From Christensenella sp. UBA5489 (GTDB lineage Bacteria > Bacillota > Clostridia > Christensenellales > UBA1242): DNA of 64,000 bases. The notes under the pieces are model-generated. The model was not told where the DNA came from, did not search any database, and worked only from the letters and a program-made list of their open reading frames with translations. A program made the translations under genes and the position numbers. Of the stretch, positions 1 through 64,000 are shown piece after piece (the first letter of the stretch is position 1; every line of letters starts with the position of its first letter). Location: assembly GCA_002424095.1 (NCBI GenBank), contig DIPL01000001.1, forward strand, positions 2,184 through 66,183, given 5' to 3'.

Positions 1-635
1 ATTTTTGGCAATTTTGCAATAAACAAGATATTGAAACAAAAGAATATGTTAAGGAAGGATATTTTCCGAAATTTAGCGATAAAGGTGATACTATTGCCCA
101 GATTGTAACGAGTGGACCAGTCGATGAAGAAAAAAATAATATTAAAGAAGCAATGATTAAAATGATAAACGGCGCACAAAAATCCATAGTTTTACAAACA
201 CCATATTTCTCACCTGATGAAGTTTTTATGAACGCACTTAAACAAGCAATAAAAAGCGGTGTAAAAGTTACACTTATGCTTCCGAAAATCCCAGATAAAA
301 AAATTGTATATCTTGCATCTCTTTCATTCGCAAAAGAGATTGTCGAGATGGGTGGAGATTTTTTTCTTTATAAAGGATTTATGCACAGCAAAGTTTTAAT
401 TGCCGATAATAAATCAATGTGTATAGGAACTTGCAATGCAGATTATCGTTCTTTTTCATTAAATTTCGAAATTACAGCAATTTTATATGATAGCAAACTT
501 ATAAGAGAGCATCTAAAAGAAATTGAAAAAGATTTAAAAAATAGCCAACGAATTGATTTGATTTACTATAAAAATCGTCCGCTTTACACTAAATTCGGAC
601 AAGTTGTTTTCAGACTTTTTGCTCCTTTATTTTAA
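1..635 (+). CDS. cls: cardiolipin synthase (PLD superfamily), C-terminal portion; 5' end lies outside the window
   Basis: The frame is open from nt 3 (FWQFCNKQDIETKEYV...); the ORF-track piece is 153-635. It carries the HKD motif HSKVLIADNKSMCIGTCNADYRSF of the second PLD domain. Confidence 0.8.
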   Translation, partial: FWQFCNKQDIETKEYVKEGYFPKFSDKGDTIAQIVTSGPVDEEKNNIKEAMIKMINGAQKSIVLQTPYFSPDEVFMNALKQAIKSGVKVTLMLPKIPDKKIVYLASLSFAKEIVEMGGDFFLYKGFMHSKVLIADNKSMCIGTCNADYRSFSLNFEITAILYDSKLIREHLKEIEKDLKNSQRIDLIYYKNRPLYTKFGQVVFRLFAPLF

Positions 636-720
636 AAAACGCAAATTTTTTAAGAAATGAAGTCAATAATAAATTAAAATTAAAAATAAATTTAAAATTA
701 AAAAAGAATTTGGAGAATGT

Positions 721-1275
721 ATGGAATGGTCAAGTGAAAATTGTAGAAATCAATTTATAAAATTAAGAAAATCAATGCTGAGAAAAATTGAAAGAGCAGA
801 TTCAGGAAAAAGAGAAGAAATAATCATTGATAATTATAATGATGTTTGTTTAAAAGCAGTAAGCAATGATCCAATTGCTCAGGATCTTCTCGCCTACATT
901 TTCAAAAAAGGTTTTGAAAATGTAATTCCAGTAAATTATGAAAAATATATGCAATGGGAAATTCTAGCAGCAGGAAGCGGAAACAATTTTGCAATTGATA
1001 AATTATCATTGTTTTTAAATGTTGCTTTAAATGAAATTATGTTTGCCGAAGATTTTGGATATATTTTGGTAAGAAATGAACTGAACAATAAAAATTATAA
1101 TTATATAGTCGGAAAACTTATATGCGAAGCAATTGCGGATGAACTGCGTCTGGTTCCTGAAAAACTTATCAAAGATGAATTAAGGCATCAAGAATTCGAA
1201 GCGAAAATAATGAGAACTTTCGACAGAGCCAGAAAATTTGCAATACCAAAAGTGCTCAAATTTTTAAGAAGTTAA
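721..1275 (+). CDS. hypothetical protein (loosely Sel1/TPR-like helical repeats)
   Basis: 184-aa ORF with GGAG 5 nt upstream of the ATG. The segment DPIAQDLLAYIFKKGF...YMQWEILAAGSGNNFAIDKL loosely resembles Sel1 repeats. I recognise no firm family. Confidence 0.4.
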   Translation: MEWSSENCRNQFIKLRKSMLRKIERADSGKREEIIIDNYNDVCLKAVSNDPIAQDLLAYIFKKGFENVIPVNYEKYMQWEILAAGSGNNFAIDKLSLFLNVALNEIMFAEDFGYILVRNELNNKNYNYIVGKLICEAIADELRLVPEKLIKDELRHQEFEAKIMRTFDRARKFAIPKVLKFLRS

Positions 1276-1362
1276 GTTTAATTTTTAAGGAAAATAAAAA
1301 GATTTTTCTTTAATCTTTAAAAGTTAAGTTAAGCGTAATTTTTTAATATTGTCGAAAAAACA

Positions 1363-1391
1363 TTGACAACTTTGCTTGTATGTGTTATATT
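1363..1391 (+). promoter_or_regulatory. sigma-70-type promoter for rpmG-secE-nusG
   Basis: TTGACA (1363-1368), a 17-nt spacer, then TATATT (1386-1391), preceded by TGT (extended -10). Confidence 0.5.
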
Positions 1392-1401
1392 AATCAATAA
1401 C

Positions 1402-1422
1402 ACTCCAATTTGGAGTTTTTTT
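1402..1422 (+). promoter_or_regulatory. terminator-like hairpin plus U-run in the rpmG leader (possible attenuator)
   Basis: ACTCCAA-T-TTGGAGT palindrome (1402-1416) runs straight into a T7 run (1416-1422). It lies between the promoter and the rpmG RBS (GGGGGAG). Confidence 0.3.
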
Positions 1423-1435
1423 AACGGGGGAGAAT

Positions 1436-1606
1436 ATGGCGAAAAAGAAAAGTCAGATTAATGAAAGAATAATGCTTGCCTGCACAGAATGTAAAGAGCG
1501 AAATTATGCCACAACCAAAAATAAAAGAAACAATCCAGAAAGAATTGAATTGAGTAAGTTTTGTTCAAGATGTGGAAAAAGAACACCGCATAAAGAAACG
1601 AAATAA
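1436..1606 (+). CDS. rpmG: 50S ribosomal protein L33 (Cys4 zinc form)
   Basis: Absent from the ORF track because it is under 60 aa. My translation is [56 protein letters not shown], with TAA at 1604-1606. It sits in the canonical position upstream of secE-nusG. Confidence 0.9.
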
Positions 1607-1712
1607 GTCGTTTTAAAAATTATTATTTTAAGTATTTTAATTGTAAAATTGATGTAAAATAATTTTAGAAAATTAAATATAAAGCATAAAAATTTCAATG
1701 GAGGTTTTGAAG

Positions 1713-2240
1713 ATGCCTAGCAAAAAAAATAAGAAAATATTAAGGCAAAAGGCAAAGGGCGAGAAAAAGGCTATAAGTAAAGAAACGCTCAAAACAGAAG
1801 CGGTTAAAAATGCAAAAGAGACTAAAAAAATAGCCGAGAATGAAATCGCCGAAACTAAGACGGTTGGAATTGTGTCGACAGAAAATGCTGATGTTTTAGA
1901 AATTTCGCAGGAAGAAATTAATCAAAACGAGATACCTTCCGAAGGCAAAGCAGAACAAAAAACAAAAGAGAGTTCCGCCAAAGCAATTGTTGCTAAGTCT
2001 GAAAAAGATGAAACAACCAAACAAACAAAAGCAAAAAAAGTAAAGAAACCTTCAAAGGTAAAAAAGAAAACAAAAGAAGTTTTTTCCGAACTTAAAAAAG
2101 TCATTTGGCCAACATTTCCGAAAGTTGTTAAAAAAACAGGCACTGTAATAGTTGTCGTTTTGGCATTCGCTGTGGTTTTGCTTGGCATTGATACGCTTTT
2201 GGAGTTGGCACACAGTTGGTTTTTTAGTAAATTGAATTAA
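1713..2240 (+). CDS. secE: preprotein translocase subunit SecE with a long Lys/Glu-rich N-terminal extension
   Basis: The C-terminus KVIWPTFPKVVKKTGTVIVVVLAFAVVLLGIDTLLE is the SecE TM helix. The gene lies between rpmG and nusG. GGAGG at 1700-1704 favours ATG 1713 over the track start at 1698. Confidence 0.8.
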   Translation: MPSKKNKKILRQKAKGEKKAISKETLKTEAVKNAKETKKIAENEIAETKTVGIVSTENADVLEISQEEINQNEIPSEGKAEQKTKESSAKAIVAKSEKDETTKQTKAKKVKKPSKVKKKTKEVFSELKKVIWPTFPKVVKKTGTVIVVVLAFAVVLLGIDTLLELAHSWFFSKLN

Positions 2241-2254
2241 AATAAGGGGTAAAA

Positions 2255-2770
2255 ATGGAAGAAGCAAAGTGGTATGCATTGCACACTTTTTCGGGATATG
2301 AAAATGTCGCAAAAGAAAATCTTGAAACAGTTGTTGAGAAATTCAATTTGCAAGATAGAATTTTTGATATTATAATTCCAGTCGAAGAAGCAATTGAAGA
2401 AAGAAAAGGCAAGAAAAAACTTGTGCAACGAAAAATAATGCCTTGCTATCTTTTGGTTAAAATGATATATGGCGATGACCTATGGCACAATATAACTAGA
2501 ACCAGAGGAATCACTGGATTTGTTGGACCGAAAGGACGCCCTCTTGCATTAACAGAAGATGAAGTCAGAAAAATGCGACTTGAAAAAATCACTGTAAATC
2601 TTGATTTAAACAAGGGCGATAAAATTGAAATAATTGACGGACCACTTAATAACTTTGTTGGCGTAGTCGATTTAGTTAATAAAGAAAATAATAAGGTTAA
2701 AGTTATAGTCGAAATGTTTGGTAGGGAAACACCTGTTGACCTCGATTATAGCCAAATAAGAAAAATATAA
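2255..2770 (+). CDS. nusG: transcription termination/antitermination factor NusG
   Basis: KWYALHTFSGYENVAKENLE at the N-terminus and a C-terminal KOW domain (GDKIEIIDGPLNNFVGVV). Synteny is secE-nusG-rplK. Confidence 0.95.
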   Translation: MEEAKWYALHTFSGYENVAKENLETVVEKFNLQDRIFDIIIPVEEAIEERKGKKKLVQRKIMPCYLLVKMIYGDDLWHNITRTRGITGFVGPKGRPLALTEDEVRKMRLEKITVNLDLNKGDKIEIIDGPLNNFVGVVDLVNKENNKVKVIVEMFGRETPVDLDYSQIRKI

Positions 2771-2905
2771 TTAAAATTATAGAAAAATTCAATATTAAAA
2801 CGGTATAAACAGAAATGTTTCGTTAAAACGAATCAATCTGATTATATATAAATTAAAAGTGGGAGGAATGTATGCCACATTTCAACAACCACAAAAGGAG
2901 AAAAA

Positions 2906-3361
2906 ATGGCAAAAAAATTAAAAGTTAGTGCAATTGTAAAATTGCAATTAGAGGCAGGAAAAGCAACGGCAGGTCCTCCGGTTGGCTCATCACTCGGTCC
3001 ACACGGAATTCAAATAATGTCGTTTGTGAAAGAATTCAATGAAAAAACTGCTTCACAGGCAGGTATGGTAATTCCTGTCGTTATCACGATTTATCAAGAT
3101 AGGAGTTTTACTTTCATAATGAAAACTCCGCCAGCGCCGGTTTTGATTAAAAAAGCTCTTAAAATTAATAAAGGCTCGCCAAAACCAAATCAGGATAAAG
3201 TTGGTGAATTAACGGAACAGCAAGTTGAAGAAATTGCAAAGATAAAAATGCCCGACCTCAATGCTGCGAGTTTAGAATCTGCAAAAAGTATGATTAAAGG
3301 TTCGGCACGTAGTATGGGCGTTAAGATGAAAGAGGAGGGTGAAAAAGATGGCAGTAAGTAA
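2906..3361 (+). CDS. rplK: 50S ribosomal protein L11
   Basis: [35 protein letters not shown]. Carries about 10 extra acidic/Lys residues at the C-terminus. Confidence 0.95.
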
Positions 3362-4034
3362 AAGATTTGCGGAAGCAAAAAAAGCAGTTGATACATCCAA
3401 ACTCTATGAAATTGAAGAGGCAATAGAACTTGCAAAAAACACATCAAAAACAAAATTTGATGAAACTCTTGAACTTCATTTAAAACTTGGCGTCGATGGT
3501 CGTAATGCTGACCAACAAGTGCGTGGTGTGGTTGTATTACCGAACGGAACGGGAAAATCAGTTAAAGTTCTCGTTATAGCACGTGGCGAAAAGGCCGAAG
3601 AAGCAAAAAAGGCAGGTGCTGATTTTGTAGGTGGCGAAGAAATTGTTGCCAAAATTCAAGGAGAAAATTGGCTTGGTTTTGACGTTTGTATAACAACGCC
3701 AGATATGATGGGTATAATTGGAAAAATTGCAAAAATACTTGGACCAAAAGGACTTATGCCAAATCCTAAATCAGGAACTGTAACCAACGATGTTGTTAAA
3801 GCCTTAAACGATGTAAAAAAAGGAAAAGTTGAATATCGACTTGACAAATTCAACAATGTCCACGTTTCAATTGGTAAAGTAAGTTTTGAAACAAAGAAAC
3901 TTTTGGAAAATTATGAAGCACTTATGCAGGCGATTATAAAGGCAAAACCTGCATCGGCGAAAGGTCAATATATTAAAAATGCTACTTTATGCACGACAAT
4001 GGGACCAGGAATAAAACTCAACGCAAGAAGTTAA
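3348..4034 (+). CDS. rplA: 50S ribosomal protein L1
   Basis: [12 protein letters not shown]...[25 protein letters not shown] at 3332-3337 favours ATG 3348 over the GTG at 3339 given in the track. Confidence 0.95.
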
Positions 4035-4043
4035 AGTAAAAAG

Positions 4044-4091
4044 CAAAGAATTGTGAAAGGTGAATTTCGTTTTCAATTCTTTGTTTTTTTT
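4044..4091 (+). terminator. rho-independent terminator after rplA
   Basis: CAAAGAATTG (4044-4053) pairs with CAATTCTTTG (4074-4083) and is followed by a T8 run. Confidence 0.6.
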
Positions 4092-4280
4092 ATTTAATGA
4101 TATAAGTTTTTAGTTTACAGAAAACATATTTAATTGAACGAACATTTAATACGAAACAGCGAAAGAGAATTTTTTAAACTCTGCAACGAATTATTCTTGC
4201 ATCGGATTTTATTTAAGTCCGAACTTCGTCGCCTTTTTTTTATATTTTTTTAACTTATAAAATAATAACAAATAAAAATC

Positions 4281-4309
4281 TTGACATAGATAAAGAAAAA
4301 TGTTAGAAT
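4281..4309 (+). promoter_or_regulatory. sigma-70-type promoter for rplU-prp-rpmA
   Basis: TTGACA (4281-4286), a 17-nt spacer, then TAGAAT (4304-4309). A ~130-nt leader follows before rplU. Confidence 0.5.
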
Positions 4310-4439
4310 AAGTTTGTTATGCCGCTTGATGCAGGTTTAAGTTTTTTGTTTTATAATTTGAATTCAAGATTAAACTTTAAATTTAATTTTTAAAAACAAA
4401 AACACCTTCAACAGCGAGTTTCTTTAAGGAGGAATTTTA

Positions 4440-4742
4440 ATGTACGCAGTAATCCAAACCGGAGGCAAACAATATAAAGTAAGCGTTGGCGATATTGTAG
4501 AAATTGAAAAACAAGAAGCAAACGTTGGCGATACACTGACTTTTGATGCCATTTTTGTAAGCGATAATAATCAAATCAAAATTGGCAAAAATGCTAGCAA
4601 CGTGAAAGTTAGTGCCGAAGTTGTAGAGCAGGGAAGAGCAGATAAAGTCATTGTTTTTAAATACAGTCCTAAAAAACGTACTAGAAAAAAATACGGACAT
4701 AGACAACCTTTCACATCAATAAACATAACTAAAATAGGCTAG
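4440..4742 (+). CDS. rplU: 50S ribosomal protein L21
   Basis: MYAVIQTGGKQYKVSVGDIVEIEK. AGGAGG RBS. Confidence 0.95.
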   Translation: MYAVIQTGGKQYKVSVGDIVEIEKQEANVGDTLTFDAIFVSDNNQIKIGKNASNVKVSAEVVEQGRADKVIVFKYSPKKRTRKKYGHRQPFTSINITKIG

Positions 4743-4769
4743 GAAATATAAAAAAATTATAGAAGTAAT

Positions 4770-5105
4770 ATGACAACAATAAAAATTTTTAAACAAAAAA
4801 AAATGATTATAAGCATTGAGTGCAGTGGGCATTCTGGATATGCTGAAAAAGGTAGCGACATTGTTTGCAGTGCAATTTCAGCAATAATAGGAACTTGTTA
4901 TCTCGGCTTGAAAAACGTTGTCAAGGCTGAATTTAAACATAGTCAAGATGACGAAAAAGGATATTTTCTTATTAAAATTAATGAAAATTTAGATACAATT
5001 TTAATGGAGAAAGCACAAATAATCCTTCAAACAACAGTACTGAGTTTAACTGAATTGTCAAAAGATTATAAGAAATTTGTAACTATAAAACTTATAATTG
5101 AATGA
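4770..5105 (+). CDS. prp: ribosomal-processing cysteine protease Prp (YsxB family)
   Basis: ECSGHSGYAEKGSDIVCSAISAI contains the conserved His/Cys pair. The gene sits between rplU and rpmA. Confidence 0.85.
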   Translation: MTTIKIFKQKKMIISIECSGHSGYAEKGSDIVCSAISAIIGTCYLGLKNVVKAEFKHSQDDEKGYFLIKINENLDTILMEKAQIILQTTVLSLTELSKDYKKFVTIKLIIE

Positions 5106-5167
5106 TTAAAAATATCATAAGTTTAAAAAATTTAAGCAACTTGAAAATATAAAAGGGGACAAGAAAA

Positions 5168-5443
5168 ATGAAATTTATTAATTTGCAATTTTTTGCAACG
5201 AAAAAGGGAGGCGGCAGCAGTAGAAACGGACGTGATAGCCAATCGAAACGTCTAGGCGTTAAAGTTGGTGCAGGGCAAAATGTCGCAGCAGGTTCCATTA
5301 TTTTACGACAGCGTGGAACCAAAATATATCCTGGAACGAACGTTGGTTTAGGAAAAGACCACACATTATTTGCTTTGATTAACGGTTGCGTTAAATTCGA
5401 ACAAAAAAATGGAAGAAAAGTGGCAAGTGTCTATGCCGCATAA
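5168..5443 (+). CDS. rpmA: 50S ribosomal protein L27 with a Prp-cleavable N-terminal extension
   Basis: [32 protein letters not shown]. The NLQFFA|TKKG propeptide is of the type seen in Firmicutes. Confidence 0.95.
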
Positions 5444-5494
5444 AATTTTATTTAATTTTAAAATTAATTAAATAACAAAAACCTAACAACAAAT

Positions 5495-6352
5495 ATGAGA
5501 GAAAAAAAAGAAAGTTTTATTATAAATAAAGAGAAAATTAATATTGCCCAAACTTTAAAGTGCGGGCAAATTTTTTCATATAGACAAATAAGTTTCAATC
5601 CTGATAACTTCATTATTTTTTCAAGCAATAAAAAAGCCGAAGTTTATGAAATGAAAGAGCATTATAAAATTTGCACGGACAATGTGCCTTATTTTCAAAA
5701 TTTTTTTGACTTAGAAACGGATTATGAAAAAATAAAAAGTATACTTAGTAAAGATAAAATGTTGGTTAAGCCGATTGAGTTTGGCGGTGGAATAAGAATT
5801 TTAAGACAAGACTTGCTCGAAGTTATAATTTCTTTTGTCTTTTCCGCAAATAATAATATAAAAAGAATCACTGAAAGTTTATTCGCACTACGCCAAAAAT
5901 TCGGAAAGCACTACGGTGATTATGAGATTTTTCCTTCACTTAAACAGTTGAGCGAAATTACAGCTGAGCAATTCAAGGAAATTGGAGCAGGGTATCGTGC
6001 TGAACAATTAGTCAAATTGATTGAGCAATTGCAAAAAATAAATTTTGATGAATTAAAACATTTAAGTTCGGACAAGATTTTGAAAAAATTAATTGATTTG
6101 AGCGGTATTGGACCAAAAGTTGCTGATTGTATTTTGCTTTTCGGATTTAACCGCACCGATGTTTTTCCTGTCGACACTTGGATTGAAAAAGCATTTAAAA
6201 ATTTTTATGAGTCCGATTTAAAAAATACAAATCATTGGAGCAGAGCGGAAATCAGAAAGTTTTTAACAGAAAGATATGGAAATCTTGCAGGTTATGCTCA
6301 GCAATATCTTTTTAATTATCAAAGAAATTTCCACAATAGACAAATAATATAA
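5495..6352 (+). CDS. ogg: 8-oxoguanine DNA glycosylase / AP lyase (HhH-GPD family)
   Basis: HhH-GPD signature LSGIGPKVADCILLFGFNRTDVFPVDTWI. Confidence 0.8.
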   Translation: MREKKESFIINKEKINIAQTLKCGQIFSYRQISFNPDNFIIFSSNKKAEVYEMKEHYKICTDNVPYFQNFFDLETDYEKIKSILSKDKMLVKPIEFGGGIRILRQDLLEVIISFVFSANNNIKRITESLFALRQKFGKHYGDYEIFPSLKQLSEITAEQFKEIGAGYRAEQLVKLIEQLQKINFDELKHLSSDKILKKLIDLSGIGPKVADCILLFGFNRTDVFPVDTWIEKAFKNFYESDLKNTNHWSRAEIRKFLTERYGNLAGYAQQYLFNYQRNFHNRQII

Positions 6353-6480
6353 TTAATTTTGTTGAAAAAAATTTTTATGCAAATTGTCTGAATTTTTAAA
6401 AAATCATACAAATATGTCATAAAAATGGCGAATTTTTTTAACCTTATGTTATTATAATTTTAAATTTTAATGTTACAAAT

Positions 6481-6527
6481 TTAATATTGTCATATTTTAT
6501 TGACAATATTATTTTCTATTATTATAA
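6481..6527 (+). promoter_or_regulatory. consensus promoter overlapped by an 11-bp perfect inverted repeat (candidate operator)
   Basis: TAATATTGTCA (6481-6491), an 8-nt spacer, then TGACAATATTA (6500-6510). The overlapping promoter is TTGACA (6499-6504), a 17-nt spacer, then TATAAT (6522-6527). Confidence 0.45.
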
Positions 6528-6657
6528 TATTAAAAAATAGAACAAACGTTCGACGGCTGGTAACGATTTTGCAAAAATATTATACAAAATATATACTATA
6601 TTTATCATAATTTTTGACACGAACGTTAAAAGATAAAAATTTCAGGAGGGAGTGAAT

Positions 6658-7206
6658 ATGTACACTCAAAATATGGTAAAGACTTTATTTACAGTTTATA
6701 GATTTTTAGAAAGATTAGCAAATTCAATAGATAGAATCATCAACACAAGGGCGGTAAATGCCTGCTTTGTACATTTGGAAAATACAGCTTATAATTATGT
6801 TGAAAAAGTTGCCGATGATATAATGGAACTCACACAAAGAAAGATAACTTTAATAAATTTAAAAGTCATTACTGATAATATATTAGAAAACATTAATCAG
6901 GATTTTGCAAGATTTGTTATAATGAAATACATAGAAGATAGGTCGATTTTTGAAATTTCAGATGCCCTTGAAGTGAGTATGCGTACGCTTTCAAGGTGGA
7001 ATAATAACGCTATAATCAAAGGTGCTTTGTATTTGCGAGGAAACGGCTTAACGTTAAATGTTATGGTTGATTTAATTAAAAACGAAAACTGGATAGTACA
7101 AGTATTTAATGAATTTAATAAAAAGACGAGAGAAAAATTATGCATTGATAAAAATATAAAGATAATTCAACGGGCTTGCAAAGAATATAATAAATTTTTA
7201 TGTTAA
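6658..7206 (+). CDS. phage late-gene regulator candidate (sigma-70 region-4-like HTH; DUF1492/ArpU-RinA-like architecture)
   Basis: C-terminal-half motif FARFVIMKYIEDRSIFEISDALEVSMRTLSRWNNNAI resembles a region-4 HTH. The gene is at the head of the packaging module. AGGAGG at 6644-6649 favours ATG 6658. Confidence 0.4.
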   Translation: MYTQNMVKTLFTVYRFLERLANSIDRIINTRAVNACFVHLENTAYNYVEKVADDIMELTQRKITLINLKVITDNILENINQDFARFVIMKYIEDRSIFEISDALEVSMRTLSRWNNNAIIKGALYLRGNGLTLNVMVDLIKNENWIVQVFNEFNKKTREKLCIDKNIKIIQRACKEYNKFLC

Positions 7207-7325
7207 GATATAAAAATAATTTTTAAATTTATAATATGCTAGTTTCAAAAATGCAAGAGCAGTCTAAGGAATTTATCAAACAAAAACAAGATAAGTTTTT
7301 AATTTAAAATCTCATAAAAATTTCA

Positions 7326-8189
7326 TCATTCATCAAATTCATAATATTCACTTCTTTTTAGACGGTTTAATTTCTTTTTTGGTTTTTTGCCATTATCAAT
7401 AATGAGTTTTGTTGGCTTGAAAAGTAAATAAATTATAAAAAGGCAGGGTAGGCAAGCACAAATAATAATAATGACTTTCAATTCATCACTTAAAACAATT
7501 TCGTTTGGACTTGTATTACTTAGCGGAAAAAGTTCACCAGAAAAAGCTGGTAATTCTTCGGCATTTTTTTCAACCGACACATTCGCTGGAAAGCAAAGTG
7601 GTTTATATAAATAGCCATAATATACTCCATCATTGCTGGTATATTTGCTATAATACCAAACATCCACGCCAAGTTGAGGCACTAGAATATCGCCCGTTTT
7701 TTCGCCATAATAAGTTAAATCTTCCTGCAAAAAAGGTACAGTAATATCAGAATCAGCAGATATTTTTGGAGACTTTTTTAATTCAAGTCCGCCAGTTGAA
7801 TAAATGCCAATTGTCAAATTATCTGCAAAAGGTTTGATAGGCGTTCCTTCAACTGCAAAAACTTGATTTTTTTTAACATAACCTAAAATATCCATATAAT
7901 ATGCTTTATAAAATAAATTGCCATCATCGTTTGCGTTGTCGGTTAGCAAAACAAAGTAACTTTGCGGAATGCAAAATATTTTGTATTCATCACTATTCAT
8001 AGGTTGAGAATAAAGAAAAACATTATCATTTTTTATTTTCGCATAGACGTTTTCATAAGCGAATAAATTTTTTGGTTGCAAAGAAATAAAAAGTGGAGAA
8101 ATCACAAACATAAAAGAAAATATAATGATAAAAATTTCCGCATATTTAAAAATTATAAAATTGCGTAAAAAAGCAGTGTTATATTTCAT
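7326..8189 (-). CDS. membrane protein with N- and C-terminal TM helices and an SH3-like extracytoplasmic region
   Basis: 287-aa ORF. N-terminal TM is FIIFKYAEIFIIIFSFMFVISPLFI, C-terminal TM is VIIIICACLPCLFIIYLLF, followed by a basic tail. NVYAKIKNDNVFLYSQP...GYVKKNQVF is reminiscent of bacterial SH3. Confidence 0.5.
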   Translation of the reverse strand: MKYNTAFLRNFIIFKYAEIFIIIFSFMFVISPLFISLQPKNLFAYENVYAKIKNDNVFLYSQPMNSDEYKIFCIPQSYFVLLTDNANDDGNLFYKAYYMDILGYVKKNQVFAVEGTPIKPFADNLTIGIYSTGGLELKKSPKISADSDITVPFLQEDLTYYGEKTGDILVPQLGVDVWYYSKYTSNDGVYYGYLYKPLCFPANVSVEKNAEELPAFSGELFPLSNTSPNEIVLSDELKVIIIICACLPCLFIIYLLFKPTKLIIDNGKKPKKKLNRLKRSEYYEFDE

Positions 8190-8233
8190 TAAATGAATAT
8201 TAACATATTTTAAAAAAGCGAAAATGGCTTTTT

Positions 8234-9712
8234 ATGATTTTTTTTAGCAAAAAAACAAAAATCTATAATAAATTGGAGAAATGTAAATTGCGAGAAGTTG
8301 TAAATCAAATTTTAAAAATTGAAAACATATTAAAAACAAGAAATCAAACAAATTCTAAACTTAAAAAGTATAACAAAGGTTCGTTGATTCATAAAAAGCA
8401 AATGCAGTTTCATAAATGCAAAAAACGTAATCGCTGGGTTTTCGGAGGCAATCGAAGTGGTAAAACTGAATGCGGTGCAGTTGAAACAGTTTGGCTTGCA
8501 CGTGGAATTCATCCATACAAAGAAAACAAGAAAAATATAAGCGGTTGGATTGTTTCGCTGTCGCATCAAGTTCAAAGAGATGTTGCACAAAACAAAATTT
8601 TAGAATATATAAATCCTTATTGGATTAAAGAAGTTGTAATGCGTGAAGGGCGGAAAAGCAGTGCGAAATATGGAATAATTGATTTTATTCTCATAAAAAA
8701 TGTTTTCGGCGGTGCAAGTAAACTTGCTTTTAAGTCGTGCGATCAAGGGCGAGAAAAATTTCAAGGAACAAGTCTTGATTTTGTTTGGTTTGATGAAGAG
8801 CCACCGCAAGATATTTATCGTGAATGTCAAATGCGTGTTATGGATAAAAAAGGTGAAATTTTCGGAACAATGACACCGCTTAAAGGGCTAACGTGGGTTT
8901 ATGATGAAATATACTTAAATCAATGTGCCGACAGCGAAGTTTGGTCAATTTTTATGGAATGGAACGATAATCCATTTTTAAATAAAGAAGAAATTACACA
9001 TTTAACGCAAACACTTTCAAGTGATGAATTGGAAAGCAGGCGCTACGGCCGTTTTATTCATAACGGCGGATTAGTCTATGGTGAATTTGACCCATCTATT
9101 CATATAATTGAGCCGTTTAATGTGCCGACTGAGTGGTATGATAATATTTCAATTGACCCGGGACTGAATAATCCTTTATCAGCACATTGGTATGCAGAAG
9201 ATTTTGATGGAAACATTTACGTAATTGCAGAACATTATGAAGCACGGCAAACAGTTCTATATCACGCAAGCAAAATCAAAGAAATATGCCAAACTTTGAA
9301 TTGGCCGTTGTTTCAAGGCAAAGTCCGTGCTTTAATTGACAGTGCATCAAATCAAAGAACGCTTGCGGGCGAAAAATCCGTGAGTGAACTTTTTAATGAC
9401 TGCGGAATTTTAGTAAGTACTTCGGTTAATAAAGATTTATTCAGCGGAATTAATAAAGTTAAATGGTTTTTAAAGGATGTAGAAAACAAAACTCGTCTTT
9501 TTATATTTAAATCTTGCGTAAATCTAATAAGAGAAATCAAAGGTTACAGTTGGGGCAATGGCGAAAAACCGATGAAAAAAAATGACCACGCACTTGATGA
9601 ATTGAGATATTATTTAATGTCAAAGAACAGTAGAACAGAAAAACCAAATAAAACCGAAATTCAAAAAAACAAAGAAAAATTAATTCGAAAAATAAAAAAT
9701 ACAAATTTTTGA
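8234..9712 (+). CDS. terL: phage terminase large subunit
   Basis: Walker A is FGGNRSGKTECG and Walker B is LDFVWFDEEP. Nuclease-domain acidic motifs are ISIDPGLNNP and NDHALDELRY. Full length at 492 aa. Confidence 0.9.
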   Translation: MIFFSKKTKIYNKLEKCKLREVVNQILKIENILKTRNQTNSKLKKYNKGSLIHKKQMQFHKCKKRNRWVFGGNRSGKTECGAVETVWLARGIHPYKENKKNISGWIVSLSHQVQRDVAQNKILEYINPYWIKEVVMREGRKSSAKYGIIDFILIKNVFGGASKLAFKSCDQGREKFQGTSLDFVWFDEEPPQDIYRECQMRVMDKKGEIFGTMTPLKGLTWVYDEIYLNQCADSEVWSIFMEWNDNPFLNKEEITHLTQTLSSDELESRRYGRFIHNGGLVYGEFDPSIHIIEPFNVPTEWYDNISIDPGLNNPLSAHWYAEDFDGNIYVIAEHYEARQTVLYHASKIKEICQTLNWPLFQGKVRALIDSASNQRTLAGEKSVSELFNDCGILVSTSVNKDLFSGINKVKWFLKDVENKTRLFIFKSCVNLIREIKGYSWGNGEKPMKKNDHALDELRYYLMSKNSRTEKPNKTEIQKNKEKLIRKIKNTNF

Positions 9713-9755
9713 ATTATCTGATTATTTTACTTCTTGAAGAATAATTGCTACATAA

Positions 9756-9784
9756 TTGACATAATTTCGAACTTATTGTATAAT
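9756..9784 (+). promoter_or_regulatory. perfect consensus sigma-70 promoter upstream of the paralogue triplet
   Basis: TTGACA (9756-9761), an exactly 17-nt spacer, then TATAAT (9779-9784). It begins 44 nt after the terL stop. Confidence 0.55.
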
Positions 9785-9869
9785 GAAAACATAAAAAATG
9801 TAGAGATTAAATCAAGAAAAACCGAACAAAAACATATAAAAAAATTTCTTATACATAAAGGAAAGAAAT

Positions 9870-11156
9870 ATGAAAAGAGTTGTTGTATCGCCAGAAAAGC
9901 CAGTGCAAAAAATCAAAAGACTACCAAAAGACTATCGAGAATTGAAATCTGATGAAAATCCATACATAGCAAAATTAATTTCTTATATACAAGAAAAATA
10001 TCCCTATAATTATGTTAGCGATAATCGTGGAAATATAAACGAAGCATTAACAAAACGTTTCATTGCCCATAATCTTTTAACAGACTTTGAAGATACTGGC
10101 GATATGATACAATTTGTAAAATTTTATGCTTCTTTTATTTTATCAAAACACGGAATCAATGAAATTGAATATTATCAAAAATCTGTTGGCTTGGAAGATT
10201 CTTATTCGACAAATAATTATATGAGAGAAAATAAAATACATTTGCCTTTATATAGATTTACAAGTTCTCGGGACATTAAACGTCTTTTAGCAACAATGAG
10301 ATACATTGAAGAAGATATAATTTATCAACAAAATTTCATCAACGGCACAGGTTTAAATAAAAAAATAACAAATCCATGTAGATTTCCAGATAGATTTCAA
10401 GTTGATTATGCAAATGAAAGAGTGCGAGATTTCTTTCAATTTTTGGAAAGATTTGTTTCTCGTCCAAAAACGGTTATAAATAACGAAACCAAAACTTATT
10501 CAATGGATTATATAAACAGTTATATGATACGAAAAAATGACATAAGTCAACAGTTGGCATTTGACTCTTCGGTTTCTGAAATGAATAACATTTATGAATA
10601 TTTGAAATATGTTCATAATAATGATTTTGTCAACCCAGCCGAAAAAGAAAAAGCAGATTCAAATTTTGAAATTATAAAAGATGAATTGTTTAAATATAAT
10701 CTAAATTCTAAACAGCAACACAAGCGTTGGAGAGAATCAAACCAGTCAAACAAGGAATTTGAAACAATGGATAATATGATAAAAGAAAAATATTATGAAT
10801 ATTGCGAAAGATGCCTTGTAGACGAATTTGAAATAATAAACGAAAGTGCACAGTGGGAACTTCTCTCGCAAGGAATGAAAATTGCTAGATATTATAATTC
10901 AGATTTGGCTCAAAGATTATATGAAAGATGTTTTGAACTTGGGGCATATAAAGCGTGTTTAACTCTTTTAGATGCACCTAAATTTCCGGCTACCGAAAAA
11001 CAATTAAACGAACTTATCACTGAATATATTGATGAACCTGATTTTGAGAAAAATTTATATGAATACTTAATTAATTTTGATAAAGATTTTTTACGTAAAT
11101 CTTATATAAAAAATCAGACTTTAAATCAAAACAAAGATGAAGAGTATGTTTTATAA
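9870..11156 (+). CDS. hypothetical protein, paralogue 1 of a tandem triplet (unrecognised family)
   Basis: 428 aa with no TM helix or signal peptide. Its C-terminal module (nt 10899-11105), SDLAQRLYERCFELGAYKACLTLLDAPKFPATEKQLNELI...NFDKDFLRKSY, is shared with the next two ORFs. Confidence 0.7.
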   Translation: MKRVVVSPEKPVQKIKRLPKDYRELKSDENPYIAKLISYIQEKYPYNYVSDNRGNINEALTKRFIAHNLLTDFEDTGDMIQFVKFYASFILSKHGINEIEYYQKSVGLEDSYSTNNYMRENKIHLPLYRFTSSRDIKRLLATMRYIEEDIIYQQNFINGTGLNKKITNPCRFPDRFQVDYANERVRDFFQFLERFVSRPKTVINNETKTYSMDYINSYMIRKNDISQQLAFDSSVSEMNNIYEYLKYVHNNDFVNPAEKEKADSNFEIIKDELFKYNLNSKQQHKRWRESNQSNKEFETMDNMIKEKYYEYCERCLVDEFEIINESAQWELLSQGMKIARYYNSDLAQRLYERCFELGAYKACLTLLDAPKFPATEKQLNELITEYIDEPDFEKNLYEYLINFDKDFLRKSYIKNQTLNQNKDEEYVL

Positions 11157-11215
11157 TAAATTAAAAATAAGGTAAGAAAACCAAAAAATTTACAAAAGAA
11201 AAATGGAGAAAAAAA

Positions 11216-12400
11216 ATGATAAATTTCAACAAAAATACAGAAGAAATTGACGAAAAAGAGATAATGAAATATCCAGTAAAACAGTTGCATTCTGCTATTT
11301 TATCAAAAGAAGAACTTTTGAAAAGTATGTTTAATGAAATTGCTGGCAAACTACTCGAATTTGAAACCTTGTCCGAGGAAGACCAATATAATTTAATTGA
11401 ATTATATATGTGCTATGCTGTAACTCGCGAAAATTTAACCGATGTAGTCCAAACGCCCGATATAAGTTTAAAAACAAATATTCGCAATGATATGTGGGTT
11501 CCGAATATTTATTTGTCATTAAAAAATAAAGATATTAAAGATTTAATGAAACGTTTATGGCATATTGAATATGAAATTGCACATATAAAAGAAACTCGTG
11601 CTTTAAATCCATATAAGACCGATAAAGTTGGAAACATTCAAGAAATTGATGCGAATACGGAAATTTCCGAAGAAGATACAACAGACTTTTTTTTGCATTG
11701 GAAAGATGGATTAACTTTTATTGATTTTTTTCATTTCCATTTTCCACACGAGAAAAGAGCAAGAGAAACTTGTTTAAAAAAAATAACGGAATTGCACGAT
11801 GAAATGGAAAGGATTCACGATGTTGAAAAAACAGGAAGAAATAATCCAAAATTGCAAAAAGAAGCACTTTTAATCAACGGGACGAAAAACGCAATTCAAT
11901 GGGTCAATGAATATTATAAGGCATACTATAACATAAAAAATACAAGATTTTTTCTTGAAAATTTAAGAAAAGAAGAAAAGCAGATAAGACAAAAATTTCA
12001 CGATATTATTGCACCCGAAAACACCGATGACTTAATATCAGTTAGAAAAAATGGAGATTTATCAAATCTAGCACAAGGTTTAAAACATCGAAATTTTTAC
12101 GATGTAAAAGTTGCCGATAAAATATATAACAATGCTTTAAAATGTGATGAATATAAAGCCTGTCTAACAATTCTAAATCTTTTAGATTATCCTGTCGATG
12201 AAAAACAAATAAAAGATTTGATTATGAAATATGATGACAATAAACATTTTTGCCAAGATTATTTCGAAATGATGACAAATTTTCATGATGAATATCTTGC
12301 AGGATTATACCTCGATGCTTGGCACGAAAAATTTAAAAGCCAAAATAGATGTTTTGAAAAGCCGACACGAGTAAAGGAAACACCCGAAATGTCGTCGTAA
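11216..12400 (+). CDS. hypothetical protein, paralogue 2 of the tandem triplet
   Basis: 394 aa. C-terminal module (nt 12104-12310) is VADKIYNNALKCDEYKACLTILNLLDYPVDEKQIKDLI...NFHDEYLAGLY. The N-terminal LIELYMCYAVTRENL matches ALIELYVAYRAKKL of paralogue 3. Confidence 0.7.
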   Translation: MINFNKNTEEIDEKEIMKYPVKQLHSAILSKEELLKSMFNEIAGKLLEFETLSEEDQYNLIELYMCYAVTRENLTDVVQTPDISLKTNIRNDMWVPNIYLSLKNKDIKDLMKRLWHIEYEIAHIKETRALNPYKTDKVGNIQEIDANTEISEEDTTDFFLHWKDGLTFIDFFHFHFPHEKRARETCLKKITELHDEMERIHDVEKTGRNNPKLQKEALLINGTKNAIQWVNEYYKAYYNIKNTRFFLENLRKEEKQIRQKFHDIIAPENTDDLISVRKNGDLSNLAQGLKHRNFYDVKVADKIYNNALKCDEYKACLTILNLLDYPVDEKQIKDLIMKYDDNKHFCQDYFEMMTNFHDEYLAGLYLDAWHEKFKSQNRCFEKPTRVKETPEMSS

Positions 12401-12463
12401 GATACCGACTCCAAAAATTGAGCAGTTGAATTAAATATAGTAAAAAAGGTACGTAGAATAATA

Positions 12464-13786
12464 ATGCAAATAAAAAAACTTCCATTAATCAAAAACGAAG
12501 ATGAAAATAAATTACTTAATCACCTTAACGAAGCGGCATTTGATATTGTTTTGAGAGCAGGTAGTGCTGACAAAATCGAAGATTTTTCTATTTCAAACGA
12601 AGAATTCGATTTTGAGCAGTGGCTAATGCTAAATCCTGACGATAAAAGCATGGAACAGATGAGCGCTTTGATTGAATTATATGTCGCTTATAGAGCAAAG
12701 AAACTTAGAATTAAAAATTTATCATACACGCAAGATGAAGAGTATTCAGGGCTAGATCCATTGCAAAAATCAAGAGTAATTTTTTTGCCAAATTTTCTTT
12801 TTTATCCACAGTCAATGAAAGATTTTTTATTAAACGCAGGGACAATCGAGCAACTGCTTATATACAAAAAATACGAAAGGAAAAAGTTAAGAAAATCGAG
12901 GGAAAAAGGAATAATTTACAATCAAAATTTTGATTATTTAAGTAAATATTTAACCTATAAATATAAAATGTTGCCTACTGATTCGCCTTATATGAAAGTC
13001 GACCAACACGAAAGCATAATTTCCGAATTTAACAGCGAACTGAGAGTGAAAGCCAATTATGCAATTGAAGATATGGTTTTAAATTTGCATAGAACTTTTC
13101 AAAATGCATTATTAAACAACCGTAACCAATATAGTAAAAATGAAATTAAAATACTAAAAGATGAGTTAGAATATGCGGAACTTATAAGCAAAGGTTTTAA
13201 TCTTTGCGAAGAACGTTTGCGGAAAGATTATTACAGCGATGAAGCAATTGAAAAATTAACAGATTTGCAATTACAAACAAAAAATGACTATTATAATTTA
13301 TGTACCAAGTGTTTAAATGGAAAACCAAGATTTCACGATGTCGAATGGATTATCCTAACAACTGGACTAGCACATCCTATGCTCTATGATGATGAATTGG
13401 CAGATGCCTTTTATGAAGCATGTTTCGAACGTAGGTTAGTGCAGGGCTGTTTTAATATTTTGAATTCACCTGAACATATACTTGACGCAGATGAATTGGC
13501 GGGAAATTTAGAGGAATTAATTTTAATAGGAAAAGACGACCCTTATTTTGAACAAGTCTATTATAATATGCTTGATAATTTTGATTTTGAATTCTTAAAA
13601 AGTTTTTATAATATTATATTGAAAGAAAACAAAAGAAATGTAACTTTTATGAATAAGGCAGGGCAAACCGTATACGCCGATAAATTAATAGGGAATAAAG
13701 AAAAGCAACTGAAATATTATTTCTTGGAAGACATAAGTCTTGAAAAATTACTCGGAGTTAAGTCATCATCCGAATTAGAAAGATGA
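12464..13786 (+). CDS. hypothetical protein, paralogue 3 of the tandem triplet
   Basis: 440 aa. C-terminal module (nt 13391-13609) is DELADAFYEACFERRLVQGCFNILNSPEHILDADELAGNLEELI...NFDFEFLKSFY. It also has KNDYYNLCTKCL, matching KEKYYEYCERCL in paralogue 1. Confidence 0.7.
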   Translation: MQIKKLPLIKNEDENKLLNHLNEAAFDIVLRAGSADKIEDFSISNEEFDFEQWLMLNPDDKSMEQMSALIELYVAYRAKKLRIKNLSYTQDEEYSGLDPLQKSRVIFLPNFLFYPQSMKDFLLNAGTIEQLLIYKKYERKKLRKSREKGIIYNQNFDYLSKYLTYKYKMLPTDSPYMKVDQHESIISEFNSELRVKANYAIEDMVLNLHRTFQNALLNNRNQYSKNEIKILKDELEYAELISKGFNLCEERLRKDYYSDEAIEKLTDLQLQTKNDYYNLCTKCLNGKPRFHDVEWIILTTGLAHPMLYDDELADAFYEACFERRLVQGCFNILNSPEHILDADELAGNLEELILIGKDDPYFEQVYYNMLDNFDFEFLKSFYNIILKENKRNVTFMNKAGQTVYADKLIGNKEKQLKYYFLEDISLEKLLGVKSSSELER

Positions 13787-13987
13787 TACTTTAAAACAAA
13801 TTATAGACTAATGATTTTTATTAAACATAAGTAAAAGGCTAAAAAAGCAAAACCAAAATTGATAAAACAAAAGAACATCTAAAAAGCATCACTTGCAGGC
13901 TATGATTTTTTGTTTCACATTTTTTATATTTTATAAAACAATCAATAAAAAAATATTGTAGAATTTTCATATTTTATATGTTTTTAT

Positions 13988-14015
13988 TTGTATTTTTGTT
14001 TAAATATGGTATAAT
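13988..14015 (+). promoter_or_regulatory. extended -10 promoter upstream of the GLUG surface-protein gene
   Basis: TGGTATAAT (14007-14015) with a weak -35 (TTGTAT) 16 nt upstream. Confidence 0.4.
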
Positions 14016-14093
14016 AAATTTAAAAATAGCAACAGAAAAATTTAAAAATTCAAATTCAATGGATTTTTGTTTTTAGCATTAAATGGAGATTTA

Positions 14094-16343
14094 ATGAAAA
14101 AAATTTTAATGTTTTTTATTATGATTTCTCTTATATCAGGCTCGGCAATAGGCATTGCGTTTGGGTTAAATTCTTATAGCTTGAATTTAAAAGTTTATGC
14201 TGCTGAACCTGTTGTTTTAACTAATCAAAATTTTACAACAGAAATTTCTTCACCCGATAACACAGATTTTATTTTATCAGAGGACATAACTCTTGATTAT
14301 TGGACGCCGATTAATTTCAATGGCAACCTTAACGGAAACGGTTTCGCCATAATTGTCGACAAAAATTTATTTAATAATTTAGACGGGGCAAAAATAACGA
14401 ACTTAGGTATTATTTTGAGTGAAGAATATATTTTTGACAACACAGGTTATACGCAGCCAAATTCAGATTTTGGGATTTTGGCAAAGTGTGCCGACTCATC
14501 AGAAATTGAAAATGTGTTTGCCGTTGGGAATTTTCAAGTTAAGGCAAAATCATCATTTCACGTAGGCGGCTTAATTGGCTGGACTAATGGTTCAATAATT
14601 AAAAATTCTTATGTAAAGACGCAGTTTTCGGCAATACAATTTTCCAGCGTAGCAAATTTGAGCATAATTGGTGGTTTTGTCGGCAAACTTTCAAATTCAA
14701 CCGTTCTTAACTCTTTTGCTATTCCATCGACACCGTTGTCATCATCAATGCCTTTACCAAACATTTTAAGCGGAACAGTAGATGACACGCTCATAAATCC
14801 ACAAACAAAATTATATATTGGTGGTTTTGCAGGTCTTGCCGAATGTGGTTCGGCTGGTCTTATTTCGAATATTTTTTGCGGTGGTGCATTTTCTTATTCT
14901 TATGAAGGTTTCCCGCAAGGTGGTGATGATTATATTTTAAAAGGCAAAATTTTTGGAGAAGTCAATGACTTTACTTCTGAATATTTGTCTTTTTGCCATA
15001 CTTTTAATAATCAGTCCGAAATTGAATTTATTGGGAGTACAAACAACGGCTATGTTTATAATAATTTTTCATTTAAAGATAATGCGGTTTTCGGTGAGAT
15101 ATTAAATTTCTCCCCCACCGCCGAAATCGACGATGTGCCACTTTGGAATTTTTTACATAACTGGAACACAACTTCGGTTTGGGCAAAAAAAGAATCAGCG
15201 CAGTTTATAATTTTGCAACCATTTGAACTCTTTTCAGTAACAATAGAAAACAGTTTAAACGACGAAAGTGTCGAATGTAAAATTTTTATTTTCGAAAATG
15301 ATGAATTCATCGAATCTAGTGAAACATCCTTTAAGTTTGGAACTCAACTAAAAATTGAAATAAAAATAATGAACGATTTCTTGCATTATAAACAAATAAA
15401 ATCTTTAACAAAAACAGATTCAACTTTTGATGCCGATTTAGTATGTAATGAAGAACTAACAGAGGCTTCTTTCGTGTTTACACTAGACGCAAGTTTTTCA
15501 GGTTCATACTATGGCACAACGAATAGCATTGACTTTTCTCTAATTGTCAGAACCGAGGACAGCGGAAAAGGGTTTGTCAATTATGGGACATCAAATGAAA
15601 ATCGAACTTTAATCCAATATCCGATTAATTATGGCGGTTTTGGATATGCTTTCAACGCAAAGCCAGTGAGCGATTCATATGCTTTTTCAAAATGGAACTG
15701 GATTGATGAACATGGTGAAAAAACTGTCGCTTTGCGTGGCGCTCCTGAAAATAGTTTGAATGCAAGACAATCGATTTTGATTGCTTTCGGAAAAAGTGGA
15801 AGTGATTCTGAATTAACATATTTGAATTTAGAAGGAAGTCCATCAATTCCACATACTATTGATGAAGAAACGGGCATAATAACCTTTACAATTGAAGCCG
15901 AATTCACCACAAATGTTTGCACTTTAAAAATAGAATCGCCAGTGAATAAAGAAAGTTGCACAATATATGTTGGTGGAATATTAATTGAAAATATAGTTGA
16001 TTTTGCAAATATCTATGAAGCAAGTGTGCAGGTTGGACAGCCAGTTGAAATTAAAATTGAAATGAAAGAAGATTTTATTTTTAAAGGGTGGAAAACTGGT
16101 AGCGGTCGACCGATAGCCGATTATATAAAAAATGATGAAACAGCAATGTCAACGACAATTAATTTAGTTTTGCCAAATGATTTTATTCTTTTCCTAGATT
16201 TTTATGAAGAAGTCGAACAGGAAGCAGATTTACTTTGGCTTTGGATTTCGCTGGGAGTAGTTGGCGGCGGCGGATTAATTGCTTTAACAATTTTCTTGAT
16301 TATTCGTTCAAGGAAAAATAGAGCATTTTTAAGGCACTATTAA
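14094..16343 (+). CDS. large cell-surface protein with GLUG motifs, an N-terminal signal/anchor and a C-terminal TM anchor
   Basis: Signal-like N-terminus MKKILMFFIMISLISGSAIGIAFG. Repeated GLUG-type motifs are VGGLIGWTNGSIIKNSYV, IGGFVGKLSNSTVLNSFA and IGGFAGLAECGSAGLISNIFCGG. The C-terminal TM is LWLWISLGVVGGGGLIALTIFLII followed by RSRKNR. GGAG favours ATG 14094 over the track start 14067. Confidence 0.7.
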   Translation: MKKILMFFIMISLISGSAIGIAFGLNSYSLNLKVYAAEPVVLTNQNFTTEISSPDNTDFILSEDITLDYWTPINFNGNLNGNGFAIIVDKNLFNNLDGAKITNLGIILSEEYIFDNTGYTQPNSDFGILAKCADSSEIENVFAVGNFQVKAKSSFHVGGLIGWTNGSIIKNSYVKTQFSAIQFSSVANLSIIGGFVGKLSNSTVLNSFAIPSTPLSSSMPLPNILSGTVDDTLINPQTKLYIGGFAGLAECGSAGLISNIFCGGAFSYSYEGFPQGGDDYILKGKIFGEVNDFTSEYLSFCHTFNNQSEIEFIGSTNNGYVYNNFSFKDNAVFGEILNFSPTAEIDDVPLWNFLHNWNTTSVWAKKESAQFIILQPFELFSVTIENSLNDESVECKIFIFENDEFIESSETSFKFGTQLKIEIKIMNDFLHYKQIKSLTKTDSTFDADLVCNEELTEASFVFTLDASFSGSYYGTTNSIDFSLIVRTEDSGKGFVNYGTSNENRTLIQYPINYGGFGYAFNAKPVSDSYAFSKWNWIDEHGEKTVALRGAPENSLNARQSILIAFGKSGSDSELTYLNLEGSPSIPHTIDEETGIITFTIEAEFTTNVCTLKIESPVNKESCTIYVGGILIENIVDFANIYEASVQVGQPVEIKIEMKEDFIFKGWKTGSGRPIADYIKNDETAMSTTINLVLPNDFILFLDFYEEVEQEADLLWLWISLGVVGGGGLIALTIFLIIRSRKNRAFLRHY

Positions 16344-16364
16344 TTTAGATATAGAACAATTAAT

Positions 16365-16389
16365 AAGTCGAAAATTTTCGACTTTTTTT
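16365..16389 (+). terminator. rho-independent terminator after the GLUG gene
   Basis: Palindrome AAGTCGAAAATTTTCGACTT followed by a T-run. Confidence 0.6.
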
Positions 16390-16508
16390 ATTTAAAATGA
16401 TTTATAAAAAAATATTCAAAATTATGTCCTATAAATACTCTTTTTAAAAAAATGTGTGTTATTATAATGCAAATTAAGAAAAGGTTCAACGACACATAAG
16501 GAAAAGCA

Positions 16509-16829
16509 ATGGAGAATAATGAAACTCAAATAAAAAATGCACTAATTAAAAAAGCAATTGGCTATAACACAAAAGAAACGGCGGAGGAATATGCGATTTC
16601 TGACGGCGATGAAATATTAAGTAAAAAAAAGATTTCAATTAAACATTTTCCCCCTGATGTGTCAGCAATTAAACTTTTTCTCTTATATTACGGCGAAAAA
16701 TCTGCGGAGATGCTTAACGAATTATCAGATGAAGATTTAGAAACGGAGAAAATCAGATTACTTAAAAGTTTAAAAGATGAACCGACAAAAGAACAAAACG
16801 ACTTATTGAAAGAGTTAAAAAAAACATAG
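16509..16829 (+). CDS. terminase small subunit-like protein (short form)
   Basis: ALIKKAIGYNTKETAEEY...KKKISIKHFPPDVSAIKLFLL matches the pattern L-x-K-R/K-A-L/I-G-Y...PPDV-x-A-x3-WL that I remember from small-terminase proteins of Firmicute phages. It lies directly upstream of portal. The usual N-terminal HTH part is missing. Confidence 0.5.
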   Translation: MENNETQIKNALIKKAIGYNTKETAEEYAISDGDEILSKKKISIKHFPPDVSAIKLFLLYYGEKSAEMLNELSDEDLETEKIRLLKSLKDEPTKEQNDLLKELKKT

Positions 16830-16935
16830 AATTTTAAAACAAACATTATAAAAAAACTAAATGAAATGCTTTTGAATTTATTCAAAAACATTTTTTTAAT
16901 TCCAAAATCAGAAACAAAATTTCAAAGGAGATTAA

Positions 16936-18927
16936 ATGAAAAATAGTGAAAATGAAAAACCAGAAGATTTAAAAAGTACGAATTCAGTAAAAGAAAAATC
17001 AAAAAAATTATACGAAACAAAAACCAAAGAAATGGCCAATTCTCTTGATGCGGCAGAAAAAGCGGAGTTATATGAAAAATTAATTGTTCAAGATGTTACA
17101 GAAGATTTTTTAAATAGACAAGAAGAACGTCGCAGAATAGAGGCACAATGGCAGTTAAATATGAAGTTCTTATCAGGAAATCAATATTGTTCAATCAATA
17201 ATAATGGAGAAATTCTTTCGTATAACCGCAGATTTTTTTGGCAACAGCAAGAATCTTATAATCATATTGCACCAATTATTGAACGTCGGCTTTCCAAACT
17301 TCAAAAAGTACGTCCAAAAATTAATGTTTATCCTGCATCTAACAACGACGCCGACATAAAAACCGCTAAACTTTCAAAGAAAATTCTAGAATCAATTTAT
17401 AACAAAATAGAATTAAGTTCAATCATAACAGAGGCAACAAAATGGAGCGAAATTTGCGGTACAAGTTTTTATAAAATTATTTGGGATTCATCAAAAGGTG
17501 AAAAAATTGCACAACTCGACAACGGAGAAGCAATTAAATCCGGCGACGTTGAAATTTTACCAATATCGCCCTTTGAAATCTATCCCGAAAACTCAATGGC
17601 GCAAGATATACAAAATTGTCGTAGCATAATTCACGCTCGTGCCTACCACGCAGATGAAATCAAAAATCAATGGGGTATTGATATTGAAGGAGATAAAATA
17701 AATATATTAACACTTGAAAATAATGTTGGCGAATTGTCTCAAGTAGGTGCTACAACTCAAAGCAATATGCGAAACAGCGGTGCAAACGGAATTGTTCGTG
17801 AAAATTATGTCGTTGTAATTGAAAAATATGAAGCACCGAGCGAAAAATTCCCTAACGGACGACTTATTATTGTGGCGAAAAATAAATTACTACACATTGG
17901 AGCATTACCTTTTATTAATGATATAGACGGTGCAAGAACTTTTCCGTTTATCAAGCAAGTTTCAATTCCACAAGTCGGATGTTTTTGGGGCAGTAGCATA
18001 ATTGAACGTCTAATTCCACTTCAACGTGCTTATAATGCAATAAAAAACCGCAAACACGAATTCCTCAACCGTCTTTCAATGGGAATTTTGACAGTCGAAG
18101 ACGGCTCAATTGATACCGAAAGTTTGGAAGAAGACGGACTTTGTCCGGGAAAAGTACTTGTTTATCGACAAGGTGCAAATGTACCTAAATATATGTCGAA
18201 CGACACAATTCCGTTTGATTTTACGAGCGAAGAAGAATCTCTCAAAAAAGAATTCGTAGAAATGAGCGGTGTTTCGGATTTTGCAAGCACACAATATACA
18301 AGTAAAAATTTAAGCGGTGCGGCGTTAGAACTCTTAATTGAACAAGATGAAAATAAAATTTTAGTAACGGTGGATAGCATAAAAAGTGCAATCAGAGAAA
18401 TTGCTAAACATATTTTACGACTTTATAAGCAATATGTAAAAATTCCAAAACTAACAAAAATTGTTGGAGATAATGGCGAACTTGAAATTTTTTACTTCAA
18501 CTCAGCAGATATTTCATCCGATGATATTGTTTTCGAAACAAAAGATGAAATAAGCGAAACATATTCTCAAAGGCGGAATATGGTTATGGAACTTTTAAGG
18601 TCAGGATTATTAAGTGATGAAAACGGCAAACTTTCAAACCGTATGAAATCAAAAGTTTTGGAACTTCTTGGCTTTGGAATTTGGGAAGGTGCGCTTGATA
18701 TAAACGAACTTCAAGCAGGTAGAGCATCCAAAGAAAATTATTCATTTCTTGAAAAGCAAGTGCCGAAAACATCTGAAATTGATGACCACGAAATTCATAT
18801 TTCAGAGCATACTGCATTTTTGTTGAGCGGAGAAGTGGAGAAAAACGAAAAATCTAAACAAGAGATAATGAAAAATATTTTAGAACATATCAAACAGCAC
18901 AAAACGCTATTGAATAAATTCAAATAA
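16936..18927 (+). CDS. phage portal protein
   Basis: 663 aa with an AAGGAG RBS. The N-terminal region EERRRIEAQWQLNMKFLSGNQY...YNHIAPIIERRLSKL is typical of portal/head-tail connector proteins. It sits before scaffold and capsid. Confidence 0.8.
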   Translation: MKNSENEKPEDLKSTNSVKEKSKKLYETKTKEMANSLDAAEKAELYEKLIVQDVTEDFLNRQEERRRIEAQWQLNMKFLSGNQYCSINNNGEILSYNRRFFWQQQESYNHIAPIIERRLSKLQKVRPKINVYPASNNDADIKTAKLSKKILESIYNKIELSSIITEATKWSEICGTSFYKIIWDSSKGEKIAQLDNGEAIKSGDVEILPISPFEIYPENSMAQDIQNCRSIIHARAYHADEIKNQWGIDIEGDKINILTLENNVGELSQVGATTQSNMRNSGANGIVRENYVVVIEKYEAPSEKFPNGRLIIVAKNKLLHIGALPFINDIDGARTFPFIKQVSIPQVGCFWGSSIIERLIPLQRAYNAIKNRKHEFLNRLSMGILTVEDGSIDTESLEEDGLCPGKVLVYRQGANVPKYMSNDTIPFDFTSEEESLKKEFVEMSGVSDFASTQYTSKNLSGAALELLIEQDENKILVTVDSIKSAIREIAKHILRLYKQYVKIPKLTKIVGDNGELEIFYFNSADISSDDIVFETKDEISETYSQRRNMVMELLRSGLLSDENGKLSNRMKSKVLELLGFGIWEGALDINELQAGRASKENYSFLEKQVPKTSEIDDHEIHISEHTAFLLSGEVEKNEKSKQEIMKNILEHIKQHKTLLNKFK

Positions 18928-18942
18928 TAAAATGGAGAAAAA

Positions 18943-20049
18943 ATGCAAAAAGAAAATAAGAAAAGGGAACAACCTGTAAAAAAATCCAACAAACCAGCAG
19001 TCAACTCCTTTGATAAATTAACTCGTGAATTAGCTCAAAAAATGAAACTGGAAAATATTAGTGCAAAATCGAACGAAAATAACAAAAAACTTAAAACTGA
19101 ACCAACTTTTGATTTTGGCGAAAACACAGTTAATGAAATCTTTGGCAAAGTTAATGAAGAAATCATTGATAAAATTTCAGAAAAAACAAATGATGACAAC
19201 GAAAATGCTGAAAAATCAATTATAACTTCTGAAAAATCTGCTGATGGAGAAACTGCTAAAACTGTTGAAGAAATGACAAATCAAACTGCTGACGAACAAA
19301 CAGAATCTAGTGGCAATTTTGACAACAGCAAAACGAATTGCAATTCTAATTGTTGCGAAAAAGATTGTAATGAAAATTTGGAAACAACTGAAAACTTCAC
19401 AGGCTCCCTTGGTAAATTCAAAGATGCTCAAAGTTTACTCATCGCCTATAACAACTTGCAGGCAGAGTTTACAAGAAAGTGTCAAAGACTAAAAGAATTT
19501 GAAAGAACATATGAACCAGAAAGTTGGCGAACGACAATAAAAAGTAATGAAAACTTGAACGACAAAAAACTTGATAATAAAATCGCATTGGAAAAATTAT
19601 TTTCACAAATTTCAACAACCGAAAATGAGCAAATAAATCCGCAAGAAATCAATGTTCAAAATCTAGCGGAAAAGCAATTGCAATCAGATTTTCAAACAAA
19701 ACAATTACAACCGGAAAACAAATCGCAGTTGCAAACAGAGAATTTTCAAGAAGAGATAAAATCACAGGCAAATCAATTGTCGGAAAATCAAACGAAAGAA
19801 CAAACGGAATCACAAAATACTAATATTGAAGATTTATTGAAAAATCCACAAGTTAAAGAATATATTTTAAACCGTGATGATATAAAAGAAAATGTTTTGA
19901 AAATATATTTTAAAGAACTTCGTGAAAGCAATCCACCGAAGGTGATTTCAAGTCTTATTGGCTCTGGAATTGCACTGAAAACTCCACTGAAACCAACAAA
20001 TATGGAAGAGGCAAAAGCAATCATAAATAAGATGTTTCATTTAAAATAA
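18943..20049 (+). CDS. putative capsid scaffolding protein
   Basis: Assigned by position between portal and capsid. It is a 368-aa, highly acidic, Gln/Glu/Asn-rich low-complexity protein. An odd Cys cluster CNSNCCEKDC lies near aa 133. Confidence 0.45.
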   Translation: MQKENKKREQPVKKSNKPAVNSFDKLTRELAQKMKLENISAKSNENNKKLKTEPTFDFGENTVNEIFGKVNEEIIDKISEKTNDDNENAEKSIITSEKSADGETAKTVEEMTNQTADEQTESSGNFDNSKTNCNSNCCEKDCNENLETTENFTGSLGKFKDAQSLLIAYNNLQAEFTRKCQRLKEFERTYEPESWRTTIKSNENLNDKKLDNKIALEKLFSQISTTENEQINPQEINVQNLAEKQLQSDFQTKQLQPENKSQLQTENFQEEIKSQANQLSENQTKEQTESQNTNIEDLLKNPQVKEYILNRDDIKENVLKIYFKELRESNPPKVISSLIGSGIALKTPLKPTNMEEAKAIINKMFHLK

Positions 20050-20091
20050 AAAATATCAAAATTAAAAAATTAATCAATTTTAGGAGGGAAA

Positions 20092-21309
20092 ATGGCAGTA
20101 ACAATAACAAGCGCAGAAGCAGCGCTAAAAAGTGTATATCTTGGAGTTGTTGCAAATCAACTCAACATAAACTCAAATCCTTTACTTGCAAAAATTCGTC
20201 AATCATCGGCAAATATTTGGGGCAAGGAAATCATCAAACTTGCACCTTATGGCATTAATGGCGGCATAGGTGCAGGTAGCGAGGAAGGCAGTCTTCCGAC
20301 AGCAGGTGGAAATAAATATGTGCAGTTTAAAGCTGGATTAAAAAATTTATATGGGAAAATTGAAATTTCAGATAAAGCAATTCGTGCATCAGAAAATAAT
20401 GTTGGTGCATTCGTAAATCTTCTAAACGATGAAATGGAAGGGCTTATCAAAGCAAGCAGTTTTAATCTCGGACGTATGCTCTACGGCGATGGCTCGGGGC
20501 TTTTGGCAACCACTTCAAAAGCGGTTTCCTTAGGAGATACTTTTTTCACAGTTGCAGACGCACGGAACATAATTGAAGGAATGATTTTGGACGTGTATAA
20601 CGGTGATACAAAAAATGCGACATTCAGTGGCTATCGTGTTACCTATGTCGAAAGAGGAGCAAATGAAAGCAAAATTTATATTGATTGTCCGTCAGACCTT
20701 GGAACTTTAACCACCGCTGCAAAACTTTATGTGCAAGGCTCACGCAATTTTGAAATAACAGGCTTAGAAGCAATTTTTGGTAGTGCTGATTTATATGGGT
20801 TAAGTCGTACAACATATCCGTGGCTTAATCCGTATAAAGATAACACAGATAAAGAAATTTCCGACATTGTTCTTCAAGATGCAATTGATGCCTTGGAAGA
20901 TAAGGCGGGTAGTGAAATTGACTTTATAACGTGTGCAAGGGATGTTCGCAAGGCATATCAGCAATATCTATCATATTACAAAAGAAATGTCGATATTATG
21001 GAACTTGCGGGCGGTTATAAAGCGATAACCTTTAATGGTATACCGCTTGTCGCCGACCGATTTGTTGAAAGTGGAACATTATATATGTTAAATACAAAAG
21101 ATTTTGTATTGCATCAACTTTGCGACTGGAATTGGCTTGAAAACGAAGATGGCAGAGTTTTAAGACAAACCACTGGTTATCCGACATATAGTGCAACTTT
21201 GGTAAAATATGCAGATTTAATTTGCGACCGTCCAATTGCTCAGTCAAAAATTTCAGGAATTTCAAGCACGGTTACAAATCCGTTTGAAATTCCAACTGGA
21301 ACAGAATAA
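20092..21309 (+). CDS. phage major capsid protein (HK97-fold inferred)
   Basis: 405 aa with a strong AGGAGGG RBS, located after the scaffold gene. SDKAIRASENNVGAFVNLLNDEMEGLIKASSFNLGRMLYGDGSG is typical of major capsid families. Confidence 0.75.
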   Translation: MAVTITSAEAALKSVYLGVVANQLNINSNPLLAKIRQSSANIWGKEIIKLAPYGINGGIGAGSEEGSLPTAGGNKYVQFKAGLKNLYGKIEISDKAIRASENNVGAFVNLLNDEMEGLIKASSFNLGRMLYGDGSGLLATTSKAVSLGDTFFTVADARNIIEGMILDVYNGDTKNATFSGYRVTYVERGANESKIYIDCPSDLGTLTTAAKLYVQGSRNFEITGLEAIFGSADLYGLSRTTYPWLNPYKDNTDKEISDIVLQDAIDALEDKAGSEIDFITCARDVRKAYQQYLSYYKRNVDIMELAGGYKAITFNGIPLVADRFVESGTLYMLNTKDFVLHQLCDWNWLENEDGRVLRQTTGYPTYSATLVKYADLICDRPIAQSKISGISSTVTNPFEIPTGTE

Positions 21310-21345
21310 ATTATAAAATGAAACAACTTATGAAGAGAGTTAAAT

Positions 21346-21654
21346 ATGTTGGTTGAAGTTACAACAGATGTATATTTTATTGCCGAACGCTTATGTGAAA
21401 TTGATAAAAATTATTTTACAGTCTATAACACCGCCACTCAAAAATTTGAAATTCACAATAGAGAGCAACAAGGGAATACTTATTGTTTAAGTGTTCCCTT
21501 TGAAACTCTTGATTGTCGCACTTTGGAACTGGTGCAGAAAACGAAAATAGAAAATATCAATAAAATAATTGAAGAGATTGACAAGTCTAATATAATAGCA
21601 CAACAAAAATTGCAGAGAGAAACATTAAAAAAAGCACAGAAAATTTTAAATTAA
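21346..21654 (+). CDS. hypothetical phage protein
   Basis: 102-aa ORF in the structural operon. No family recognised. Confidence 0.4.
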   Translation: MLVEVTTDVYFIAERLCEIDKNYFTVYNTATQKFEIHNREQQGNTYCLSVPFETLDCRTLELVQKTKIENINKIIEEIDKSNIIAQQKLQRETLKKAQKILN

Positions 21655-21717
21655 ATTGTAAGAATATAAGATTGAACTCAAAAAAATAAAAATTCGAAAG
21701 TTAAAAAAGGATATAAA

Positions 21718-22290
21718 ATGAAAGTCAAAGATATAATTGAAATTGCACTTGTACTTGTTGGGAAGAATTCTCTTTTGGACACATCAATGTTTAATCCACA
21801 AATTATAGAACCGCTGACCAATGAGCAAGAAAAAGAACTAGGCTATTTAGAAAAGTGTTTTAATTTAGTTTATAAGGAAGTGAGTGCAGATTATTTACCG
21901 CTTATGTATGAAGAAACAATTACATTTAAAAACGGCGAGTTTGTTTTGGACCAACTTGATAAAAGCATTCTAGACATTTATAAACTTTATGATAATTCGT
22001 ATGGAGATATTTCTTACCGCCTTTTTCCAACTTATATAAAAGCCGATGCCACAGTCGCTAATATAATTTACAGTTTTTTGCCTGAAAATCTAGAACTTGA
22101 TGATGAAGTAATATTTTTTGGCGGAAAACTTTTGCCACAAGTTTTAGCATACGGAATTGCACGTGAATATTGTCTTATTAATGGCGAACTTACAGAAGCA
22201 GATATTTGGGAAAAACGTTTTAAAGATGGAATTCAAACTGAAATGCGAAAAAAAAGTCAAATACAAATCAAGCCACGGAGGTGGTATTAA
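21718..22290 (+). CDS. putative head-tail connector/adaptor protein
   Basis: 190-aa protein positioned after the capsid gene. The call rests on position and general similarity to gp6-like head completion proteins only. Confidence 0.35.
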   Translation: MKVKDIIEIALVLVGKNSLLDTSMFNPQIIEPLTNEQEKELGYLEKCFNLVYKEVSADYLPLMYEETITFKNGEFVLDQLDKSILDIYKLYDNSYGDISYRLFPTYIKADATVANIIYSFLPENLELDDEVIFFGGKLLPQVLAYGIAREYCLINGELTEADIWEKRFKDGIQTEMRKKSQIQIKPRRWY

Positions 22291-23780
22291 TGTCGTTGAT
22301 GTTTTATAAAAACAAATTAAAAATAAAAAAGCCAAATTCAAAAATAATTAATTTTGACAATTTTGCGGAGAATATAAATTCAGATTTATGTAGCGAAAAT
22401 CTCAAAGAAGCAGGAAAAATAAGTTATAACTATCAAAATACAAGCGGAACGCTTGAATCCGAAATAGGATTCACTGAACTTGCTTTGCCAATTTCGGATG
22501 GTTCGCTTGAAACACGTATAATTCGAAATTTCAATGATACCGACGTAAAAAAACTTTGGCATTTTAAATATTTTGACCACGTTTATAACTGTGTTGCTGA
22601 TAAAATTATTTTTTGCAGTGCGGATGGGAGATTAAGTGTTTTAAGCGTTTTTGACTATGATAAAAATTCTTACATACTCGATATTGAAGCATTCGGAAAC
22701 TTGCCAGTTGGCATAAATTATTGCATTGAAGGCGAGGACTTTATGATCTTTTCAGGCGGCAGTTCTCTTGTGGCTTACACTTCACGCCGATTGCCAATTT
22801 ATAACGAAAATTGTCCGCCGCTTTTATCAATTTGCAAGGCATACGATAACATTTTTGCAATTTTAGCAGGCGATAGAAATAAACTTTTATATACGCCAAA
22901 TACGAATCCACTTGCATTGAGCGATATAAATGAAAAAATGGATTTAACTGGCGAAGCAGGGCGGCTTTGTTCACTTATTAATTTTGATGATTATTTATTT
23001 ATTTTTCGAGAATTTGGAATTACAAAACTTTCAAAGTACGGCTCAGCAGATAATTTCAGTATAAGCGAAATATATCAGTCATCCGCTAGAATTTATGAAA
23101 ATACGATTTCTGTTTGCGGAAATGAAATTATATTTTTAGCACAAGATGGAATTTATAAATTTAGCGGAACGAACACCGAAAAAATTAAATTAAATATTGA
23201 TAAATTTTTCGACGGTATTGCAAACAATGATTCATCCGCTTGTTATAGTAAAGGAAAATATATTTTGGCGTGTAGGCTGAATTTTGGCGATGAAAGAGAA
23301 GTTGGTTGTGAAACATATGCAGATGGATTTAAAAATAATGCGATTATAATTTTAGATTTAAACTCAAAAAAATTCAGCATTATGCGTGGACTTGATATTT
23401 CAAGTTTGCTTAGTTTAAATGCTGGTTCGTTAAGCACCATCTTAGCAACTTTTAATGGCGAACATTCTAAAAAAATTGGAATTATAGACACTTCTGCATC
23501 AATTTTTGACACAGAATTAAACTGTTTGTGGCAAAGCGGAAAATTTGATTTTGGAGAATTTGAAAAACTTAAAATTATAAAAAAGATTTTTATAAAGACA
23601 AAAGAGAATTGCAAAATAATCTTGAAATCAGATATTGAAGAAAAAATTTTTACAATCAATGCTGGACCATCAACGCAGTGCATTAACACAAAATTAAAAG
23701 GAAAAGTTTTCGAAGTTAGCATATCATCAGACGGAAAAACGCATATATCAAACTTCAAACTTAAAGCCGATATTGAATAA
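22290..23780 (+). CDS. putative neck/tail structural protein (repetitive beta-rich)
   Basis: TAATG overlap with the upstream gene. GGAGG at 22277-22281 favours ATG 22290. Recurrent FxxDGxxY-type segments (FCSADGRLSVLSVFDY, FLAQDGIYKFSG) suggest a beta-propeller-like fold. Confidence 0.35.
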   Translation: MSLMFYKNKLKIKKPNSKIINFDNFAENINSDLCSENLKEAGKISYNYQNTSGTLESEIGFTELALPISDGSLETRIIRNFNDTDVKKLWHFKYFDHVYNCVADKIIFCSADGRLSVLSVFDYDKNSYILDIEAFGNLPVGINYCIEGEDFMIFSGGSSLVAYTSRRLPIYNENCPPLLSICKAYDNIFAILAGDRNKLLYTPNTNPLALSDINEKMDLTGEAGRLCSLINFDDYLFIFREFGITKLSKYGSADNFSISEIYQSSARIYENTISVCGNEIIFLAQDGIYKFSGTNTEKIKLNIDKFFDGIANNDSSACYSKGKYILACRLNFGDEREVGCETYADGFKNNAIIILDLNSKKFSIMRGLDISSLLSLNAGSLSTILATFNGEHSKKIGIIDTSASIFDTELNCLWQSGKFDFGEFEKLKIIKKIFIKTKENCKIILKSDIEEKIFTINAGPSTQCINTKLKGKVFEVSISSDGKTHISNFKLKADIE

Positions 23781-23793
23781 AGGCAGGATAGCA

Positions 23794-23997
23794 ATGAAAA
23801 GTAGTTTAAAGCAAAATAAGATGAACGAACATAATTCGTCAAATAAATTAATTGAAAACTCTCAGGAAAAACAGAATAAAAGAGAAAATCAAAAACAACA
23901 AAATAGTTTTAAATTTTCGCATAAAGTAATAAGAGGAAAAATACTCTATTTATTAAGACGAGATTATATCAAAAGATATAAAAAATTGAATATTTAG
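23794..23997 (+). CDS. small, very basic Lys/Gln/Asn-rich ORF (uncertain)
   Basis: 67 aa from ATG 23794, with a low-complexity composition. It may not be a real gene. Confidence 0.2.
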   Translation: MKSSLKQNKMNEHNSSNKLIENSQEKQNKRENQKQQNSFKFSHKVIRGKILYLLRRDYIKRYKKLNI

Positions 23998-24082
23998 AAA
24001 AATATTTTAGATATATAAGATATAAACATATAAAAATATTATATTATAAAGAACTTTTTTAATATAAAATTTATAAAATATA

Positions 24083-24484
24083 ATGAAACACAAAAGGTTG
24101 AAAATGCAAGAATTAATTAATGTAGTAATAAGTAACGGAATTTTTGCAACTTTATTTGTTGCGTTGCTTTATTTTCAATTAAAAGACAGTTCTCAACGTG
24201 AGAAAAAATATATTGCAGTGATTGAAAAATTTTCAAAGCAACTCGATGCCGTTGAAGATGTTAAGGAAAATATTTCCAAACACTTTGATTCTGTCGATAA
24301 CGTGAGTTATGACATTTCTAAACAATCTGAGGCAATTGAAAATGTTAAGCAAGACATATCTGAAATAAAAAATGTAATTTATTTTAATAACACAATTGTT
24401 TCAAAGGGGAAAAAAGATAACAAAAAGCAAAGTAACATTATTAAAGAAAATAATTCCGAAGCAAAAGTCGAAAATGAAAATTAA
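24083..24484 (+). CDS. BhlA/UviB-family holin-like protein
   Basis: N-terminal single TM and adjacent motif VISNGIFATLFVALLYFQLKDSSQREKKYIAVIEKFSKQL matches my recollection of the BhlA/UviB family (GPFAVLFCWLLFYVMKTSKERESKL). The true start may be ATG 24104. Confidence 0.6.
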   Translation: MKHKRLKMQELINVVISNGIFATLFVALLYFQLKDSSQREKKYIAVIEKFSKQLDAVEDVKENISKHFDSVDNVSYDISKQSEAIENVKQDISEIKNVIYFNNTIVSKGKKDNKKQSNIIKENNSEAKVENEN

Positions 24485-24507
24485 TTTTCAGAAGTAAAAA
24501 GGAAAAG

Positions 24508-24810
24508 ATGAAATTTAAAGATAGAGTAAAATCATATAAATTTTGGGTTGCGCTTTCCGCCTCGCTCATAATTTTATTACAAACTTTGGGAGAGGCATTT
24601 GGCTTCACGATATCTGAAAAGGTGATTGATGGAATTGTTATGGGATTTTGCAGTATTCTTGTGGTTCTAGGAATTGTCGAGCATCCAGCCGACAAGAATA
24701 ATGACGACAAAGAAAATATTGAAAACGACAAAAAATCTGAAAATGAAAGTAAACCCGAAACCAAATCCGAAAATAAACCCGAACCCAAATCCGAAAGCAA
24801 ACCAAAATAG
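24508..24810 (+). CDS. phiLC3-family phage holin
   Basis: MKFKDRVKSYKFWVALSASLIILLQTLGEAFGFTISEKVIDGIVMGFCSILVVLGIVEHP has two TM helices and the typical N-terminal KNKxFW motif pattern. The tail is a charged repeat. Confidence 0.65.
   Translation: MKFKDRVKSYKFWVALSASLIILLQTLGEAFGFTISEKVIDGIVMGFCSILVVLGIVEHPADKNNDDKENIENDKKSENESKPETKSENKPEPKSESKPK
24751..24807 (+). repeat. 24-bp tandem repeat (about 2.3 copies) encoding KPE(T/P)KSE(N/S)
   Basis: AAACCCGAAACCAAATCCGAAAAT (24751-24774) and AAACCCGAACCCAAATCCGAAAGC (24775-24798) are 22/24 identical. A partial third copy follows. Confidence 0.8.
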
Positions 24811-24828
24811 AAAAATAAAAAAATATTT

Positions 24829-24878
24829 AAACTCATTAATTTTAGGAGAAATTCTTAAATTTAATGAGTTTTTATTTT
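24829..24878 (+). terminator. rho-independent terminator closing the island
   Basis: AAACTCATTAA (24829-24839) pairs with TTAATGAGTTT (24861-24871) and is followed by a T-run. Confidence 0.55.
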
Positions 24879-24948
24879 TAAACTTTACAATCTTAAAAAA
24901 AATGTTATAATTACAATTAATACAGTAAATTTTTTTAGAAGGATTATA

Positions 24949-26421
24949 ATGGATATATCTAATATAATAGAAAAAAAATTGCTAAAAAAAAGACTGAATG
25001 AGTCTGATTTTTTGTGTGTTATAAACGGTTACTTAAACGATGAAGTTTCCGAAACTCAAATGGTCGGATTCTTAAAAGCGATAACAGATAATAACCTAAA
25101 CAATTCTGAAATCTATGCGCTCACAAAAGCAATGCAAAACGCAGGCGGCGGAAAAACTCTGGATTTAAAAGGACGTGTTGCAGATAAGCATTCAACAGGT
25201 GGTGTAAGTGATTCGACAACTCTTTTAGTTGTGCCGATTGTTGCGGCGGCGGGCGTTAAAATTTTAAAAATGAGCGGAAAAAGTCTTGGTTTTACAGGTG
25301 GAACTGCTGATAAAATTCTTTGTTTTGAGAGAATTAAAAATGACATTCCAACACAGGAAGCATTAAGAATTTTAAATAAAACAAACGGTTGTTTTTTAAC
25401 ACAATCAGATGAAATTGCACCAGCCGACAAAAAAATCTATGCTTTACGTGATAAAATTGGCTTAATTGCAAGCATTCCATTAATTGCTTCTTCAATAGTT
25501 AGTAAAAAACTTGCATCAGGTGGACATATTATTGTTTTTGATGTGAAAGTCGGACAAGGTGCATTCATTAAAACTTTAAGAGATGCCGTTTCACTTGCAA
25601 AAATAATGATAGATATTGTTAAAAAAGAAGGAAAAAAGGCATGTGCTGTGATTTCTTCAATGGATGAACCGCTTGGTAATTTCATCGGCGATTGTCTTGA
25701 AGTGCGGGAAGCCATTGAAATTTTAAAAAATGCAATCAAACCACTTAATCCTGAACATAGACAGTCAAGCAACTCACAATCCCTTAAATATGCCTCATCA
25801 TCGTTTAGAATGATTAATGTTTCAACACTTGTTTCAAATTTAAAAGAAGAAATTTCAAAAAGTAATAATGGAGATAAAAACGGTAATAATCTTTTAAGTT
25901 TAAGCGAAACACTTGCTGCATTAATAATAAAATTCGCCCAAAACATTGAACTTGAAGATGCAAGGAAGCAAGTGCGTAAAGTGTTGGGGAATGGAAAAGC
26001 ACTTACAAAACTCAAAGAAATTATAAGAGAACAAGGCGGAAGTTTGAATCTCTTTAATAAAAAAATAGATTATATAAATAAAGAAATTTCTCTTGATGAA
26101 AAAGGTTATATAAAAAATTTAGACACGGAAAATTTGGGGCTTATAACAAAAGAATTTACAGAAAAATATAAAGATTTCGCTGGAATTGAAATTCTAGTAC
26201 GACGTGGCGATAAGGTTTCTCCGAATATAATTTTAGCAAGACTATATTTCAAAAAGGATGAAATAGATAAAACTAAAATTTCAAAAAAACTTATTAAAAA
26301 AGAAACCGAAACTAAACAAAAAATGTTAAATGAAATAATTAAAAGATATAAAGAATGCTTTAAAATTTCGCCCAAAAAGACGAAAGCAAAAAGCAATATC
26401 ATAAGAAAAATAATTTATTAA
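24949..26421 (+). CDS. pdp: pyrimidine-nucleoside (thymidine) phosphorylase with a lineage-specific insertion and C-terminal extension
   Basis: KHSTGGVSDSTTLLVVPIVAAAGVKILKMSGKSLGFTGGTADK and PADKKIYALRDKIGLIASIPLIASSI. It is 490 aa against roughly 433 aa for the typical enzyme. Confidence 0.85.
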   Translation: MDISNIIEKKLLKKRLNESDFLCVINGYLNDEVSETQMVGFLKAITDNNLNNSEIYALTKAMQNAGGGKTLDLKGRVADKHSTGGVSDSTTLLVVPIVAAAGVKILKMSGKSLGFTGGTADKILCFERIKNDIPTQEALRILNKTNGCFLTQSDEIAPADKKIYALRDKIGLIASIPLIASSIVSKKLASGGHIIVFDVKVGQGAFIKTLRDAVSLAKIMIDIVKKEGKKACAVISSMDEPLGNFIGDCLEVREAIEILKNAIKPLNPEHRQSSNSQSLKYASSSFRMINVSTLVSNLKEEISKSNNGDKNGNNLLSLSETLAALIIKFAQNIELEDARKQVRKVLGNGKALTKLKEIIREQGGSLNLFNKKIDYINKEISLDEKGYIKNLDTENLGLITKEFTEKYKDFAGIEILVRRGDKVSPNIILARLYFKKDEIDKTKISKKLIKKETETKQKMLNEIIKRYKECFKISPKKTKAKSNIIRKIIY

Positions 26422-26454
26422 AGATAATCTCAAAAGTGATTTAACGGAGATATA

Positions 26455-26898
26455 ATGAAATTTAAAGTGGCGACAAAAAATGCAGACGAAACTATGCAAT
26501 TTGCGGAAAAATTCGCAACATTGCTCACTTCGCCGTGTGTGATTGCTTTGGATGGCGATTTAAGCGCAGGCAAAACAACTTTCGCCAAAGGTTTTGCAAA
26601 AGGGCTTGGCATAGAAAAAATGATAACAAGTCCAACTTTCACGATTTTAAATGAATATGATTTTCAAAATAAAAATGATATAAAAAAGTTATATCATTTT
26701 GATATGTATAGACTTGAAAACGAGGATGACGCATTTGCACTTGGTCTTGAAGAATATTTTGATTTAAAAAAACTTAACGGTTTTGTTTTAGTCGAATGGG
26801 CGGATAGGATAAAAAACATCTTGCCTGAAAAATATATTATTGTGAATTTTTCTAAAATAAGCGATAATGAAAGGTCAATATTAATTTCAGGGAATTAA
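26455..26898 (+). CDS. tsaE: tRNA t6A37 biosynthesis ATPase TsaE
   Basis: P-loop LDGDLSAGKTTFAKGFAKGLG and SPTFTILNEY. Confidence 0.85.
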   Translation: MKFKVATKNADETMQFAEKFATLLTSPCVIALDGDLSAGKTTFAKGFAKGLGIEKMITSPTFTILNEYDFQNKNDIKKLYHFDMYRLENEDDAFALGLEEYFDLKKLNGFVLVEWADRIKNILPEKYIIVNFSKISDNERSILISGN

Positions 26899-26973
26899 AA
26901 TAAAGTTCTTTTTAATGTGTAAGCTATTTTTAAAAACATAATTAATAAAAAAAATATTTTATAAAAGGGAAAA

Positions 26974-27714
26974 ATGAAAATTCTATGTATAAACACTGCT
27001 TTTGCTGAGGCTCATATAGCATTTAAAAACGAAAGCATTCAAATTTTTAGGAAAATTAATGCCGAAGCAAAAAGTTCTGAAAACATTTTGCCCGCAATTG
27101 AAAAAGTTCTGTACGAGCAAAGCATAAGTCCAAAAGAATTGACGTATATTGCCACCGTGGTTGGTCCCGGTTCTTTTACTGGAATTCGAATTGGAACTGC
27201 AATTGCCAAAGGTTCTGTATGTACTGTGCCAACAATTAAATTGATTGCAATAAATTCTCTTGATTTAATGGCGTATGAATTTTTAAAAAACAAGAATTCA
27301 AACGAAAGGCAGAACGTACCACAAGTAGATTTATCAAATGATAAAAACCCTAAAACTTTTTATTGTATTCAAAATGCACATTCAAAAAGATTTTTTATTG
27401 CTAAATATAATTTTGTTGGCGAACGAATAAGTGATTATGCTCTCGTCAATAAATTGCCTGAAAACGCAATTTTAATAAAATTAGAATGTGAAGATTTTGA
27501 GATTCCACCAAATTTTGTTTTTGATAATTCTGATAATGTTAAAAACTCTTCCGTTCTTATAAATATAAAGTTAAAACCTGAAACATTGTTGGAAGTTGCA
27601 TTAAAATATATAGAAGAAATCAAAATAACTGATTTGCAAAATTTTGAACCCGTTTATATAAGATTATCTCAAGCAGAAGAAAATTTAATTAAATCAAAGT
27701 GTAAAAAATCGTAA
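26974..27714 (+). CDS. tsaB: tRNA t6A37 biosynthesis protein TsaB
   Basis: VVGPGSFTGIRIGTAIAKG. Synteny is tsaE-tsaB-rimI. Confidence 0.8.
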   Translation: MKILCINTAFAEAHIAFKNESIQIFRKINAEAKSSENILPAIEKVLYEQSISPKELTYIATVVGPGSFTGIRIGTAIAKGSVCTVPTIKLIAINSLDLMAYEFLKNKNSNERQNVPQVDLSNDKNPKTFYCIQNAHSKRFFIAKYNFVGERISDYALVNKLPENAILIKLECEDFEIPPNFVFDNSDNVKNSSVLINIKLKPETLLEVALKYIEEIKITDLQNFEPVYIRLSQAEENLIKSKCKKS

Positions 27715-27776
27715 TTAAAGTGTAACGAAATCACATTAGAAGTTCATATTAAAAAAATTATAAAAAACAGGAATTA

Positions 27777-28235
27777 ATGATTAAAAATATAAAAAAAATA
27801 ACGCAACTTAACATAAAGGAAATTTTTGAACTCTCACTTCAACAATTTAAAGAAAACAGTTGGAAAAAAGAATATTTTGAACAAGAGATTGAAAAGCCAC
27901 TTCATTTTGCATATTTATATCAAGATGAAAACAGCGGGAAAATTGCCGCCTTTATTTTTTTTATGCAAACCGAAGGAGAGGGAGGGCTGGATTACAACAT
28001 AACAAACTTAGCAACTGATGATTGCTTTAAAAATTTAGGCTATGCAACTGCACTGATAGATTTTTGTTTTATGTTAGCAAAGAAAAAAAATATAAATAAA
28101 GTTTGGTTGGAAGTCTGCGAGAAAAATTCAGAGGCAATTCATCTTTATCGAAAATTAGGTTTTAAAATAGATTATATTCGCAAAAATTATTATCCGAATC
28201 AGGAAAGTGCAGTAATTATGTCAAAAAAGTTTTGA
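27777..28235 (+). CDS. rimI: ribosomal-protein-alanine N-acetyltransferase (GNAT)
   Basis: GNAT core GYATALIDFCFMLAKKKNINKVWLEVCEKNSEAIHLYRKLGF. Located after tsaB. Confidence 0.7.
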   Translation: MIKNIKKITQLNIKEIFELSLQQFKENSWKKEYFEQEIEKPLHFAYLYQDENSGKIAAFIFFMQTEGEGGLDYNITNLATDDCFKNLGYATALIDFCFMLAKKKNINKVWLEVCEKNSEAIHLYRKLGFKIDYIRKNYYPNQESAVIMSKKF

Positions 28236-28345
28236 TTTTATTAACAAAACATTGAATTTTCGCCATATAAATATAATTTTTGGCAATTAATGAAAATATT
28301 TTCAAAATTTGCCTTTTTAGAGATTTATGCATATATAAATAATAT

Positions 28346-29062
28346 ATGTTTTATGAATTCAGGGGAAAGAAAGTTCATTTAAAAAAAACAAAGGGCAAAG
28401 GGGATTGGATTGTTTTTTTGCACGGCTGGGGCGGAACAATAAAAAGTTTTGAATGCGTGGCTGAAAAATTCACCGAACACAAATGTTTACTTATAGATTT
28501 TCCACCGTTTGGAGAATCGGAAGAAATGGTTGATGTTTGGAATTTAAGTGATTATGTCGAAATGCTCCGTGAAATTTTGAACGCTTTTGAAATTGATAAA
28601 GTTAAAATTATTGCTCATTCTTTTGGCGGAAGGGTTGCAATTTTATTTGCTTCTATTTATACTGATAAGGTTGAAAAATTAATTTTGGTAGACAGTGCGG
28701 GCATAAAGCCTAAATTCAATATTATTGTAAAATTAAAGATTTTAAAATATAAATTACTTAAAAAAATTGGCTTTAAACAAAAAAATAAAGGTTCAGCGGA
28801 TTATAAACTTTTGTCTAGCAAAATGAAAAAAACTTTTGTCAACATAATCAATGAACACCTTGAAAAACAATGCGAAAGAATTAATTGTCCAACACTGATT
28901 ATTTTTGGAAAAAAAGATAAGGAAACGCCAATTTATATGGCGAAAAAACTAAATTCACTTATCAAAAACAGCGCTGTTATAATCTTTAAAAATGCAAGAC
29001 ATTTTTCATATATAGATAATTTTAACGACTTTATTTTAATTGCTAAAAGTTTTTTAAATTGA
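28346..29062 (+). CDS. alpha/beta-fold hydrolase
   Basis: VFLHGWGG oxyanion region and nucleophile elbow IIAHSFGGRVA. Confidence 0.7.
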   Translation: MFYEFRGKKVHLKKTKGKGDWIVFLHGWGGTIKSFECVAEKFTEHKCLLIDFPPFGESEEMVDVWNLSDYVEMLREILNAFEIDKVKIIAHSFGGRVAILFASIYTDKVEKLILVDSAGIKPKFNIIVKLKILKYKLLKKIGFKQKNKGSADYKLLSSKMKKTFVNIINEHLEKQCERINCPTLIIFGKKDKETPIYMAKKLNSLIKNSAVIIFKNARHFSYIDNFNDFILIAKSFLN

Positions 29063-29119
29063 AAAAAGATGAAATAATATAATAAAAATTATCAAGTTAA
29101 CTTTAATTAGGAGGAATTT

Positions 29120-30769
29120 ATGGAATTTGCTGAATTTTTCTCTTTGGATAAAATACATTTTTTAATTGCACTTTTAATAAGTGTAATAAATGCCGTGCTT
29201 TTGGTTTTAATTGCCAAAAAGTTTTTGCAAATTCTGCAAATTTCAGGTTATAAAATTAGAGGCTATGCGGTATGGCTTGCCGACACGAAGGCGAAATATC
29301 TTTCTCGTATTTTAATGTTATGTTTTTTAAGTTTGGCTAGTGTTTTGGTTACTAATGCACTTTTTGACGTGGCAAATAATCATCTAGAATTTTCATATTT
29401 TGGTCTCATTTTTTATGTTTATTTTTCAATTGTATTTATTATTAATATGGTGAAAATGCCACAAAAAACACCACTCGTTCAAACTCGCAGAATGTCAAGA
29501 ATAACAACTCTTTTATTTTTGATTTGCTTTGTAACTTCTTTATTTTTAATTTGGCTTGCAGATGCGTATTTGCCATTTTTAAGTACAGGAGTAATCACTT
29601 TAACGCCGATTTTATTGCCGATTTTTGTACCCCTTGTACATTTCATCCTTGTGCCACTTGAATGGCTTATTCGCCAAAACTATATTATTCGTGCAAGAAG
29701 AAAACTTGCCAAAATGCCGAATTTAATAAAGATTGGAATCACTGGAAGTTTTGGGAAAACCAGCGTTAAACATATACTTAATATAATGTTAAGTCAAAAA
29801 TATGATGTTTGTATGTCGCCACATAGTTTCAATACGCCGATGGGACTCACAAAAGTTATTTTGAAATATTTAAAACCTGATAATCAAATTTTAATTGCTG
29901 AAATGGGCGCACGGCAAATTGGAGATATCAGTTATTTATGCAAATTAATTGAGCCACAGCACGGAATTATTACAGGTATTGGCTTGCAACATTTTGAAAC
30001 TTTTGGTAGCGAAGAAAATATAATTAAGACAAAAAATGAATTGGTGCTTGCGTTACCACAAGATGCCGTTATTGTTTTTAACGGCGACAGTAAAAATTCG
30101 AAATTATTATTTAAAGAATGTGAAAATAAAAACAAATTTTTAGTTTCGTTAGGAAAGAAGTCAGAAGTTGAAGTGGAAAATGTTGAGTTTTCTAAAAATG
30201 GAATTAAATTTGATTTAAAATATAAAGATGAAAGTGTTTCGTGTCAAACCAACTTGCTTGGACAGCATAATTTATTGAACATTTTATTAAGTGCTTCTAT
30301 GGCGATTAAACTTGACTTAAATTTGGAGCAAATAAGTAATGCGATTAAAGAACTCGAACCTATTAATCATAGATTACAACCAATTCAAAAAGATAATATG
30401 ATTATACTTGATGATGCTTATAGTTCGAACGAAGAAGGTGCTAAGGCGGCACTTGACGTTTTAAAAACCTTTGACGACAAAATTAAAATTTGCATTACTC
30501 CGGGAATTGTTGAACTTGGAAAAGAAGAAGGGCGCATAAATGAAAATTTTGGAAAACTGCTTGCAAAAACTTGCGATTTCGTAATTATTGTAAATAAAGT
30601 AAACGCAGAGAGTTTGAAAAAAGGTTTAATTTCAGGAAAATTTAGCGAAGGAAAAATCATATTTACAGAGAATTTGGAAGAGGCAAAGCAAAAACTTAAC
30701 CAATTAATAAAACCCGATGAGCAATATGTAGTTTTATTTGAAAATGACTTGCCGGATAACTATACTTAA
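29120..30769 (+). CDS. murF: UDP-MurNAc-tripeptide--D-Ala-D-Ala ligase (MurF-like) with an N-terminal polytopic membrane domain
   Basis: Mur-ligase P-loop IGITGSFGKTSVKHIL, plus AEMGARQIGDISYL, QHNLLN and DDAYSSNEEGAKAAL. The first ~195 aa are hydrophobic, with about 5-6 predicted TM helices. Confidence 0.7.
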   Translation: MEFAEFFSLDKIHFLIALLISVINAVLLVLIAKKFLQILQISGYKIRGYAVWLADTKAKYLSRILMLCFLSLASVLVTNALFDVANNHLEFSYFGLIFYVYFSIVFIINMVKMPQKTPLVQTRRMSRITTLLFLICFVTSLFLIWLADAYLPFLSTGVITLTPILLPIFVPLVHFILVPLEWLIRQNYIIRARRKLAKMPNLIKIGITGSFGKTSVKHILNIMLSQKYDVCMSPHSFNTPMGLTKVILKYLKPDNQILIAEMGARQIGDISYLCKLIEPQHGIITGIGLQHFETFGSEENIIKTKNELVLALPQDAVIVFNGDSKNSKLLFKECENKNKFLVSLGKKSEVEVENVEFSKNGIKFDLKYKDESVSCQTNLLGQHNLLNILLSASMAIKLDLNLEQISNAIKELEPINHRLQPIQKDNMIILDDAYSSNEEGAKAALDVLKTFDDKIKICITPGIVELGKEEGRINENFGKLLAKTCDFVIIVNKVNAESLKKGLISGKFSEGKIIFTENLEEAKQKLNQLIKPDEQYVVLFENDLPDNYT

Positions 30770-30860
30770 AACTATTGAATGTAAAATATTTGCTTAAAAT
30801 GAGAATTCTAAATTTAAATATTTGAAATGTTGGAAATAATGCTGAAAAGAGATAGTATAG

Positions 30861-30888
30861 AAAAGTCGTATTTTTAATACGACTTTTT
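30861..30888. terminator. bidirectional rho-independent terminator between the convergent genes
   Basis: AAAAGTCGTATT-TTT-AATACGACTTTT is a perfect 12-bp stem flanked by A/T runs. Confidence 0.65.
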
Positions 30889-30987
30889 CTAATTAATACA
30901 ACTTTTTTCAAATCAATAGGCGTGCATATTTATTCAAAGACTTTATATTTATTAATCCAACAAGTGCTTTTAAAGAAAAATTGTATC

Positions 30988-32343
30988 TTATTGTTCTAAA
31001 AGTTGAACAAATTTTCTTGGCTTTGATAAAGAAGGACGTTCGTTATTCATAGCGATGATTTGACCAATACCGAAACTTTCAAGTCCTTGCCATTTTGCCT
31101 TATTGCTTAATGTTGGGGAAGTGTACGTTTCCGCAGGCATTTGCCTTATTTGCTTTGGTGTATCATAAACGGTAGCGGTTTCTACGGTTGCCATTGAAGT
31201 TGTTGCCGTTGCTGAATTTAATGCAGTTTTAGTTATTTCAAGTTCGTTGTTTTTTGTTGTTTCCATATTTTTAGAAATGCTAATAATATTTTCTGCTGTC
31301 GCTGATTGCTCGTTTGCTACGACATCAGCAAAAGTTGGAATTGAGAATTCTTCAAAATTAGGTTTTTCGTTTTCTGCTGTTGCAAAAGGAACGAAATCAA
31401 CAATATTATTTTCAGCCGATTTTGATTGAACAAACGCTTCCTCAGGTTGATTTAAGCTATCTGATTTTATTGTTGAATTGTTTGCGCCCGACCAAAAAAT
31501 TTCTGTAAATTCAGTTGTTTTGGCGGATGGAGTAGTTTCAGTTGTCGCTGTATTTAATGGTTTTTCAGCCATTATGCCAAAAGCAATTTCAGTTGTAGCG
31601 GCTGCTTCAACAGCACGTTGTTCACGTAATTTTTCAACAGCCAAAGCACTTTTTGAAAAAACAACATCACCAACTTGCATTTCAGTTATACCAATTCCAT
31701 ATTTATCAGCAACTTTATTGAATTTCGGAAGCAGTGCATTTGCAAGATATTTCTTATTTTGCTTAAAACTTGAAATTAAATAGTTTTCTTTACGTAGCAA
31801 TTTGAAAAGATTTATTTCAAATAAATCGCTTAAAATTTGGTTGACATATTTCGGTTTACGTACATTCCACGCACTTTCGCTATTTTTAAAAAGTGTTTGC
31901 AAAAATCGTTGAGCATCACTAACATAAAAATCAATTTCAAAACTTGGTTTAACCCAAAACTTGCCGTCTATTGATGTTTTATATTTTAATTTTCTTGAAA
32001 TTGCTAATTTTAAATTTTTTTGTTGTGTCAAGTTTATCAATAAAGGTTTTGCTTTGAAATTTTTAATTGGCTTGCCGTATTTATCAGGTTTGTGCAAACG
32101 AAACCTTTTTTTACAAAGGGGCAGGGCAATGAGTGTCAGTGAATGCTCGCCAGCAGGCAAAAAGTCTAGAACTCGCTTTTTATGTGTGATGACTGCCACA
32201 AAATTTTCAGGGACTTGAATTTTACTATTCAGCCAAATTTTCCCACGTTTAAGTTTCAAAGGATAGACGAGATATTGCGAGATATCTTGCTTAACCTTGA
32301 TATCTTTTGAAAACAAATTTTTAATAGCATCAAAAAATTTCAT
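30988..32343 (-). CDS. YdjI-like SPFH-domain protein with a Thr/Ala/Glu-rich C-terminal half
   Basis: The N-terminus MKFFDAIKNLFSKD...GKIWLNSKIQVPENFVAVI...LPAGEHSL and FEIDFYVSDAQRFLQTLF resemble B. subtilis YdjI as I remember it (MSFFRNQLANVVEW..., FTFKVQDYVSLIDKI). The C-terminal ~200 aa is low complexity. Confidence 0.45.
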   Translation of the reverse strand: MKFFDAIKNLFSKDIKVKQDISQYLVYPLKLKRGKIWLNSKIQVPENFVAVITHKKRVLDFLPAGEHSLTLIALPLCKKRFRLHKPDKYGKPIKNFKAKPLLINLTQQKNLKLAISRKLKYKTSIDGKFWVKPSFEIDFYVSDAQRFLQTLFKNSESAWNVRKPKYVNQILSDLFEINLFKLLRKENYLISSFKQNKKYLANALLPKFNKVADKYGIGITEMQVGDVVFSKSALAVEKLREQRAVEAAATTEIAFGIMAEKPLNTATTETTPSAKTTEFTEIFWSGANNSTIKSDSLNQPEEAFVQSKSAENNIVDFVPFATAENEKPNFEEFSIPTFADVVANEQSATAENIISISKNMETTKNNELEITKTALNSATATTSMATVETATVYDTPKQIRQMPAETYTSPTLSNKAKWQGLESFGIGQIIAMNNERPSLSKPRKFVQLLEQ

Positions 32344-32503
32344 ACCGCCTTACCTTCTTTGCTTATTTTTTGCTTTTAAAATTTTAATTTTAGGTTTCCG
32401 CTTTAAATAAATTCTATTTATTACTGATATTACTGAAACCGTGTAACTATCTTTTTTGCTTACTTTTTATTATGGCTATAAATCAAACTTCGGTTTTTAA
32501 AGT

Positions 32504-34618
32504 TTACTTGCTTTTCTCTTGTCGTCTTCTTTCTGCTTCTGCTGCTGCTGTTCCTTTTGCATAAGCCTCTTTAACTTGCTTTTCAAATGCTTCATCTTTT
32601 GCTTGTTTCGCAAAATGCGGACTTATGTATGGCATATTAATTTTGATTAAAGCCTTTTTCATATCGCCTCCGCCATCTTTCCAACCTGAAGCCAAATCAC
32701 TTTTTGAAAGAGGTGCAAAAATTTCTTTTGTCAAGCCCCTAGCCTCTCCAAACATAGCACTTAAATCTTCCCGTGGAATTGTTTGTTTTGCCCAACTTCC
32801 AAGCATAGCTCGTCGAGATTCAGCAGGGAAGTCAGCGGCGGTTTTTGGTGCATAAACATCTTGTCGGCCTTGTGGAGTCATTTGCCAACCATATCTTGAA
32901 TGACCTTTCATTACATTATCGGCAACTTGACCTTTTTCAAAATCTAAATGTTGTTGATAGCCTTCTTCTAATTTCGCTAATTCAAATTGATCATCGGACA
33001 TATTTCTATATTGTTGATAAGACTGTCTTATTCTTTTTTCTGCATTTTTCGATACCGCGTCGCTTTGCATTAGTTTTCCTTTATATGCTTCTCTTTCTGC
33101 TTCGAATTCGGCATTAGCGGCATCAGCCTGTGCTGTTCGCCCTGCCAATGTGTTTTTACCTCTAATGCTTTTAGCAGCTTTGACCCCTCCGCTTAATCCT
33201 TTATATGCAACCAGCCCACCTCTAAGAGCAAGTCCAGCACCACCAGCCACAAGCATTCCTGCCGATGCAACCTTACTACCAAGTTCTTTGGAGATTTCTC
33301 CGCCTGCCTTATTTAAATCTTCGGATTTTATGAAACTGCTTATCATTCCTATGAAAGTTTTAACCATCATAAGCGCAACAATCATAAACAGTATTGACAT
33401 TATGTAATCCGCAACTGAAAAGTTAAAAAATGAAAGTTTATTCAAATACGGCATAATGAGAAAGACGATATTCATCCCCCCAATTGCACCAATGACCATA
33501 AGTGTTTTACTTATAAATTTTCCTCTCCACGCCTTATAGGCATCTCCATTATCAAGTGGTCTAAGGGCAATAAGCGGTGCTGCAATTAAGAACAAGCCAA
33601 CAAGTTCAATAAAGCGTCCTATCAGTCCCATTGCAAGATTTATGAACATAACACAAAGAATTATTCCAGCGGCAAATGCAACTAAGAAGTTGTAATACCA
33701 TAAATTGTAATAATACCAAATTAATTTTACATTATTACGGTCAAGTGCCGTAATATTATCAGAACCTTGCAACTGGAAAACGTCAGCAGTTGGTAAATTA
33801 TCTTTTAAGATATACCAATCGGAATAATCTAAATTTGATACAGTTTCAACTTTTACATAGTTGGCAAAACCCTCATCAATTGCTCCTGCAACTTTTTCAC
33901 GGTTAGTATCTTGAAAAAGTCCACCGAAATGTGTTGCTTTATCATTATTCAAAAATTCGAAAAAGGTGTCATCGTAACGTGCTCGATTGGCATTATAGCA
34001 AGATGCGTTAAAGACAGCACCTGAAAACGTCGTTGTTGTTGTTGGTATGGCAATTGAGAAAAGATTATAATGTATATATGTTGTCTTTACTTCGCTTGAT
34101 GGACCACTAGGCAAAGTTGTGGATTTAAGTTTTTGCGTATCTAAAAAATTAAATGAAGTTGATGCGGAAACCGAAGTTGCTTGGTCGACTGCCTGCAAAA
34201 TCACATTACTTAAAAAAATTCCGAACAAAACTGCAATAGGAACGATTGCAAAAAGGGCAATAGATTTGAATGCTTTTTTTATTATTGAAGAGCGTGGGTC
34301 TTCTGGCTTGTCGGCTGCGTATTCATTTCTTATAATGGCAACAATTGTTGAAAGAAAAAGGAGAATAAAGCCAAGAATTACAAGTCCCCAAAAAGCATTT
34401 GTTAAAATTGGAAAATCCCCAAAAAGTGTACCTCTTATAAAATGATATACAATATCGCCTTCCTGAGCAACGCCGTCTATATAATAAACATCAAGCCCAG
34501 CAAGTTTTCTGAATACAAGTTGAAATAAGTCAATTACAGATAAAAAAGCGTTCGAAATGATATAAATTAATTTCGGAATAGCACTAAGAAGACAAACAAT
34601 ATAATCCCAAATAACCAA
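32504..34618 (-). CDS. large polytopic membrane protein with an Ala/Gly/Arg-rich cytoplasmic C-terminal domain (unrecognised family)
   Basis: 704 aa with at least 8 hydrophobic segments in the first ~470 aa. A ~170-aa loop between TM clusters (SVSASTSFNF...NVKLIWYYYNLWYYN) is followed by a ~230-aa hydrophilic tail (GGAGLALRGGLVAYKGLSGG...AAAEAERRRQEKSK). Confidence 0.6.
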   Translation of the reverse strand: MVIWDYIVCLLSAIPKLIYIISNAFLSVIDLFQLVFRKLAGLDVYYIDGVAQEGDIVYHFIRGTLFGDFPILTNAFWGLVILGFILLFLSTIVAIIRNEYAADKPEDPRSSIIKKAFKSIALFAIVPIAVLFGIFLSNVILQAVDQATSVSASTSFNFLDTQKLKSTTLPSGPSSEVKTTYIHYNLFSIAIPTTTTTFSGAVFNASCYNANRARYDDTFFEFLNNDKATHFGGLFQDTNREKVAGAIDEGFANYVKVETVSNLDYSDWYILKDNLPTADVFQLQGSDNITALDRNNVKLIWYYYNLWYYNFLVAFAAGIILCVMFINLAMGLIGRFIELVGLFLIAAPLIALRPLDNGDAYKAWRGKFISKTLMVIGAIGGMNIVFLIMPYLNKLSFFNFSVADYIMSILFMIVALMMVKTFIGMISSFIKSEDLNKAGGEISKELGSKVASAGMLVAGGAGLALRGGLVAYKGLSGGVKAAKSIRGKNTLAGRTAQADAANAEFEAEREAYKGKLMQSDAVSKNAEKRIRQSYQQYRNMSDDQFELAKLEEGYQQHLDFEKGQVADNVMKGHSRYGWQMTPQGRQDVYAPKTAADFPAESRRAMLGSWAKQTIPREDLSAMFGEARGLTKEIFAPLSKSDLASGWKDGGGDMKKALIKINMPYISPHFAKQAKDEAFEKQVKEAYAKGTAAAEAERRRQEKSK

Positions 34619-34805
34619 AAAGATTTACCTCATTTCTATTTTGCTTAAATTATAACAAAATAAAACATAAAAGACAATATTTTTTAAAGATTTTTCAAAA
34701 AGTTTTTTAAATCTATAATTTTTGTGCATATTAGCATAAAAAACTGCGATAATTAAACCGCCTATAATAAAAAATATTAAAAAAAGATGACTTTCAATTT
34801 TCATT

Positions 34806-35093
34806 ATGATATATTTAAATATAATTTATAAAAATAAGGAGAAAAAATTGAAATATAAAAAAGATATGCTTATTAGCGAAATTCTTGAAGCAAACCCTGA
34901 AAATTCTGCCATTTTAATGGGCTTTGGTATGCATTGTCTTGGTTGTCCGATGAGCCAAAGAGAAACATTAGAACAAGCCTGTGTGGCACACGAGTTAGAC
35001 GTTGACTTTGTTTTATCAAGGCTTAATGAAACAGAAGACAGAGAAAAGCAGTCTAAAAAAGATGATAAACAAATAAAGAAGAGTAAAAAATAA
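34806..35093 (+). CDS. DUF1858 / hybrid-cluster-protein-associated redox disulfide domain protein
   Basis: ISEILEANPENSAILMGFGMHCLGCPMSQRETLEQAC. The true start is probably downstream (TTG 34857 or ATG 34866, after AAGGAG). Confidence 0.65.
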   Translation: MIYLNIIYKNKEKKLKYKKDMLISEILEANPENSAILMGFGMHCLGCPMSQRETLEQACVAHELDVDFVLSRLNETEDREKQSKKDDKQIKKSKK

Positions 35094-35095
35094 AT

Positions 35096-36166
35096 ATGAA
35101 GAAAAAAGTTGTATTAACAGGAGATAGACCTACCGGGGCACTTCACATAGGGCATTATGTTGGCTCGCTAAAAAAGCGTGTTGAAATGCAAAACAGTGGA
35201 CTTTATGATATGTTTGTTATGATTGCCGACCTTCAAGCATTGACCGATAACGCAAAAAGTCCTGATAAAATAAGAAATAACATAATGGAAGTTATGCTTG
35301 ATTATATAGCAGCAGGGCTTGAACTGGGCAAGACTAGATTTTTTATTCAATCACAAATTCCTGCACTTTTTGAACTACCTATGTATTATGCAAATCTTGT
35401 TACAGTGAGCAGACTTGAACGAAACCCGACAATAAAATCTGAAATTAAAATGCGTGGATTTAATAAGAGCATTCCCGTTGGATTTATGAATTATCCAATA
35501 AGTCAGGCGGCGGATATAACTGCCGTTGGTGCTGATTTTGTGCCAGTTGGTGCAGATCAATTGCCGATGATTGAGCAGGCAAGAGAAATTGTCAACTCGT
35601 TTAATAAAACATATAATACCGATGTCCTTGTTTTGCCTGAGGCTGTTTTACCTGACAATAAAAAAAGTTACCGCATTGTTGGTACGGATGGCAACTCAAA
35701 AATGAGTAAATCACTTGGAAACTGCATCTTTTTAAAAGATGAGCCAGAAGAAATCAGGAAAAAAGTTATGAGTATGTACACCGACCCTAACCACGTAAGC
35801 ATTAATAATCCAGGAAAAATTGAAGGAAATACAGTTTTTCTTTATTTAGATATTTTCTGCGAAAATCATCATTTTGAAAAATTTTTGCCGGAATACAAAA
35901 ATTTGAATGAATTTAAAAATCATTATAAACGAGGTGGACTTGGCGATGTTAAAGTAAAATCTTTTTTAAATGAAATTTTACAAGAATTGTTAAAGCCTAT
36001 GCGTGAGCGAAGAAAAGAATATGAAAACCGCAAAAAAGAACTATTAGAAATTTTAGAGACCGACACTGCATATACAATAGAAGTTTCAAACAAAATTTTA
36101 AAACGTGTGCGTGAAGCAATTGGGTTAAACTATTTTCAAGATAAAAATTTTAAAGAAAATCTTTAA
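35096..36166 (+). CDS. trpS: tryptophan--tRNA ligase
   Basis: Class I signatures TGALHIGHYVG (HIGH) and KMSKS. 356 aa. Confidence 0.95.
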   Translation: MKKKVVLTGDRPTGALHIGHYVGSLKKRVEMQNSGLYDMFVMIADLQALTDNAKSPDKIRNNIMEVMLDYIAAGLELGKTRFFIQSQIPALFELPMYYANLVTVSRLERNPTIKSEIKMRGFNKSIPVGFMNYPISQAADITAVGADFVPVGADQLPMIEQAREIVNSFNKTYNTDVLVLPEAVLPDNKKSYRIVGTDGNSKMSKSLGNCIFLKDEPEEIRKKVMSMYTDPNHVSINNPGKIEGNTVFLYLDIFCENHHFEKFLPEYKNLNEFKNHYKRGGLGDVKVKSFLNEILQELLKPMRERRKEYENRKKELLEILETDTAYTIEVSNKILKRVREAIGLNYFQDKNFKENL

Positions 36167-36336
36167 TTTATAAGTTGAAAAAATTAAAAAATGGCATCTA
36201 TAAAACAATTAAGCCAAATATATTATAATATGTAACTATAATATAATAAAATTTATTAATTAGATTAATACAAATAAATGTAATAAATAAGACAATAAAA
36301 AATTTCGAGAAATAAAAAATATTTTCAAAAAAGGTG

Positions 36337-36365
36337 TTGACATCTTGTTTTGTTTCAGGTATACT
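36337..36365 (+). promoter_or_regulatory. sigma-70-type promoter of the S10 operon
   Basis: TTGACA (36337-36342), a 17-nt spacer, then TATACT (36360-36365). A ~130-nt leader follows before rpsJ. Confidence 0.55.
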
Positions 36366-36496
36366 ACCAAAGTTTAACGACTTTTTTTTTGGGCTACTGT
36401 TAAAACACACGGCTGAGTGTACAAAAAACAAATCAAAGAAATAAGAAGAAAATCACTAAATAAACGTTAATCAAAAAATTCATAGGAGATAATAAA

Positions 36497-36805
36497 ATGG
36501 CAACCGAAACTCTAAGAATCAAACTTAAAGCATATGACCATGCGCTTTTGGACGATGCATGTAAAAGAATTATAAACACGGCAAGCAAATACGGTGCTCG
36601 TATAACTGGCCCTATACCACTTCCAACTGACCGTGAAATTATTACGGTTATTCGCTCGCCACATAAACACAAAGATAGTCGTGAGCAATTTGAATCAAGA
36701 ACACATAAGAGAATGATTGATATTATAAGTCCAAACGCAAAAACGGTTGATGCTCTTATGAAAATTGAATTGCCAGCAGGTGTCGACATTAAAATAAAAC
36801 TCTAA
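36497..36805 (+). CDS. rpsJ: 30S ribosomal protein S10
   Basis: [13 protein letters not shown]...ITGPIPLPT. First gene of the canonical S10-spc-alpha order. Confidence 0.97.
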
Positions 36806-36917
36806 AATAGCAATAGCAAATTCAAAAATTGATTAAATATAAAATTAACTTATTAAAAAATGCAAATCAAATAGATATGTAAATATCAAAAGCAAAAATC
36901 AAGGAGAACTGATAAAA

Positions 36918-37589
36918 ATGAAGAAGGCAATTATCGGCAAAAAACTCGGTATGACTCAAATTTTTACGCCAAGCGGTCGTGTAGTTCCGGTTACTGTTAT
37001 TGAAGCCGGACCTTGCGTTGTTATTGCTAAAAAAACTGTCGAAAAAGACGGTTATGATTCTTTGGTTGTCTCTTTCGGCGACGTTAAAGAGTCTCGCTTA
37101 AACAAACCGAAACTCGGTGCTTTTAAGAAAATTGATGCTGAACCGAAAAAAACTATAAAAGAACTTAAACTTGAAGGCGATTATGAAATAGGAGCAACTA
37201 TAAATTGTGATATTTTTTCCGAAAATGATAAAATTGATATTTCAGGTGTTTCAAAGGGACACGGATTTTCAGGCGTTATAAAACGCCACGGATTCCGTCG
37301 CAATCGTATGTCGCACGGTGCTGGTCCAATCCATAGAAGTCTTGGTTCAACAAGTGCAAGCACAACATACGCACGAGTTTTTAAAAACAAAAAAATGCCA
37401 GGACAATATGGACATGATAACGTAACAATTCAAAATCTTGAAGTTGCAAAAGTGGATAGAGATAGAAATATTCTGCTTGTTAAAGGTTGTGTGCCGGGTC
37501 CGAAAAATTCGCTTGTTATAGTTAAAGAAGCGGTAAAACAGGCACAAAAAGAAAATTCCAAATCGGCAAATAAGGAGGGCGGAAACTAA
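36918..37589 (+). CDS. rplC: 50S ribosomal protein L3
   Basis: IIGKKLGMTQIF...GHGFSGVIKRHGF. Confidence 0.97.
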   Translation: MKKAIIGKKLGMTQIFTPSGRVVPVTVIEAGPCVVIAKKTVEKDGYDSLVVSFGDVKESRLNKPKLGAFKKIDAEPKKTIKELKLEGDYEIGATINCDIFSENDKIDISGVSKGHGFSGVIKRHGFRRNRMSHGAGPIHRSLGSTSASTTYARVFKNKKMPGQYGHDNVTIQNLEVAKVDRDRNILLVKGCVPGPKNSLVIVKEAVKQAQKENSKSANKEGGN

Positions 37590-38209
37590 TGGCAAAAGTG
37601 AAAGTTTACGATATGCAGGCAAAAGAAGTTGGTTCGCTCGATCTTAAAGAAGAAATATTTGACGCACCATATAATCAGGCTGTAATACATCAAGTTGTTG
37701 TCGCACAAAATGCAAATCAAAGACAAGGAACAAAAAGCGCACTTACAAGAAGTGAGGTTCGCGGACATACAAAGAAGCCATGGAAACAAAAACATACGGG
37801 AAATGCTCGACACGGTTCGCGAAAGAGTCCAATATGGAAAGGTGGCGGAGTTGCTTTTGCACCAAAGCCAAGAGATTTTTCTCAAAAAATTAATAAACAA
37901 GTTAAATATTTGGCATTTGTTTCGGCACTCAGTCAAAAAATCAGACAAGAAGAAATCACTGTTATTGATGAAATAAAAACTGAGGGAAAAACAAAAGAAA
38001 TTGCGAATATGCTTAAAGCATTCGACTTTGATAAAAAAACATTAATTGTTGTCGGCGATGATAATGCTAATATTTTACAATCAAGTGCAAACATTCCAAA
38101 TGTTGAAATTGTAGTAGCAGACCTTTTAAATGTCGGACAAATTGTCGGTAATAAAAATCTTATTTTCTCTAAAAACGCAATTAACAAAATTGAGGAGGTG
38201 AGAGTATGA
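37589..38209 (+). CDS. rplD: 50S ribosomal protein L4
   Basis: GTKSALTRSEVRGHTKKPWKQKHTGNARHGS. Confidence 0.97.
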   Translation: MAKVKVYDMQAKEVGSLDLKEEIFDAPYNQAVIHQVVVAQNANQRQGTKSALTRSEVRGHTKKPWKQKHTGNARHGSRKSPIWKGGGVAFAPKPRDFSQKINKQVKYLAFVSALSQKIRQEEITVIDEIKTEGKTKEIANMLKAFDFDKKTLIVVGDDNANILQSSANIPNVEIVVADLLNVGQIVGNKNLIFSKNAINKIEEVRV

Positions 38210-38514
38210 AAGAAACAGCATATGACATTATAAAAAAACCTCTTATGAGTGAAAAAAGTTACGCAAACATACAGAATAAAATCTATACATTTGTGGTCGA
38301 CAAAAACGCCAATAAAATTGAAATAAAAAAAGCAGTTGAAGAGATTTTTAAGGTGGAAGTTGATAAGGTAAACACGTTAATAGTAAAAGGCCACGAAAAA
38401 TCACAAAACACAAAATCAGGAAGGAAAATAGGTAAAACAAAAGACTATAAAAAAGCGATTGTAACACTGAAAAAAACATCAAAACCTATTGCTTTCTTTG
38501 AAAGTTTAAGTTAA
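38206..38514 (+). CDS. rplW: 50S ribosomal protein L23
   Basis: [17 protein letters not shown] overlap with rplD. Confidence 0.95.
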
Positions 38515-38524
38515 GGAGAAGAAA

Positions 38525-39358
38525 ATGGCGATACGAAAAATTAAACCAACTTCCTCGGGAAGAAGATTTGTTTCAACTCCTACTTTTGAGGAATTGACTA
38601 AGACTAAAAAAAAGCCGCCTAAAAAACTGCTTGCAGTTAAAAAGAAAAAAGCAGGAAGAAATGTGCATGGATGCATAACAGTGCGACATCAGGGCGGTGG
38701 AAACAAACAAAGATATAGAATAATTGACTTTAAAAGAAACAAAGACAATATTCCTGCGAAAGTAGCTAGCATTGAATATGACCCTAGCCGCACTGCTTAT
38801 ATTGCACTTTTGGCTTATGCTGATGGCGAAAAAAGATATATTCTTTCACCATTCGGGCTTTCGGTTGGAGATACTGTTATGAGTGGCGAAAATGCCGAAA
38901 TCAAAGTCGGAAATTCACTTCCACTTGAAAACATACCTGTTGGCTCAATAGTGCATAATATTGAACTTCAAAAGGGCAAAGGCGGACAAATCGCACGTAG
39001 CGCTGGCACAAGTGTGCAGCTTTTAGCAAAAGAAGGAAATTATGTAACACTTAAAATGCCAAGCGGTGAAATGCGTAAAGTTTTAAAAACCTGTAAGGCA
39101 ACATTAGGCACAGTTGGAAATATAGACCACGAATTAGTTTCAATCGGAAAAGCGGGAAAATCTCGTCATTTGGGAATTCGCCCTTCCGTACGTGGTTCGG
39201 TTATGAACCCTAACGACCATCCACACGGCGGTGGTGAAGGCAAAAGTCCTGTTGGAAGACCATCACCAGTTACACCGTGGGGTAAACCAACACTTGGACT
39301 TAAAACAAGAAAGAAAAGAAAGCCATCTAACAAATTAATTGTAAAGAGAATAAATTAA
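38525..39358 (+). CDS. rplB: 50S ribosomal protein L2
   Basis: [16 protein letters not shown] and [16 protein letters not shown]. Confidence 0.97.
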
Positions 39359-39402
39359 AAAATTAATCAAAAAACAAAACATTAAAAACTATTGGAGGAA
39401 TA

Positions 39403-39687
39403 ATGAGCAGATCACTTAAAAAGCAACCTTATGCCTTTCCGAAACTTTTCAAAAAAGTTGAAGAAATGGAAAAAAGCGGAGTAAAAAAGCCGATTAAAAC
39501 ATGGTCTCGCAGAAGTGTTATATATCCCGAATTCGTTGGCTATACATTCGCAGTGCATAACGGCAAAAAGCATATTCCCGTTTATTGTACGGCTGAAATG
39601 GTCGGGCATAAATTGGGAGAATTTGCTCCAACAAGAACATTTAAAGCACATGCAGGCAGCAAGAAAAAAGTTGCTGGTAAAAAATAA
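39403..39687 (+). CDS. rpsS: 30S ribosomal protein S19
   Basis: [11 protein letters not shown]...[13 protein letters not shown]. Confidence 0.97.
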
Positions 39688-39698
39688 GGAGGCATTTA

Positions 39699-40346
39699 AT
39701 GGCTACTAGAATAAGAGAAAAGGCTGAGGCACGTAGAAAAGCGAAAGATAATCGCCCTCAGGGAATAGCCAAATATATAAGAATAAGCCCTACGAAAGTA
39801 AGGTTTGTGCTTAATAACATACGCAATAAAAAGGTTGAAGAGGCTCTTGCAATTTTAGAAAATTCAACACGAGGCGCTTCCGAACCTTTGATTAAACTTT
39901 TAAAATCGGTTATTGCAAATGCCGAAGTTAAAGGCTTTAATCGTGATGACCTTATCTTAAAGGAAACGTGGGTTTCACCCGGTCCGATAATGAAAAGAAT
40001 AAGTATGAGAGCAAAGGGACGTTCGGACCGCATATTAAAAAGAAGTTGTCATATAACAATGATTTTAGATGATGCAACAAGCGGTGTGGAAACAGCGAAA
40101 ACAAATGTAAACACAGCGAAAACAAAAGGCGAAACTGCGAGAAAAGGTTCAAAAACGGCGAAAGACTCAACAAATAAAAAAGACACGACAACGGCGAAAA
40201 CTGTTGCAAGTAAAAAGACAGAAAAAGTTGAGAAATCAGAGCCTGTAAGCGAAAAAGTTGTAGCAACCAAGAAAGTAGGAACTGCAACTGAACCTGTAAC
40301 CGAAAAAGCAACTACAACCAAGAAAGAAACAGCAACTGAAAAATAA
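39699..40346 (+). CDS. rplV: 50S ribosomal protein L22 with a ~100-aa Thr/Lys/Ala-rich C-terminal extension
   Basis: The core is AKYIRISPTKVRFVLNNIR...HITMILDD. The extension (nt ~40050-40343) carries reiterated TAKT/ATKK units. Confidence 0.95.
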   Translation: MATRIREKAEARRKAKDNRPQGIAKYIRISPTKVRFVLNNIRNKKVEEALAILENSTRGASEPLIKLLKSVIANAEVKGFNRDDLILKETWVSPGPIMKRISMRAKGRSDRILKRSCHITMILDDATSGVETAKTNVNTAKTKGETARKGSKTAKDSTNKKDTTTAKTVASKKTEKVEKSEPVSEKVVATKKVGTATEPVTEKATTTKKETATEK

Positions 40347-40404
40347 AAAAAATAATATAAAAGCATAATTTTAAGACACAAAAATGATAGGAGGAATTAA
40401 TTTA

Positions 40405-41070
40405 ATGGGACAAAAAGTTAATCCGATAGGTATGAGAGTCGGCATAAATAAAGATTGGAATGCCACATGGTTCGCAAATAAGCAAGATTTTGCCAAGCTT
40501 TTATTAGAAGACCAAAAAATAAAAAAGTTCATTAAGAAAAAATATTTTTCTTGTGCAATTTCTAGAATTACAATTGAAAGAACAGCAAAAAGCCTTGTTG
40601 TAAATATTTTCACAGGTAGACCAGGTATGCTTATTGGGACTAAGGGTGCCGGGGCTGAAACCTTGAAAAAAGACATCGCAAAAATTGCAAAGCCGACAGG
40701 CAATCTCATTGTAAATATAAAAGAAGTAAAGAAACCTGACTTAGACTCAACATTGGTTGCTGAATCAATTGCCGTGCAACTTGAAAAAAGAATTTCGTTT
40801 AAACGTGCAATGAAACAAGCACTTCAAAGAGTTATGAGAGCAGGTGCGAAAGGATGTAAGGTTCAAGTAAGCGGTGTTGTTGATGGCGCAAATACAATGG
40901 CAAGAACTGAGCATTATATGGAAGGTTCGCTTCCACTTCACACACTTCGTGCCGATGTCGATTATGGTGTTGCCTCCGCATTTACGAACTATGGCAAACT
41001 TGGCGTCAAAGTTTGGATTTACAAAGGTGAAATAATCCCTTCTAAAAACGAAGAAAAGGGGGACAAGTAA
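40405..41070 (+). CDS. rpsC: 30S ribosomal protein S3
   Basis: [18 protein letters not shown] at 40390-40394 favours ATG 40405 over the track start 40384. Confidence 0.97.
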
Positions 41071-41071
41071 T

Positions 41072-41557
41072 ATGTTGATGCCGAAAAAATTTAAACGAAG
41101 ACGTGTCCACCGTGGCAGAATGACAGGAGTTGCAACAAGAGGAAATAAACTAGCATACGGCGATTTTGGACTTGTAGCCACCGAACCTTGTTGGATAAAA
41201 TCTAATCAAATTGAGGCGGCACGTATTGCAATGACACGTTATACTAAAAGAATTGGTGAGGTTTGGATTAAAATATTTCCCGATAAACCTGTAACTAAAA
41301 AACCTGCTGAAACACGAATGGGCTCAGGAAAAGGTGCATTGGAATTTTGGGTCGCTGTTGTAAAACCTGGACGCATACTTTTTGAAATGTCGGGCGTTTC
41401 AGAAGCAGTTGCAAGAGAGGCTTTTAGACTTGCAGCACATAAACTTCCTTGTGGCACAAAGTTCATTAAAAGAGATGGACAAATAAATGAAGATGAATCT
41501 GCTGAAAAAACAGAGAAAGCAGATGAATTCAATGAAACTAAGGAGGCAGGCGTATGA
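41072..41557 (+). CDS. rplP: 50S ribosomal protein L16 (short acidic C-terminal extension)
   Basis: [19 protein letters not shown]. Confidence 0.97.
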
Positions 41558-41763
41558 AAACAACTGATGTAAGAGATATGACAACAAACGAATTAAACGC
41601 AAAACTTTCCGATTTAAAATCCGAACTTTTCAATTTAAGATTTTCACTGGCAACAGGAAATTTACCAAATAATTCACAAATAAAAAATGTAAAAAAAAGT
41701 ATTGCAAGAGTTAAAACAGTTCTAAGAGAAAGAGAAATTAAGGCAAAAGGTGCTAAGGAATGA
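41554..41763 (+). CDS. rpmC: 50S ribosomal protein L29
   Basis: [23 protein letters not shown]. Confidence 0.95.
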
Positions 41764-41773
41764 GGAGAAATTT

Positions 41774-42085
41774 ATGGAAAAATTAAATGTTAAATCAAAA
41801 ACAAATATGAGTGATAAACCTGCGGATACTTTAAGAAATAAAAGACCTAGCAAAATAGGTGTTGTTGCCAGCGCAGGCAAAATGAATAAAACCATAGTTG
41901 TCGCCGTTGTTTCCAGCTATAAGCACCCGCTTTATAAAAAAGTGGTTAAGAAAACCACCAAATTTAAAGCGCACGACGAAAATAACGAAGCCGGCATCGG
42001 AGATACGGTGGAAATTATGGAAACACGTCATATAAGCAAGGATAAATATTTCAGGCTTGTAAGAATTGTGGAGAAAGCAAAATAA
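41774..42085 (+). CDS. rpsQ: 30S ribosomal protein S17 (N-terminal extension)
   Basis: [36 protein letters not shown] favours ATG 41774 over the track start 41750. Confidence 0.95.
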
Positions 42086-42153
42086 TATTAAAAATAATAA
42101 AAACTAAAAATAAATAAACAAATAAGTTTATTAAAACCGTAATGGAGGAAAAT

Positions 42154-42522
42154 ATGATTCAACCGCAAACTTATTTAAAAGTTGCCGATAACACGGGCGC
42201 AAAATCAATTATGTGTATTCGTGTACTTGGTGGCTCTTTCAGAAGGTCGGGAAATATAGGCGATGTAATTGTCGCAACAGTCAAAAAAGCAATACCCGGC
42301 GGAATGGTCAAAAAAGGCGATGTAATCAAGGCCGTAATTGTCAGAACAACAAAAGGACTCCGTCGTCCTGACGGCACACATATTCGTTTTGATGATAACG
42401 CTGCTGTGATAATCGACAACCAAAAACAGCCGAAAGGCACCCGTATTTTTGGACCTATTGCAAGAGAGTTAAGGGAAAAAGACTATATGAAAATAATTTC
42501 TTTGGCTCCGGAAGTTATTTAA
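42154..42522 (+). CDS. rplN: 50S ribosomal protein L14
   Basis: [17 protein letters not shown]. 122 aa from ATG 42154, which follows GGAGG. Confidence 0.97.
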
Positions 42523-42532
42523 GGAGAATTTT

Positions 42533-43177
42533 ATGACAAAAACAGTTACAGCGCACACAGCGCAAGTAAAATTTAAAATAAAAAAAGGCGACAACGTAGT
42601 TGTTATTGCGGGAAAAGATAAGGGCAAAACAGGTAAAGTTTTGCAAGTTATTCCTGAATCAAATAAAGCCGTCGTTGAAGGCGTTAATATAGTTACCAGA
42701 CACCAAAAACCAAAAAGTGCAAAAGAAAAAGGCGGAATTATTAAAAAGCCAGCGCCTCTTCAAATTTCAAACTTAATGGTTGTCTGTTCCTGTGGAAAAG
42801 CGACGAGAGTTGGTAAAGGTGAGATTTCAGGTCGAAGTGTTCGCATTTGCAAAAAATGCGGAGCAAGTTTAGATAAAGAATATGTAAAAAACAAAAAAGA
42901 GAGCAAAAAGAAAGAAACCGAAACAAAAGAAAAGAAATCTCTTAAAAAATCGCAGGAGTCAGTTGTTGATAAAGAAGAATCGGTAAAAGTAAATGAATCA
43001 ACCGAAGAAAACGAAAAATCAGCGATTAAAAAAGAGGACTTAACTAAACAAGACACAACAAATAAATCATCTATACGACCAACCAAAACCTCTGAAAAGC
43101 AAAAAGCTACAAAAATAACGAAACAGAAAGTTTCAAAAGCATCAACTGTTAGAAGAATGTCTAATAGAGGAAAATAA
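42533..43177 (+). CDS. rplX: 50S ribosomal protein L24 with a CxC...CxxC cluster and a ~100-aa Lys/Glu/Ser-rich C-terminal extension
   Basis: The KOW domain is KIKKGDNVVVIAGKDKGKTGKVLQV. Cys85/87/106/109 lie in VVCSCGKATRVGKGEISGRSVRICKKCG. Confidence 0.95.
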   Translation: MTKTVTAHTAQVKFKIKKGDNVVVIAGKDKGKTGKVLQVIPESNKAVVEGVNIVTRHQKPKSAKEKGGIIKKPAPLQISNLMVVCSCGKATRVGKGEISGRSVRICKKCGASLDKEYVKNKKESKKKETETKEKKSLKKSQESVVDKEESVKVNESTEENEKSAIKKEDLTKQDTTNKSSIRPTKTSEKQKATKITKQKVSKASTVRRMSNRGK

Positions 43178-43246
43178 AAATTTTAAAACAACAAACAAGT
43201 AAAAAAATACAGTTTATAAAAGATGTAAAAAATCAAGGAGAAATAA

Positions 43247-43828
43247 ATGGCAGAAAAAATCAGACTTTATGAAATATATAAATCCGAAGTCATTCCTGCA
43301 TTAATGAAAGAACTTGGATACAAAAACGTCAATGAAGTTCCGAAAATTGTTAAAATAACACTCAATATGGGACTCGGCAACGTAAAGGATAATCCTAAAA
43401 GTTTTGCATTAGCATTAGAAGAATTGACTTTAATTGCCGGTCAAAAAGCACAACCAACTTTGGCAAAAAAATCAATTTCCAATTTCAAATTAAGAGAAGG
43501 AATGAAAGTCGGGGCAAGAGTTACATTGCGTGGTAAAAAAATGTATGAATTTTTGGACAGACTTATTTCAATTGCATTGCCACTGGTTAGAGATTTTAGA
43601 GGTCTTTCGAATAAAGCTTTTGATGGTAAAGGAAACTATTCGCTTGGGATTAAAGAGCAACTCATATTTCCCGAAATCAATTATGATAAAGTCGAAAAAG
43701 TCAGAGGACTTGATATAAATATAATAACGACGGCAAAAACTGATGCCGACAGCTTAGCGCTTTTAAAGGCACTTGGAATGCCTTTTAGAAATCAGGAGGT
43801 AAACAGTGGCAAAAAAATCATTAGTTGA
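43247..43828 (+). CDS. rplE: 50S ribosomal protein L5
   Basis: [29 protein letters not shown]. Confidence 0.97.
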
Positions 43829-43991
43829 AAAACAAAAAAGACAGCAAAAATTTAAGACTCGCAATTATACACGATGCGCTATATGCGGTCGTTCTCATTC
43901 AGTGCTTAAAAAATATGGCATTTGCAGAATATGCTTCCGTGATTTAGCCTCAAAAGGCGAAATTCCGGGAGTTAAAAAGTCAAGTTGGTAA
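43806..43991 (+). CDS. rpsN: 30S ribosomal protein S14 type Z (zinc form)
   Basis: 61 aa containing [25 protein letters not shown] start 6 nt after AGGAGG. Confidence 0.95.
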
Positions 43992-44006
43992 AAGGAGGAA
44001 AATTAT

Positions 44007-44402
44007 ATGGTAACAGACCCAATAGCAGATATGTTGACAAGAATCAGAAATGCTCTTATGGCAAAACATAAAGAAGTAAGTATAAATGCTTCAAAAGAGA
44101 AAATGGAGATTGCAAAAATTCTTGTTGAAGAAGGATATTTAACATCAGCAGTTTTGCAAGATGATGAAAAATTCAAAAAAATAAAAATTGTTTTAAAATA
44201 CACTCCGACAGGCGACAGCGTAATTCAAGGCTTAAAAAGAATTTCGAAGCCAGGACTCAGAGTATATGCGGGCAGTGATAATCTTCCGAGAGTTATTAGC
44301 GGGCTTGGAATTGCAATAATAAGCACGAATAAAGGAATTTTAACCGACAAAAATGCACGTCAAAAGAATGTAGGTGGCGAAGTAATTGCATATGTCTGGT
44401 AG
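44007..44402 (+). CDS. rpsH: 30S ribosomal protein S8
   Basis: [16 protein letters not shown]. Confidence 0.97.
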
Positions 44403-44509
44403 CATTTATTTTGAATATAACTGTATTTAAATATAAAATAAAAACTAAAACTTAAATTTTTAAAATTTATAAAGAAAACTTAAAACTTTGAGCAAAGAAG
44501 GAGTTAAAA

Positions 44510-45061
44510 ATGTCCAGAATAGGGAAAAAAGAAATAATCCTGCCCGATGGTGTAACTGTATCGGTTTCAGAAGACAATATAGTTTCAGTCAATGGTACTC
44601 TTGGCTCTTTGTCGCAGCAAATTGATAAATCAATAAGCGTCGTGAGCGAAGGAAATATTATAAAACTTTTACGTTCAGGCGATTCGCCAACTGAAAAAGC
44701 AAAACACGGTCTATATAGGTCGCTCATTGCGAATATGGTTGATGGCGTATCAAAAGGATTTTCCAAAGACCTTGAAATTAAAGGTGTTGGTTATAAAGCG
44801 CAAAAACAGGGGAATAAACTTGTTTTAAATCTTGGTTTTTCTCATCCAGTTGAGGTTGTTGAAGAAGACAATATTAAATTGGAATGCCCGACTGTAACAC
44901 AAATAAAAGTAAGCGGAATTGATAAACAAAAAGTTGGTCAGGTTGCGGCAAAAATTCGCAGTATAAGACCAGTTGAACCATATCACGGTTACGGTGTGCG
45001 TTACGCAAATGAGCAAGTATTAAGAAAAGTCGGAAAAACAGCAGCAAAAGGCAAAAAATAA
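44510..45061 (+). CDS. rplF: 50S ribosomal protein L6
   Basis: MSRIGKKEIILPDGV. Confidence 0.97.
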   Translation: MSRIGKKEIILPDGVTVSVSEDNIVSVNGTLGSLSQQIDKSISVVSEGNIIKLLRSGDSPTEKAKHGLYRSLIANMVDGVSKGFSKDLEIKGVGYKAQKQGNKLVLNLGFSHPVEVVEEDNIKLECPTVTQIKVSGIDKQKVGQVAAKIRSIRPVEPYHGYGVRYANEQVLRKVGKTAAKGKK

Positions 45062-45105
45062 ATCAAATCAAATTAATTTTTAATAAAAATTAATAGGAGA
45101 CAATA

Positions 45106-45474
45106 ATGATAAATCAAAAAAATAAAAATCAAGAACGATTGAAAAGACATCAGCGTGTAAGAAATAAAGTTTTCGGCACGAGCGAGCGTCCTCGCCTTTG
45201 TGTTTATAGAAGTTTAAGTGGAATTTATGCACAAATCATTGATGATTCAAAAGGTATGACACTTGCAAGTTCATCCGCTTTGAATAAAGATTTAAAAGAT
45301 AGTATAAAAGACTTAAATAAAACGGCACAGGCAGAAGCCGTCGGACAAGACATTGCGAAAAAAACACTTAAATTGAAAATATCCAAAGTTGTTTTCGACA
45401 GAGGCGGATATATCTATTCTGGCAGAGTTAAAGCTCTTGCTGATGCCGCGCGTAAAGCCGGACTGGAATTCTAG
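45106..45474 (+). CDS. rplR: 50S ribosomal protein L18
   Basis: [23 protein letters not shown]. Confidence 0.97.
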
Positions 45475-45485
45475 GGGGAGGAATA

Positions 45486-46364
45486 ATGGCAGAAAATAAA
45501 AATGCAGAACAAAAAGCAGAAGAAGTAAGCGCTAAAAACGCTACTGCAAATGTAGAAGAAAATCAACCGAAGTCGGCTAAACAGGCGACAGAGAAAACCA
45601 CGGAAAAAACCGCTACGAAAGAAGTAAAAGCGGAAAGCGAAAAACCAAGAACATCTTTAAGAATTGATACTAAGCCAAAATTTGAAGCAACGGCTAAAAG
45701 AAGTTTTACAGACAAAGAGAGTTCCGATAATAAAGAAAAATCTGATACAACGGGAAACACCACAGCGGAAAATAAATATACTTACAGTTCAGATTTTCAA
45801 AGAAATAAGTCAAAATCAAAAGAATTTAAAAAAGGCGAAAAAAGCGAACACCGTGAAAGTCGTGGTCGTAGAGATAATAGACAGCGTGAAGTTTCCGATG
45901 TTGAGAATGTGCTTGTTTGTGTGCGCCGTGTAACAAAAGTTGTTAAAGGCGGTCGTACAAGGCGGTTTAGCGCAGTTGTTGCAGTTGGTGATAAGAAAGG
46001 TAAAGTTGGAATTGCAACAGGAAAAGCCACAGAAGTTCCGTTGGCAATTGATAAAGCAAATGCCAAAGCAAAAAAATCTATGCAACAGATAAATTTAGTA
46101 AATGGTACAATTCCGCATAAAATAATTGGTAGATTCAACTCAACTTCAATCTTATTGCTTCCAGCAAAACCTGGTACAGGAGTTATTGCTGGCGGAAGTG
46201 CAAGAGCAGTTTTAGAACTTGCGGGAATAACTGATATTGTAACAAAAATTCACGGTTCAACTAACAGTATAAACGTTGTTCAAGCAACACTTCAAGGCTT
46301 AACAGGACTAAAAACTCGTGAACAAATTGCTGAAATCAGAGGAAAATCAGTAGATGAAATTTAA
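45486..46364 (+). CDS. rpsE: 30S ribosomal protein S5 with a ~125-aa Lys/Glu/Thr-rich N-terminal extension
   Basis: The core is VRRVTKVVKGGRTRRFSAVVAVGDKKGKVG. It is 292 aa against roughly 166 aa for the typical protein. Confidence 0.95.
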   Translation: MAENKNAEQKAEEVSAKNATANVEENQPKSAKQATEKTTEKTATKEVKAESEKPRTSLRIDTKPKFEATAKRSFTDKESSDNKEKSDTTGNTTAENKYTYSSDFQRNKSKSKEFKKGEKSEHRESRGRRDNRQREVSDVENVLVCVRRVTKVVKGGRTRRFSAVVAVGDKKGKVGIATGKATEVPLAIDKANAKAKKSMQQINLVNGTIPHKIIGRFNSTSILLLPAKPGTGVIAGGSARAVLELAGITDIVTKIHGSTNSINVVQATLQGLTGLKTREQIAEIRGKSVDEI

Positions 46365-46423
46365 TTAAAAATTTCAATCGGTATAGATAACGAAAATTAT
46401 AAATCGCACAATAGGAGACTAAA

Positions 46424-46609
46424 ATGGCTAAAAATTTAAAAGTAACGTGGACAAAAAGCGCAATTGGATATAACCAAAAACAAAAAGAAATCTTGAAAGC
46501 GCTCGGATTTAAAAAATTAAATCAAAGCAAAGTTTTACCTGATAACGAATCAATCCGTGGTAGTTTATTTCACGTAAAACATTTAGTTAATGTCGAAGAA
46601 ATATCTTAA
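46424..46609 (+). CDS. rpmD: 50S ribosomal protein L30
   Basis: [24 protein letters not shown]. Confidence 0.95.
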
Positions 46610-46740
46610 ACATTGCAATTAGATTAAAATTCTAAAAAAAATAAAGTTCAAATTTATTTTTTTGCGATTTAAAAACATATATAAATAACCTTATCAAAAA
46701 TTTGGAGGACAAATTGAAAGCAAAAAATGATAAAGAGAAA

Positions 46741-47190
46741 ATGAATATTCAATCTCTAAGACCTGCAAAAGGTGCAAAGAAAAAGCCAACCAGAGCAGGG
46801 CGAGGATATAGCGCAGGCAGAGGAAAAACCGGAGGTCGTGGACAAAAAGGACAAAACGCCCGAAGTGGTGGCGGCGTTCGTCCAGGATTTGAAGGCGGAC
46901 AAATTCCGCTCGTTAGAAAACTTGCGATTCGTGGTTTTAATAACAAGAAATTTGCAAAAGTTTATGCAATTGTCAATGTCGGAAGTTTAGAACAGTTAGA
47001 GGCAAACTCAATTGTTAATGAAGATTTGCTTTTGACATATAAAATAATTGGCAAAAAACAGCCATTCGGACTTAAAGTTTTAGGTGGCGGAGAATTAACA
47101 AAACCTTTGACCATACAAGCGAAATTGTTTTCTGCTTCTGCTAAGGAAAAAATCGAAAAAGCCGGCGGAAAAGCAGAAATCATAAAATAA
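46741..47190 (+). CDS. rplO: 50S ribosomal protein L15
   Basis: LRPAKGAKKKPTRAGRGYSAGRGKTGGRGQKGQ. The start is uncertain: ATG 46741 gives the usual length, while in-frame TTG codons at 46702 and 46714 (after GGAGG 46704-46708) are alternatives. Confidence 0.9.
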   Translation: MNIQSLRPAKGAKKKPTRAGRGYSAGRGKTGGRGQKGQNARSGGGVRPGFEGGQIPLVRKLAIRGFNNKKFAKVYAIVNVGSLEQLEANSIVNEDLLLTYKIIGKKQPFGLKVLGGGELTKPLTIQAKLFSASAKEKIEKAGGKAEIIK

Positions 47191-47283
47191 AAACACTCTA
47201 TCTTAAAAAAACTTTAATTCAAATAAACATTCTAAAAATATAACAAAAAGTATAACTATCAATATCAAATTAAGAGGTGATTG

Positions 47284-48576
47284 ATGTTTAAGACTATTAT
47301 CAATGCGTTTAAAGTAAAGGAAGTAAGAACCAAACTTCTTATAACTCTTTTTCTTCTTTTAATTTATAGAATTGGTTGCTGGATTCCGCTTCCTGGGATA
47401 GATTTGGAAGTATTTCAAACGACAACCGAAGGCAACGATTTCTTAGGACTGATTAGTGCGGTAAGCGGTGGTGCTCTTTCAAACGGTGCACTATTAGCAC
47501 TCGGCGTTGCCCCATATATTACGTCATCAATTATCATTCAACTTATGACCTTAGCAATTCCGTCTCTTGAAAAACTCTCACGTGAAGGCGGTGAAGAAGG
47601 ACGTAAAAAAATTAATTTTTATACACGTATCATTGCTCTATTTCTCTCATTAGCACAGGCAATCGGAATTATTGTTGGCTTCGGCGGAGCATTAATGCCT
47701 GGCGTTTTGGGAGAAGGTGCTCCTGCGTGGGTTATGAGTGCTTGTCTAGTTCTAATTCTAACTGCTGGCGGTATGTTTACAGTGTGGCTTGGCGAGAGGA
47801 TAACCGACCTTGGAATCGGAAACGGAATGTCGTTATTGATTTTTGTAGGTATACTTTCTTACGCAAGTTCGACACTTTTAGGTTCAATTTTGCAAGTTGG
47901 AACAGACATTGATTATTTGTGGAATATATTAATATTCTTATTTGCTCTGCTTTTAATCTTTACATTTATTGTAATTATGGACCTTGCTGAACGTCGTGTT
48001 CCAGTTCAATATGCAAAACAAGTCAAAGGACGTAAAATGTATGGCGGACAAAGTTCATATATTCCTATCCGCGTAAATGGTTCTGGCGTATTGCCTATCA
48101 TTTTCGCAACCGCTCTTGTGACCTTTCCGCAACTTATTTCAAGCATTTTTTGGCCTGAATCGAATTGGTATTCAGATGTATTAGGAACGAATTCGTGGGC
48201 TTATATATTCTTAACGGCGCTATTTATATTATTCTTTGCATATTTTGCTGCGCAAATAACTTTTAAACCAGATGAGATTTCAAAGCGAATTCAACAAAAC
48301 GGCGGATTTATTCCAGGAATCAGAGCAGGAAAACCAACAACAGAATACTTGACAAGAATTTCACATAGAATTACTTTATTTGGTGCAATTTTCTTAGCAA
48401 TTATTGCGCTTGTGCCAAGTTTCGTGTTTAAGTTTATAGATATAAGTTCAACAGGAACACTTGTTGGTGCATTCAGTGCAACGGGACTTATGATTATTGT
48501 TTCGGTGGCACTTGAATTTGAAAAGCAACTGGATGCACAAATGATGATGCGCACCTATAAAGGATTTTTAAAATAA
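47284..48576 (+). CDS. secY: preprotein translocase subunit SecY
   Basis: ALGVAPYITSSIIIQLM, and 10 TM helices expected. ATG 47284 lies one codon inside the track start. Confidence 0.97.
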   Translation: MFKTIINAFKVKEVRTKLLITLFLLLIYRIGCWIPLPGIDLEVFQTTTEGNDFLGLISAVSGGALSNGALLALGVAPYITSSIIIQLMTLAIPSLEKLSREGGEEGRKKINFYTRIIALFLSLAQAIGIIVGFGGALMPGVLGEGAPAWVMSACLVLILTAGGMFTVWLGERITDLGIGNGMSLLIFVGILSYASSTLLGSILQVGTDIDYLWNILIFLFALLLIFTFIVIMDLAERRVPVQYAKQVKGRKMYGGQSSYIPIRVNGSGVLPIIFATALVTFPQLISSIFWPESNWYSDVLGTNSWAYIFLTALFILFFAYFAAQITFKPDEISKRIQQNGGFIPGIRAGKPTTEYLTRISHRITLFGAIFLAIIALVPSFVFKFIDISSTGTLVGAFSATGLMIIVSVALEFEKQLDAQMMMRTYKGFLK

Positions 48577-48641
48577 TTTTAAAATTAAAAATACTGCAAC
48601 AAATAAATTAAACAATAGTAAATTAATTCAAGGAGAAAAAA

Positions 48642-49271
48642 ATGAATATAATTTTAATCGGCCCTCCTGCGAGTGGTAAAGGCACAATGGCAAAAACAAT
48701 GTCAAAAGATTTTGGATTTGCACACATTTCAACTGGCGAAATTTTCAGAGATAACATCAAAAAAGGAACGCCGCTTGGAGATGAAGTTAAGGATTATTTA
48801 GACAAGGCTGTTTTAGTTCCCGATGAAATCACAGTTAATGTAATCAAGAAACGCATCTTAGAAAAAGACTGCGAAAAAGGAATTATTTTCGACGGCTTTC
48901 CACGTAATATGAAACAAGCAGAAATGCTCGAAACTTTCGCAAAAATTGATGCCGTAATCTTTTTAGATGTAGATCTTAGTTTAATTGAAAAACGTATATT
49001 AGGACGAAAAACCTGTTCAGTTTGTGAAAAAATTTACAACACTTCAACATATAATTCAGATACTTGCGAATGTGGCGGAAAATTATATACAAGAAAAGAT
49101 GATGATGTTGAAACAATTAGAAAAAGATATAAAATATACGAAAACGAAACCGCTCCGCTACTCGAATATTATAAAGACCAAATAACAAAATTTTCAGCCA
49201 AAGATACACCAGACCAAACCTACCAACCAGTTAAAGAATTTTTGGAAGATTTGCAAAGAAGGACTAAATAA
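48642..49271 (+). CDS. adk: adenylate kinase (zinc-lid form)
   Basis: MNIILIGPPASGKGT. Lid cysteines are CSVCEKIY...CECGGKL. Confidence 0.97.
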   Translation: MNIILIGPPASGKGTMAKTMSKDFGFAHISTGEIFRDNIKKGTPLGDEVKDYLDKAVLVPDEITVNVIKKRILEKDCEKGIIFDGFPRNMKQAEMLETFAKIDAVIFLDVDLSLIEKRILGRKTCSVCEKIYNTSTYNSDTCECGGKLYTRKDDDVETIRKRYKIYENETAPLLEYYKDQITKFSAKDTPDQTYQPVKEFLEDLQRRTK

Positions 49272-49272
49272 A

Positions 49273-50016
49273 TTGATTGCAAAAACGGTCGAAGATATTA
49301 CTTGTATGCGGAAGGCAGGAGAAATTGTCAAAAAAACATTACAATACGCTGAAACACTTATAAAACCAAACATTTCCACAATGTATCTTGACAAATTGAT
49401 AAAAATGTATATAATAAAAAGCAATGCAACTCCATCTTTTTTGAACTATCAAGGTTTTCCTGCAAGTGCCTGCATATCTGTTAATGACGTTGTAGAACAC
49501 GGAATTCCAAGTGATGACATAATTTTAAAAGAAGGAGATATTGTAAGCGTTGATGTTGGAGCGAACTATAATGGATTTCACGGAGACGCATCACGAACTT
49601 TCGCCGTTGGAGAAATTTCACCGCAGAAAAAAAGATTGATTGATATTACTGAACAATGTTTTTTTAAAGGAATTGAGGCATTAAAGGTTGGCGAAAGATT
49701 AGGGAAACTTTCAAATGCAATACAAAAACACGCCGAGAAAAATGGATATAGTGTTGTTCGAGAATTAGTCGGACATGGAATTGGAAAAAAACTTCACGAT
49801 TTTCCGAACGTGCCAAATTATGGCAAACCAACGGATAACATAACTGTTCCGGAAAACATTTTTCTGGCAATTGAGCCGATGATTAATATGGGCAAAAAAG
49901 AAATCTACATTGAAAATGACGGCTGGACTGTACGAACAAAAGATGGATTATCCTCTGCACATTATGAAAATACAATTTTTGTAACAACTGCGGGCGTGGA
50001 AATTCTTACTTTATAA
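49273..50016 (+). CDS. map: type I methionine aminopeptidase
   Basis: VEHGIPSD...VDVGANYNGFHGDASRTF...GHGIG. TTG start. Confidence 0.95.
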   Translation: MIAKTVEDITCMRKAGEIVKKTLQYAETLIKPNISTMYLDKLIKMYIIKSNATPSFLNYQGFPASACISVNDVVEHGIPSDDIILKEGDIVSVDVGANYNGFHGDASRTFAVGEISPQKKRLIDITEQCFFKGIEALKVGERLGKLSNAIQKHAEKNGYSVVRELVGHGIGKKLHDFPNVPNYGKPTDNITVPENIFLAIEPMINMGKKEIYIENDGWTVRTKDGLSSAHYENTIFVTTAGVEILTL

Positions 50017-50064
50017 AAAGCAATCAAGAAATTAAGTAAATAAGATAAATCAGGAGTAATTTTA

Positions 50065-50307
50065 ATGTCGAAAGACGATGTAATTAAATTTGAAGGTGTT
50101 GTTGAACAAGTTTTGCCAAATACAATATTTATGGTGAAATTGAGCAATGGACACAAAATAAGAGCACATATATCAGGAAGAATGAGAATTCGAAGCAAGT
50201 GGATTATGGTTGGCGATTTGGTTACTGTGGAAATAAGTCCTTATGACTTAACTCAGGGACGAATTATATACCGACAAATTGCAGGAAAATCTAAACCGAC
50301 GAATTAA
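50065..50307 (+). CDS. infA: translation initiation factor IF-1
   Basis: [35 protein letters not shown]. Confidence 0.97.
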
Positions 50308-50338
50308 AAAGAAATTTTCAAAAACGAAAGGGGAAATT

Positions 50339-50452
50339 ATGAAAGTCAGAGCATCAGTTAAGCCAATTTGTAATAAATGTAAAGTTATTAAAAGAAAAGG
50401 CAAAGTTATGGTTATTTGTGTGAATAAAAAACACAAACAAACGCAGGGATAA
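50339..50452 (+). CDS. rpmJ: 50S ribosomal protein L36 (zinc form)
   Basis: Absent from the ORF track because it is only 37 aa. My translation is [37 protein letters not shown], with TAA at 50450-50452. Confidence 0.9.
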
Positions 50453-50578
50453 AAATTCTATGATTTTAATATTTGTTTAATTAAAATCAAAAATCAATTT
50501 AAAAATAAAATTTTGTAATTAAAAGAATTGCAGAATTTGAAGATATAAATCTATATAAAATTTTTGGAGGAAAATAAT

Positions 50579-50962
50579 ATGGCGAGAATTGCTGGCGTGG
50601 ATTTGCCGAGAGATAAACGCATTGAAGTTGGTCTTACGAGTATATACGGAATTGGTCAAACAGCGGCTTCTAAAATACTTGCGGAAACAGGAATCAATCC
50701 AGACACGAGAGTTAAGGATTTAGATGAAAATGATACCGCTAAACTTAGAACCTATATCGACAAAAACTACCCTGTTGAAGGCGAAAAGAGAAAGCAAGTT
50801 TCAATGGATATTAAAAGATTGACTGAAATTGGCTCTTATCGTGGAATTCGTCATCGAAAAGGGTTACCTGTTCGTGGACAAAACACAAAAACAAATGCCC
50901 GTACACACAAAGGTCCGAAAAGAGCAGTAGGTGGAAGTTCGGCAAAAATCAAGAAAAAGTAA
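50579..50962 (+). CDS. rpsM: 30S ribosomal protein S13
   Basis: [14 protein letters not shown]. The ATG follows GGAGG, and the track start 50564 is an upstream TTG. Confidence 0.97.
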
Positions 50963-51015
50963 ACTAAAATATAGCGTAAAAGTAATAATTAAAAATCTAA
51001 TATAGGAGTTTAAAA

Positions 51016-51414
51016 ATGGCAGAAAAATCAAGTGCTACCGGCAGAAAGAAAAAAAGAGTTACAAAGTCTATTGAAAAAGGACAAGTTCATATTCAAGCGA
51101 CTTTTACAAATACAATTGTAACTTTTACAGATATGGCGGGTAATACAATTTCGTGGGCAAGTAGCGGCAAATTTGGTTTCAAAAGTTCTAAAAAAAGCAC
51201 GCCCTTTGCAGCACAACAGTGTGTTGAAGATGCTGGAAAAGTTGCAAAAGAACAAGGATTGAAATCGGTTGAAGTCTATGTTAAAGGTCCAGGAAATGGT
51301 AGAGAAGCAGCAATCAGGGCTTTATCTACACTCGGTTTCGATGTAACTTTAATTCGAGACGTATCACCTGTTGCACATAACGGTTGCCGTCCACCGAAAG
51401 TTCGAAGAGTATAA
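51016..51414 (+). CDS. rpsK: 30S ribosomal protein S11
   Basis: [30 protein letters not shown]. Confidence 0.97.
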
Positions 51415-51519
51415 TTAATAGAATCAGTCTTTGTTTAGATTGATTTTTAAAATACAAAGGTTATAAATATAAAAAAACAAAAACTATTTAAAGGAAACCT
51501 AAAAAGGAGAAAAATAAAT

Positions 51520-52140
51520 ATGGCAAGACTTCTTGATGCAAAATGCCGCCAATGTAGGCGTGAAGGCGTTAAACTTTTCTTAAAAGGCGAAAGATGCACA
51601 TCTAAAAAATGTTCTGTTGAACGTCGTCCAGTTGTGCCAGGTCAGCACGGTATGGGCAGAAAAAGAACAACGCAATATGCTTCACAGTTGAGAGAAAAGC
51701 AAAAAGTTAAAAGAACTTATGGCATTTTGGAAAAACAATTCCGTGGTTATTATGAAGCAGCCACTCGAATGAAAGGCAAAGTTGGCGAAAGCATGCTTTC
51801 ATTGATTGAAAGACGATTAGACAACGTTGTTTATCGTATGGGAATAGGTGCTTCACGTGCGGAATGCAGACAAATTGTTAATCATGGTCATATAACTGTA
51901 AATGGCAAACGTGTCGATATTCCTTCTTTCATTGTTAAAGTTGGCGATGTTATCTCAATCAAAGAAAACAAAAGAGATATTGAAATGTTCAAGTCGCTTA
52001 AAGGAATGAAAGTTGTGATGCCAAAATGGCTTGAATTTGATACCGAAAAATTAACAGGTAAAGTTTTGGCATTACCTGAAAGAGATGATGTCGATATGAA
52101 TATTCAAGAACAATTGATAATTGAATTATATTCAAGATAA
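51520..52140 (+). CDS. rpsD: 30S ribosomal protein S4
   Basis: MARLLDAKCRQCRREGVKLFLKGERC. Confidence 0.97.
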   Translation: MARLLDAKCRQCRREGVKLFLKGERCTSKKCSVERRPVVPGQHGMGRKRTTQYASQLREKQKVKRTYGILEKQFRGYYEAATRMKGKVGESMLSLIERRLDNVVYRMGIGASRAECRQIVNHGHITVNGKRVDIPSFIVKVGDVISIKENKRDIEMFKSLKGMKVVMPKWLEFDTEKLTGKVLALPERDDVDMNIQEQLIIELYSR

Positions 52141-52217
52141 AAATATAAAATAAATATTAAAATAGAAATCAAAAAGTGGAAATTTAATATTTCGTCGTAT
52201 AAAGGAGAATAAAATTT

Positions 52218-53171
52218 ATGATTGAAATTGAAAAGCCAAAGTTGACCTGTGAGGAAACCGAAAATGGTTATTTCGCGAAATTCATTGTTGAACCGCTTGA
52301 AAAAGGTTATGGCATTACACTTGGAAATTGTATGAGACGAACATTGCTTTCAGCAATGCCAGGAGTTGCGCCAATAGGTATTAAAATTGCGGGTGTTCAG
52401 CACGAATTTTCAACAATTCCAGGGGTTGTCGAAGATGTTGTCGATATTGTTTTAAACGTTAAGCAAATGGTTCTAAAATCACCAGACTTAAACAAAGAAA
52501 TAATGACTTCATTGAGAATTAAAAAAAATACACCGGGAGAAATAAAAGCGGGCGACTTTGAGCCAAATGATTTAATTGATGTTTTAAATCCTCAATTGCA
52601 TATTTGCACGCTGGATGAGAATGCTTCGGTTGATATGGAAATTTTGGTTGGGAAAGGGCGAGGATATGTTCCGAATATTGTAAATAAAGAAAGAATTGAC
52701 AGTCTTGAATATATTGCTATTGATTCGCTTTATTCGCCAGTTTTAAGAGTTAGTTATAATGTCGAAAGCACTCGTGTTGGACAAAATATAAACTTTGATA
52801 AATTAACCTTGGAAGTTAAAACAAACGGTTCTATGACAGCGAAAGATATTGTTTCATTAGCAGGAAAAATCGTAATTGAGCATATCTCAATGTTTGGTGA
52901 ACTCAGCAGTAATTTTGATGAAGTGAACGTTCTTGTTTCAAAAGAAGATGATGTTCAATCAAAAATTTTGGAAATGCCAATTGAAGAAATGGATTTTTCA
53001 GTAAGGTCATATAATTGTCTTAAAAGAGCAAACATTAATACGATTGAAGATTTGGTGAGCAAGACAAGAACAGATATGCTCAAAGTTAGAAACCTTGGCT
53101 TGAAATCAATTGAAGAAGTTGTTCAAAAACTTGATACCTATGGTTTAGGGTTGCGTCAAGAAGAAGACTAG
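52218..53171 (+). CDS. rpoA: DNA-directed RNA polymerase subunit alpha
   Basis: GNCMRRTLLSAMPG, and the C-terminal domain has SVRSYNCLKRANINTIEDL. Confidence 0.97.
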   Translation: MIEIEKPKLTCEETENGYFAKFIVEPLEKGYGITLGNCMRRTLLSAMPGVAPIGIKIAGVQHEFSTIPGVVEDVVDIVLNVKQMVLKSPDLNKEIMTSLRIKKNTPGEIKAGDFEPNDLIDVLNPQLHICTLDENASVDMEILVGKGRGYVPNIVNKERIDSLEYIAIDSLYSPVLRVSYNVESTRVGQNINFDKLTLEVKTNGSMTAKDIVSLAGKIVIEHISMFGELSSNFDEVNVLVSKEDDVQSKILEMPIEEMDFSVRSYNCLKRANINTIEDLVSKTRTDMLKVRNLGLKSIEEVVQKLDTYGLGLRQEED

Positions 53172-53244
53172 ACAAAATAAAATAATTAAATTAATTTCAT
53201 TTAAACACGATTTATAAATAAAATTTAAGAAAGGAGTAACTTAA

Positions 53245-53754
53245 ATGGCAAACAGTAAACTCGGATTGCCGACCAAAGAAAGAATTGCCTTGATAAGAAA
53301 TCAGGTGTCGCATTTGTTTTGGTACGGGAAAATAGAAACAACAAAAGCGAGAGCAAAGTCGGTACAAAGTAAAGCCGAAAAACTTTTAACTCTTGCAATT
53401 AATTCGTACGACGACACGGTTACGGTTACAAAAATGATAAAAGGTGCAGGAGATGTTAAGTCAGATAGAGAAGTTATCAATGATGGTCCAAAGAAACTGG
53501 CTGCCCGCCGTGCTATTATGAGTTATCTTTACGACTTGCAAGAACAAAGAAAAGAGAAAGAAAGTAAAGCATTATTCAAATCGAGGACAGAAGGAATAAA
53601 TCATCCTTTGATTGAGAAAATTTTCAATGTTTATGCACCAAAATATGCAGAGAGAATTAAAGAAATCGGCATCGGTGGTGGTTATACAAGAATTATAAAT
53701 CTAGACAAACGACGTGGTGATAACGCAGAACGTGTTATAATTGAGTTAATTTAA
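53245..53754 (+). CDS. rplQ: 50S ribosomal protein L17 (with internal/C-terminal extra segments)
   Basis: RNQVSHLFWYGKIETTKARAK. It is 169 aa against roughly 120 aa for the typical protein. Confidence 0.93.
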   Translation: MANSKLGLPTKERIALIRNQVSHLFWYGKIETTKARAKSVQSKAEKLLTLAINSYDDTVTVTKMIKGAGDVKSDREVINDGPKKLAARRAIMSYLYDLQEQRKEKESKALFKSRTEGINHPLIEKIFNVYAPKYAERIKEIGIGGGYTRIINLDKRRGDNAERVIIELI

Positions 53755-53936
53755 TAGGTTTAAACTTGAATTGTTATAATATTTGTACCTACGTAATACA
53801 GCGAAATTTTTAAAATAATTTGAAAAAAATTATGCGCAATAGCGCACGTTTAGTTAAATTTCTATGATTTTTCATAGGATTTAATTTTTTTATTAATAGT
53901 AAAATAAAGTTGGCAGTTAAATTTTTAAAACTTAAT

Positions 53937-54659
53937 TTATAAATCTGTTACTTCGTTAATATCTTTTAAATACTCTTTTATAGTAGCAAGTGCCTTAGTT
54001 TCTAAACGTGATATGTATGACCTTGAAATTCCAAGTTTGACGGCAACTTCTCTTTGCGTTAGTGCAGGAATTCCACCTATTCCGTACCTCATTTTTAAAA
54101 TATCTGCTTCTCTTTTTGGTAATGTTAAATCTATGAGTTTGCAAACTTTTTCATTGATAATATTATTTTCAACAACGCCGTAAATCTCATCTTCAAGAGA
54201 GGGAATGATGTCAAGCAACTCAACCTCATTTCCGTCTTTGTCCTGTCCTAAATTTTCCTGCAAAGAAATGACCCCTTTATGTTTTTTGTTGACACGAATC
54301 AACATTAGAACTTCATTTTCAATACATCTCGCAGCATATGTCGAAAGTTGAGTGCCTTTTCCGTATTTAAAAGTGTTGATTGCCTTAATAAGTCCAATTG
54401 CCCCCACAGAAATCAAATCATCGGCTTCACCTGCGCCTGAATACTTCTTAACAATGTGTGCCACAAGTCTTAAATTGTGGTTAATTAAAATATCTTTGGC
54501 TTTTTTATCGCCTTTTTTAAATCTATCATAATATTTTCTTTCTTCTTCTGGTGATAAAGGTTTAGGGAATCCTGTTGCACTATTTATGAACGATGAAAAT
54601 AATAAAATCTTGTTCATAAATAAAATAAAATTTTCAAAAACCAAAAAAACCTCCGACAA
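53937..54659 (-). CDS. sigK: sporulation sigma factor SigK (pro-sigma-K with N-terminal propeptide), uninterrupted
   Basis: FPKPLSPEEERKYY...LINHNLRLVAHIVKKY...YAARCIENEVLMLIR...GISRSYISRLETKAL is closest to SigK as I remember it from B. subtilis. The start is either TTG 54659 or, after an internal GGAGG, TTG 54644. Confidence 0.8.
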   Translation of the reverse strand: MSEVFLVFENFILFMNKILLFSSFINSATGFPKPLSPEEERKYYDRFKKGDKKAKDILINHNLRLVAHIVKKYSGAGEADDLISVGAIGLIKAINTFKYGKGTQLSTYAARCIENEVLMLIRVNKKHKGVISLQENLGQDKDGNEVELLDIIPSLEDEIYGVVENNIINEKVCKLIDLTLPKREADILKMRYGIGGIPALTQREVAVKLGISRSYISRLETKALATIKEYLKDINEVTDL

Positions 54660-54821
54660 ACAAATTGCGTACGTTATTTATATATGCTTTTTTTTGTCGA
54701 ATTTTGCTTGTACGGTTGAAATTCAGCCTGTACACTGAAATTTTAATTTTGAGAAAATTTTGTTTACAAATTATGAAATTTATGCTATTATTACAACATA
54801 TTTATAAACAGGAGATAAAAG

Positions 54822-55016
54822 ATGATTGATAAAAATAAATGTATAGCCTGTGGAAGTTGCGTTAGTGTTTGTCCAGTCAATGCAATTGAATTTGAAGCGG
54901 ACGGAAAACCGCAAATAATCAAAGAGAAATGTATAAAATGCGGAAGTTGCGTTGCAATATGCCCAACACAAGCAATCACAATAAATGATGATAAAGAATC
55001 TAAAAAATTAACATAG
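54822..55016 (+). CDS. 2x[4Fe-4S] ferredoxin
   Basis: Two cluster motifs: CIACGSCVSVCP and CIKCGSCVAICP. Confidence 0.9.
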   Translation: MIDKNKCIACGSCVSVCPVNAIEFEADGKPQIIKEKCIKCGSCVAICPTQAITINDDKESKKLT

Positions 55017-55054
55017 AAAAACAATCGAATAAAATTCGAAAAAGGAGTCAAACG

Positions 55055-56566
55055 TTGGAGAAAGCAGCATTAATTGAAATTTGTCCCGCTTCCCTTAAAA
55101 TGACAGTTGTGAGTTTAATCGGCGGAACATATTACAAAAAGAACAATCAAATAATTGAAACTTTAAGATTTGACGAAGACATATATGAAAATCAAACGCT
55201 GAGTATAGCAAAATTTAACGAATGTATAAAAATTTTAAATATTTTTCGTGATGTATGCAAATATAATAATATTGTAAAAATATATTGCGCCGCATCTTCG
55301 ATTTTTTCGAAACTGAAAAATGTACGCAATTTTCTTGAAGATATTCAAGAGCAGGCAGGATTTAATTTTAATGTTATAAGCGAAGATGAAGAACTAAAAT
55401 ATGCCTATAATGCAATTTATAACACTGTTGAACCGAATAAGGCAATTATGCTTTATATAAATCCAAATGACACTTTGGTTATGCATTTTTCCAAAAGAAA
55501 TATAATTTCGTCGCAAGTTTTAAATTTCGGTTCAAACACGCTTGCGGAAAAATTCAAAGATTTCGCAAACGATTCATCTATGGCAATTTCAAAAATGTTG
55601 GATTTTGTAAAAGAGCAGTTTAAAGACTTAGATTTTGAATTTAATGTGGAAGAAATAGGCTTTATAGGAGCAGGTGAGTCATTTCTAACGCTCAGCAAAC
55701 TTGTCCGAAAAATGACGCATTATCCGTTAGATAGAGATAATAATTTCGTGGTAAATAAAGCCGCTTTTTCCAAAGCATTTGAACTTTTGAAAGAATACGG
55801 CTTTGATAAAACAAAAAGACTTGCTAATATTTCCAATGAAAGATTAGATAATATAATCGGCGGATTTGTGATTATGGAAGCATTTTTCAAAAAATTTGAA
55901 AATCCTGCTTTCCACATAGCATCAAAATCAATTTCCGATGCAATTATTTCATCAAAAATAATTAAAGAAAGTCCAAGTGAAGTTTTTGCCGATGTTTTAG
56001 AAAATAGTCTTAATAATTTAAGATATTATTATAATATTGAAGATTCTAATGCTGATTGGGTATATAATTTCACAATTAATTTATTTAAACAAACGTCAAT
56101 AATTCATAAATTAACAAGAAAACATACAAAAGCGCTCAGAATTGCAGCCATTTTGTATGACTGCGGAAAACTCATTGATTTTGAGAATCATCCGAAATAT
56201 AGTAAAGACATAATCCTGAACTCGAAAATTTTCGGAGCCTCACATAAAGACCTTGTTATAGCCGCTTTTGCTTGCCAATGTCAGAATTTGGCAAATTTCA
56301 AACTTTCTGAATGGATAAAATATAAATCAATTGTTGATGAAGATGACTTGATAACTGCAAGAAAAATAGGTGTTTTGATAAAACTCTCCGAAAGTTTAGA
56401 CTGTAATAAACAGCAGAAAATAAGCGATGTAAAATGCGACATACTAGGCGATATTGTGATTATAAAAGTCAAGACGAACAGCAATGCCGAATATGAAATT
56501 CTGGAAGCAGGAAAGATTTCGCCTGCCTTTAAGAAAGTATTTAATAAAGATTTTCAAATAATTTAA
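55055..56566 (+). CDS. Ppx/GppA-family phosphatase with a C-terminal HD domain
   Basis: The N-terminal ASKHA-type fold has FIGAGESFLTLSKL. The HD region is ALRIAAILYDCGKLIDFENHPKYS. TTG start 8 nt after AAGGAG. Confidence 0.65.
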   Translation: MEKAALIEICPASLKMTVVSLIGGTYYKKNNQIIETLRFDEDIYENQTLSIAKFNECIKILNIFRDVCKYNNIVKIYCAASSIFSKLKNVRNFLEDIQEQAGFNFNVISEDEELKYAYNAIYNTVEPNKAIMLYINPNDTLVMHFSKRNIISSQVLNFGSNTLAEKFKDFANDSSMAISKMLDFVKEQFKDLDFEFNVEEIGFIGAGESFLTLSKLVRKMTHYPLDRDNNFVVNKAAFSKAFELLKEYGFDKTKRLANISNERLDNIIGGFVIMEAFFKKFENPAFHIASKSISDAIISSKIIKESPSEVFADVLENSLNNLRYYYNIEDSNADWVYNFTINLFKQTSIIHKLTRKHTKALRIAAILYDCGKLIDFENHPKYSKDIILNSKIFGASHKDLVIAAFACQCQNLANFKLSEWIKYKSIVDEDDLITARKIGVLIKLSESLDCNKQQKISDVKCDILGDIVIIKVKTNSNAEYEILEAGKISPAFKKVFNKDFQII

Positions 56567-56600
56567 TTCTTTTACTTTTAGAAAGTTACACGGCAATCAA

Positions 56601-56631
56601 CAAAACATTAATACAAGTGTTTTGTTTTTTT
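56601..56631 (+). terminator. rho-independent terminator
   Basis: CAAAACA (56601-56607) pairs with TGTTTTG (56618-56624) and is followed by a T7 run. Confidence 0.55.
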
Positions 56632-56750
56632 ATGAGTTTAAGCAAAAAATAAATAGTGAAAATTTAATCACTGCTTTTGTGCTTTCTTAAATTATTTTTT
56701 GAAAACTAAGTTAAAATTCAGCATATAAGATTTTGCAACATCCAACGGCA

Positions 56751-57224
56751 TTAAACATAAACGCCCAAAATTTTAAAACACCGTATTTCTCGTGGATGAT
56801 ATAATTTAAGATTTTTATTCATAGTGTTATTCGTATGAGCCGTTACATAAACCTCTCCATCAGTGATATTTGTAACAACAAGGCTATGATTAAAAAAGGT
56901 TGATTGTTTGATTTGAACAATATCTCCAAGTTCCAGTTCTTCCAGTTCGCAAAGCCGTGCATATGGTCCAAACGTTTTATTCTTTAAAAGAAAATTTTTC
57001 AAAAAATCAACACCCGTCCAACTCGGACTTTTTTCATTCGGACTTATATAAAACCAACCATTTATTTTATAAAAATTCATTACACCGCTACCGGCATAGA
57101 TACATTGAGAAACAAAATTCGTGCAATCACCGCCAATTTTGTCATAATTATAATATTTTGGATTAGTGCTGTTCCACCAAGTAAAAGCATAGTTAACCGC
57201 ACTATTTCTATTATAAGGTTTCAT
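56751..57224 (-). CDS. putative amidase-domain protein (Amidase_6-like)
   Basis: YNRNSAVNYAFTWWNSTNPKYYNY...GGDCTNFVSQCIYAG...SPSWTGVDFL...HSLVV. Confidence 0.65.
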   Translation of the reverse strand: MKPYNRNSAVNYAFTWWNSTNPKYYNYDKIGGDCTNFVSQCIYAGSGVMNFYKINGWFYISPNEKSPSWTGVDFLKNFLLKNKTFGPYARLCELEELELGDIVQIKQSTFFNHSLVVTNITDGEVYVTAHTNNTMNKNLKLYHPREIRCFKILGVYV

Positions 57225-57279
57225 AATAAAATTGTATTCGAAAGAAAAATTTTATGTTAAAGCAAACAAAATATAATAA

Positions 57280-57310
57280 AAAAATCTAAAAATAATTTTT
57301 AGATTTTTTT
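57280..57310. terminator. AT-rich bidirectional hairpin terminator
   Basis: AAAAATCTAAAAA-TAA-TTTTTAGATTTTT is a perfect 13-bp stem followed by a T-run. Confidence 0.45.
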
Positions 57311-57331
57311 ATTAAACATTTAAAGATATTA

Positions 57332-58714
57332 TTAAAATTTAATTTTATCATTAATGAAATTTGTAAGTTCATCAATTTTTAATACAACTTGCTCCATACT
57401 ATCTCTATCACGCAATGTTATAGTATCGTTGGAAAGTGTGTTATCGTCAATTGTAGCACAAAAGGGAGTGCCGATTGCATCTTGTCTGCGGTATCTCTTG
57501 CCGATGCTTCCTGTATCATCATACATTGCCCTAAAACTTTTACAAAGCATTGAATAAATTTCTTTTGCTTTTTCACTATGTGTTTTCTTAATTAAGGGCA
57601 GAACGGCCACTTTAAAAGGTGCTATTGATGGATTAATCTTTAAAATTTCACGTTCAGAACCATCTTCAAGCGTTTCAATATTATAAGCATTATCTAAAAT
57701 TGCCAATATAATTCTATCTAAGCCATAAGAAGCCTCGACAATATAAGGAATAAATTTTTCGCCCGTTATAGCATCTAAATATTCCATATTTTTCCCTGAA
57801 AATTCTTGATGACGACTTAAATCATAATCAGTTCTGTTATGAATTCCGTTAATTTCATCCCAACCCATCATAAATTCATATTGAACATCACATGCGTTTT
57901 TTGCATAATGTGCAAGTTTATCGTGATTTTTGAAACGAAGTTTCTCTTGCGGAAGTCCTAAGCCTTTCAAAAAATCAATGGAGAACTGTTTATAAAATTC
58001 ATAAAACTCCTCGTCCGTTCCTTTTTTACAAAACCATTGATGCTCCATTTGTTCAAATTCAATTGTTCTGAAAGTGAAGTTCCCTGGTGTTATTTCATTT
58101 CTGAATGCTTTGCCTATTTGCCCAATTCCAAAAGGAATTTTAAGTCTCAGACTTCTTTGAACATTGAGAAAATTAACAAATTCGCCTTGTGCAGTTTCAG
58201 GACGCAAATAGACTATGCTTGAACTTTCTTTCGTAACGCCACGAGTTGTTTCAAACATTAAATTAAATTGTCGAATAGGTGTAAAATTATTTTTTTTACA
58301 CACAGGGCAGGAGACTTTATTTTTTATAATGTATTTTTCAATTTCCGTATTATCCATAAGGTCAGCGTTGATTGTTCCATTTGTATAATCCTCAATTAAT
58401 TTATCTGCCCTATGTCTTGTTTTACATTCTCTACAATCCATTAACGGATCAGAAAAAGAAGTAATATGTCCTGATGCTTCCCAAACCTTTGGATTCATAA
58501 GAATTGCTGCATCTATACCGTGCGAGTTTTGACTTTCTTGAATAAATTTTTTCCACCATGCTGATTTTATATTATTTTTAAGTTCAATGCCGACAGGACC
58601 ATAATCCCAAGAATTTGCAAGTCCGCCATATATTTCGCTTCCGGGAAAAATTATTCCCATAATTTTGCAATGTGAAACCAGTTTTTCCATATTCACTTTT
58701 TTTGTTTTATCCAT
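57332..58714 (-). CDS. glyQS: glycine--tRNA ligase (alpha2 homodimeric type)
   Basis: 460-aa class II aaRS. FPGSEIYGGLANSWDYGPVGIELKNNI, FRNEITPGNFTFRTIEFEQMEHQWF, and YIVEASYGLDRI. Confidence 0.95.
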   Translation of the reverse strand: MDKTKKVNMEKLVSHCKIMGIIFPGSEIYGGLANSWDYGPVGIELKNNIKSAWWKKFIQESQNSHGIDAAILMNPKVWEASGHITSFSDPLMDCRECKTRHRADKLIEDYTNGTINADLMDNTEIEKYIIKNKVSCPVCKKNNFTPIRQFNLMFETTRGVTKESSSIVYLRPETAQGEFVNFLNVQRSLRLKIPFGIGQIGKAFRNEITPGNFTFRTIEFEQMEHQWFCKKGTDEEFYEFYKQFSIDFLKGLGLPQEKLRFKNHDKLAHYAKNACDVQYEFMMGWDEINGIHNRTDYDLSRHQEFSGKNMEYLDAITGEKFIPYIVEASYGLDRIILAILDNAYNIETLEDGSEREILKINPSIAPFKVAVLPLIKKTHSEKAKEIYSMLCKSFRAMYDDTGSIGKRYRRQDAIGTPFCATIDDNTLSNDTITLRDRDSMEQVVLKIDELTNFINDKIKF

Positions 58715-59060
58715 AATTTTTCCTTTATTTTAGAAAATTGTATTAATGTTAATTGTTAATATTTTATTAAATCTTGGATTTATTAACTATAATTTTAATA
58801 TCATATAAAAAAATATTAAATAATTTTAAAATTAGATAAATATTTTAAATAATTTGTGATATAATAAATTAACAGGACTTATATCAATCTGCAAGTTATA
58901 AGTACAGTTTCTAGTATATTAAGTTTTGAAGTGATTTGTCAAACTTTTTATCAAAAAACTTTAAAAAATCAAAAATTTATAAAAAATAAGCCCTAAAACA
59001 GTTGCATTAATAAAAAATTGTTATTATAATAATAATGATTTTTAAAAAAGGAGAGAGAAA

Positions 59061-59573
59061 ATGAAATTTTTTAAATCTATTGCATGTTGTGCGGTTGCAC
59101 TTTGTATGAGTTTTATTATGGTTGGTTGTGCGTGTGGCGCTCAGAACATAACATTAGGAACTTATAACGAAGAGACAAATACATTTAGCGCACTTGGTGC
59201 AAATCCTGGCTATTCTTTAACTATTGCTGATAAAGACTTAACCTTAAATGGTGAAATTCCGTATGACGAAGATGGTTTTACAGACCCAGCAGTTGCAGCG
59301 GGAAATATCGTAGTTATTCAGTTTAAATCACCAACAGTGTTAGGGGAAGAGGATGTTCCTGTTATTGAAACAAAAGCACAGGGCGAAACAGAATTTACAG
59401 CACAAGCCAATATCGAAGAAGATAAAACTTTTGTTTGGATTGTAAAGATTGATGCTAAGACTGATGTAAACCAAATTAAGATTACATGGACTGAAGAATC
59501 TGATGCAATTACTTATACTTTAAAAGTTGCGTCAACAGCGACATTAGAAGAAGCACCTGCACCAGAAGTTTAA
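59061..59573 (+). CDS. lipoprotein, function unknown
   Basis: Signal peptide with a lipobox-like FIMVGC|A. 170 aa. Confidence 0.6.
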   Translation: MKFFKSIACCAVALCMSFIMVGCACGAQNITLGTYNEETNTFSALGANPGYSLTIADKDLTLNGEIPYDEDGFTDPAVAAGNIVVIQFKSPTVLGEEDVPVIETKAQGETEFTAQANIEEDKTFVWIVKIDAKTDVNQIKITWTEESDAITYTLKVASTATLEEAPAPEV

Positions 59574-59648
59574 AAATGAGATAAATTAAATTAATAATTA
59601 GATTTGATAAAATATTTCTTATCAAATTAATAAGAATTTAAACTCTAT

Positions 59649-59679
59649 AAAAAATTCCGATTTGAAATCGGAATTTTTT
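59649..59679. terminator. bidirectional rho-independent terminator
   Basis: AAAAAATTCCGATTT-G-AAATCGGAATTTTTT is a perfect palindrome lying between the convergent genes. Confidence 0.6.
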
Positions 59680-59863
59680 ATTTCATTTATTGTTTATTTT
59701 TTATGATTTTATGAATAATTGGTTTCATATTTACTTTTTCAAAAAAATCAGATGCTTTAAAATAACAAAAAACGCAAGTTTTGACCACTCGACTTTTAAA
59801 AAGTGCCAATTGAAAATTTTTAAGATTTATTTTAATTTTGTTTTTTTTATTATTAAAAATGAT

Positions 59864-60706
59864 TTAGTTGTCTAAAAATAGAATTCCGATTGTTTTTTCG
59901 CCACAATGCGAAGAAATTGTTATTCCTGCACGCACAGTATAAATTGTTTTGAAACCTTTATTTTCTAGCGCCGTTTTTATCGTATTAATCATTTCATCAG
60001 TTGCTGTAGTATGCGTTATAAAAGCAGTACTCAAATCAGGGTCAGGATAAGCGTCCATAACATTTTTAGTAAATTTTTCCACAGCTTTGTTCATATTTCT
60101 TTCTTTAAATTTTGCACTGGAAAGCATTTTCCCATCTTTAACGGTAATTTGTGGTTTGATTCCAAAAATGCTTGCCGCCATAAGTTGAGCCAAATTGCAT
60201 CGTCCGCCCTTATGCAAAAATGTTAATTTTTCAATTATAAAATTAACCCTCACTTTTTCACGAAGTTTCAAACATTCTTCATAAACAGTTTTTGCGTCTT
60301 TTCCCTCTTTAATTAAATCTATTGCACGAAGTGCGAGCAAGGCAATGCCTGTTGATAGTGATAAAGAATCTACTACATATACATTTTTCATTTTTTCTGC
60401 TGCTTTTTTAGCATTATCGTAGGCAAGACTAGCACTACTGGATAGTGAAAAGTGAATTACCGCATCGTTGTCTTTTAATAATTTTTCGAAATGTTCTTGG
60501 AATTCCATTTCATTTACTGCGCTGGTTTTAGGCAGAGTTTTTGTTCTTTTAACGAACTCGAACATTTCATCAATAGTAATATCTCCATCTTTAATTAAAT
60601 CGTCTCCTAAAAAAATACCGAATGGAACAGTTGAAATTTCAAATTTTTTCAACATATCCTTTGGTAGGTCGATTGTGCTTTCCGCAGAAATAGCAATTTT
60701 TTTCAT
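59864..60706 (-). CDS. DegV-family fatty-acid-binding protein
   Basis: MKKIAISAESTIDLPKDMLKKFEISTVPFGI...HCGEKTIGILF. An internal GGAGG favours ATG 60706 over the track start 60718. Confidence 0.8.
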   Translation of the reverse strand: MKKIAISAESTIDLPKDMLKKFEISTVPFGIFLGDDLIKDGDITIDEMFEFVKRTKTLPKTSAVNEMEFQEHFEKLLKDNDAVIHFSLSSSASLAYDNAKKAAEKMKNVYVVDSLSLSTGIALLALRAIDLIKEGKDAKTVYEECLKLREKVRVNFIIEKLTFLHKGGRCNLAQLMAASIFGIKPQITVKDGKMLSSAKFKERNMNKAVEKFTKNVMDAYPDPDLSTAFITHTTATDEMINTIKTALENKGFKTIYTVRAGITISSHCGEKTIGILFLDN

Positions 60707-61108
60707 AAATACCTCCATTAATTTATATATTCTATCAAATTATTTGATTTGATAGTATAATTTACTTAAAATTTTATATTCTTTTTTTAATTATTTGAAT
60801 TTAAACTTTCACGTACAAACATTAATCATTTACATTATATACATTAAATTTAAAAAATCAAACATATAAACATAACAAGCATTTTTGGCTTTAATTAATT
60901 TTTTATTAATTTTGTCTAAAATTGTTGTAAATTGTAAAAATAAAACACAAAATTGCTTGTAAAAATTTCTTTTTATGATATTATTATACAATAATAATAT
61001 TTAATTGATCGTTTTAAATAGGTTTTAAACAAAATTGAGTTATAAGGAATGTATTGATACGTGGATGTGAAAGAGAAATTAGAGAAGAATATTAAATTTA
61101 ATGCCTGA

Positions 61109-63459
61109 AAAGACAATAGAGGGAATTATCAATCACTAAAAAGTCATTTAGATAATATTTCTGAAATGGCGAGTGGCTTTGCGCCAATCGCCCCAAATTT
61201 AGCAAGCCTTATAGGTGTTTTACATGATGTAGGAAAAGCATCTTGCCAGTTTCAAACTTACTTAGAAGAAAGTGAAAAGTCTAAAATAAATAACAAAAGA
61301 GGCAAAATCAAGCATTCTATTCAAGGCGCTTTTTTAACTGACGATATTTTCAATTCTCAGCAACAAATAGCACAACTTATAAAAGAAATAATTGAAATTG
61401 TGATTTCAGGGCATCACGGAAATTTAAATGATATTGTCAGTCCCGACGGCGAAAAAGTTTTCTTTGATAAATTAAACTTGTCTAAAAATCCAGAATATGA
61501 TTATAAAAACATACGAAATAATTCAGAATTAATTTTAAATAAAACAGAAATTCACAAGTTTTTTGAAGCAGCCCAAAATGAAATTTCTGTGATTTTGGAT
61601 TTCATAGAAAGTAATTATGAATCTGAACAATCTGCGTCATTTGCACTTGGACTTTTAGTTAAATACATTTACTCTTGCTTGATTGATGCCGATAGGCTGG
61701 ACGCATATTTGTTTGATATTGGAGAAGACATAAATTCCAATCAAAAAGATTTTGATTGGAGTCATTTAATTGATACATTTGAAACAAATATTAAAGAATT
61801 TAAAAATGATAATAAAATTTCAAAAATTCGCTCTTTAATTTCTGAAAAATGTAAAAATGCTGCAAAAAGAGAAACAGGGATATATCAATTATCTGTTCCG
61901 ACAGGTGGCGGAAAAACTTTATCTTCGTTACGCTTTGCCTTGCACCATGCAAAAAATAAAAAGAAAAATCGAATTATCTATGTAATTCCTTATCTTTCAA
62001 TCATTGAACAAACAGCAGAAAGCATTCGTAAAATACTTAATTTAAAACAAAACAAAGATATTATCCTAGAACATCATTCTAATATTGTAACTCCGCTTGA
62101 TGATGAAGAAAGAGGTCTTAGGAAACTAGCCGCTTCTCGTTGGGATAATCCAATTATAATCACAACAATGGTTCAATTTTTAGAAACAGTTATGTCTGCA
62201 AAAGGGAGTAATCTCAGAAAATTTCACAATATGCAAAATAGCGTTATTATCTTTGATGAAATTCAATCATTGCCTGTCAATACAATTCATTTGTTCAATG
62301 AAGTCGCAACTTTTTTATCTAAAATATTAAATTCCACAATTTTGCTTTGTACCGCAACGCAACCTCGCATTGCTGCTACTAAACGACATAATCTGCTATT
62401 ATCAAAAAATCCTAATTTAATTGAAGACTTCGAAAAAGATTTTCAAGATTTAAAGAGAACTAAAATTGTTCCTAAAAAAGAAATGAATATTGATGAATTT
62501 TCTCAATTTATATGGGAAAAATCTCAAAAAAATAATAATTGTTTAACAATCGTAAATAAAAAAAGCCAAGCAAGGCAAGTATATGAAATATTAAAAGAAA
62601 AGAACAAAAATAATAGTTTTAAATTGTTGCATTTAAGTACTTCAATGTGTCCAGCGCATAGAATTGAGACACTTGAAAATATAAAGACTTTATTAAAAGA
62701 AGGAGAGAAAGTTATTTGTGTAAGCACGCAACTTATTGAAGCAGGTGTAGATATATCTTTTGACTGTGTTGTTAGGGCAATGGCAGGTTTAATATTGTGC
62801 AGGCGGCGGGAAGATGCAATAGAAACGGCGGAGATGAAGCAAAGGAGAAAGATGTTTATGTGATTCCGTTAAAAGCAGAAAATTTGGAAAGATTATATGA
62901 CATAAAAAATAAAAAGGAAAAAACTGCGAAAATAATAAACGAAAATAAAGGAGCGGATTTTTTAAGTCAAGAAATATTAAATGAATTTTATAAGCATTAT
63001 TATGATGATAGAGGAGAGTTGATGGATTTTCCAATAAGTAAAACTGGAAATACAACAATTTATTCACTGCTTTCAGAAAATGAAGTTGGTAGACGAAACT
63101 ATAAAAACAGAAAGAATGTTGATTTCTCGCATCTCATCGCTCAGGCATTTACTTCGGCGGGCGAAAATTTTAAGGTTATAGATAATAACACAACCGCAGT
63201 TGTTGTTTATTTTGGTAATGTCGAAACATTGCTTCTTGATTATAAAAAAGCAGATTTGAAAAATAAAATTTCAATTTTGCAAGAGTTGCAGAAATATAGT
63301 GTTTCTTTATTTTCATATGAATATGAAAAGCTTTTAGAGCAAGGTGCTATAACCGAATTAGATGAAGAATTCGGTATTAAATTGCTTGCTTCGTTCTATT
63401 ATTCTAATGAATATGGCGTTACAACCGAAGTCGATGTTGAAAAATATATTCCAGATTAA
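61109..63459 (+). pseudogene. cas3: cas3 (HD nuclease + SF2 helicase; type I-C-like context) with a disrupted 5' end and an internal frameshift
   Basis: HD motifs are QSLKSHL (upstream of the first ATG) and LHDVGKAS. Helicase motifs are VPTGGGKTLSSL, IIFDEIQSLP, CTATQP and QAAGRCNR. The last motif is in a different frame: ORFs 61166-62863 and 62797-63459 overlap, and the junction GGTTTAATATTGTG at 62786-62799 reads AMAGL|NIVQAAGRCNR if one base is restored. Confidence 0.7.
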
Positions 63460-63475
63460 TTAAAAAGGAGAAATA

Positions 63476-64000
63476 ATGAAAAATATTGAGAAAAAACGAA
63501 ATTCAGTAGAGTTCGAAGTGTATGGTAAATATGCTTTATTTTCAGACCCTATTACAAGAGTAGGCGGAGAAAAATTTACATATCAAGTTCCAACATATCA
63601 AGCATTGAAAGGTATGCTGGAAAGTGTTTTTTGGAAACCAACATTTGTTTGGGTTATTGATGCGGTGCGAGTAATGAATAAAATCCAAACCGAAGGAAAA
63701 GGCATTCGTCCAATTAATTTTGGTGGCATATATCCAAGCAAGTTGGCAGTTGGTCAAAAACCAAGCACTGACAAATTTTTCAATAGCCTTGCTTATTACA
63801 CTTATTTAAAGAAAGTGCGTTATCAGGTTTTAGCACACTTTGAATGAAAATCGTGCAGACTTAAAACAAGACCGCAATGAAAATAAACACTTTGATATGG
63901 CAACACGAGCGATAAAAAAGGGTGGCAGACGAGATATTTTTTTAGGAACAAGAGAATGTCAGGCTTATGTTGTTCCTTGTAAGTTTGGTGAAGGTGAAGG
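63476..64000 (+). pseudogene. cas5: cas5 (Cas5d/type I-C-like), frameshifted at ~63845 and running off the window
   Basis: [47 protein letters not shown] closely resembles Cas5d as I remember it. The frame ends at TGA 63845-63847 (..LAHFE*). The +1 frame continues [53 protein letters not shown] without stops to the window end. Confidence 0.7.

Follow-up and report, generated by a model that had tools for sequence, protein, structure and literature searches.

A hallmark of gene transfer agents (GTAs) is a capsid capacity below the size of the cluster. PBSX of Bacillus subtilis, a defective phage of the GTA-like/tailocin kind, is SOS-inducible and packages host DNA; its late genes are driven by the sigma-like positive factor Xpf, its lysis relies on a BhlA/XhlA-type membrane protein and a holin, it is myovirus-like with a contractile tail and its own amidase, and it kills rather than transfers. 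RcGTA-type GTAs of the Alphaproteobacteria are classed as viriforms and are siphovirus-like, with a tape measure and a long tail (PMC9662315). FpGTA, a podovirus-like GTA-like element of Faecalibacterium prausnitzii, has the gene order TerL-portal-X-capsid protein-x-x-nozzle (PDB 8eap)-x-coiled-coil protein, a TerS that has no DNA-binding domain, and a second operon 125 kb away that carries fibre, RBP, holin and endolysin genes; it is near-ubiquitous in its host clade, and its ~40 nm, tailless-looking particles contain ~8.5 kb of random host DNA (Nat Commun 2026, PMC12946183). The same study observed GTA-like packaging in the Christensenellaceae as well, of ~4 kb and ~6 kb, and did not find the locus (PMC12946183).

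The 64-kb stretch of Christensenellales DNA analysed here (the window) holds a block, 6353-24948, between the housekeeping genes ogg and pdp, both confirmed by Pfam matches. All core ORFs are full length, and the GC content of the block resembles that of its flanks. Judged from its sequence, the block is probably a vertically inherited, SOS-induced, podovirus-derived particle-and-lysis module of a GTA-like kind; it looks GTA-type, and neither a prophage nor a head-only island, because it is inherited vertically across many species and carries a predicted host DNA-damage switch. Its features, with the flanking genes, are as follows.

5495-6352: ogg (OGG_N and HhH-GPD), left flank
6500-6528, + strand: perfect sigma-70 promoter TTGACA-17-TATAAT (12/12 in the promoter scan), upstream of the regulator
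6540-6551: predicted LexA (Cheo/SOS) box GAACAAACGTTC, 11 nt downstream of the -10 hexamer
6568-6591: two degenerate TTTTGTACAAAA-type palindrome copies
6652-7206, + strand: candidate late-gene activator, ArpU / sigma-70 region-4-like (phrog_36, 8e-8; phrog_248, 6e-6)
7326-8189, - strand: divergent SH3b membrane protein with an N-terminal signal/TM, two SH3b cell-wall-binding domains and a C-terminal TM
8234-9712, + strand: TerL (Terminase_6N and Terminase_6C; phrog_2, 9e-30)
9756-9784, + strand: perfect sigma-70 consensus promoter (12/12 in the promoter scan), heading the cargo cassette
9870-13786, + strand: three tandem paralogues of 428, 394 and 440 aa, lineage-specific cargo
14067-16343, + strand: 758-aa GLUG surface protein (Pfam Glug), with a signal peptide and a C-terminal TM anchor read in the sequence
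16365-16384: bidirectional intrinsic-terminator-like hairpin (terminator scan), closing the cargo cassette
16509-16829, + strand: truncated TerS-like protein of ~100 aa (phrog_309, phrog_23444)
16936-18927, + strand: portal, P22 type (P22_portal, 8e-22; phrog_156, 7.5e-41)
18943-20049, + strand: scaffold candidate, 368 aa (position and conserved family)
20092-21309, + strand: major capsid protein, podovirus type (NCBIfam NF033394 capsid_maj_Podo, 261 bits; phrog_14242, 2e-57)
21346-21654, + strand: 102-aa protein, head completion or connector candidate
21718-22290, + strand: predicted head-to-tail adaptor, 190 aa (AF2 pLDDT 90, with Foldseek)
22281-23780, + strand: predicted tail nozzle/hub, 499 aa, a P22 gp10-like beta-propeller (AF2 pLDDT 88.7, with Foldseek)
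23773-23997, + strand: 74-aa ORF of doubtful reality
24083-24484, + strand: BhlA-family holin-like protein (Holin_BhlA, 1.4e-14; phrog_2429, phrog_1296)
24508-24810, + strand: holin, Phage_holin_1 family (Pfam, 3.6e-5; phrog_297, 7e-11)
24949-26421: pdp (Glycos_transf_3), right flank

TerL belongs to the headful (T4-like) type, and its Walker A (GGNRSGKT) and Walker B (FVWFDEE) motifs are both readable in the translation. The TerS-like family matches phrog_309 in 35 of 41 members and phrog_23444 in 16 of 41; the window's protein covers only positions ~196-244 of the 319 in the phrog_309 profile, and both this match and the family alignment indicate that it is devoid of the N-terminal part that normally binds DNA. 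The scaffold candidate, which is longer than its relatives (368 aa versus ~216 aa) because of a low-complexity insert, has no direct family match in Pfam, PHROGs or NCBIfam; nonetheless, a member of its conserved family stands between the portal and capsid genes of 73 loci. The nearest phages of the capsid protein are actinobacterial phages at <=29% identity, and gene content of podovirus type was seen in the one such relative inspected, Arthrobacter phage Jasmine (46.7 kb). As the capsid relatives thus include a ~47-kb podovirus-type genome, the sequence does not imply a small capsid. The 102-aa protein that follows has no database match, and its family occupies the same position in 59 loci.

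An initial sequence-only reading had described the block as a head-only phage island whose tail proteins, if it were instead a small podovirus-like element, might be too divergent to recognize. Structure prediction shows that two of the hypothetical proteins are best modelled as tail components. The adaptor model matches adaptors or connectors of P1, KHP30, DEV, SU10, Pa223 (TM 0.62), N4 (TM 0.60) and T7 gp11, and the nozzle model matches the Pa223 tail (9nwi_Y; E 4e-22, TM 0.73), VP1 8zkk_O, P22 gp10 (8eap_D; E 9e-14) and T7 gp12. The nozzle family comprises 510 representative clusters at E<=1e-30, and the true start of the window's gene is probably 22290 or 22299. The head-only label is therefore wrong, because sensitive searches found tail functions; hidden tail proteins were indeed present among the hypotheticals, but a self-sufficient phage was not. 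The cluster shares with podovirus tails (P22 gp1/gp4/gp10, Pseudomonas phage Pa223, Vibrio phage VP1 and N4-like phages) the adaptor and nozzle folds and the order portal, capsid protein, adaptor, nozzle. Genuine podoviruses also have a needle or plug, ejection proteins, tailspikes or fibres, and an endolysin, and the window shows no recognizable gene for any of these.

What follows the nozzle sets the window apart from its relatives. Most of these carry a variable, fibre-like gene of ~380 aa and a DUF7934 gene at this point, and some have recognizable tail and fibre genes (phrog_5302, phrog_4176). The window instead has the 74-aa ORF, for which no homologue was found in any locus examined, and homologues of the ~380-aa and DUF7934 genes are absent from the entire window. 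The best explanation is that this lineage lost the DUF7934 gene and the variable post-nozzle genes, which would leave its particles either dependent on adsorption parts encoded elsewhere in the genome or unable to deliver DNA. As no fibre, spike or needle gene lies within the 64 kb, the window's copy could be functionally incomplete.

The sequence-only reading passed over ~7.3 kb of non-phage sequence in the block, namely the SH3b membrane protein, the three paralogues and the GLUG protein. The SH3b protein is found in 47 loci, invariably between regulator and terL; its family profile matches the SH3 region of an autolytic lysozyme (4krt; 1.4e-5) and other SH3b structures, and an orthologue carries Pfam SH3_3. 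The three paralogues share 31-33% identity across their C-terminal parts (BLASTP), have no Pfam, PHROG or PADLOC match, and occur only in the window, in one further genome locus (L002) and in an IMG/VR contig resembling it (L082). The GLUG protein is cargo between terL and terS and is found at that position only in the window's wider clade. With a promoter at its head and a terminator-like hairpin at its end, this region is best explained as an independently transcribed cargo cassette, comprising the paralogues and the GLUG surface protein, that was taken up by the cluster in the window's lineage. Most other calls of that reading were confirmed, including TerL, the TerS-like protein, portal, capsid protein, late regulator, two holins, two consensus promoters, host-like base composition and the ogg-pdp setting; the scaffold call keeps the support of position and family conservation and lacks that of a direct match.

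The regulator, conserved at the same position in 44 loci and with further weak NCBIfam matches to SigW/ECF and phage_arpU, appears from the sequence to be wired to a host LexA operator. The motif GAAC-N4-GTTC, from the published Cheo/LexA consensus (PMC4234289), occurs once in the window, at 6540-6551, against a chance expectation of 0.54; a single site per 64 kb is thus not rare by chance, and the weight of the box comes from its position and conservation. Related loci totalling 1.36 Mb contain 32 strict boxes, and 22 of these precede the regulator gene. By locus, a box is found there in 19/43 under strict matching and in 31/43 when one outer mismatch is allowed, compared with a background of 0.007 per 300 nt, and orthologous loci show the same -35/-10 arrangement ahead of it. 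The TTTTGTACAAAA-type palindromes lie between LexA box and regulator, as they do in relatives, and 49 of the 99 matches to this motif across all loci are upstream of the regulator gene.

At least 80 species-level Clostridia/Christensenellales-type genomes carry the syntenic core, each in a single copy; relatives of the portal, 42-70% identical to it, were recovered from 80 different species-level genomes, one per genome. The conserved order is regulator, SH3b protein (minus strand), terL, terS, portal, scaffold, capsid protein, 102-aa protein, adaptor, nozzle and, further on, the holins. The chromosomal slots are likewise conserved and are flanked by housekeeping genes common to clade members, in one set ogg and pdp, in the other gyrA/parC-like and polysaccharide deacetylase genes (both by inspection) and an SSB-like gene (Pfam) on one side and RNase J (by inspection) on the other. 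Protein distances of the element track those of flanking host proteins (Mantel r=0.905, p=1e-4, with adjacent host genes rather than an independent species tree as the comparator), portal distances correlate with those of the deacetylase (Spearman 0.88), and the co-divergence with the host spans roughly 40-60% protein divergence. Every core gene has a dN/dS of 0.02-0.33, like the host neighbours. In some lineages the cluster is split: in one locus (L009) the terS-to-holin block, without terL, directly follows the ribosomal-protein/rpoA/rplQ operon, and in another (L046) it lies between an ABC transporter and comEC-holA, an arrangement that no phage could tolerate. Together, synteny, co-divergence, purifying selection and the LexA operator strongly support the earlier view of a maintained, domesticated element rather than a decaying prophage.

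Among described systems FpGTA appears the closest analogue. Both clusters are chromosomal, reside in gut Clostridia and have no phage-autonomy genes; both show one and the same gene order, running from TerL through portal, a small protein, capsid protein and two small proteins to a nozzle whose top-ranked structure class is P22 gp10 (8eap), have a TerS without a recognizable DNA-binding domain, and are near-ubiquitous in their host clades. The FpGTA coiled-coil protein occupies the position of the DUF7934 coiled-coil gene in the window's relatives. The host orders differ, however, and the FpGTA capsid protein is annotated N4-gp56 whereas the window's is capsid_maj_Podo (a comparison by annotation rather than direct sequence); hhalign detected no similarity between the window's capsid profile and N4 gp56. 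With capsid families that differ, the window's cluster may be an independent domestication. It also differs in having its holins in cis with no endolysin seen, and in its regulator, LexA box and SH3b membrane protein, which belong to the cluster. RcGTA is unrelated in sequence, and the window's morphology genes are podoviral, yet it too is a head-packaging-tail cluster of phage origin that is passed on vertically and is under purifying selection, with a TerS devoid of DNA-binding specificity, loci that can be split around the chromosome, expression governed by host regulators and release by lysis, the last two predicted from genes in the window. Its control centres on CtrA and quorum sensing, whereas the control element visible here is the LexA box.

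Of the readings that compete with a GTA-like module, the one that fares best, though we consider it unlikely, is a domesticated particle with another function, for example altruistic lysis with release of DNA in response to SOS induction, or service as a killer or decoy of the PBSX kind that packages DNA incidentally and does not deliver it. Conservation, selection and LexA wiring fit this reading equally well, holins are retained, the window's lineage has no adsorption protein, and the FpGTA authors themselves leave a PBSX-like, non-transferring role open (PMC12946183). The window's cluster resembles PBSX in its Gram-positive host, its chromosomal fixation, its BhlA-type protein with a holin, its candidate sigma-like activator of late genes, its predicted packaging of host DNA and its predicted SOS control; the PBSX tail and amidase genes are absent from the window. 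Against a non-transferring particle, TerL (dN/dS 0.02-0.05), the TerS-like protein and portal rank with the most constrained genes (0.02-0.15 for the three), so that DNA packaging itself is selected, and the retention of variable post-nozzle genes in most relatives, some with phrog_5302 or phrog_4176, suggests that adsorption to cells matters.

A lateral-transduction-type engine, which would start in situ at a pac-like site within the cluster or close to it and package adjoining host genes unidirectionally instead of sampling the chromosome at random, is still less probable. An element that can neither excise nor replicate and that has a headful TerL would suit such a role, as would its placement, co-oriented with the ribosomal-protein operon and 12 kb upstream of it (directly adjoining it in L009); yet the TerS-like protein is without the part that normally confers pac recognition, and the packaging reported in Christensenellaceae showed even coverage and short fragments (PMC12946183).

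A small temperate podovirus prophage, intact, recently inactivated or decaying, seems very improbable: its full-length core ORFs and phage-typical late-gene layout, with an ArpU-like activator and holins, are offset by the absence of lysogeny, integration or replication genes from the window and from all of ~60 loci with flanks, by the lack of a nucleotide match among 50,697 phage records, by an IMG/VR yield of only 14 relatives in 2.9 million contigs, all of them this same host-embedded cluster, and by purifying selection and multi-species synteny, which exclude decay. Searches of the block with Pfam, PHROGs, NCBIfam and PADLOC agreed with the initial reading in finding no integrase, repressor, replication, tape-measure, fibre or peptidoglycan hydrolase gene. 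A capsid-forming satellite that borrows its tails from a helper phage has as little to commend it and is already contradicted, for despite a PICI-like size and a complement of terminase, portal, capsid and connector genes without fibres or endolysin, the element has none of the integrase, AlpA, primase-replicase modules or att repeats (no att-like direct repeats were found) with which cf-PICIs move between att sites, sits in a fixed slot in one copy per genome, co-diverges with its host, has its own adaptor and nozzle, and occurs as split loci.

The GTA-like module, the best fit among the three candidates first proposed, suggests the following working. Host LexA would sit on the Cheo box that abuts the strong sigma-70 promoter of the regulator; DNA damage would remove it, the ArpU/sigma-like regulator would be made, and late genes would be turned on. 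TerL and the truncated TerS could then fill capsids built of portal, scaffold and podovirus-type capsid protein, which the adaptor and the P22 gp10-like nozzle would close. As the element can neither excise nor replicate itself, only the host chromosome in situ would be available as packaging substrate. The BhlA-like protein and holin would subsequently lyse the producer cell, with the endolysin, found in no locus examined, presumably supplied by the host or another locus. A gene transfer agent operates by these same steps, with particle formation, DNA content and delivery predicted here from the genes. For the hosts, a large clade of uncultured, low-GC gut Clostridia represented by Christensenellales-type MAGs, the best explanation is that this cluster is an ancient, chromosomally fixed and selected part of the genome.

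The 18.6-kb block at 6353-24948 can be read as a domesticated, GTA-like gene cluster, and at the genomic level this reading is well supported. It is flanked by ogg (5495-6352) and by pdp (24949-26421) and belongs to a chromosomal region of low GC (~30%) that is otherwise devoted to housekeeping; its neighbours in the window include tsaE/tsaB-like genes, a GNAT acetyltransferase, a Mur ligase, an aminoacyl-tRNA synthetase, Ppx and Cas3, and a gene run at ~36.9-53.7 kb is, to judge from its ORF pattern, probably a ribosomal-protein operon. No tRNA genes or Rfam matches were found in the window. Family scans bore out the inventory proposed in the sequence-only reading (regulator, TerL, TerS-like protein, portal, capsid protein and holins), and scans of all ORFs with Pfam, PHROGs, NCBIfam and PADLOC recognized, as that reading had done, no integrase, repressor, replication protein, tape measure, fibre or cell-wall hydrolase. 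The principal features of the block are the following:

6500-6528, perfect TTGACA-17-TATAAT promoter upstream of the regulator gene
6540-6551, LexA-type box
6568-6591, degenerate copies of the palindrome TTTTGTACAAAA
6652-7206, ArpU/sigma-like regulator (family scans)
8234-9712, TerL (family scans)
9756-16384, cargo cassette between terL and terS
16509-16829, TerS-like protein of ~100 aa, matching only the C-terminal third of TerS profiles
16936-18927, P22-type portal (family scans)
18943-20049, scaffold candidate
20092-21309, podovirus-type major capsid protein (family scans)
21718-22290, adaptor, 190 aa
22281-23780, tail nozzle, 499 aa
24083-24810, BhlA-like protein and holin (family scans)

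A match confined to the C-terminal third of TerS profiles is found in 35 of the 41 TerS-like family members. The scaffold candidate has 368 aa in the window as against ~216 aa in most relatives, the extra length being a low-complexity insert rich in E, N, T and Q, and the 3' end of the holin gene (24745-24792) contains a 12-nt tandem repeat that gives the protein a repeated, (K/S)(P/E)E-rich tail. Elsewhere in the window, two genes on the minus strand (30988-34618) interrupt an otherwise plus-strand region with locally higher GC (0.35-0.37) and a reversed GC skew; they encode a 451-aa SPFH/Band-7 protein and a 704-aa protein without a Pfam or PADLOC match. The Cas3 gene (HD nuclease plus helicase, 61166-62863) stands near the window end, and the rest of a type I CRISPR-Cas locus probably lies outside.

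The two ORFs that follow the capsid gene were modelled with AlphaFold2 from alignments of database homologues, and the models were then searched with Foldseek. The 499-aa protein is predicted to be a beta-propeller tail nozzle (pLDDT 88.7), with its best PDB matches to the tail of Pseudomonas phage Pa223 (E 4e-22, TM 0.73) and further matches to Vibrio phage VP1, P22 gp10 (8eap_D, E 9e-14) and T7 gp12, while the model of the 190-aa protein (pLDDT 90) matches the adaptors or connectors of P1, KHP30, DEV, SU10, Pa223, N4 and T7. Profile-versus-PDB sequence searches with the nozzle, adaptor, capsid, TerS-like and DUF7934 families returned nothing useful, and adaptor and nozzle were resolved only through structure prediction and Foldseek. 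The models give the particle the core of a short podovirus tail, made up of portal, adaptor and nozzle, and the earlier label of a "head-only" island is thus wrong; distal tail parts (needle or plug, spikes or fibres) are missing in the window. One representative of the nozzle family, P0188, has 925 aa with the nozzle at residues 1-496, which suggests that in some lineage the nozzle became fused to a downstream, perhaps fibre-like, protein.

A search of one genome per species with the portal as query returned 91 stretches, of which the 80 kept come from 80 different assemblies, one copy each, with portals 42-70% identical to that of the window; nearly all of these assemblies are labelled as Clostridia, Christensenellales or Christensenella MAGs from animal and human guts. 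As established by tblastn and ORF clustering, the conserved order runs from the regulator, the SH3b gene (minus strand), terL, terS, portal, scaffold and capsid to a 102-aa protein, the adaptor, the nozzle, a variable ~380-aa gene, a DUF7934 coiled-coil gene, the BhlA-like gene and the holin, with a 72-aa Cys-rich protein between terS and portal in many loci. In one subclade, tail and tail-fibre genes (phrog_5302, phrog_4176) follow the nozzle instead of the ~380-aa and DUF7934 genes. The window and its nearest relatives, L002 and L003, have neither these phrog_5302/phrog_4176 tail genes nor DUF7934, and homologues of the post-nozzle genes, including any adsorption gene, occur nowhere in the 64-kb window. 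The wider family is large: the capsid protein family comprised >5,900 clusters at 90% identity among the candidates scored, and the nozzle profile recovered 510 representative clusters at E<=1e-30 on contigs of up to 582 kb, ten sampled distant members of which were labelled "Clostridia" or "Clostridiales bacterium" and nothing finer. Two tandem major-capsid-protein genes occur in three lineages (L020 12771-15129, L031 12612-14972 and L058 8035-10376). In the IMG/VR contig L086, the capsid gene is directly followed (6700-14200) by an apparent type I restriction-modification system (HsdM/S/R-like) together with a YpsA/SLOG-like and an HTH protein, all recognized by inspection, and ORFs of similar sizes occupy the same position in a second IMG/VR contig, L084 (13100-19900). 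Since L086 is 99-100% identical to the related locus L042 in terL, terS, portal, scaffold and capsid protein, this post-capsid block looks like a recent insertion of a defence island into the cluster.

The block also holds genes that are not of phage type and that were passed over in the sequence-only reading. Between regulator and terL, on the minus strand, lies the gene for a 287-aa protein in which two SH3b cell-wall-binding domains stand between a signal/TM segment and a C-terminal TM segment. Between terL and terS, three tandem paralogues (428, 394 and 440 aa) that have a conserved C-terminal region of ~100-160 aa in common and lack any match in Pfam, PHROGs or PADLOC are followed by a 758-aa GLUG surface protein. 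In a promoter and terminator scan, the cassette proved to start with a perfect sigma-70 promoter of its own (9756-9784) and to close with a bidirectional terminator (16365-16384), which identifies it as an independently transcribed insertion. The paralogues are confined to the window, the genome locus L002 and an L002-like IMG/VR contig, L082; the GLUG gene is found at the same position across a wider clade. PADLOC assigned no defence function to the paralogues, the GLUG and SH3b proteins or the small ORFs. That the GLUG protein serves as a fibre or receptor-binding protein was considered and rejected in view of its signal peptide, its C-terminal membrane anchor and its place in a separately promoted and terminated cassette.

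Eleven bases past the perfect promoter of the regulator gene lies GAACAAACGTTC, the sole GAAC-N4-GTTC in the 64 kb, a motif that corresponds to the LexA operator of Bacillus and clostridia (PMC4234289). With a chance expectation of 0.54 strict sites per window, this single site could be fortuitous; across 1.36 Mb of related loci, 22 of 32 strict sites fall within 300 nt upstream of the regulator gene. A strict site is present in 19 of 43 loci, plus three in which a divergent gene occupies the position of the regulator, and the count rises to 31 of 43 once the clostridial GTTT variant is allowed, against a background of 0.007 per 300 nt. In the majority of loci the box directly adjoins the -10 hexamer (e.g. 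...TATAATA GAACAAATGTTC GATAA). The conservation of the box at this promoter suggests that the activator of the cluster is a member of the host SOS regulon and, as would befit a GTA, that induction is under host regulatory control through the predicted LexA site. The stretch from the LexA box to the regulator gene usually contains two copies of the perfect 12-bp palindrome TTTTGTACAAAA (e.g. L003 2860-2960, L016, L021 and L043), spaced by about two helical turns and placed just upstream of a second promoter-like site, TTGACA...TATACT. Of 99 hits to this palindrome over all loci, 49 lie upstream of the regulator gene and none was found upstream of terL; autoregulation by the activator is one possible role. 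When k-mers upstream of terL were searched for a late-promoter motif common to the loci, the sole product was the start region of the neighbouring gene in reverse complement. Upstream of terS, the element T[TG]TGGCAGT followed ~6 nt on by TTTGAAAG shows a modest enrichment (13 of 68 loci, p~8e-5; among them L009, L010, L040, L041, L046, L048, L049, L052, L055 and L077) and recurs where terS heads its own transcription unit. It could be an activator-dependent late promoter, and we stake no claim on it; its spacing does not fit a sigma-54 promoter.

That the cluster is a long-standing resident of its host chromosomes is indicated by several observations. Its flanks are housekeeping genes common to the members of a clade: the clade that includes the window has the ogg and pdp flanks, the interval whose comparison had been proposed earlier; another clade has a gyrA/parC-like gene, a polysaccharide deacetylase, an SSB-like gene and a large surface protein on one side and membrane proteins and RNase J on the other (Pfam supplied the SSB label, whereas gyrA/parC-like, deacetylase and RNase J were named by inspection of the sequences). 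In some lineages the cluster is split. In L009 (1-9930) the run rplF-rpsE-secY-adk-map-rpsD-rpoA-rplQ-rnhA leads straight into the terS-to-holin block and terL is missing within 10 kb, and in L046 the block is flanked by an ABC transporter and by comEC-holA; in these loci and in L041, L048, L049, L052 and L053, housekeeping genes bound the block and the regulator/SH3b/terL trio is absent within 10 kb of it, an arrangement in which a phage could not function. Protein distances of the element follow those of adjacent host genes (Spearman 0.88 for portal versus deacetylase; Mantel r=0.905, p=1e-4, 15 species, with markers that are the neighbours of the element and not a genome-wide tree), and dN/dS is 0.02-0.33 for every core gene in close species pairs, like that of the host neighbours. 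Flanks, split loci, co-divergence, selection and the lack of any trace of mobility together give good genomic-level support to the earlier proposal of a domesticated, maintained element. The cluster is co-oriented with the ribosomal-protein operon in two unrelated slots, 12 kb upstream of it in the window and directly downstream in L009, and adjoins a gyrA/parC-like gene in another clade; it may favour highly expressed regions close to the origin.

These data bear on the alternatives. As regards a functional temperate podovirus prophage, the window is without genes for lysogeny or integration, replication, fibres or spikes and endolysin, and the flanks of the relatives likewise lack lysogeny, integration, replication and endolysin genes, although some relatives do encode tail and fibre proteins. 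A prophage also fits poorly with the splitting of the cluster by housekeeping genes. The searches for a near-identical free phage and for att sites that the sequence-only reading had put forward gave no nucleotide match to 50,697 phage genomes and, for direct repeats of att type near the block, only AT-rich chance matches. No phage protein is more than 29% identical to the capsid protein. Closest to it are proteins of actinobacterial phages, of which Arthrobacter phage Jasmine (46.7 kb) was inspected and has a gene content of podovirus type; the IMG/VR relatives number only 14, and all are the same host-embedded cluster. A capsid-forming satellite of the cf-PICI kind, which had been among the earlier candidates, is excluded: family scans found no integrase, AlpA-type regulator or primase/replication module, there are no flanking repeats, the cluster keeps a fixed slot and co-diverges with the host, and it encodes its own adaptor and tail nozzle, whereas such a satellite would have no tail genes and would take its tails from a helper. 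PBSX resembles the cluster in being induced by the SOS response, as is predicted here, in its sigma-like late activator and in its lysis partners of the BhlA/XhlA type, but it is a contractile-tailed killer particle; no sheath, tube, tape measure or baseplate of a long contractile tail was detected here, and the tail parts are podoviral.

The closest known system to this GTA-like cluster is FpGTA, the podovirus-like element of Faecalibacterium prausnitzii. Its 10.5-kb operon encodes a TerS without a DNA-binding domain, TerL, portal, a small protein, the capsid protein, two small proteins, a nozzle matched to PDB 8eap, one more gene and a coiled-coil ("TolA-like") protein that is abundant in the virion; a second, distant operon supplies baseplate, fibre, RBP, holin and endolysin, and the ~40-nm particles, without visible tails, contain ~8.5-kb random host DNA (PMC12946183). 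The same study reported GTA-like packaging of ~4-kb and ~6-kb fragments in Christensenellaceae HGM11616 and QANA01, for which no locus was found (PMC12946183). The order of FpGTA operon I, as given by the RCH50852-RCH50844 numbering and annotations, is matched by the relatives of the present cluster; the last two genes of that operon have no counterpart in the window itself, and no second operon of the FpGTA type (baseplate, fibre, RBP, endolysin) is present in the 64 kb. The capsid proteins, compared by annotation, carry different labels (N4-gp56 for RCH50849.1 of FpGTA versus capsid_maj_Podo here), and hhalign found no similarity between the present capsid family and N4 gp56, taken as a proxy for FpGTA. 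Unlike FpGTA, the cluster has the regulator, LexA box, SH3b protein and holins in cis. RcGTA-type elements, the alphaproteobacterial type, have the GTA logic in common with it but are siphovirus-like. The cluster joins a recently described kind of GTA, possibly by independent domestication, with a prediction of SOS control added.

The mechanism that we propose builds on the gene identities, the lack of autonomy genes, the conservation and the operator, from which we infer expression, packaging, DNA content and delivery. DNA damage would lead to LexA cleavage and so to expression of the ArpU/sigma-like activator, which would turn on the late genes; TerL and a TerS without the DNA-recognition part would fill podovirus-type capsids from the unexcised chromosome, the only substrate available, adaptor and nozzle would close the portal, and the BhlA-like protein and holin would permeabilise the membrane. 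A wall hydrolase would have to come from elsewhere, because none is encoded in any locus. Two indirect pointers suggest that the particles may contain essentially random host DNA, in fragments shorter than the cluster: the TerS without a DNA-binding part and the 4-6 kb GTA-like packaging published for Christensenellaceae. As expected of a GTA, the cluster combines phage-derived structural and packaging genes with an absence of replication, integration and lysogeny genes, and it shows vertical inheritance and purifying selection, as judged against host markers that are its own neighbours. We hold with high confidence that the block is a cluster of the host, maintained by vertical descent; production of DNA-filled particles and cell lysis upon SOS induction are likely, and that the cluster transfers genes is a tentative proposition, for which the case stands slightly short of balanced. 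The window copy is atypical in having a cargo cassette and no post-nozzle genes, and it may make particles that depend on genes elsewhere or that do not adsorb. A broader and more speculative proposal, which we consider rather doubtful as a whole, is that of an order-wide, Christensenellales-type podovirus GTA, independent of FpGTA and wired to LexA and SOS, that would be the source of the 4-6 kb Christensenellaceae packaging of host DNA observed in virus-like particles from human faeces and whose lineage-variable post-nozzle genes (~380-aa, fibre or none) would set its recipients.

To our knowledge, GTAs were long known almost only from Alphaproteobacteria. The first podovirus-like GTA in a gut Firmicute was reported in January 2026 (PMC12946183), and the cluster now offers a concrete candidate locus for the packaging seen in Christensenellaceae, within a large clade of mostly uncultured gut Clostridia. 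New here are a part list, a predicted inducer (DNA damage via LexA), a predicted regulator and, as markers for a renewed search of existing long-read data from VLPs, the portal, capsid protein and nozzle. The 14 IMG/VR contigs show that prophage and virus-prediction pipelines take this host cluster for viral, an assignment that is recognizable from now on. Should the candidate locus be confirmed, a second major gut lineage would possess GTA-type mobilisation of host DNA as an ancestral trait under selection, and SOS-triggering antibiotics or inflammation would act directly on these bacteria to increase gene flow, or lysis.

Follow-up and report, generated by a model that had tools for sequence, protein, structure and literature searches.

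A type I-C cas operon with shared and strain-specific lesions in an uncultured low-GC Clostridia bacterium

Background

In type I-C CRISPR-Cas systems, Cas5c is the crRNA-processing nuclease as well as a subunit of Cascade, and it replaces Cas6. An intact operon of this kind (type I-C, Dvulg/Csd) was available from a Logan assembly (SRR29050546, hereafter L010); it is a sister of the operon described here, has the order cas3-cas5c-cas8c-cas7 without a cas6, and is accompanied by cas4-cas1-cas2 and a repeat. Decayed cas operons are a well-known phenomenon, with cas3 pseudogene loci having been described since at least 2010 in degraded cas loci of Escherichia, Salmonella, and Shigella (Touchon and Rocha 2010, PMC2886076). 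In addition, self-targeting spacers and temperate phages have been linked to the degradation or deletion of type I systems (PMC7708048, citing Stern 2010 and Rollie 2020).

The window analysed here, i.e., the whole stretch of 64,000 nucleotides, stems from a low-GC bacterium that is uncultured and carries the NCBI label “Clostridia bacterium”, and ends in a cas operon of the same gene order as L010, of which it reaches only the first two genes. No cas6 was called in this operon. Based on comparison with other strains and with intact homologs, it is very probably a dead type I-C interference operon, in which lesions shared by the strains were followed by strain-specific hits.

Results

Identity of the cas3 pieces

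Profile searches of the cas3 pieces (NCBIfam/Pfam) returned Cas3 HD and helicase models (TIGR01596, 1.3e-26, and TIGR01587, 2e-35, both beyond their cut-offs), with further domain matches to PF18019, PF00270, and PF22590. The pieces are thus predicted to derive from a Cas3 with fused HD nuclease and superfamily-2 helicase whose open reading frame is interrupted twice (Table 1). Once restored, this Cas3 is ~71% and ~70% identical to its nearest full-length matches in a protein search (P0001 and P0002, respectively, the latter being the Cas3 of a Clostridia MAG, GCA_028684835.1). In the window itself, no single uninterrupted ORF joins a cas3 start codon to HD motif I, helicase motif VI, and the C-terminal domain.

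Table 1 Coordinates (window positions) of the cas3 and cas5c pieces and of the three lesions
Feature	Position	Strand	Details
cas3 5' fragment	61061..61108	+	Start at GTG 61061 or GTG 61067; encodes (V)DVKEKLEKNIKFNA; ends at premature stop
Lesion 1, TGA in place of conserved Arg codon	61106..61108	+	Codon alignment to intact homologs
cas3 main body, original frame	61109..62791	+	HD motifs I-V, helicase motifs up to ...VVRAMAGL
Lesion 2, net loss of 4 nt	62789..62794	+	GGT TTA GAC TCT ATT GTG to GGT TTA ATA TTG TG
cas3 3' part, shifted frame	62791..63459	+	NIVQAAGRCNR... through C-terminal domain; TAA 63457-59
cas5c 5' part, 123 codons	63476..63847	+	TIGR01876, 7.1e-32, profile positions 1-94
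Lesion 3, 5-nt deletion in cas5c	63840..63847	+	Homologs GAG TGG AAT GAA AAT; window GAA TGA AAA T
cas5c continuation, +1 frame	63840..64000	+	LNENRADL...; TIGR01876, 1.5e-14, profile positions 96-145; passes window end

Lesions in cas3

The putative start of cas3 at GTG 61061 (or 61067) lies 10 nt downstream of AAGGAA, and the short 5' fragment aligns in frame to the N-termini of the intact homologs P0001/P0002 (MKITKDKKNICFNARKD...). Lesion 1 falls 15 codons into the gene. According to three-frame translation, the frame remains unchanged beyond it (KDNRGNYQSLKSHLDNISE, followed by the first ATG at 61166), and the conserved F-N/K-A-R-K-D stays in frame upstream of the stop. Since this motif runs in frame and the TGA occupies the position of a conserved Arg codon (read as CGC in L010 and as CGA in L009, the nearest intact homologs), lesion 1 is a nonsense mutation, as the initial annotation had proposed as its first option; CGA to TGA would be a one-step route. 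The other option considered there, a start at ATG 61101 with the A4 run once having been A5, was rejected, as the in-frame FNA-R-KD motif spans the stop. The ATG at 61166 is located 3' of HD motif I (KSHL), and any Cas3 product begun there lacks this motif. The stop was found in every contig spanning the site (L003, L004, L005, L006, L007, and L008).

Lesion 2 changes the cas3 frame between ...RAMAGL (end 62791) and NIVQAAGRCNR (frame of 62791), so that helicase motif VI and the C-terminal domain no longer follow in frame; the 3' part nevertheless matches residues 567-789 of the L010 Cas3 at 68% identity (tblastn). A same-species contig and the outgroups read GLDSIVQ at this position, and no single contiguous deletion accounts for the loss. 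Of the earlier description of this site, the frame change was upheld, whereas its repair by restoring one base is ruled out, four bases being missing in comparison to the sister strain. The intact allele (GLDSIV) was found in L002 (GCA_028704815.1, protein P0127) and in the outgroups L009/L010, and the broken allele in the window, L001, L003, L005-L008, and P0123. The frameshifted Cas3 tail recurs in the NCBI MAG proteins P0003, P0123, and P0124.

Both cas3 lesions are genuine mutations, and as lesion 1 is present in every contig spanning its site and lesion 2 is missing in one MAG, they represent separate events, which bears out the two independent lesions originally noted. Positions 59000-64000 of the window were 100% identical to L005 (ENA ERZ27283064), L006 (JGI 3300038318), L007 (ENA ERZ724039), and L008 (Logan SRR27370453). 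L003, L008, and L002/L004 are distinct strains with SNP blocks of up to ~5% elsewhere and lesions 1 and 3 in common. Since L005, L006, and L007 are one strain and the NCBI MAGs may share one project, the number of independent lineages is about 4-5, not 9.

Search for an intact cas3 allele

A sister genome with an uninterrupted cas3, which would have spoken against inactivation, was found neither among the contigs nor among the database proteins of this species. In a search of 5.8 billion proteins, there was no full-length Cas3 above 71% identity, and a comparison of the restored Cas3 to the GTDB representative genomes retrieved only an unrelated Cytobacillus Cas3 (37% identity) and no intact allele. 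Exact-pattern scans of the metagenome_contigs collection, performed for the lesion 1 site (variable base set to N) and for the stretch immediately preceding lesion 2, yielded 0 matches each; this collection apparently lacks the organism of the window. A search with the N-terminal 247 aa of the restored Cas3 returned two distant matches only; as the known positives P0001-P0003 were not among them, its negative result carries no weight. That no intact allele exists is thus a statement about the contigs compared here and the 5.8-billion-protein search.

cas5c and the downstream genes

The Cas5c family model TIGR01876 covers both halves of a frameshifted cas5c. Its 5' part is 84% identical to residues 1-120 of the L010 Cas5, and the continuation, followed in L005, is 79% identical to residues 122-257. 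Lesion 3 turns HFEWNENR into HFE followed by a stop and removes a conserved Trp-Asn; it is consistent with a GAATG-GAATG direct repeat having collapsed. It was present in 7/7 same-species contigs spanning the site. The initial annotation did not list this lesion.

Beyond the window end, cas8c (PF09709) and cas7 (PF05107) were located in L005 at 13088-15100 and 15100-15929, with identities to L010 of ~59% for Cas8c and ~78% for Cas7 (tblastn). In the strain of the window, cas7 is frameshifted by the loss of 1 nt within an A5-G3-A5 stretch (split into 172 + 106 aa in L005/L006), and it is intact in L003/L008. cas8c is a full-length ORF in most strains, so that expression of part of the operon is conceivable in principle; in L002, it is split into 207 + 280 aa by an internal deletion of ~450 nt.

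The presence of a CRISPR array downstream of the cas genes, as assumed earlier, was not borne out: no array and no cas4, cas1, or cas2 follow cas7, but rather a repeat-free spacer of ~700 nt and then the housekeeping genes for a polyprenyl synthase, hisZ, and hisS. No repeat family was detected 3' of cas7, the window and L005 gave no Rfam CRISPR-DR match, and neither a match to the L010 repeat within 8 substitutions nor CRISPR-like k-mer spacing was observed. With the Cas4, Cas1, and Cas2 of L010 as tblastn queries, no match at E<=1e-3 was obtained in L001-L008 (covering ~6 kb downstream and 64 kb upstream), and the adaptation module is missing in 4/4 same-species contigs extending beyond cas7. 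These negative results for array and cas genes cover ~74 kb of the genome, and an array or a second cas locus might be located elsewhere.

A 3' fragment of tRNA-Leu(CAA), 59 nt long, was identified ~400 nt downstream of cas7. Together with a full tRNA-Leu, it brackets hisS, hisZ, and the polyprenyl synthase, with the cas genes lying outside. An att site flanking the cas operon was therefore rejected, as the bracketed genes are not cas genes and even the terminator hairpin is included in the similarity. The fragment is better explained by a deletion scar or by a second, truncated copy of the tRNA.

Genomic surroundings

Three disrupting lesions are located within the last 3 kb of the window. 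The ORF map of the other 61 kb (homology-checked for ~10 kb upstream and the first ~20 kb) shows no gap >450 nt and no obviously split gene. The intact neighbourhood that the initial annotation had described for cas3 fails for cas5c within the window and for cas7 just beyond it. As these two genes are also broken, decay extends beyond cas3 to the operon, which is located between degV and the polyprenyl synthase gene. In at least 7 contigs, among them that of the strain with the intact lesion 2 allele, a phage-derived island (terminase 8234-9712, portal 16936-18927) is found at one and the same chromosomal site; it is separated from the cas locus by ~36 kb with housekeeping genes in between.

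Age and course of the decay

The restored Cas3 deviates in 1 of the 164 columns that are >=95% conserved (median of intact homologs: 2), and its identity to 113 outgroups (51.5%) is similar to that of intact sisters (51.7% and 51.1%). The restored protein being no further from the outgroups than intact sisters and having kept its conserved columns, the inactivation appears recent, as already suspected from the motifs: the amino-acid sequence shows no excess change. Within the species, cas3 contains 4 synonymous and 4 non-synonymous SNPs, too few to demonstrate relaxed selection. Strain-variable lesions comprise the 4-nt loss in cas3, the 1-nt loss in cas7, and the internal deletion of ~450 nt in cas8c. 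The cas3-cas8c stretch is nearly invariant between strains with flanks differing by 1-5%.

Discussion

Following the distribution of the lesions across strains, function would first have been lost via the shared lesions, i.e., the cas3 nonsense mutation, the cas5c deletion, and, in the four contigs reaching that far, the missing adaptation module and array. The operon would subsequently have drifted without selection, with each lineage gaining further hits of its own.

This reading has to be weighed against the gene being intact in the organism or being fully expressed despite its lesions. Sequencing or assembly artefacts such as homopolymer miscalls, named earlier as the trivial alternative, could be suspected in an AT-rich genome, and the cas7 lesion outside the window indeed falls into an A5-G3-A5 stretch. 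However, none of the three window lesions is a homopolymer slip (a base substitution, a net loss of four, and a loss of five at a 5-nt direct repeat), and all recur base for base in independent assemblies from different groups and assemblers (megahit k119, SPAdes NODE, JGI, Logan, NCBI MAGs). Because identical lesions occur in other data sets and in NCBI MAGs of strains that differ elsewhere, and because one MAG is intact at lesion 2 only, as expected for a real polymorphism, the chance of an artefact is practically nil. Scarcely more credible is recoding, i.e., full expression through read-through or reassignment of the TGA at 61106 combined with programmed frameshifts at 62791 and 63845. In its favour, some low-GC lineages have reassigned TGA, and the +1 shift beside a TGA in cas5c superficially recalls prfB. 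Nevertheless, TGA terminates 12 of the 72 window ORFs, ribosomal-protein genes among them, by which a reading of the cas3 TGA under code 4/25 was ruled out. Moreover, at all three sites the intact homologs and one sister strain simply continue in frame, from which it follows that the lesions are derived states rather than conserved signals. Inspection of lesion 2 revealed no X XXY YYZ heptamer, and at lesion 3 a GAA-to-AAU slip would occur without re-pairing, while any shift there would delete the conserved Trp. Finally, the lesions vary among strains, and cas8c and cas7 are damaged too.

The remaining alternatives accept that the operon is dead and differ in its history. Positive selection against self-targeting of the phage-derived island or another prophage, with array and adaptation genes deleted alongside, draws on an island that is real and site-conserved in at least 7 contigs, on the link between self-targeting or temperate phages and degraded type I systems drawn in PMC7708048, and on the tRNA-Leu(CAA) fragment ~400 nt after cas7, which may mark a deletion scar. 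On the other hand, there is no surviving spacer to show self-targeting, nothing ties the island, with housekeeping genes and ~36 kb in between, to the cas locus, and neutral decay after loss of the array needs fewer assumptions for the same data; such a knockout is considered unlikely, and a link between island and cas decay is, as no spacers were found, speculation. Equally unlikely is that only a cas3-cas7 fragment was acquired horizontally, without cas4, cas1, cas2, and array, and never functioned in this species. The closest intact operons (L009 and L010) do lie in a different genomic context, 4/4 contigs reaching past cas7 are without the adaptation module, and the tRNA fragment adjoins the operon end; against this, no integrase or mobile-element gene was seen beside the operon, the two tRNA copies bracket hisS, hisZ, and the polyprenyl synthase instead of the cas genes, and the GC content of the operon matches that of its surroundings. 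That Cas3 is as conserved as working homologs is compatible with a history of decay as well as with arrival in a dead state. Even less probable is a stepwise selected inactivation that ended autoimmunity against the island 36 kb upstream, with the array and cas4-cas1-cas2 being deleted in the same episode and the tRNA-Leu fragment left as the scar. In a variant thereof, the intact cas8c and a truncated, helicase-only Cas3 would have been kept for a non-defence role, and a recent sweep of the dead allele would then account for the low cas3-cas8c diversity.

With decay through shared and then strain-specific lesions as the preferred reading, the locus is of modest importance as a clear-cut natural case of a CRISPR-Cas system decaying step by step, and it opens no new question. 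Since the founding shared lesions can be separated from later strain-specific ones across metagenomes, it could serve studies of the rate of defence loss. For annotation, the cas3 and cas5c pieces should be labelled as pseudogenes, and the species should not be counted as an active type I-C carrier.

In comparison to the intact L010 operon, the first and the C-terminal cas3 segments show ~72% and 68% identity, respectively, and Cas5c shows 79-84%. The family models TIGR01587, TIGR01596, TIGR01876, PF09709, and PF05107 are common to type I-C and the operon described here; unlike in L010, cas3, cas5c, and cas7 carry lesions, and cas4, cas1, cas2, and a repeat array are absent beside the operon. 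With the cases treated in PMC7708048, the locus shares an inactivated type I system and a phage-derived element in one genome, and it differs from them in having no self-targeting spacer, nor any spacer, at the locus. The enterobacterial loci (PMC2886076) are of type I-E/I-F, often carry IS insertions, and usually retain a residual array, whereas the present operon is of type I-C, is disrupted by point mutations and small indels, and has neither an IS element nor a nearby array. Like the loci of Salmonella, Shigella, and E. coli, it consists of cas pseudogenes with frameshifts or truncations whose extent of decay varies between strains, in line with ongoing loss (PMC2886076).

Three reading-frame lesions in cas3 and cas5c

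The region 60700-64000, which holds cas3 and the part of cas5c inside the window, was read and translated in the three forward frames, reproducing the initial annotation's account of the cas3 sequence. Past the TGA that closes the 5' fragment (lesion 1), the same frame continues as KDNRGNYQSLKSHLDNISE, with its first ATG at 61166. The original frame reaches ...VVRAMAGL at ~62791 and then runs through unrelated residues up to TGA 62861-63 (lesion 2). The pieces were assigned to Cas3 by NCBIfam and Pfam models (TIGR01596, HD domain, 1.3e-26; TIGR01587, helicase core, 2e-35; also PF18019 and PF22590). Translation starting at ATG 61166 would yield a protein without HD motif I (whose His is the one in KSHL) and without either helicase motif VI or the C-terminal domain.

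Features of the cas operon and their coordinates (window positions unless a contig is named)
Feature	Position	Strand	Details
Upstream stop before cas3 5' ORF	61055-57	+	three-frame translation
cas3 5' ORF start	GTG 61061 (or GTG 61067)	+	10 nt 3' of AAGGAA
cas3 5' fragment	ends TGA 61106-08	+	encodes (V)DVKEKLEKNIKFNA; translation
cas3 3' part (motif VI NIVQAAGRCNR onward)	~62791 to stop 63457-59	+	different frame
cas5c 5' part	63476 to premature TGA 63845-47	+	stop after ...YQVLAHFE; translation
cas5c continuation	from 63840	+	+1 frame; translation
cas8c replacement in GCA_028704815.1	L002 ~3320-3419 = L005 13709-14256		

The nearest full-length relatives of Cas3 with both lesions restored were P0001 (~71% identity) and P0002 (~70%), 790 aa, from uncultured Clostridia; no full-length Cas3 more than 71% identical was found among 5.8 billion clustered proteins searched. 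When the query was cut to the N-terminal 247 aa of the restored protein, only two distant matches came back, and P0001, P0002, and the frameshifted MAG protein P0003, which are 70-100% identical there, were missed; negatives from short queries of this kind carry little weight.

Lesion types were read from codon alignments against homologs, with the intact outgroup operons L010 and L009 taken as the DNA of P0001 and P0002, respectively. Lesion 1 is a nonsense mutation, as initially thought possible, because its TGA lies exactly at the conserved Arg codon of FNA-R-KD (CGC in L010, CGA in L009; CGA to TGA needs one C-to-T change) and conserved Cas3 residues flank the stop in frame on both sides. 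The same in-frame conservation rules out the alternative start at ATG 61101 with an extra A. At lesion 2, intact sequences all encode G-L-D-S-I-V-Q (GGT TTA GAY TCT ATT GTR) and the window reads GGT TTA ATA TTG TG, 4 bases shorter, so that the repair by one restored base proposed in the initial annotation did not hold. A single contiguous 4-nt deletion is insufficient; either deletions of 1 + 3 nt are needed or one of 4 nt together with a substitution. The damage is not limited to cas3, since the frame of cas5c is broken as well (lesion 3): TIGR01876, the model for type I-C Cas5c, matches both pieces (profile positions 1-94 and 96-145), and where homologs have GAG TGG AAT GAA AAT (E-W-N-E-N) the window has GAA TGA AAA T, 5 bases shorter, the outcome expected if a GAATG-GAATG direct repeat had collapsed.

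Recurrence of the lesions in related contigs

The window cas3 and cas5 ORF products were looked up as exact sequences in public sources, and matching contigs were fetched. Window 59000-64000, lesions included, was 100% identical to contigs from ENA (L005, ERZ27283064, 91 kb; L007, ERZ724039, 68 kb), JGI (L006, 3300038318, 368 kb), and Logan (L008, SRR27370453); there were 2 SNPs against L003 (GCA_028692295.1) and 0 in the overlap with L001 (GCA_028698855.1), and the frameshifted Cas3 tail (...AMAGLILCRRREDAIETAEMKQRRKMFM) recurs in P0123, a further MAG protein. L003, L008, and L002/L004 represent distinct strains, with SNP blocks of 1-5% against L005 elsewhere in the 20-kb neighbourhood. The lesion 1 TGA was present in all six fetched contigs covering the site (L003-L008) and the 5-nt deletion of lesion 3 in 7/7; an intact lesion 2 site was found only in GCA_028704815.1 (L002, Cas3 P0127; GGT TTA GAC TCT ATT GVG, translated AMAGLDSIVQAAGRCNR). 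Among the related contigs, no sister genome had a cas3 uninterrupted at both positions. Because identical lesions recur across contigs of several sources and in differing strains, sequencing error is excluded for the cas3 and cas5c lesions, including the homopolymer-type error raised initially, as none of the three window lesions changes a homopolymer length. Recoding would leave the genes readable despite the stops and shifts; TGA, however, is a normal stop codon here, since it ends 12 of the 72 largest non-overlapping window ORFs, ribosomal-protein cluster genes among them, and programmed recoding is very unlikely because the sites are derived, strain-variable, unconserved in homologs, and without slippery motifs.

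Adaptation genes and CRISPR array

In L005 and L006, cas3 is followed by cas5c (123 + 137 aa), an intact cas8c (670 aa), cas7 (172 + 106 aa), ~700 nt of non-coding sequence, and then polyprenyl synthase, hisZ-like, and hisS genes on the opposite strand. In contrast, the intact L010 operon goes on to cas4, cas1, and cas2, with a repeat typical of type I-C, GTCGCTCCCCACACGCGGGAGCGTGGATT. With the L010 proteins as tblastn queries, Cas4, Cas1, and Cas2 had no match in any same-species contig. The CRISPR array initially assumed downstream is not present there: no repeat family was found in the spacer 3' of cas7, Rfam gave no CRISPR-DR match to either the window or L005, and a fuzzy search for the I-C repeat and a k-mer spacing test gave no CRISPR signal. 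Cas5c in type I-C systems is the pre-crRNA endonuclease as well as a Cascade subunit. Judging from family knowledge, both interference and adaptation would be impossible, because Cas5c, cas1/cas2/cas4, and the array are all lacking.

Beyond the window, ~400 nt 3' of cas7, part of tRNA-Leu(CAA) occurs a second time (L005 16329-16387, - strand): 59 nt of its 3' half, from anticodon loop through CCA, are repeated there with 3 mismatches, and the likeness extends into the terminator hairpin; the full copy is at L005 20570-20655 (-), and ARAGORN found no complete tRNA at the 59-nt copy. The fragment may be what is left of a second tRNA gene, cut short where cas4-cas1-cas2 and the array were deleted, or it may be the scar of an old integration.

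Strain-specific decay

Common to the strains are the nonsense codon in cas3, the 5-nt deletion in cas5c, and the lack of both adaptation genes and an array, whereas the 4-nt loss in cas3, the 1-nt loss in cas7, and the cas8c deletion are private. The cas7 of the window's strain (L005, L006, L007) has lost 1 nt within GAAAAAGGGAAAAATCC, and L003 and L008 carry an intact haplotype, ~5% divergent. L002 has kept the ancestral lesion 2 site, yet ~548 nt of its cas8c are replaced by ~100 nt, leaving 207 + 280 aa. Such a mixture would be expected of an already-dead system whose lineages then gathered their own hits.

The two cas7 haplotypes, ~5% apart, also differ by several in-frame indels (L005 15100-15929, beyond the window, against L003, L008, and L002). 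Among strains whose adjoining cas7 diverges, cas3-cas5-cas8c is nearly invariant (0-0.25%). In the flanking housekeeping genes for sigma factor, amidase, and glyS, divergence is 1-4% for L004 and much lower for L003. Such a patchwork suggests that blocks have recombined or that the dead cas3-cas8c allele swept recently. The two cas3-bearing contigs of GCA_028704815.1 share an overlap of 127 nt within the gene, an indication that the sample held more than one strain. In other strains or assemblies, gene calls were split for hisS (52 + 352 aa, L008 12051-13285, Logan SRR27370453) and rpmG (L33; 56 + 26 aa, L012 2977-3374, GCA_028681115.1); either frameshifts at the strain level or misassembly may account for these splits in housekeeping genes.

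Age of inactivation

For a test of recency, Cas3 with its two lesions restored was aligned to 115 full-length homologs. It departed from consensus at 1 of the 164 columns conserved at ≥95% (intact homologs: median 2, range 0-8), and it was on average 51.5% identical to 113 Cas3 proteins of the outgroup (intact sisters: P0001 51.7%, P0002 51.1%). Because both values are comparable to those of intact homologs, Cas3 shows no detectable acceleration, and the recent inactivation initially proposed is upheld. Within the species, cas3 SNPs were 4 synonymous and 4 non-synonymous, a count too small to be read either way.

Surroundings and comparison with known systems

Neighbouring genes had been described as intact. 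The ORF map of the other 61 kb of the window agrees with this, with dense long ORFs and no gap >450 nt; within it, the genes from rpsK to degV, in the 10 kb before cas3, were of normal length and domain content in four contigs. The description fails for the adjoining, frameshifted cas5c. The phage-derived origin assigned to the island at 6353-24948 was confirmed by two of its genes, for a large terminase of T4 type (8234-9712) and a portal like that of P22 (16936-18927); Pfam left the majority of the island's large ORFs unmatched. The insertion site lies in a region rich in ribosomal-protein genes, with an ogg-like gene on one side and other housekeeping genes on the other. Since the island occupies the same site after the ogg-like gene in at least seven contigs from several MAGs, including the MAG with the intact lesion 2 site, it predates the strain split, as do the shared cas lesions. 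Island and cas decay are tied only by co-occurrence. Self-targeting and temperate phages have been described as drivers of type I system loss (PMC7708048); that inactivation was selected here as an escape from autoimmunity towards the phage-like island that this genome carries, or that cas8c keeps a residual role, we consider highly improbable.

The cas decay is real and spans the whole operon, and the phenomenon itself is ordinary, being known since 2010 from Salmonella, Shigella, and E. coli, whose degraded CRISPR/cas loci hold cas3 pseudogenes, frameshifts, and truncations that vary from strain to strain (PMC2886076). The present locus resembles these, but is a type I-C system in an uncultured Clostridia lineage.
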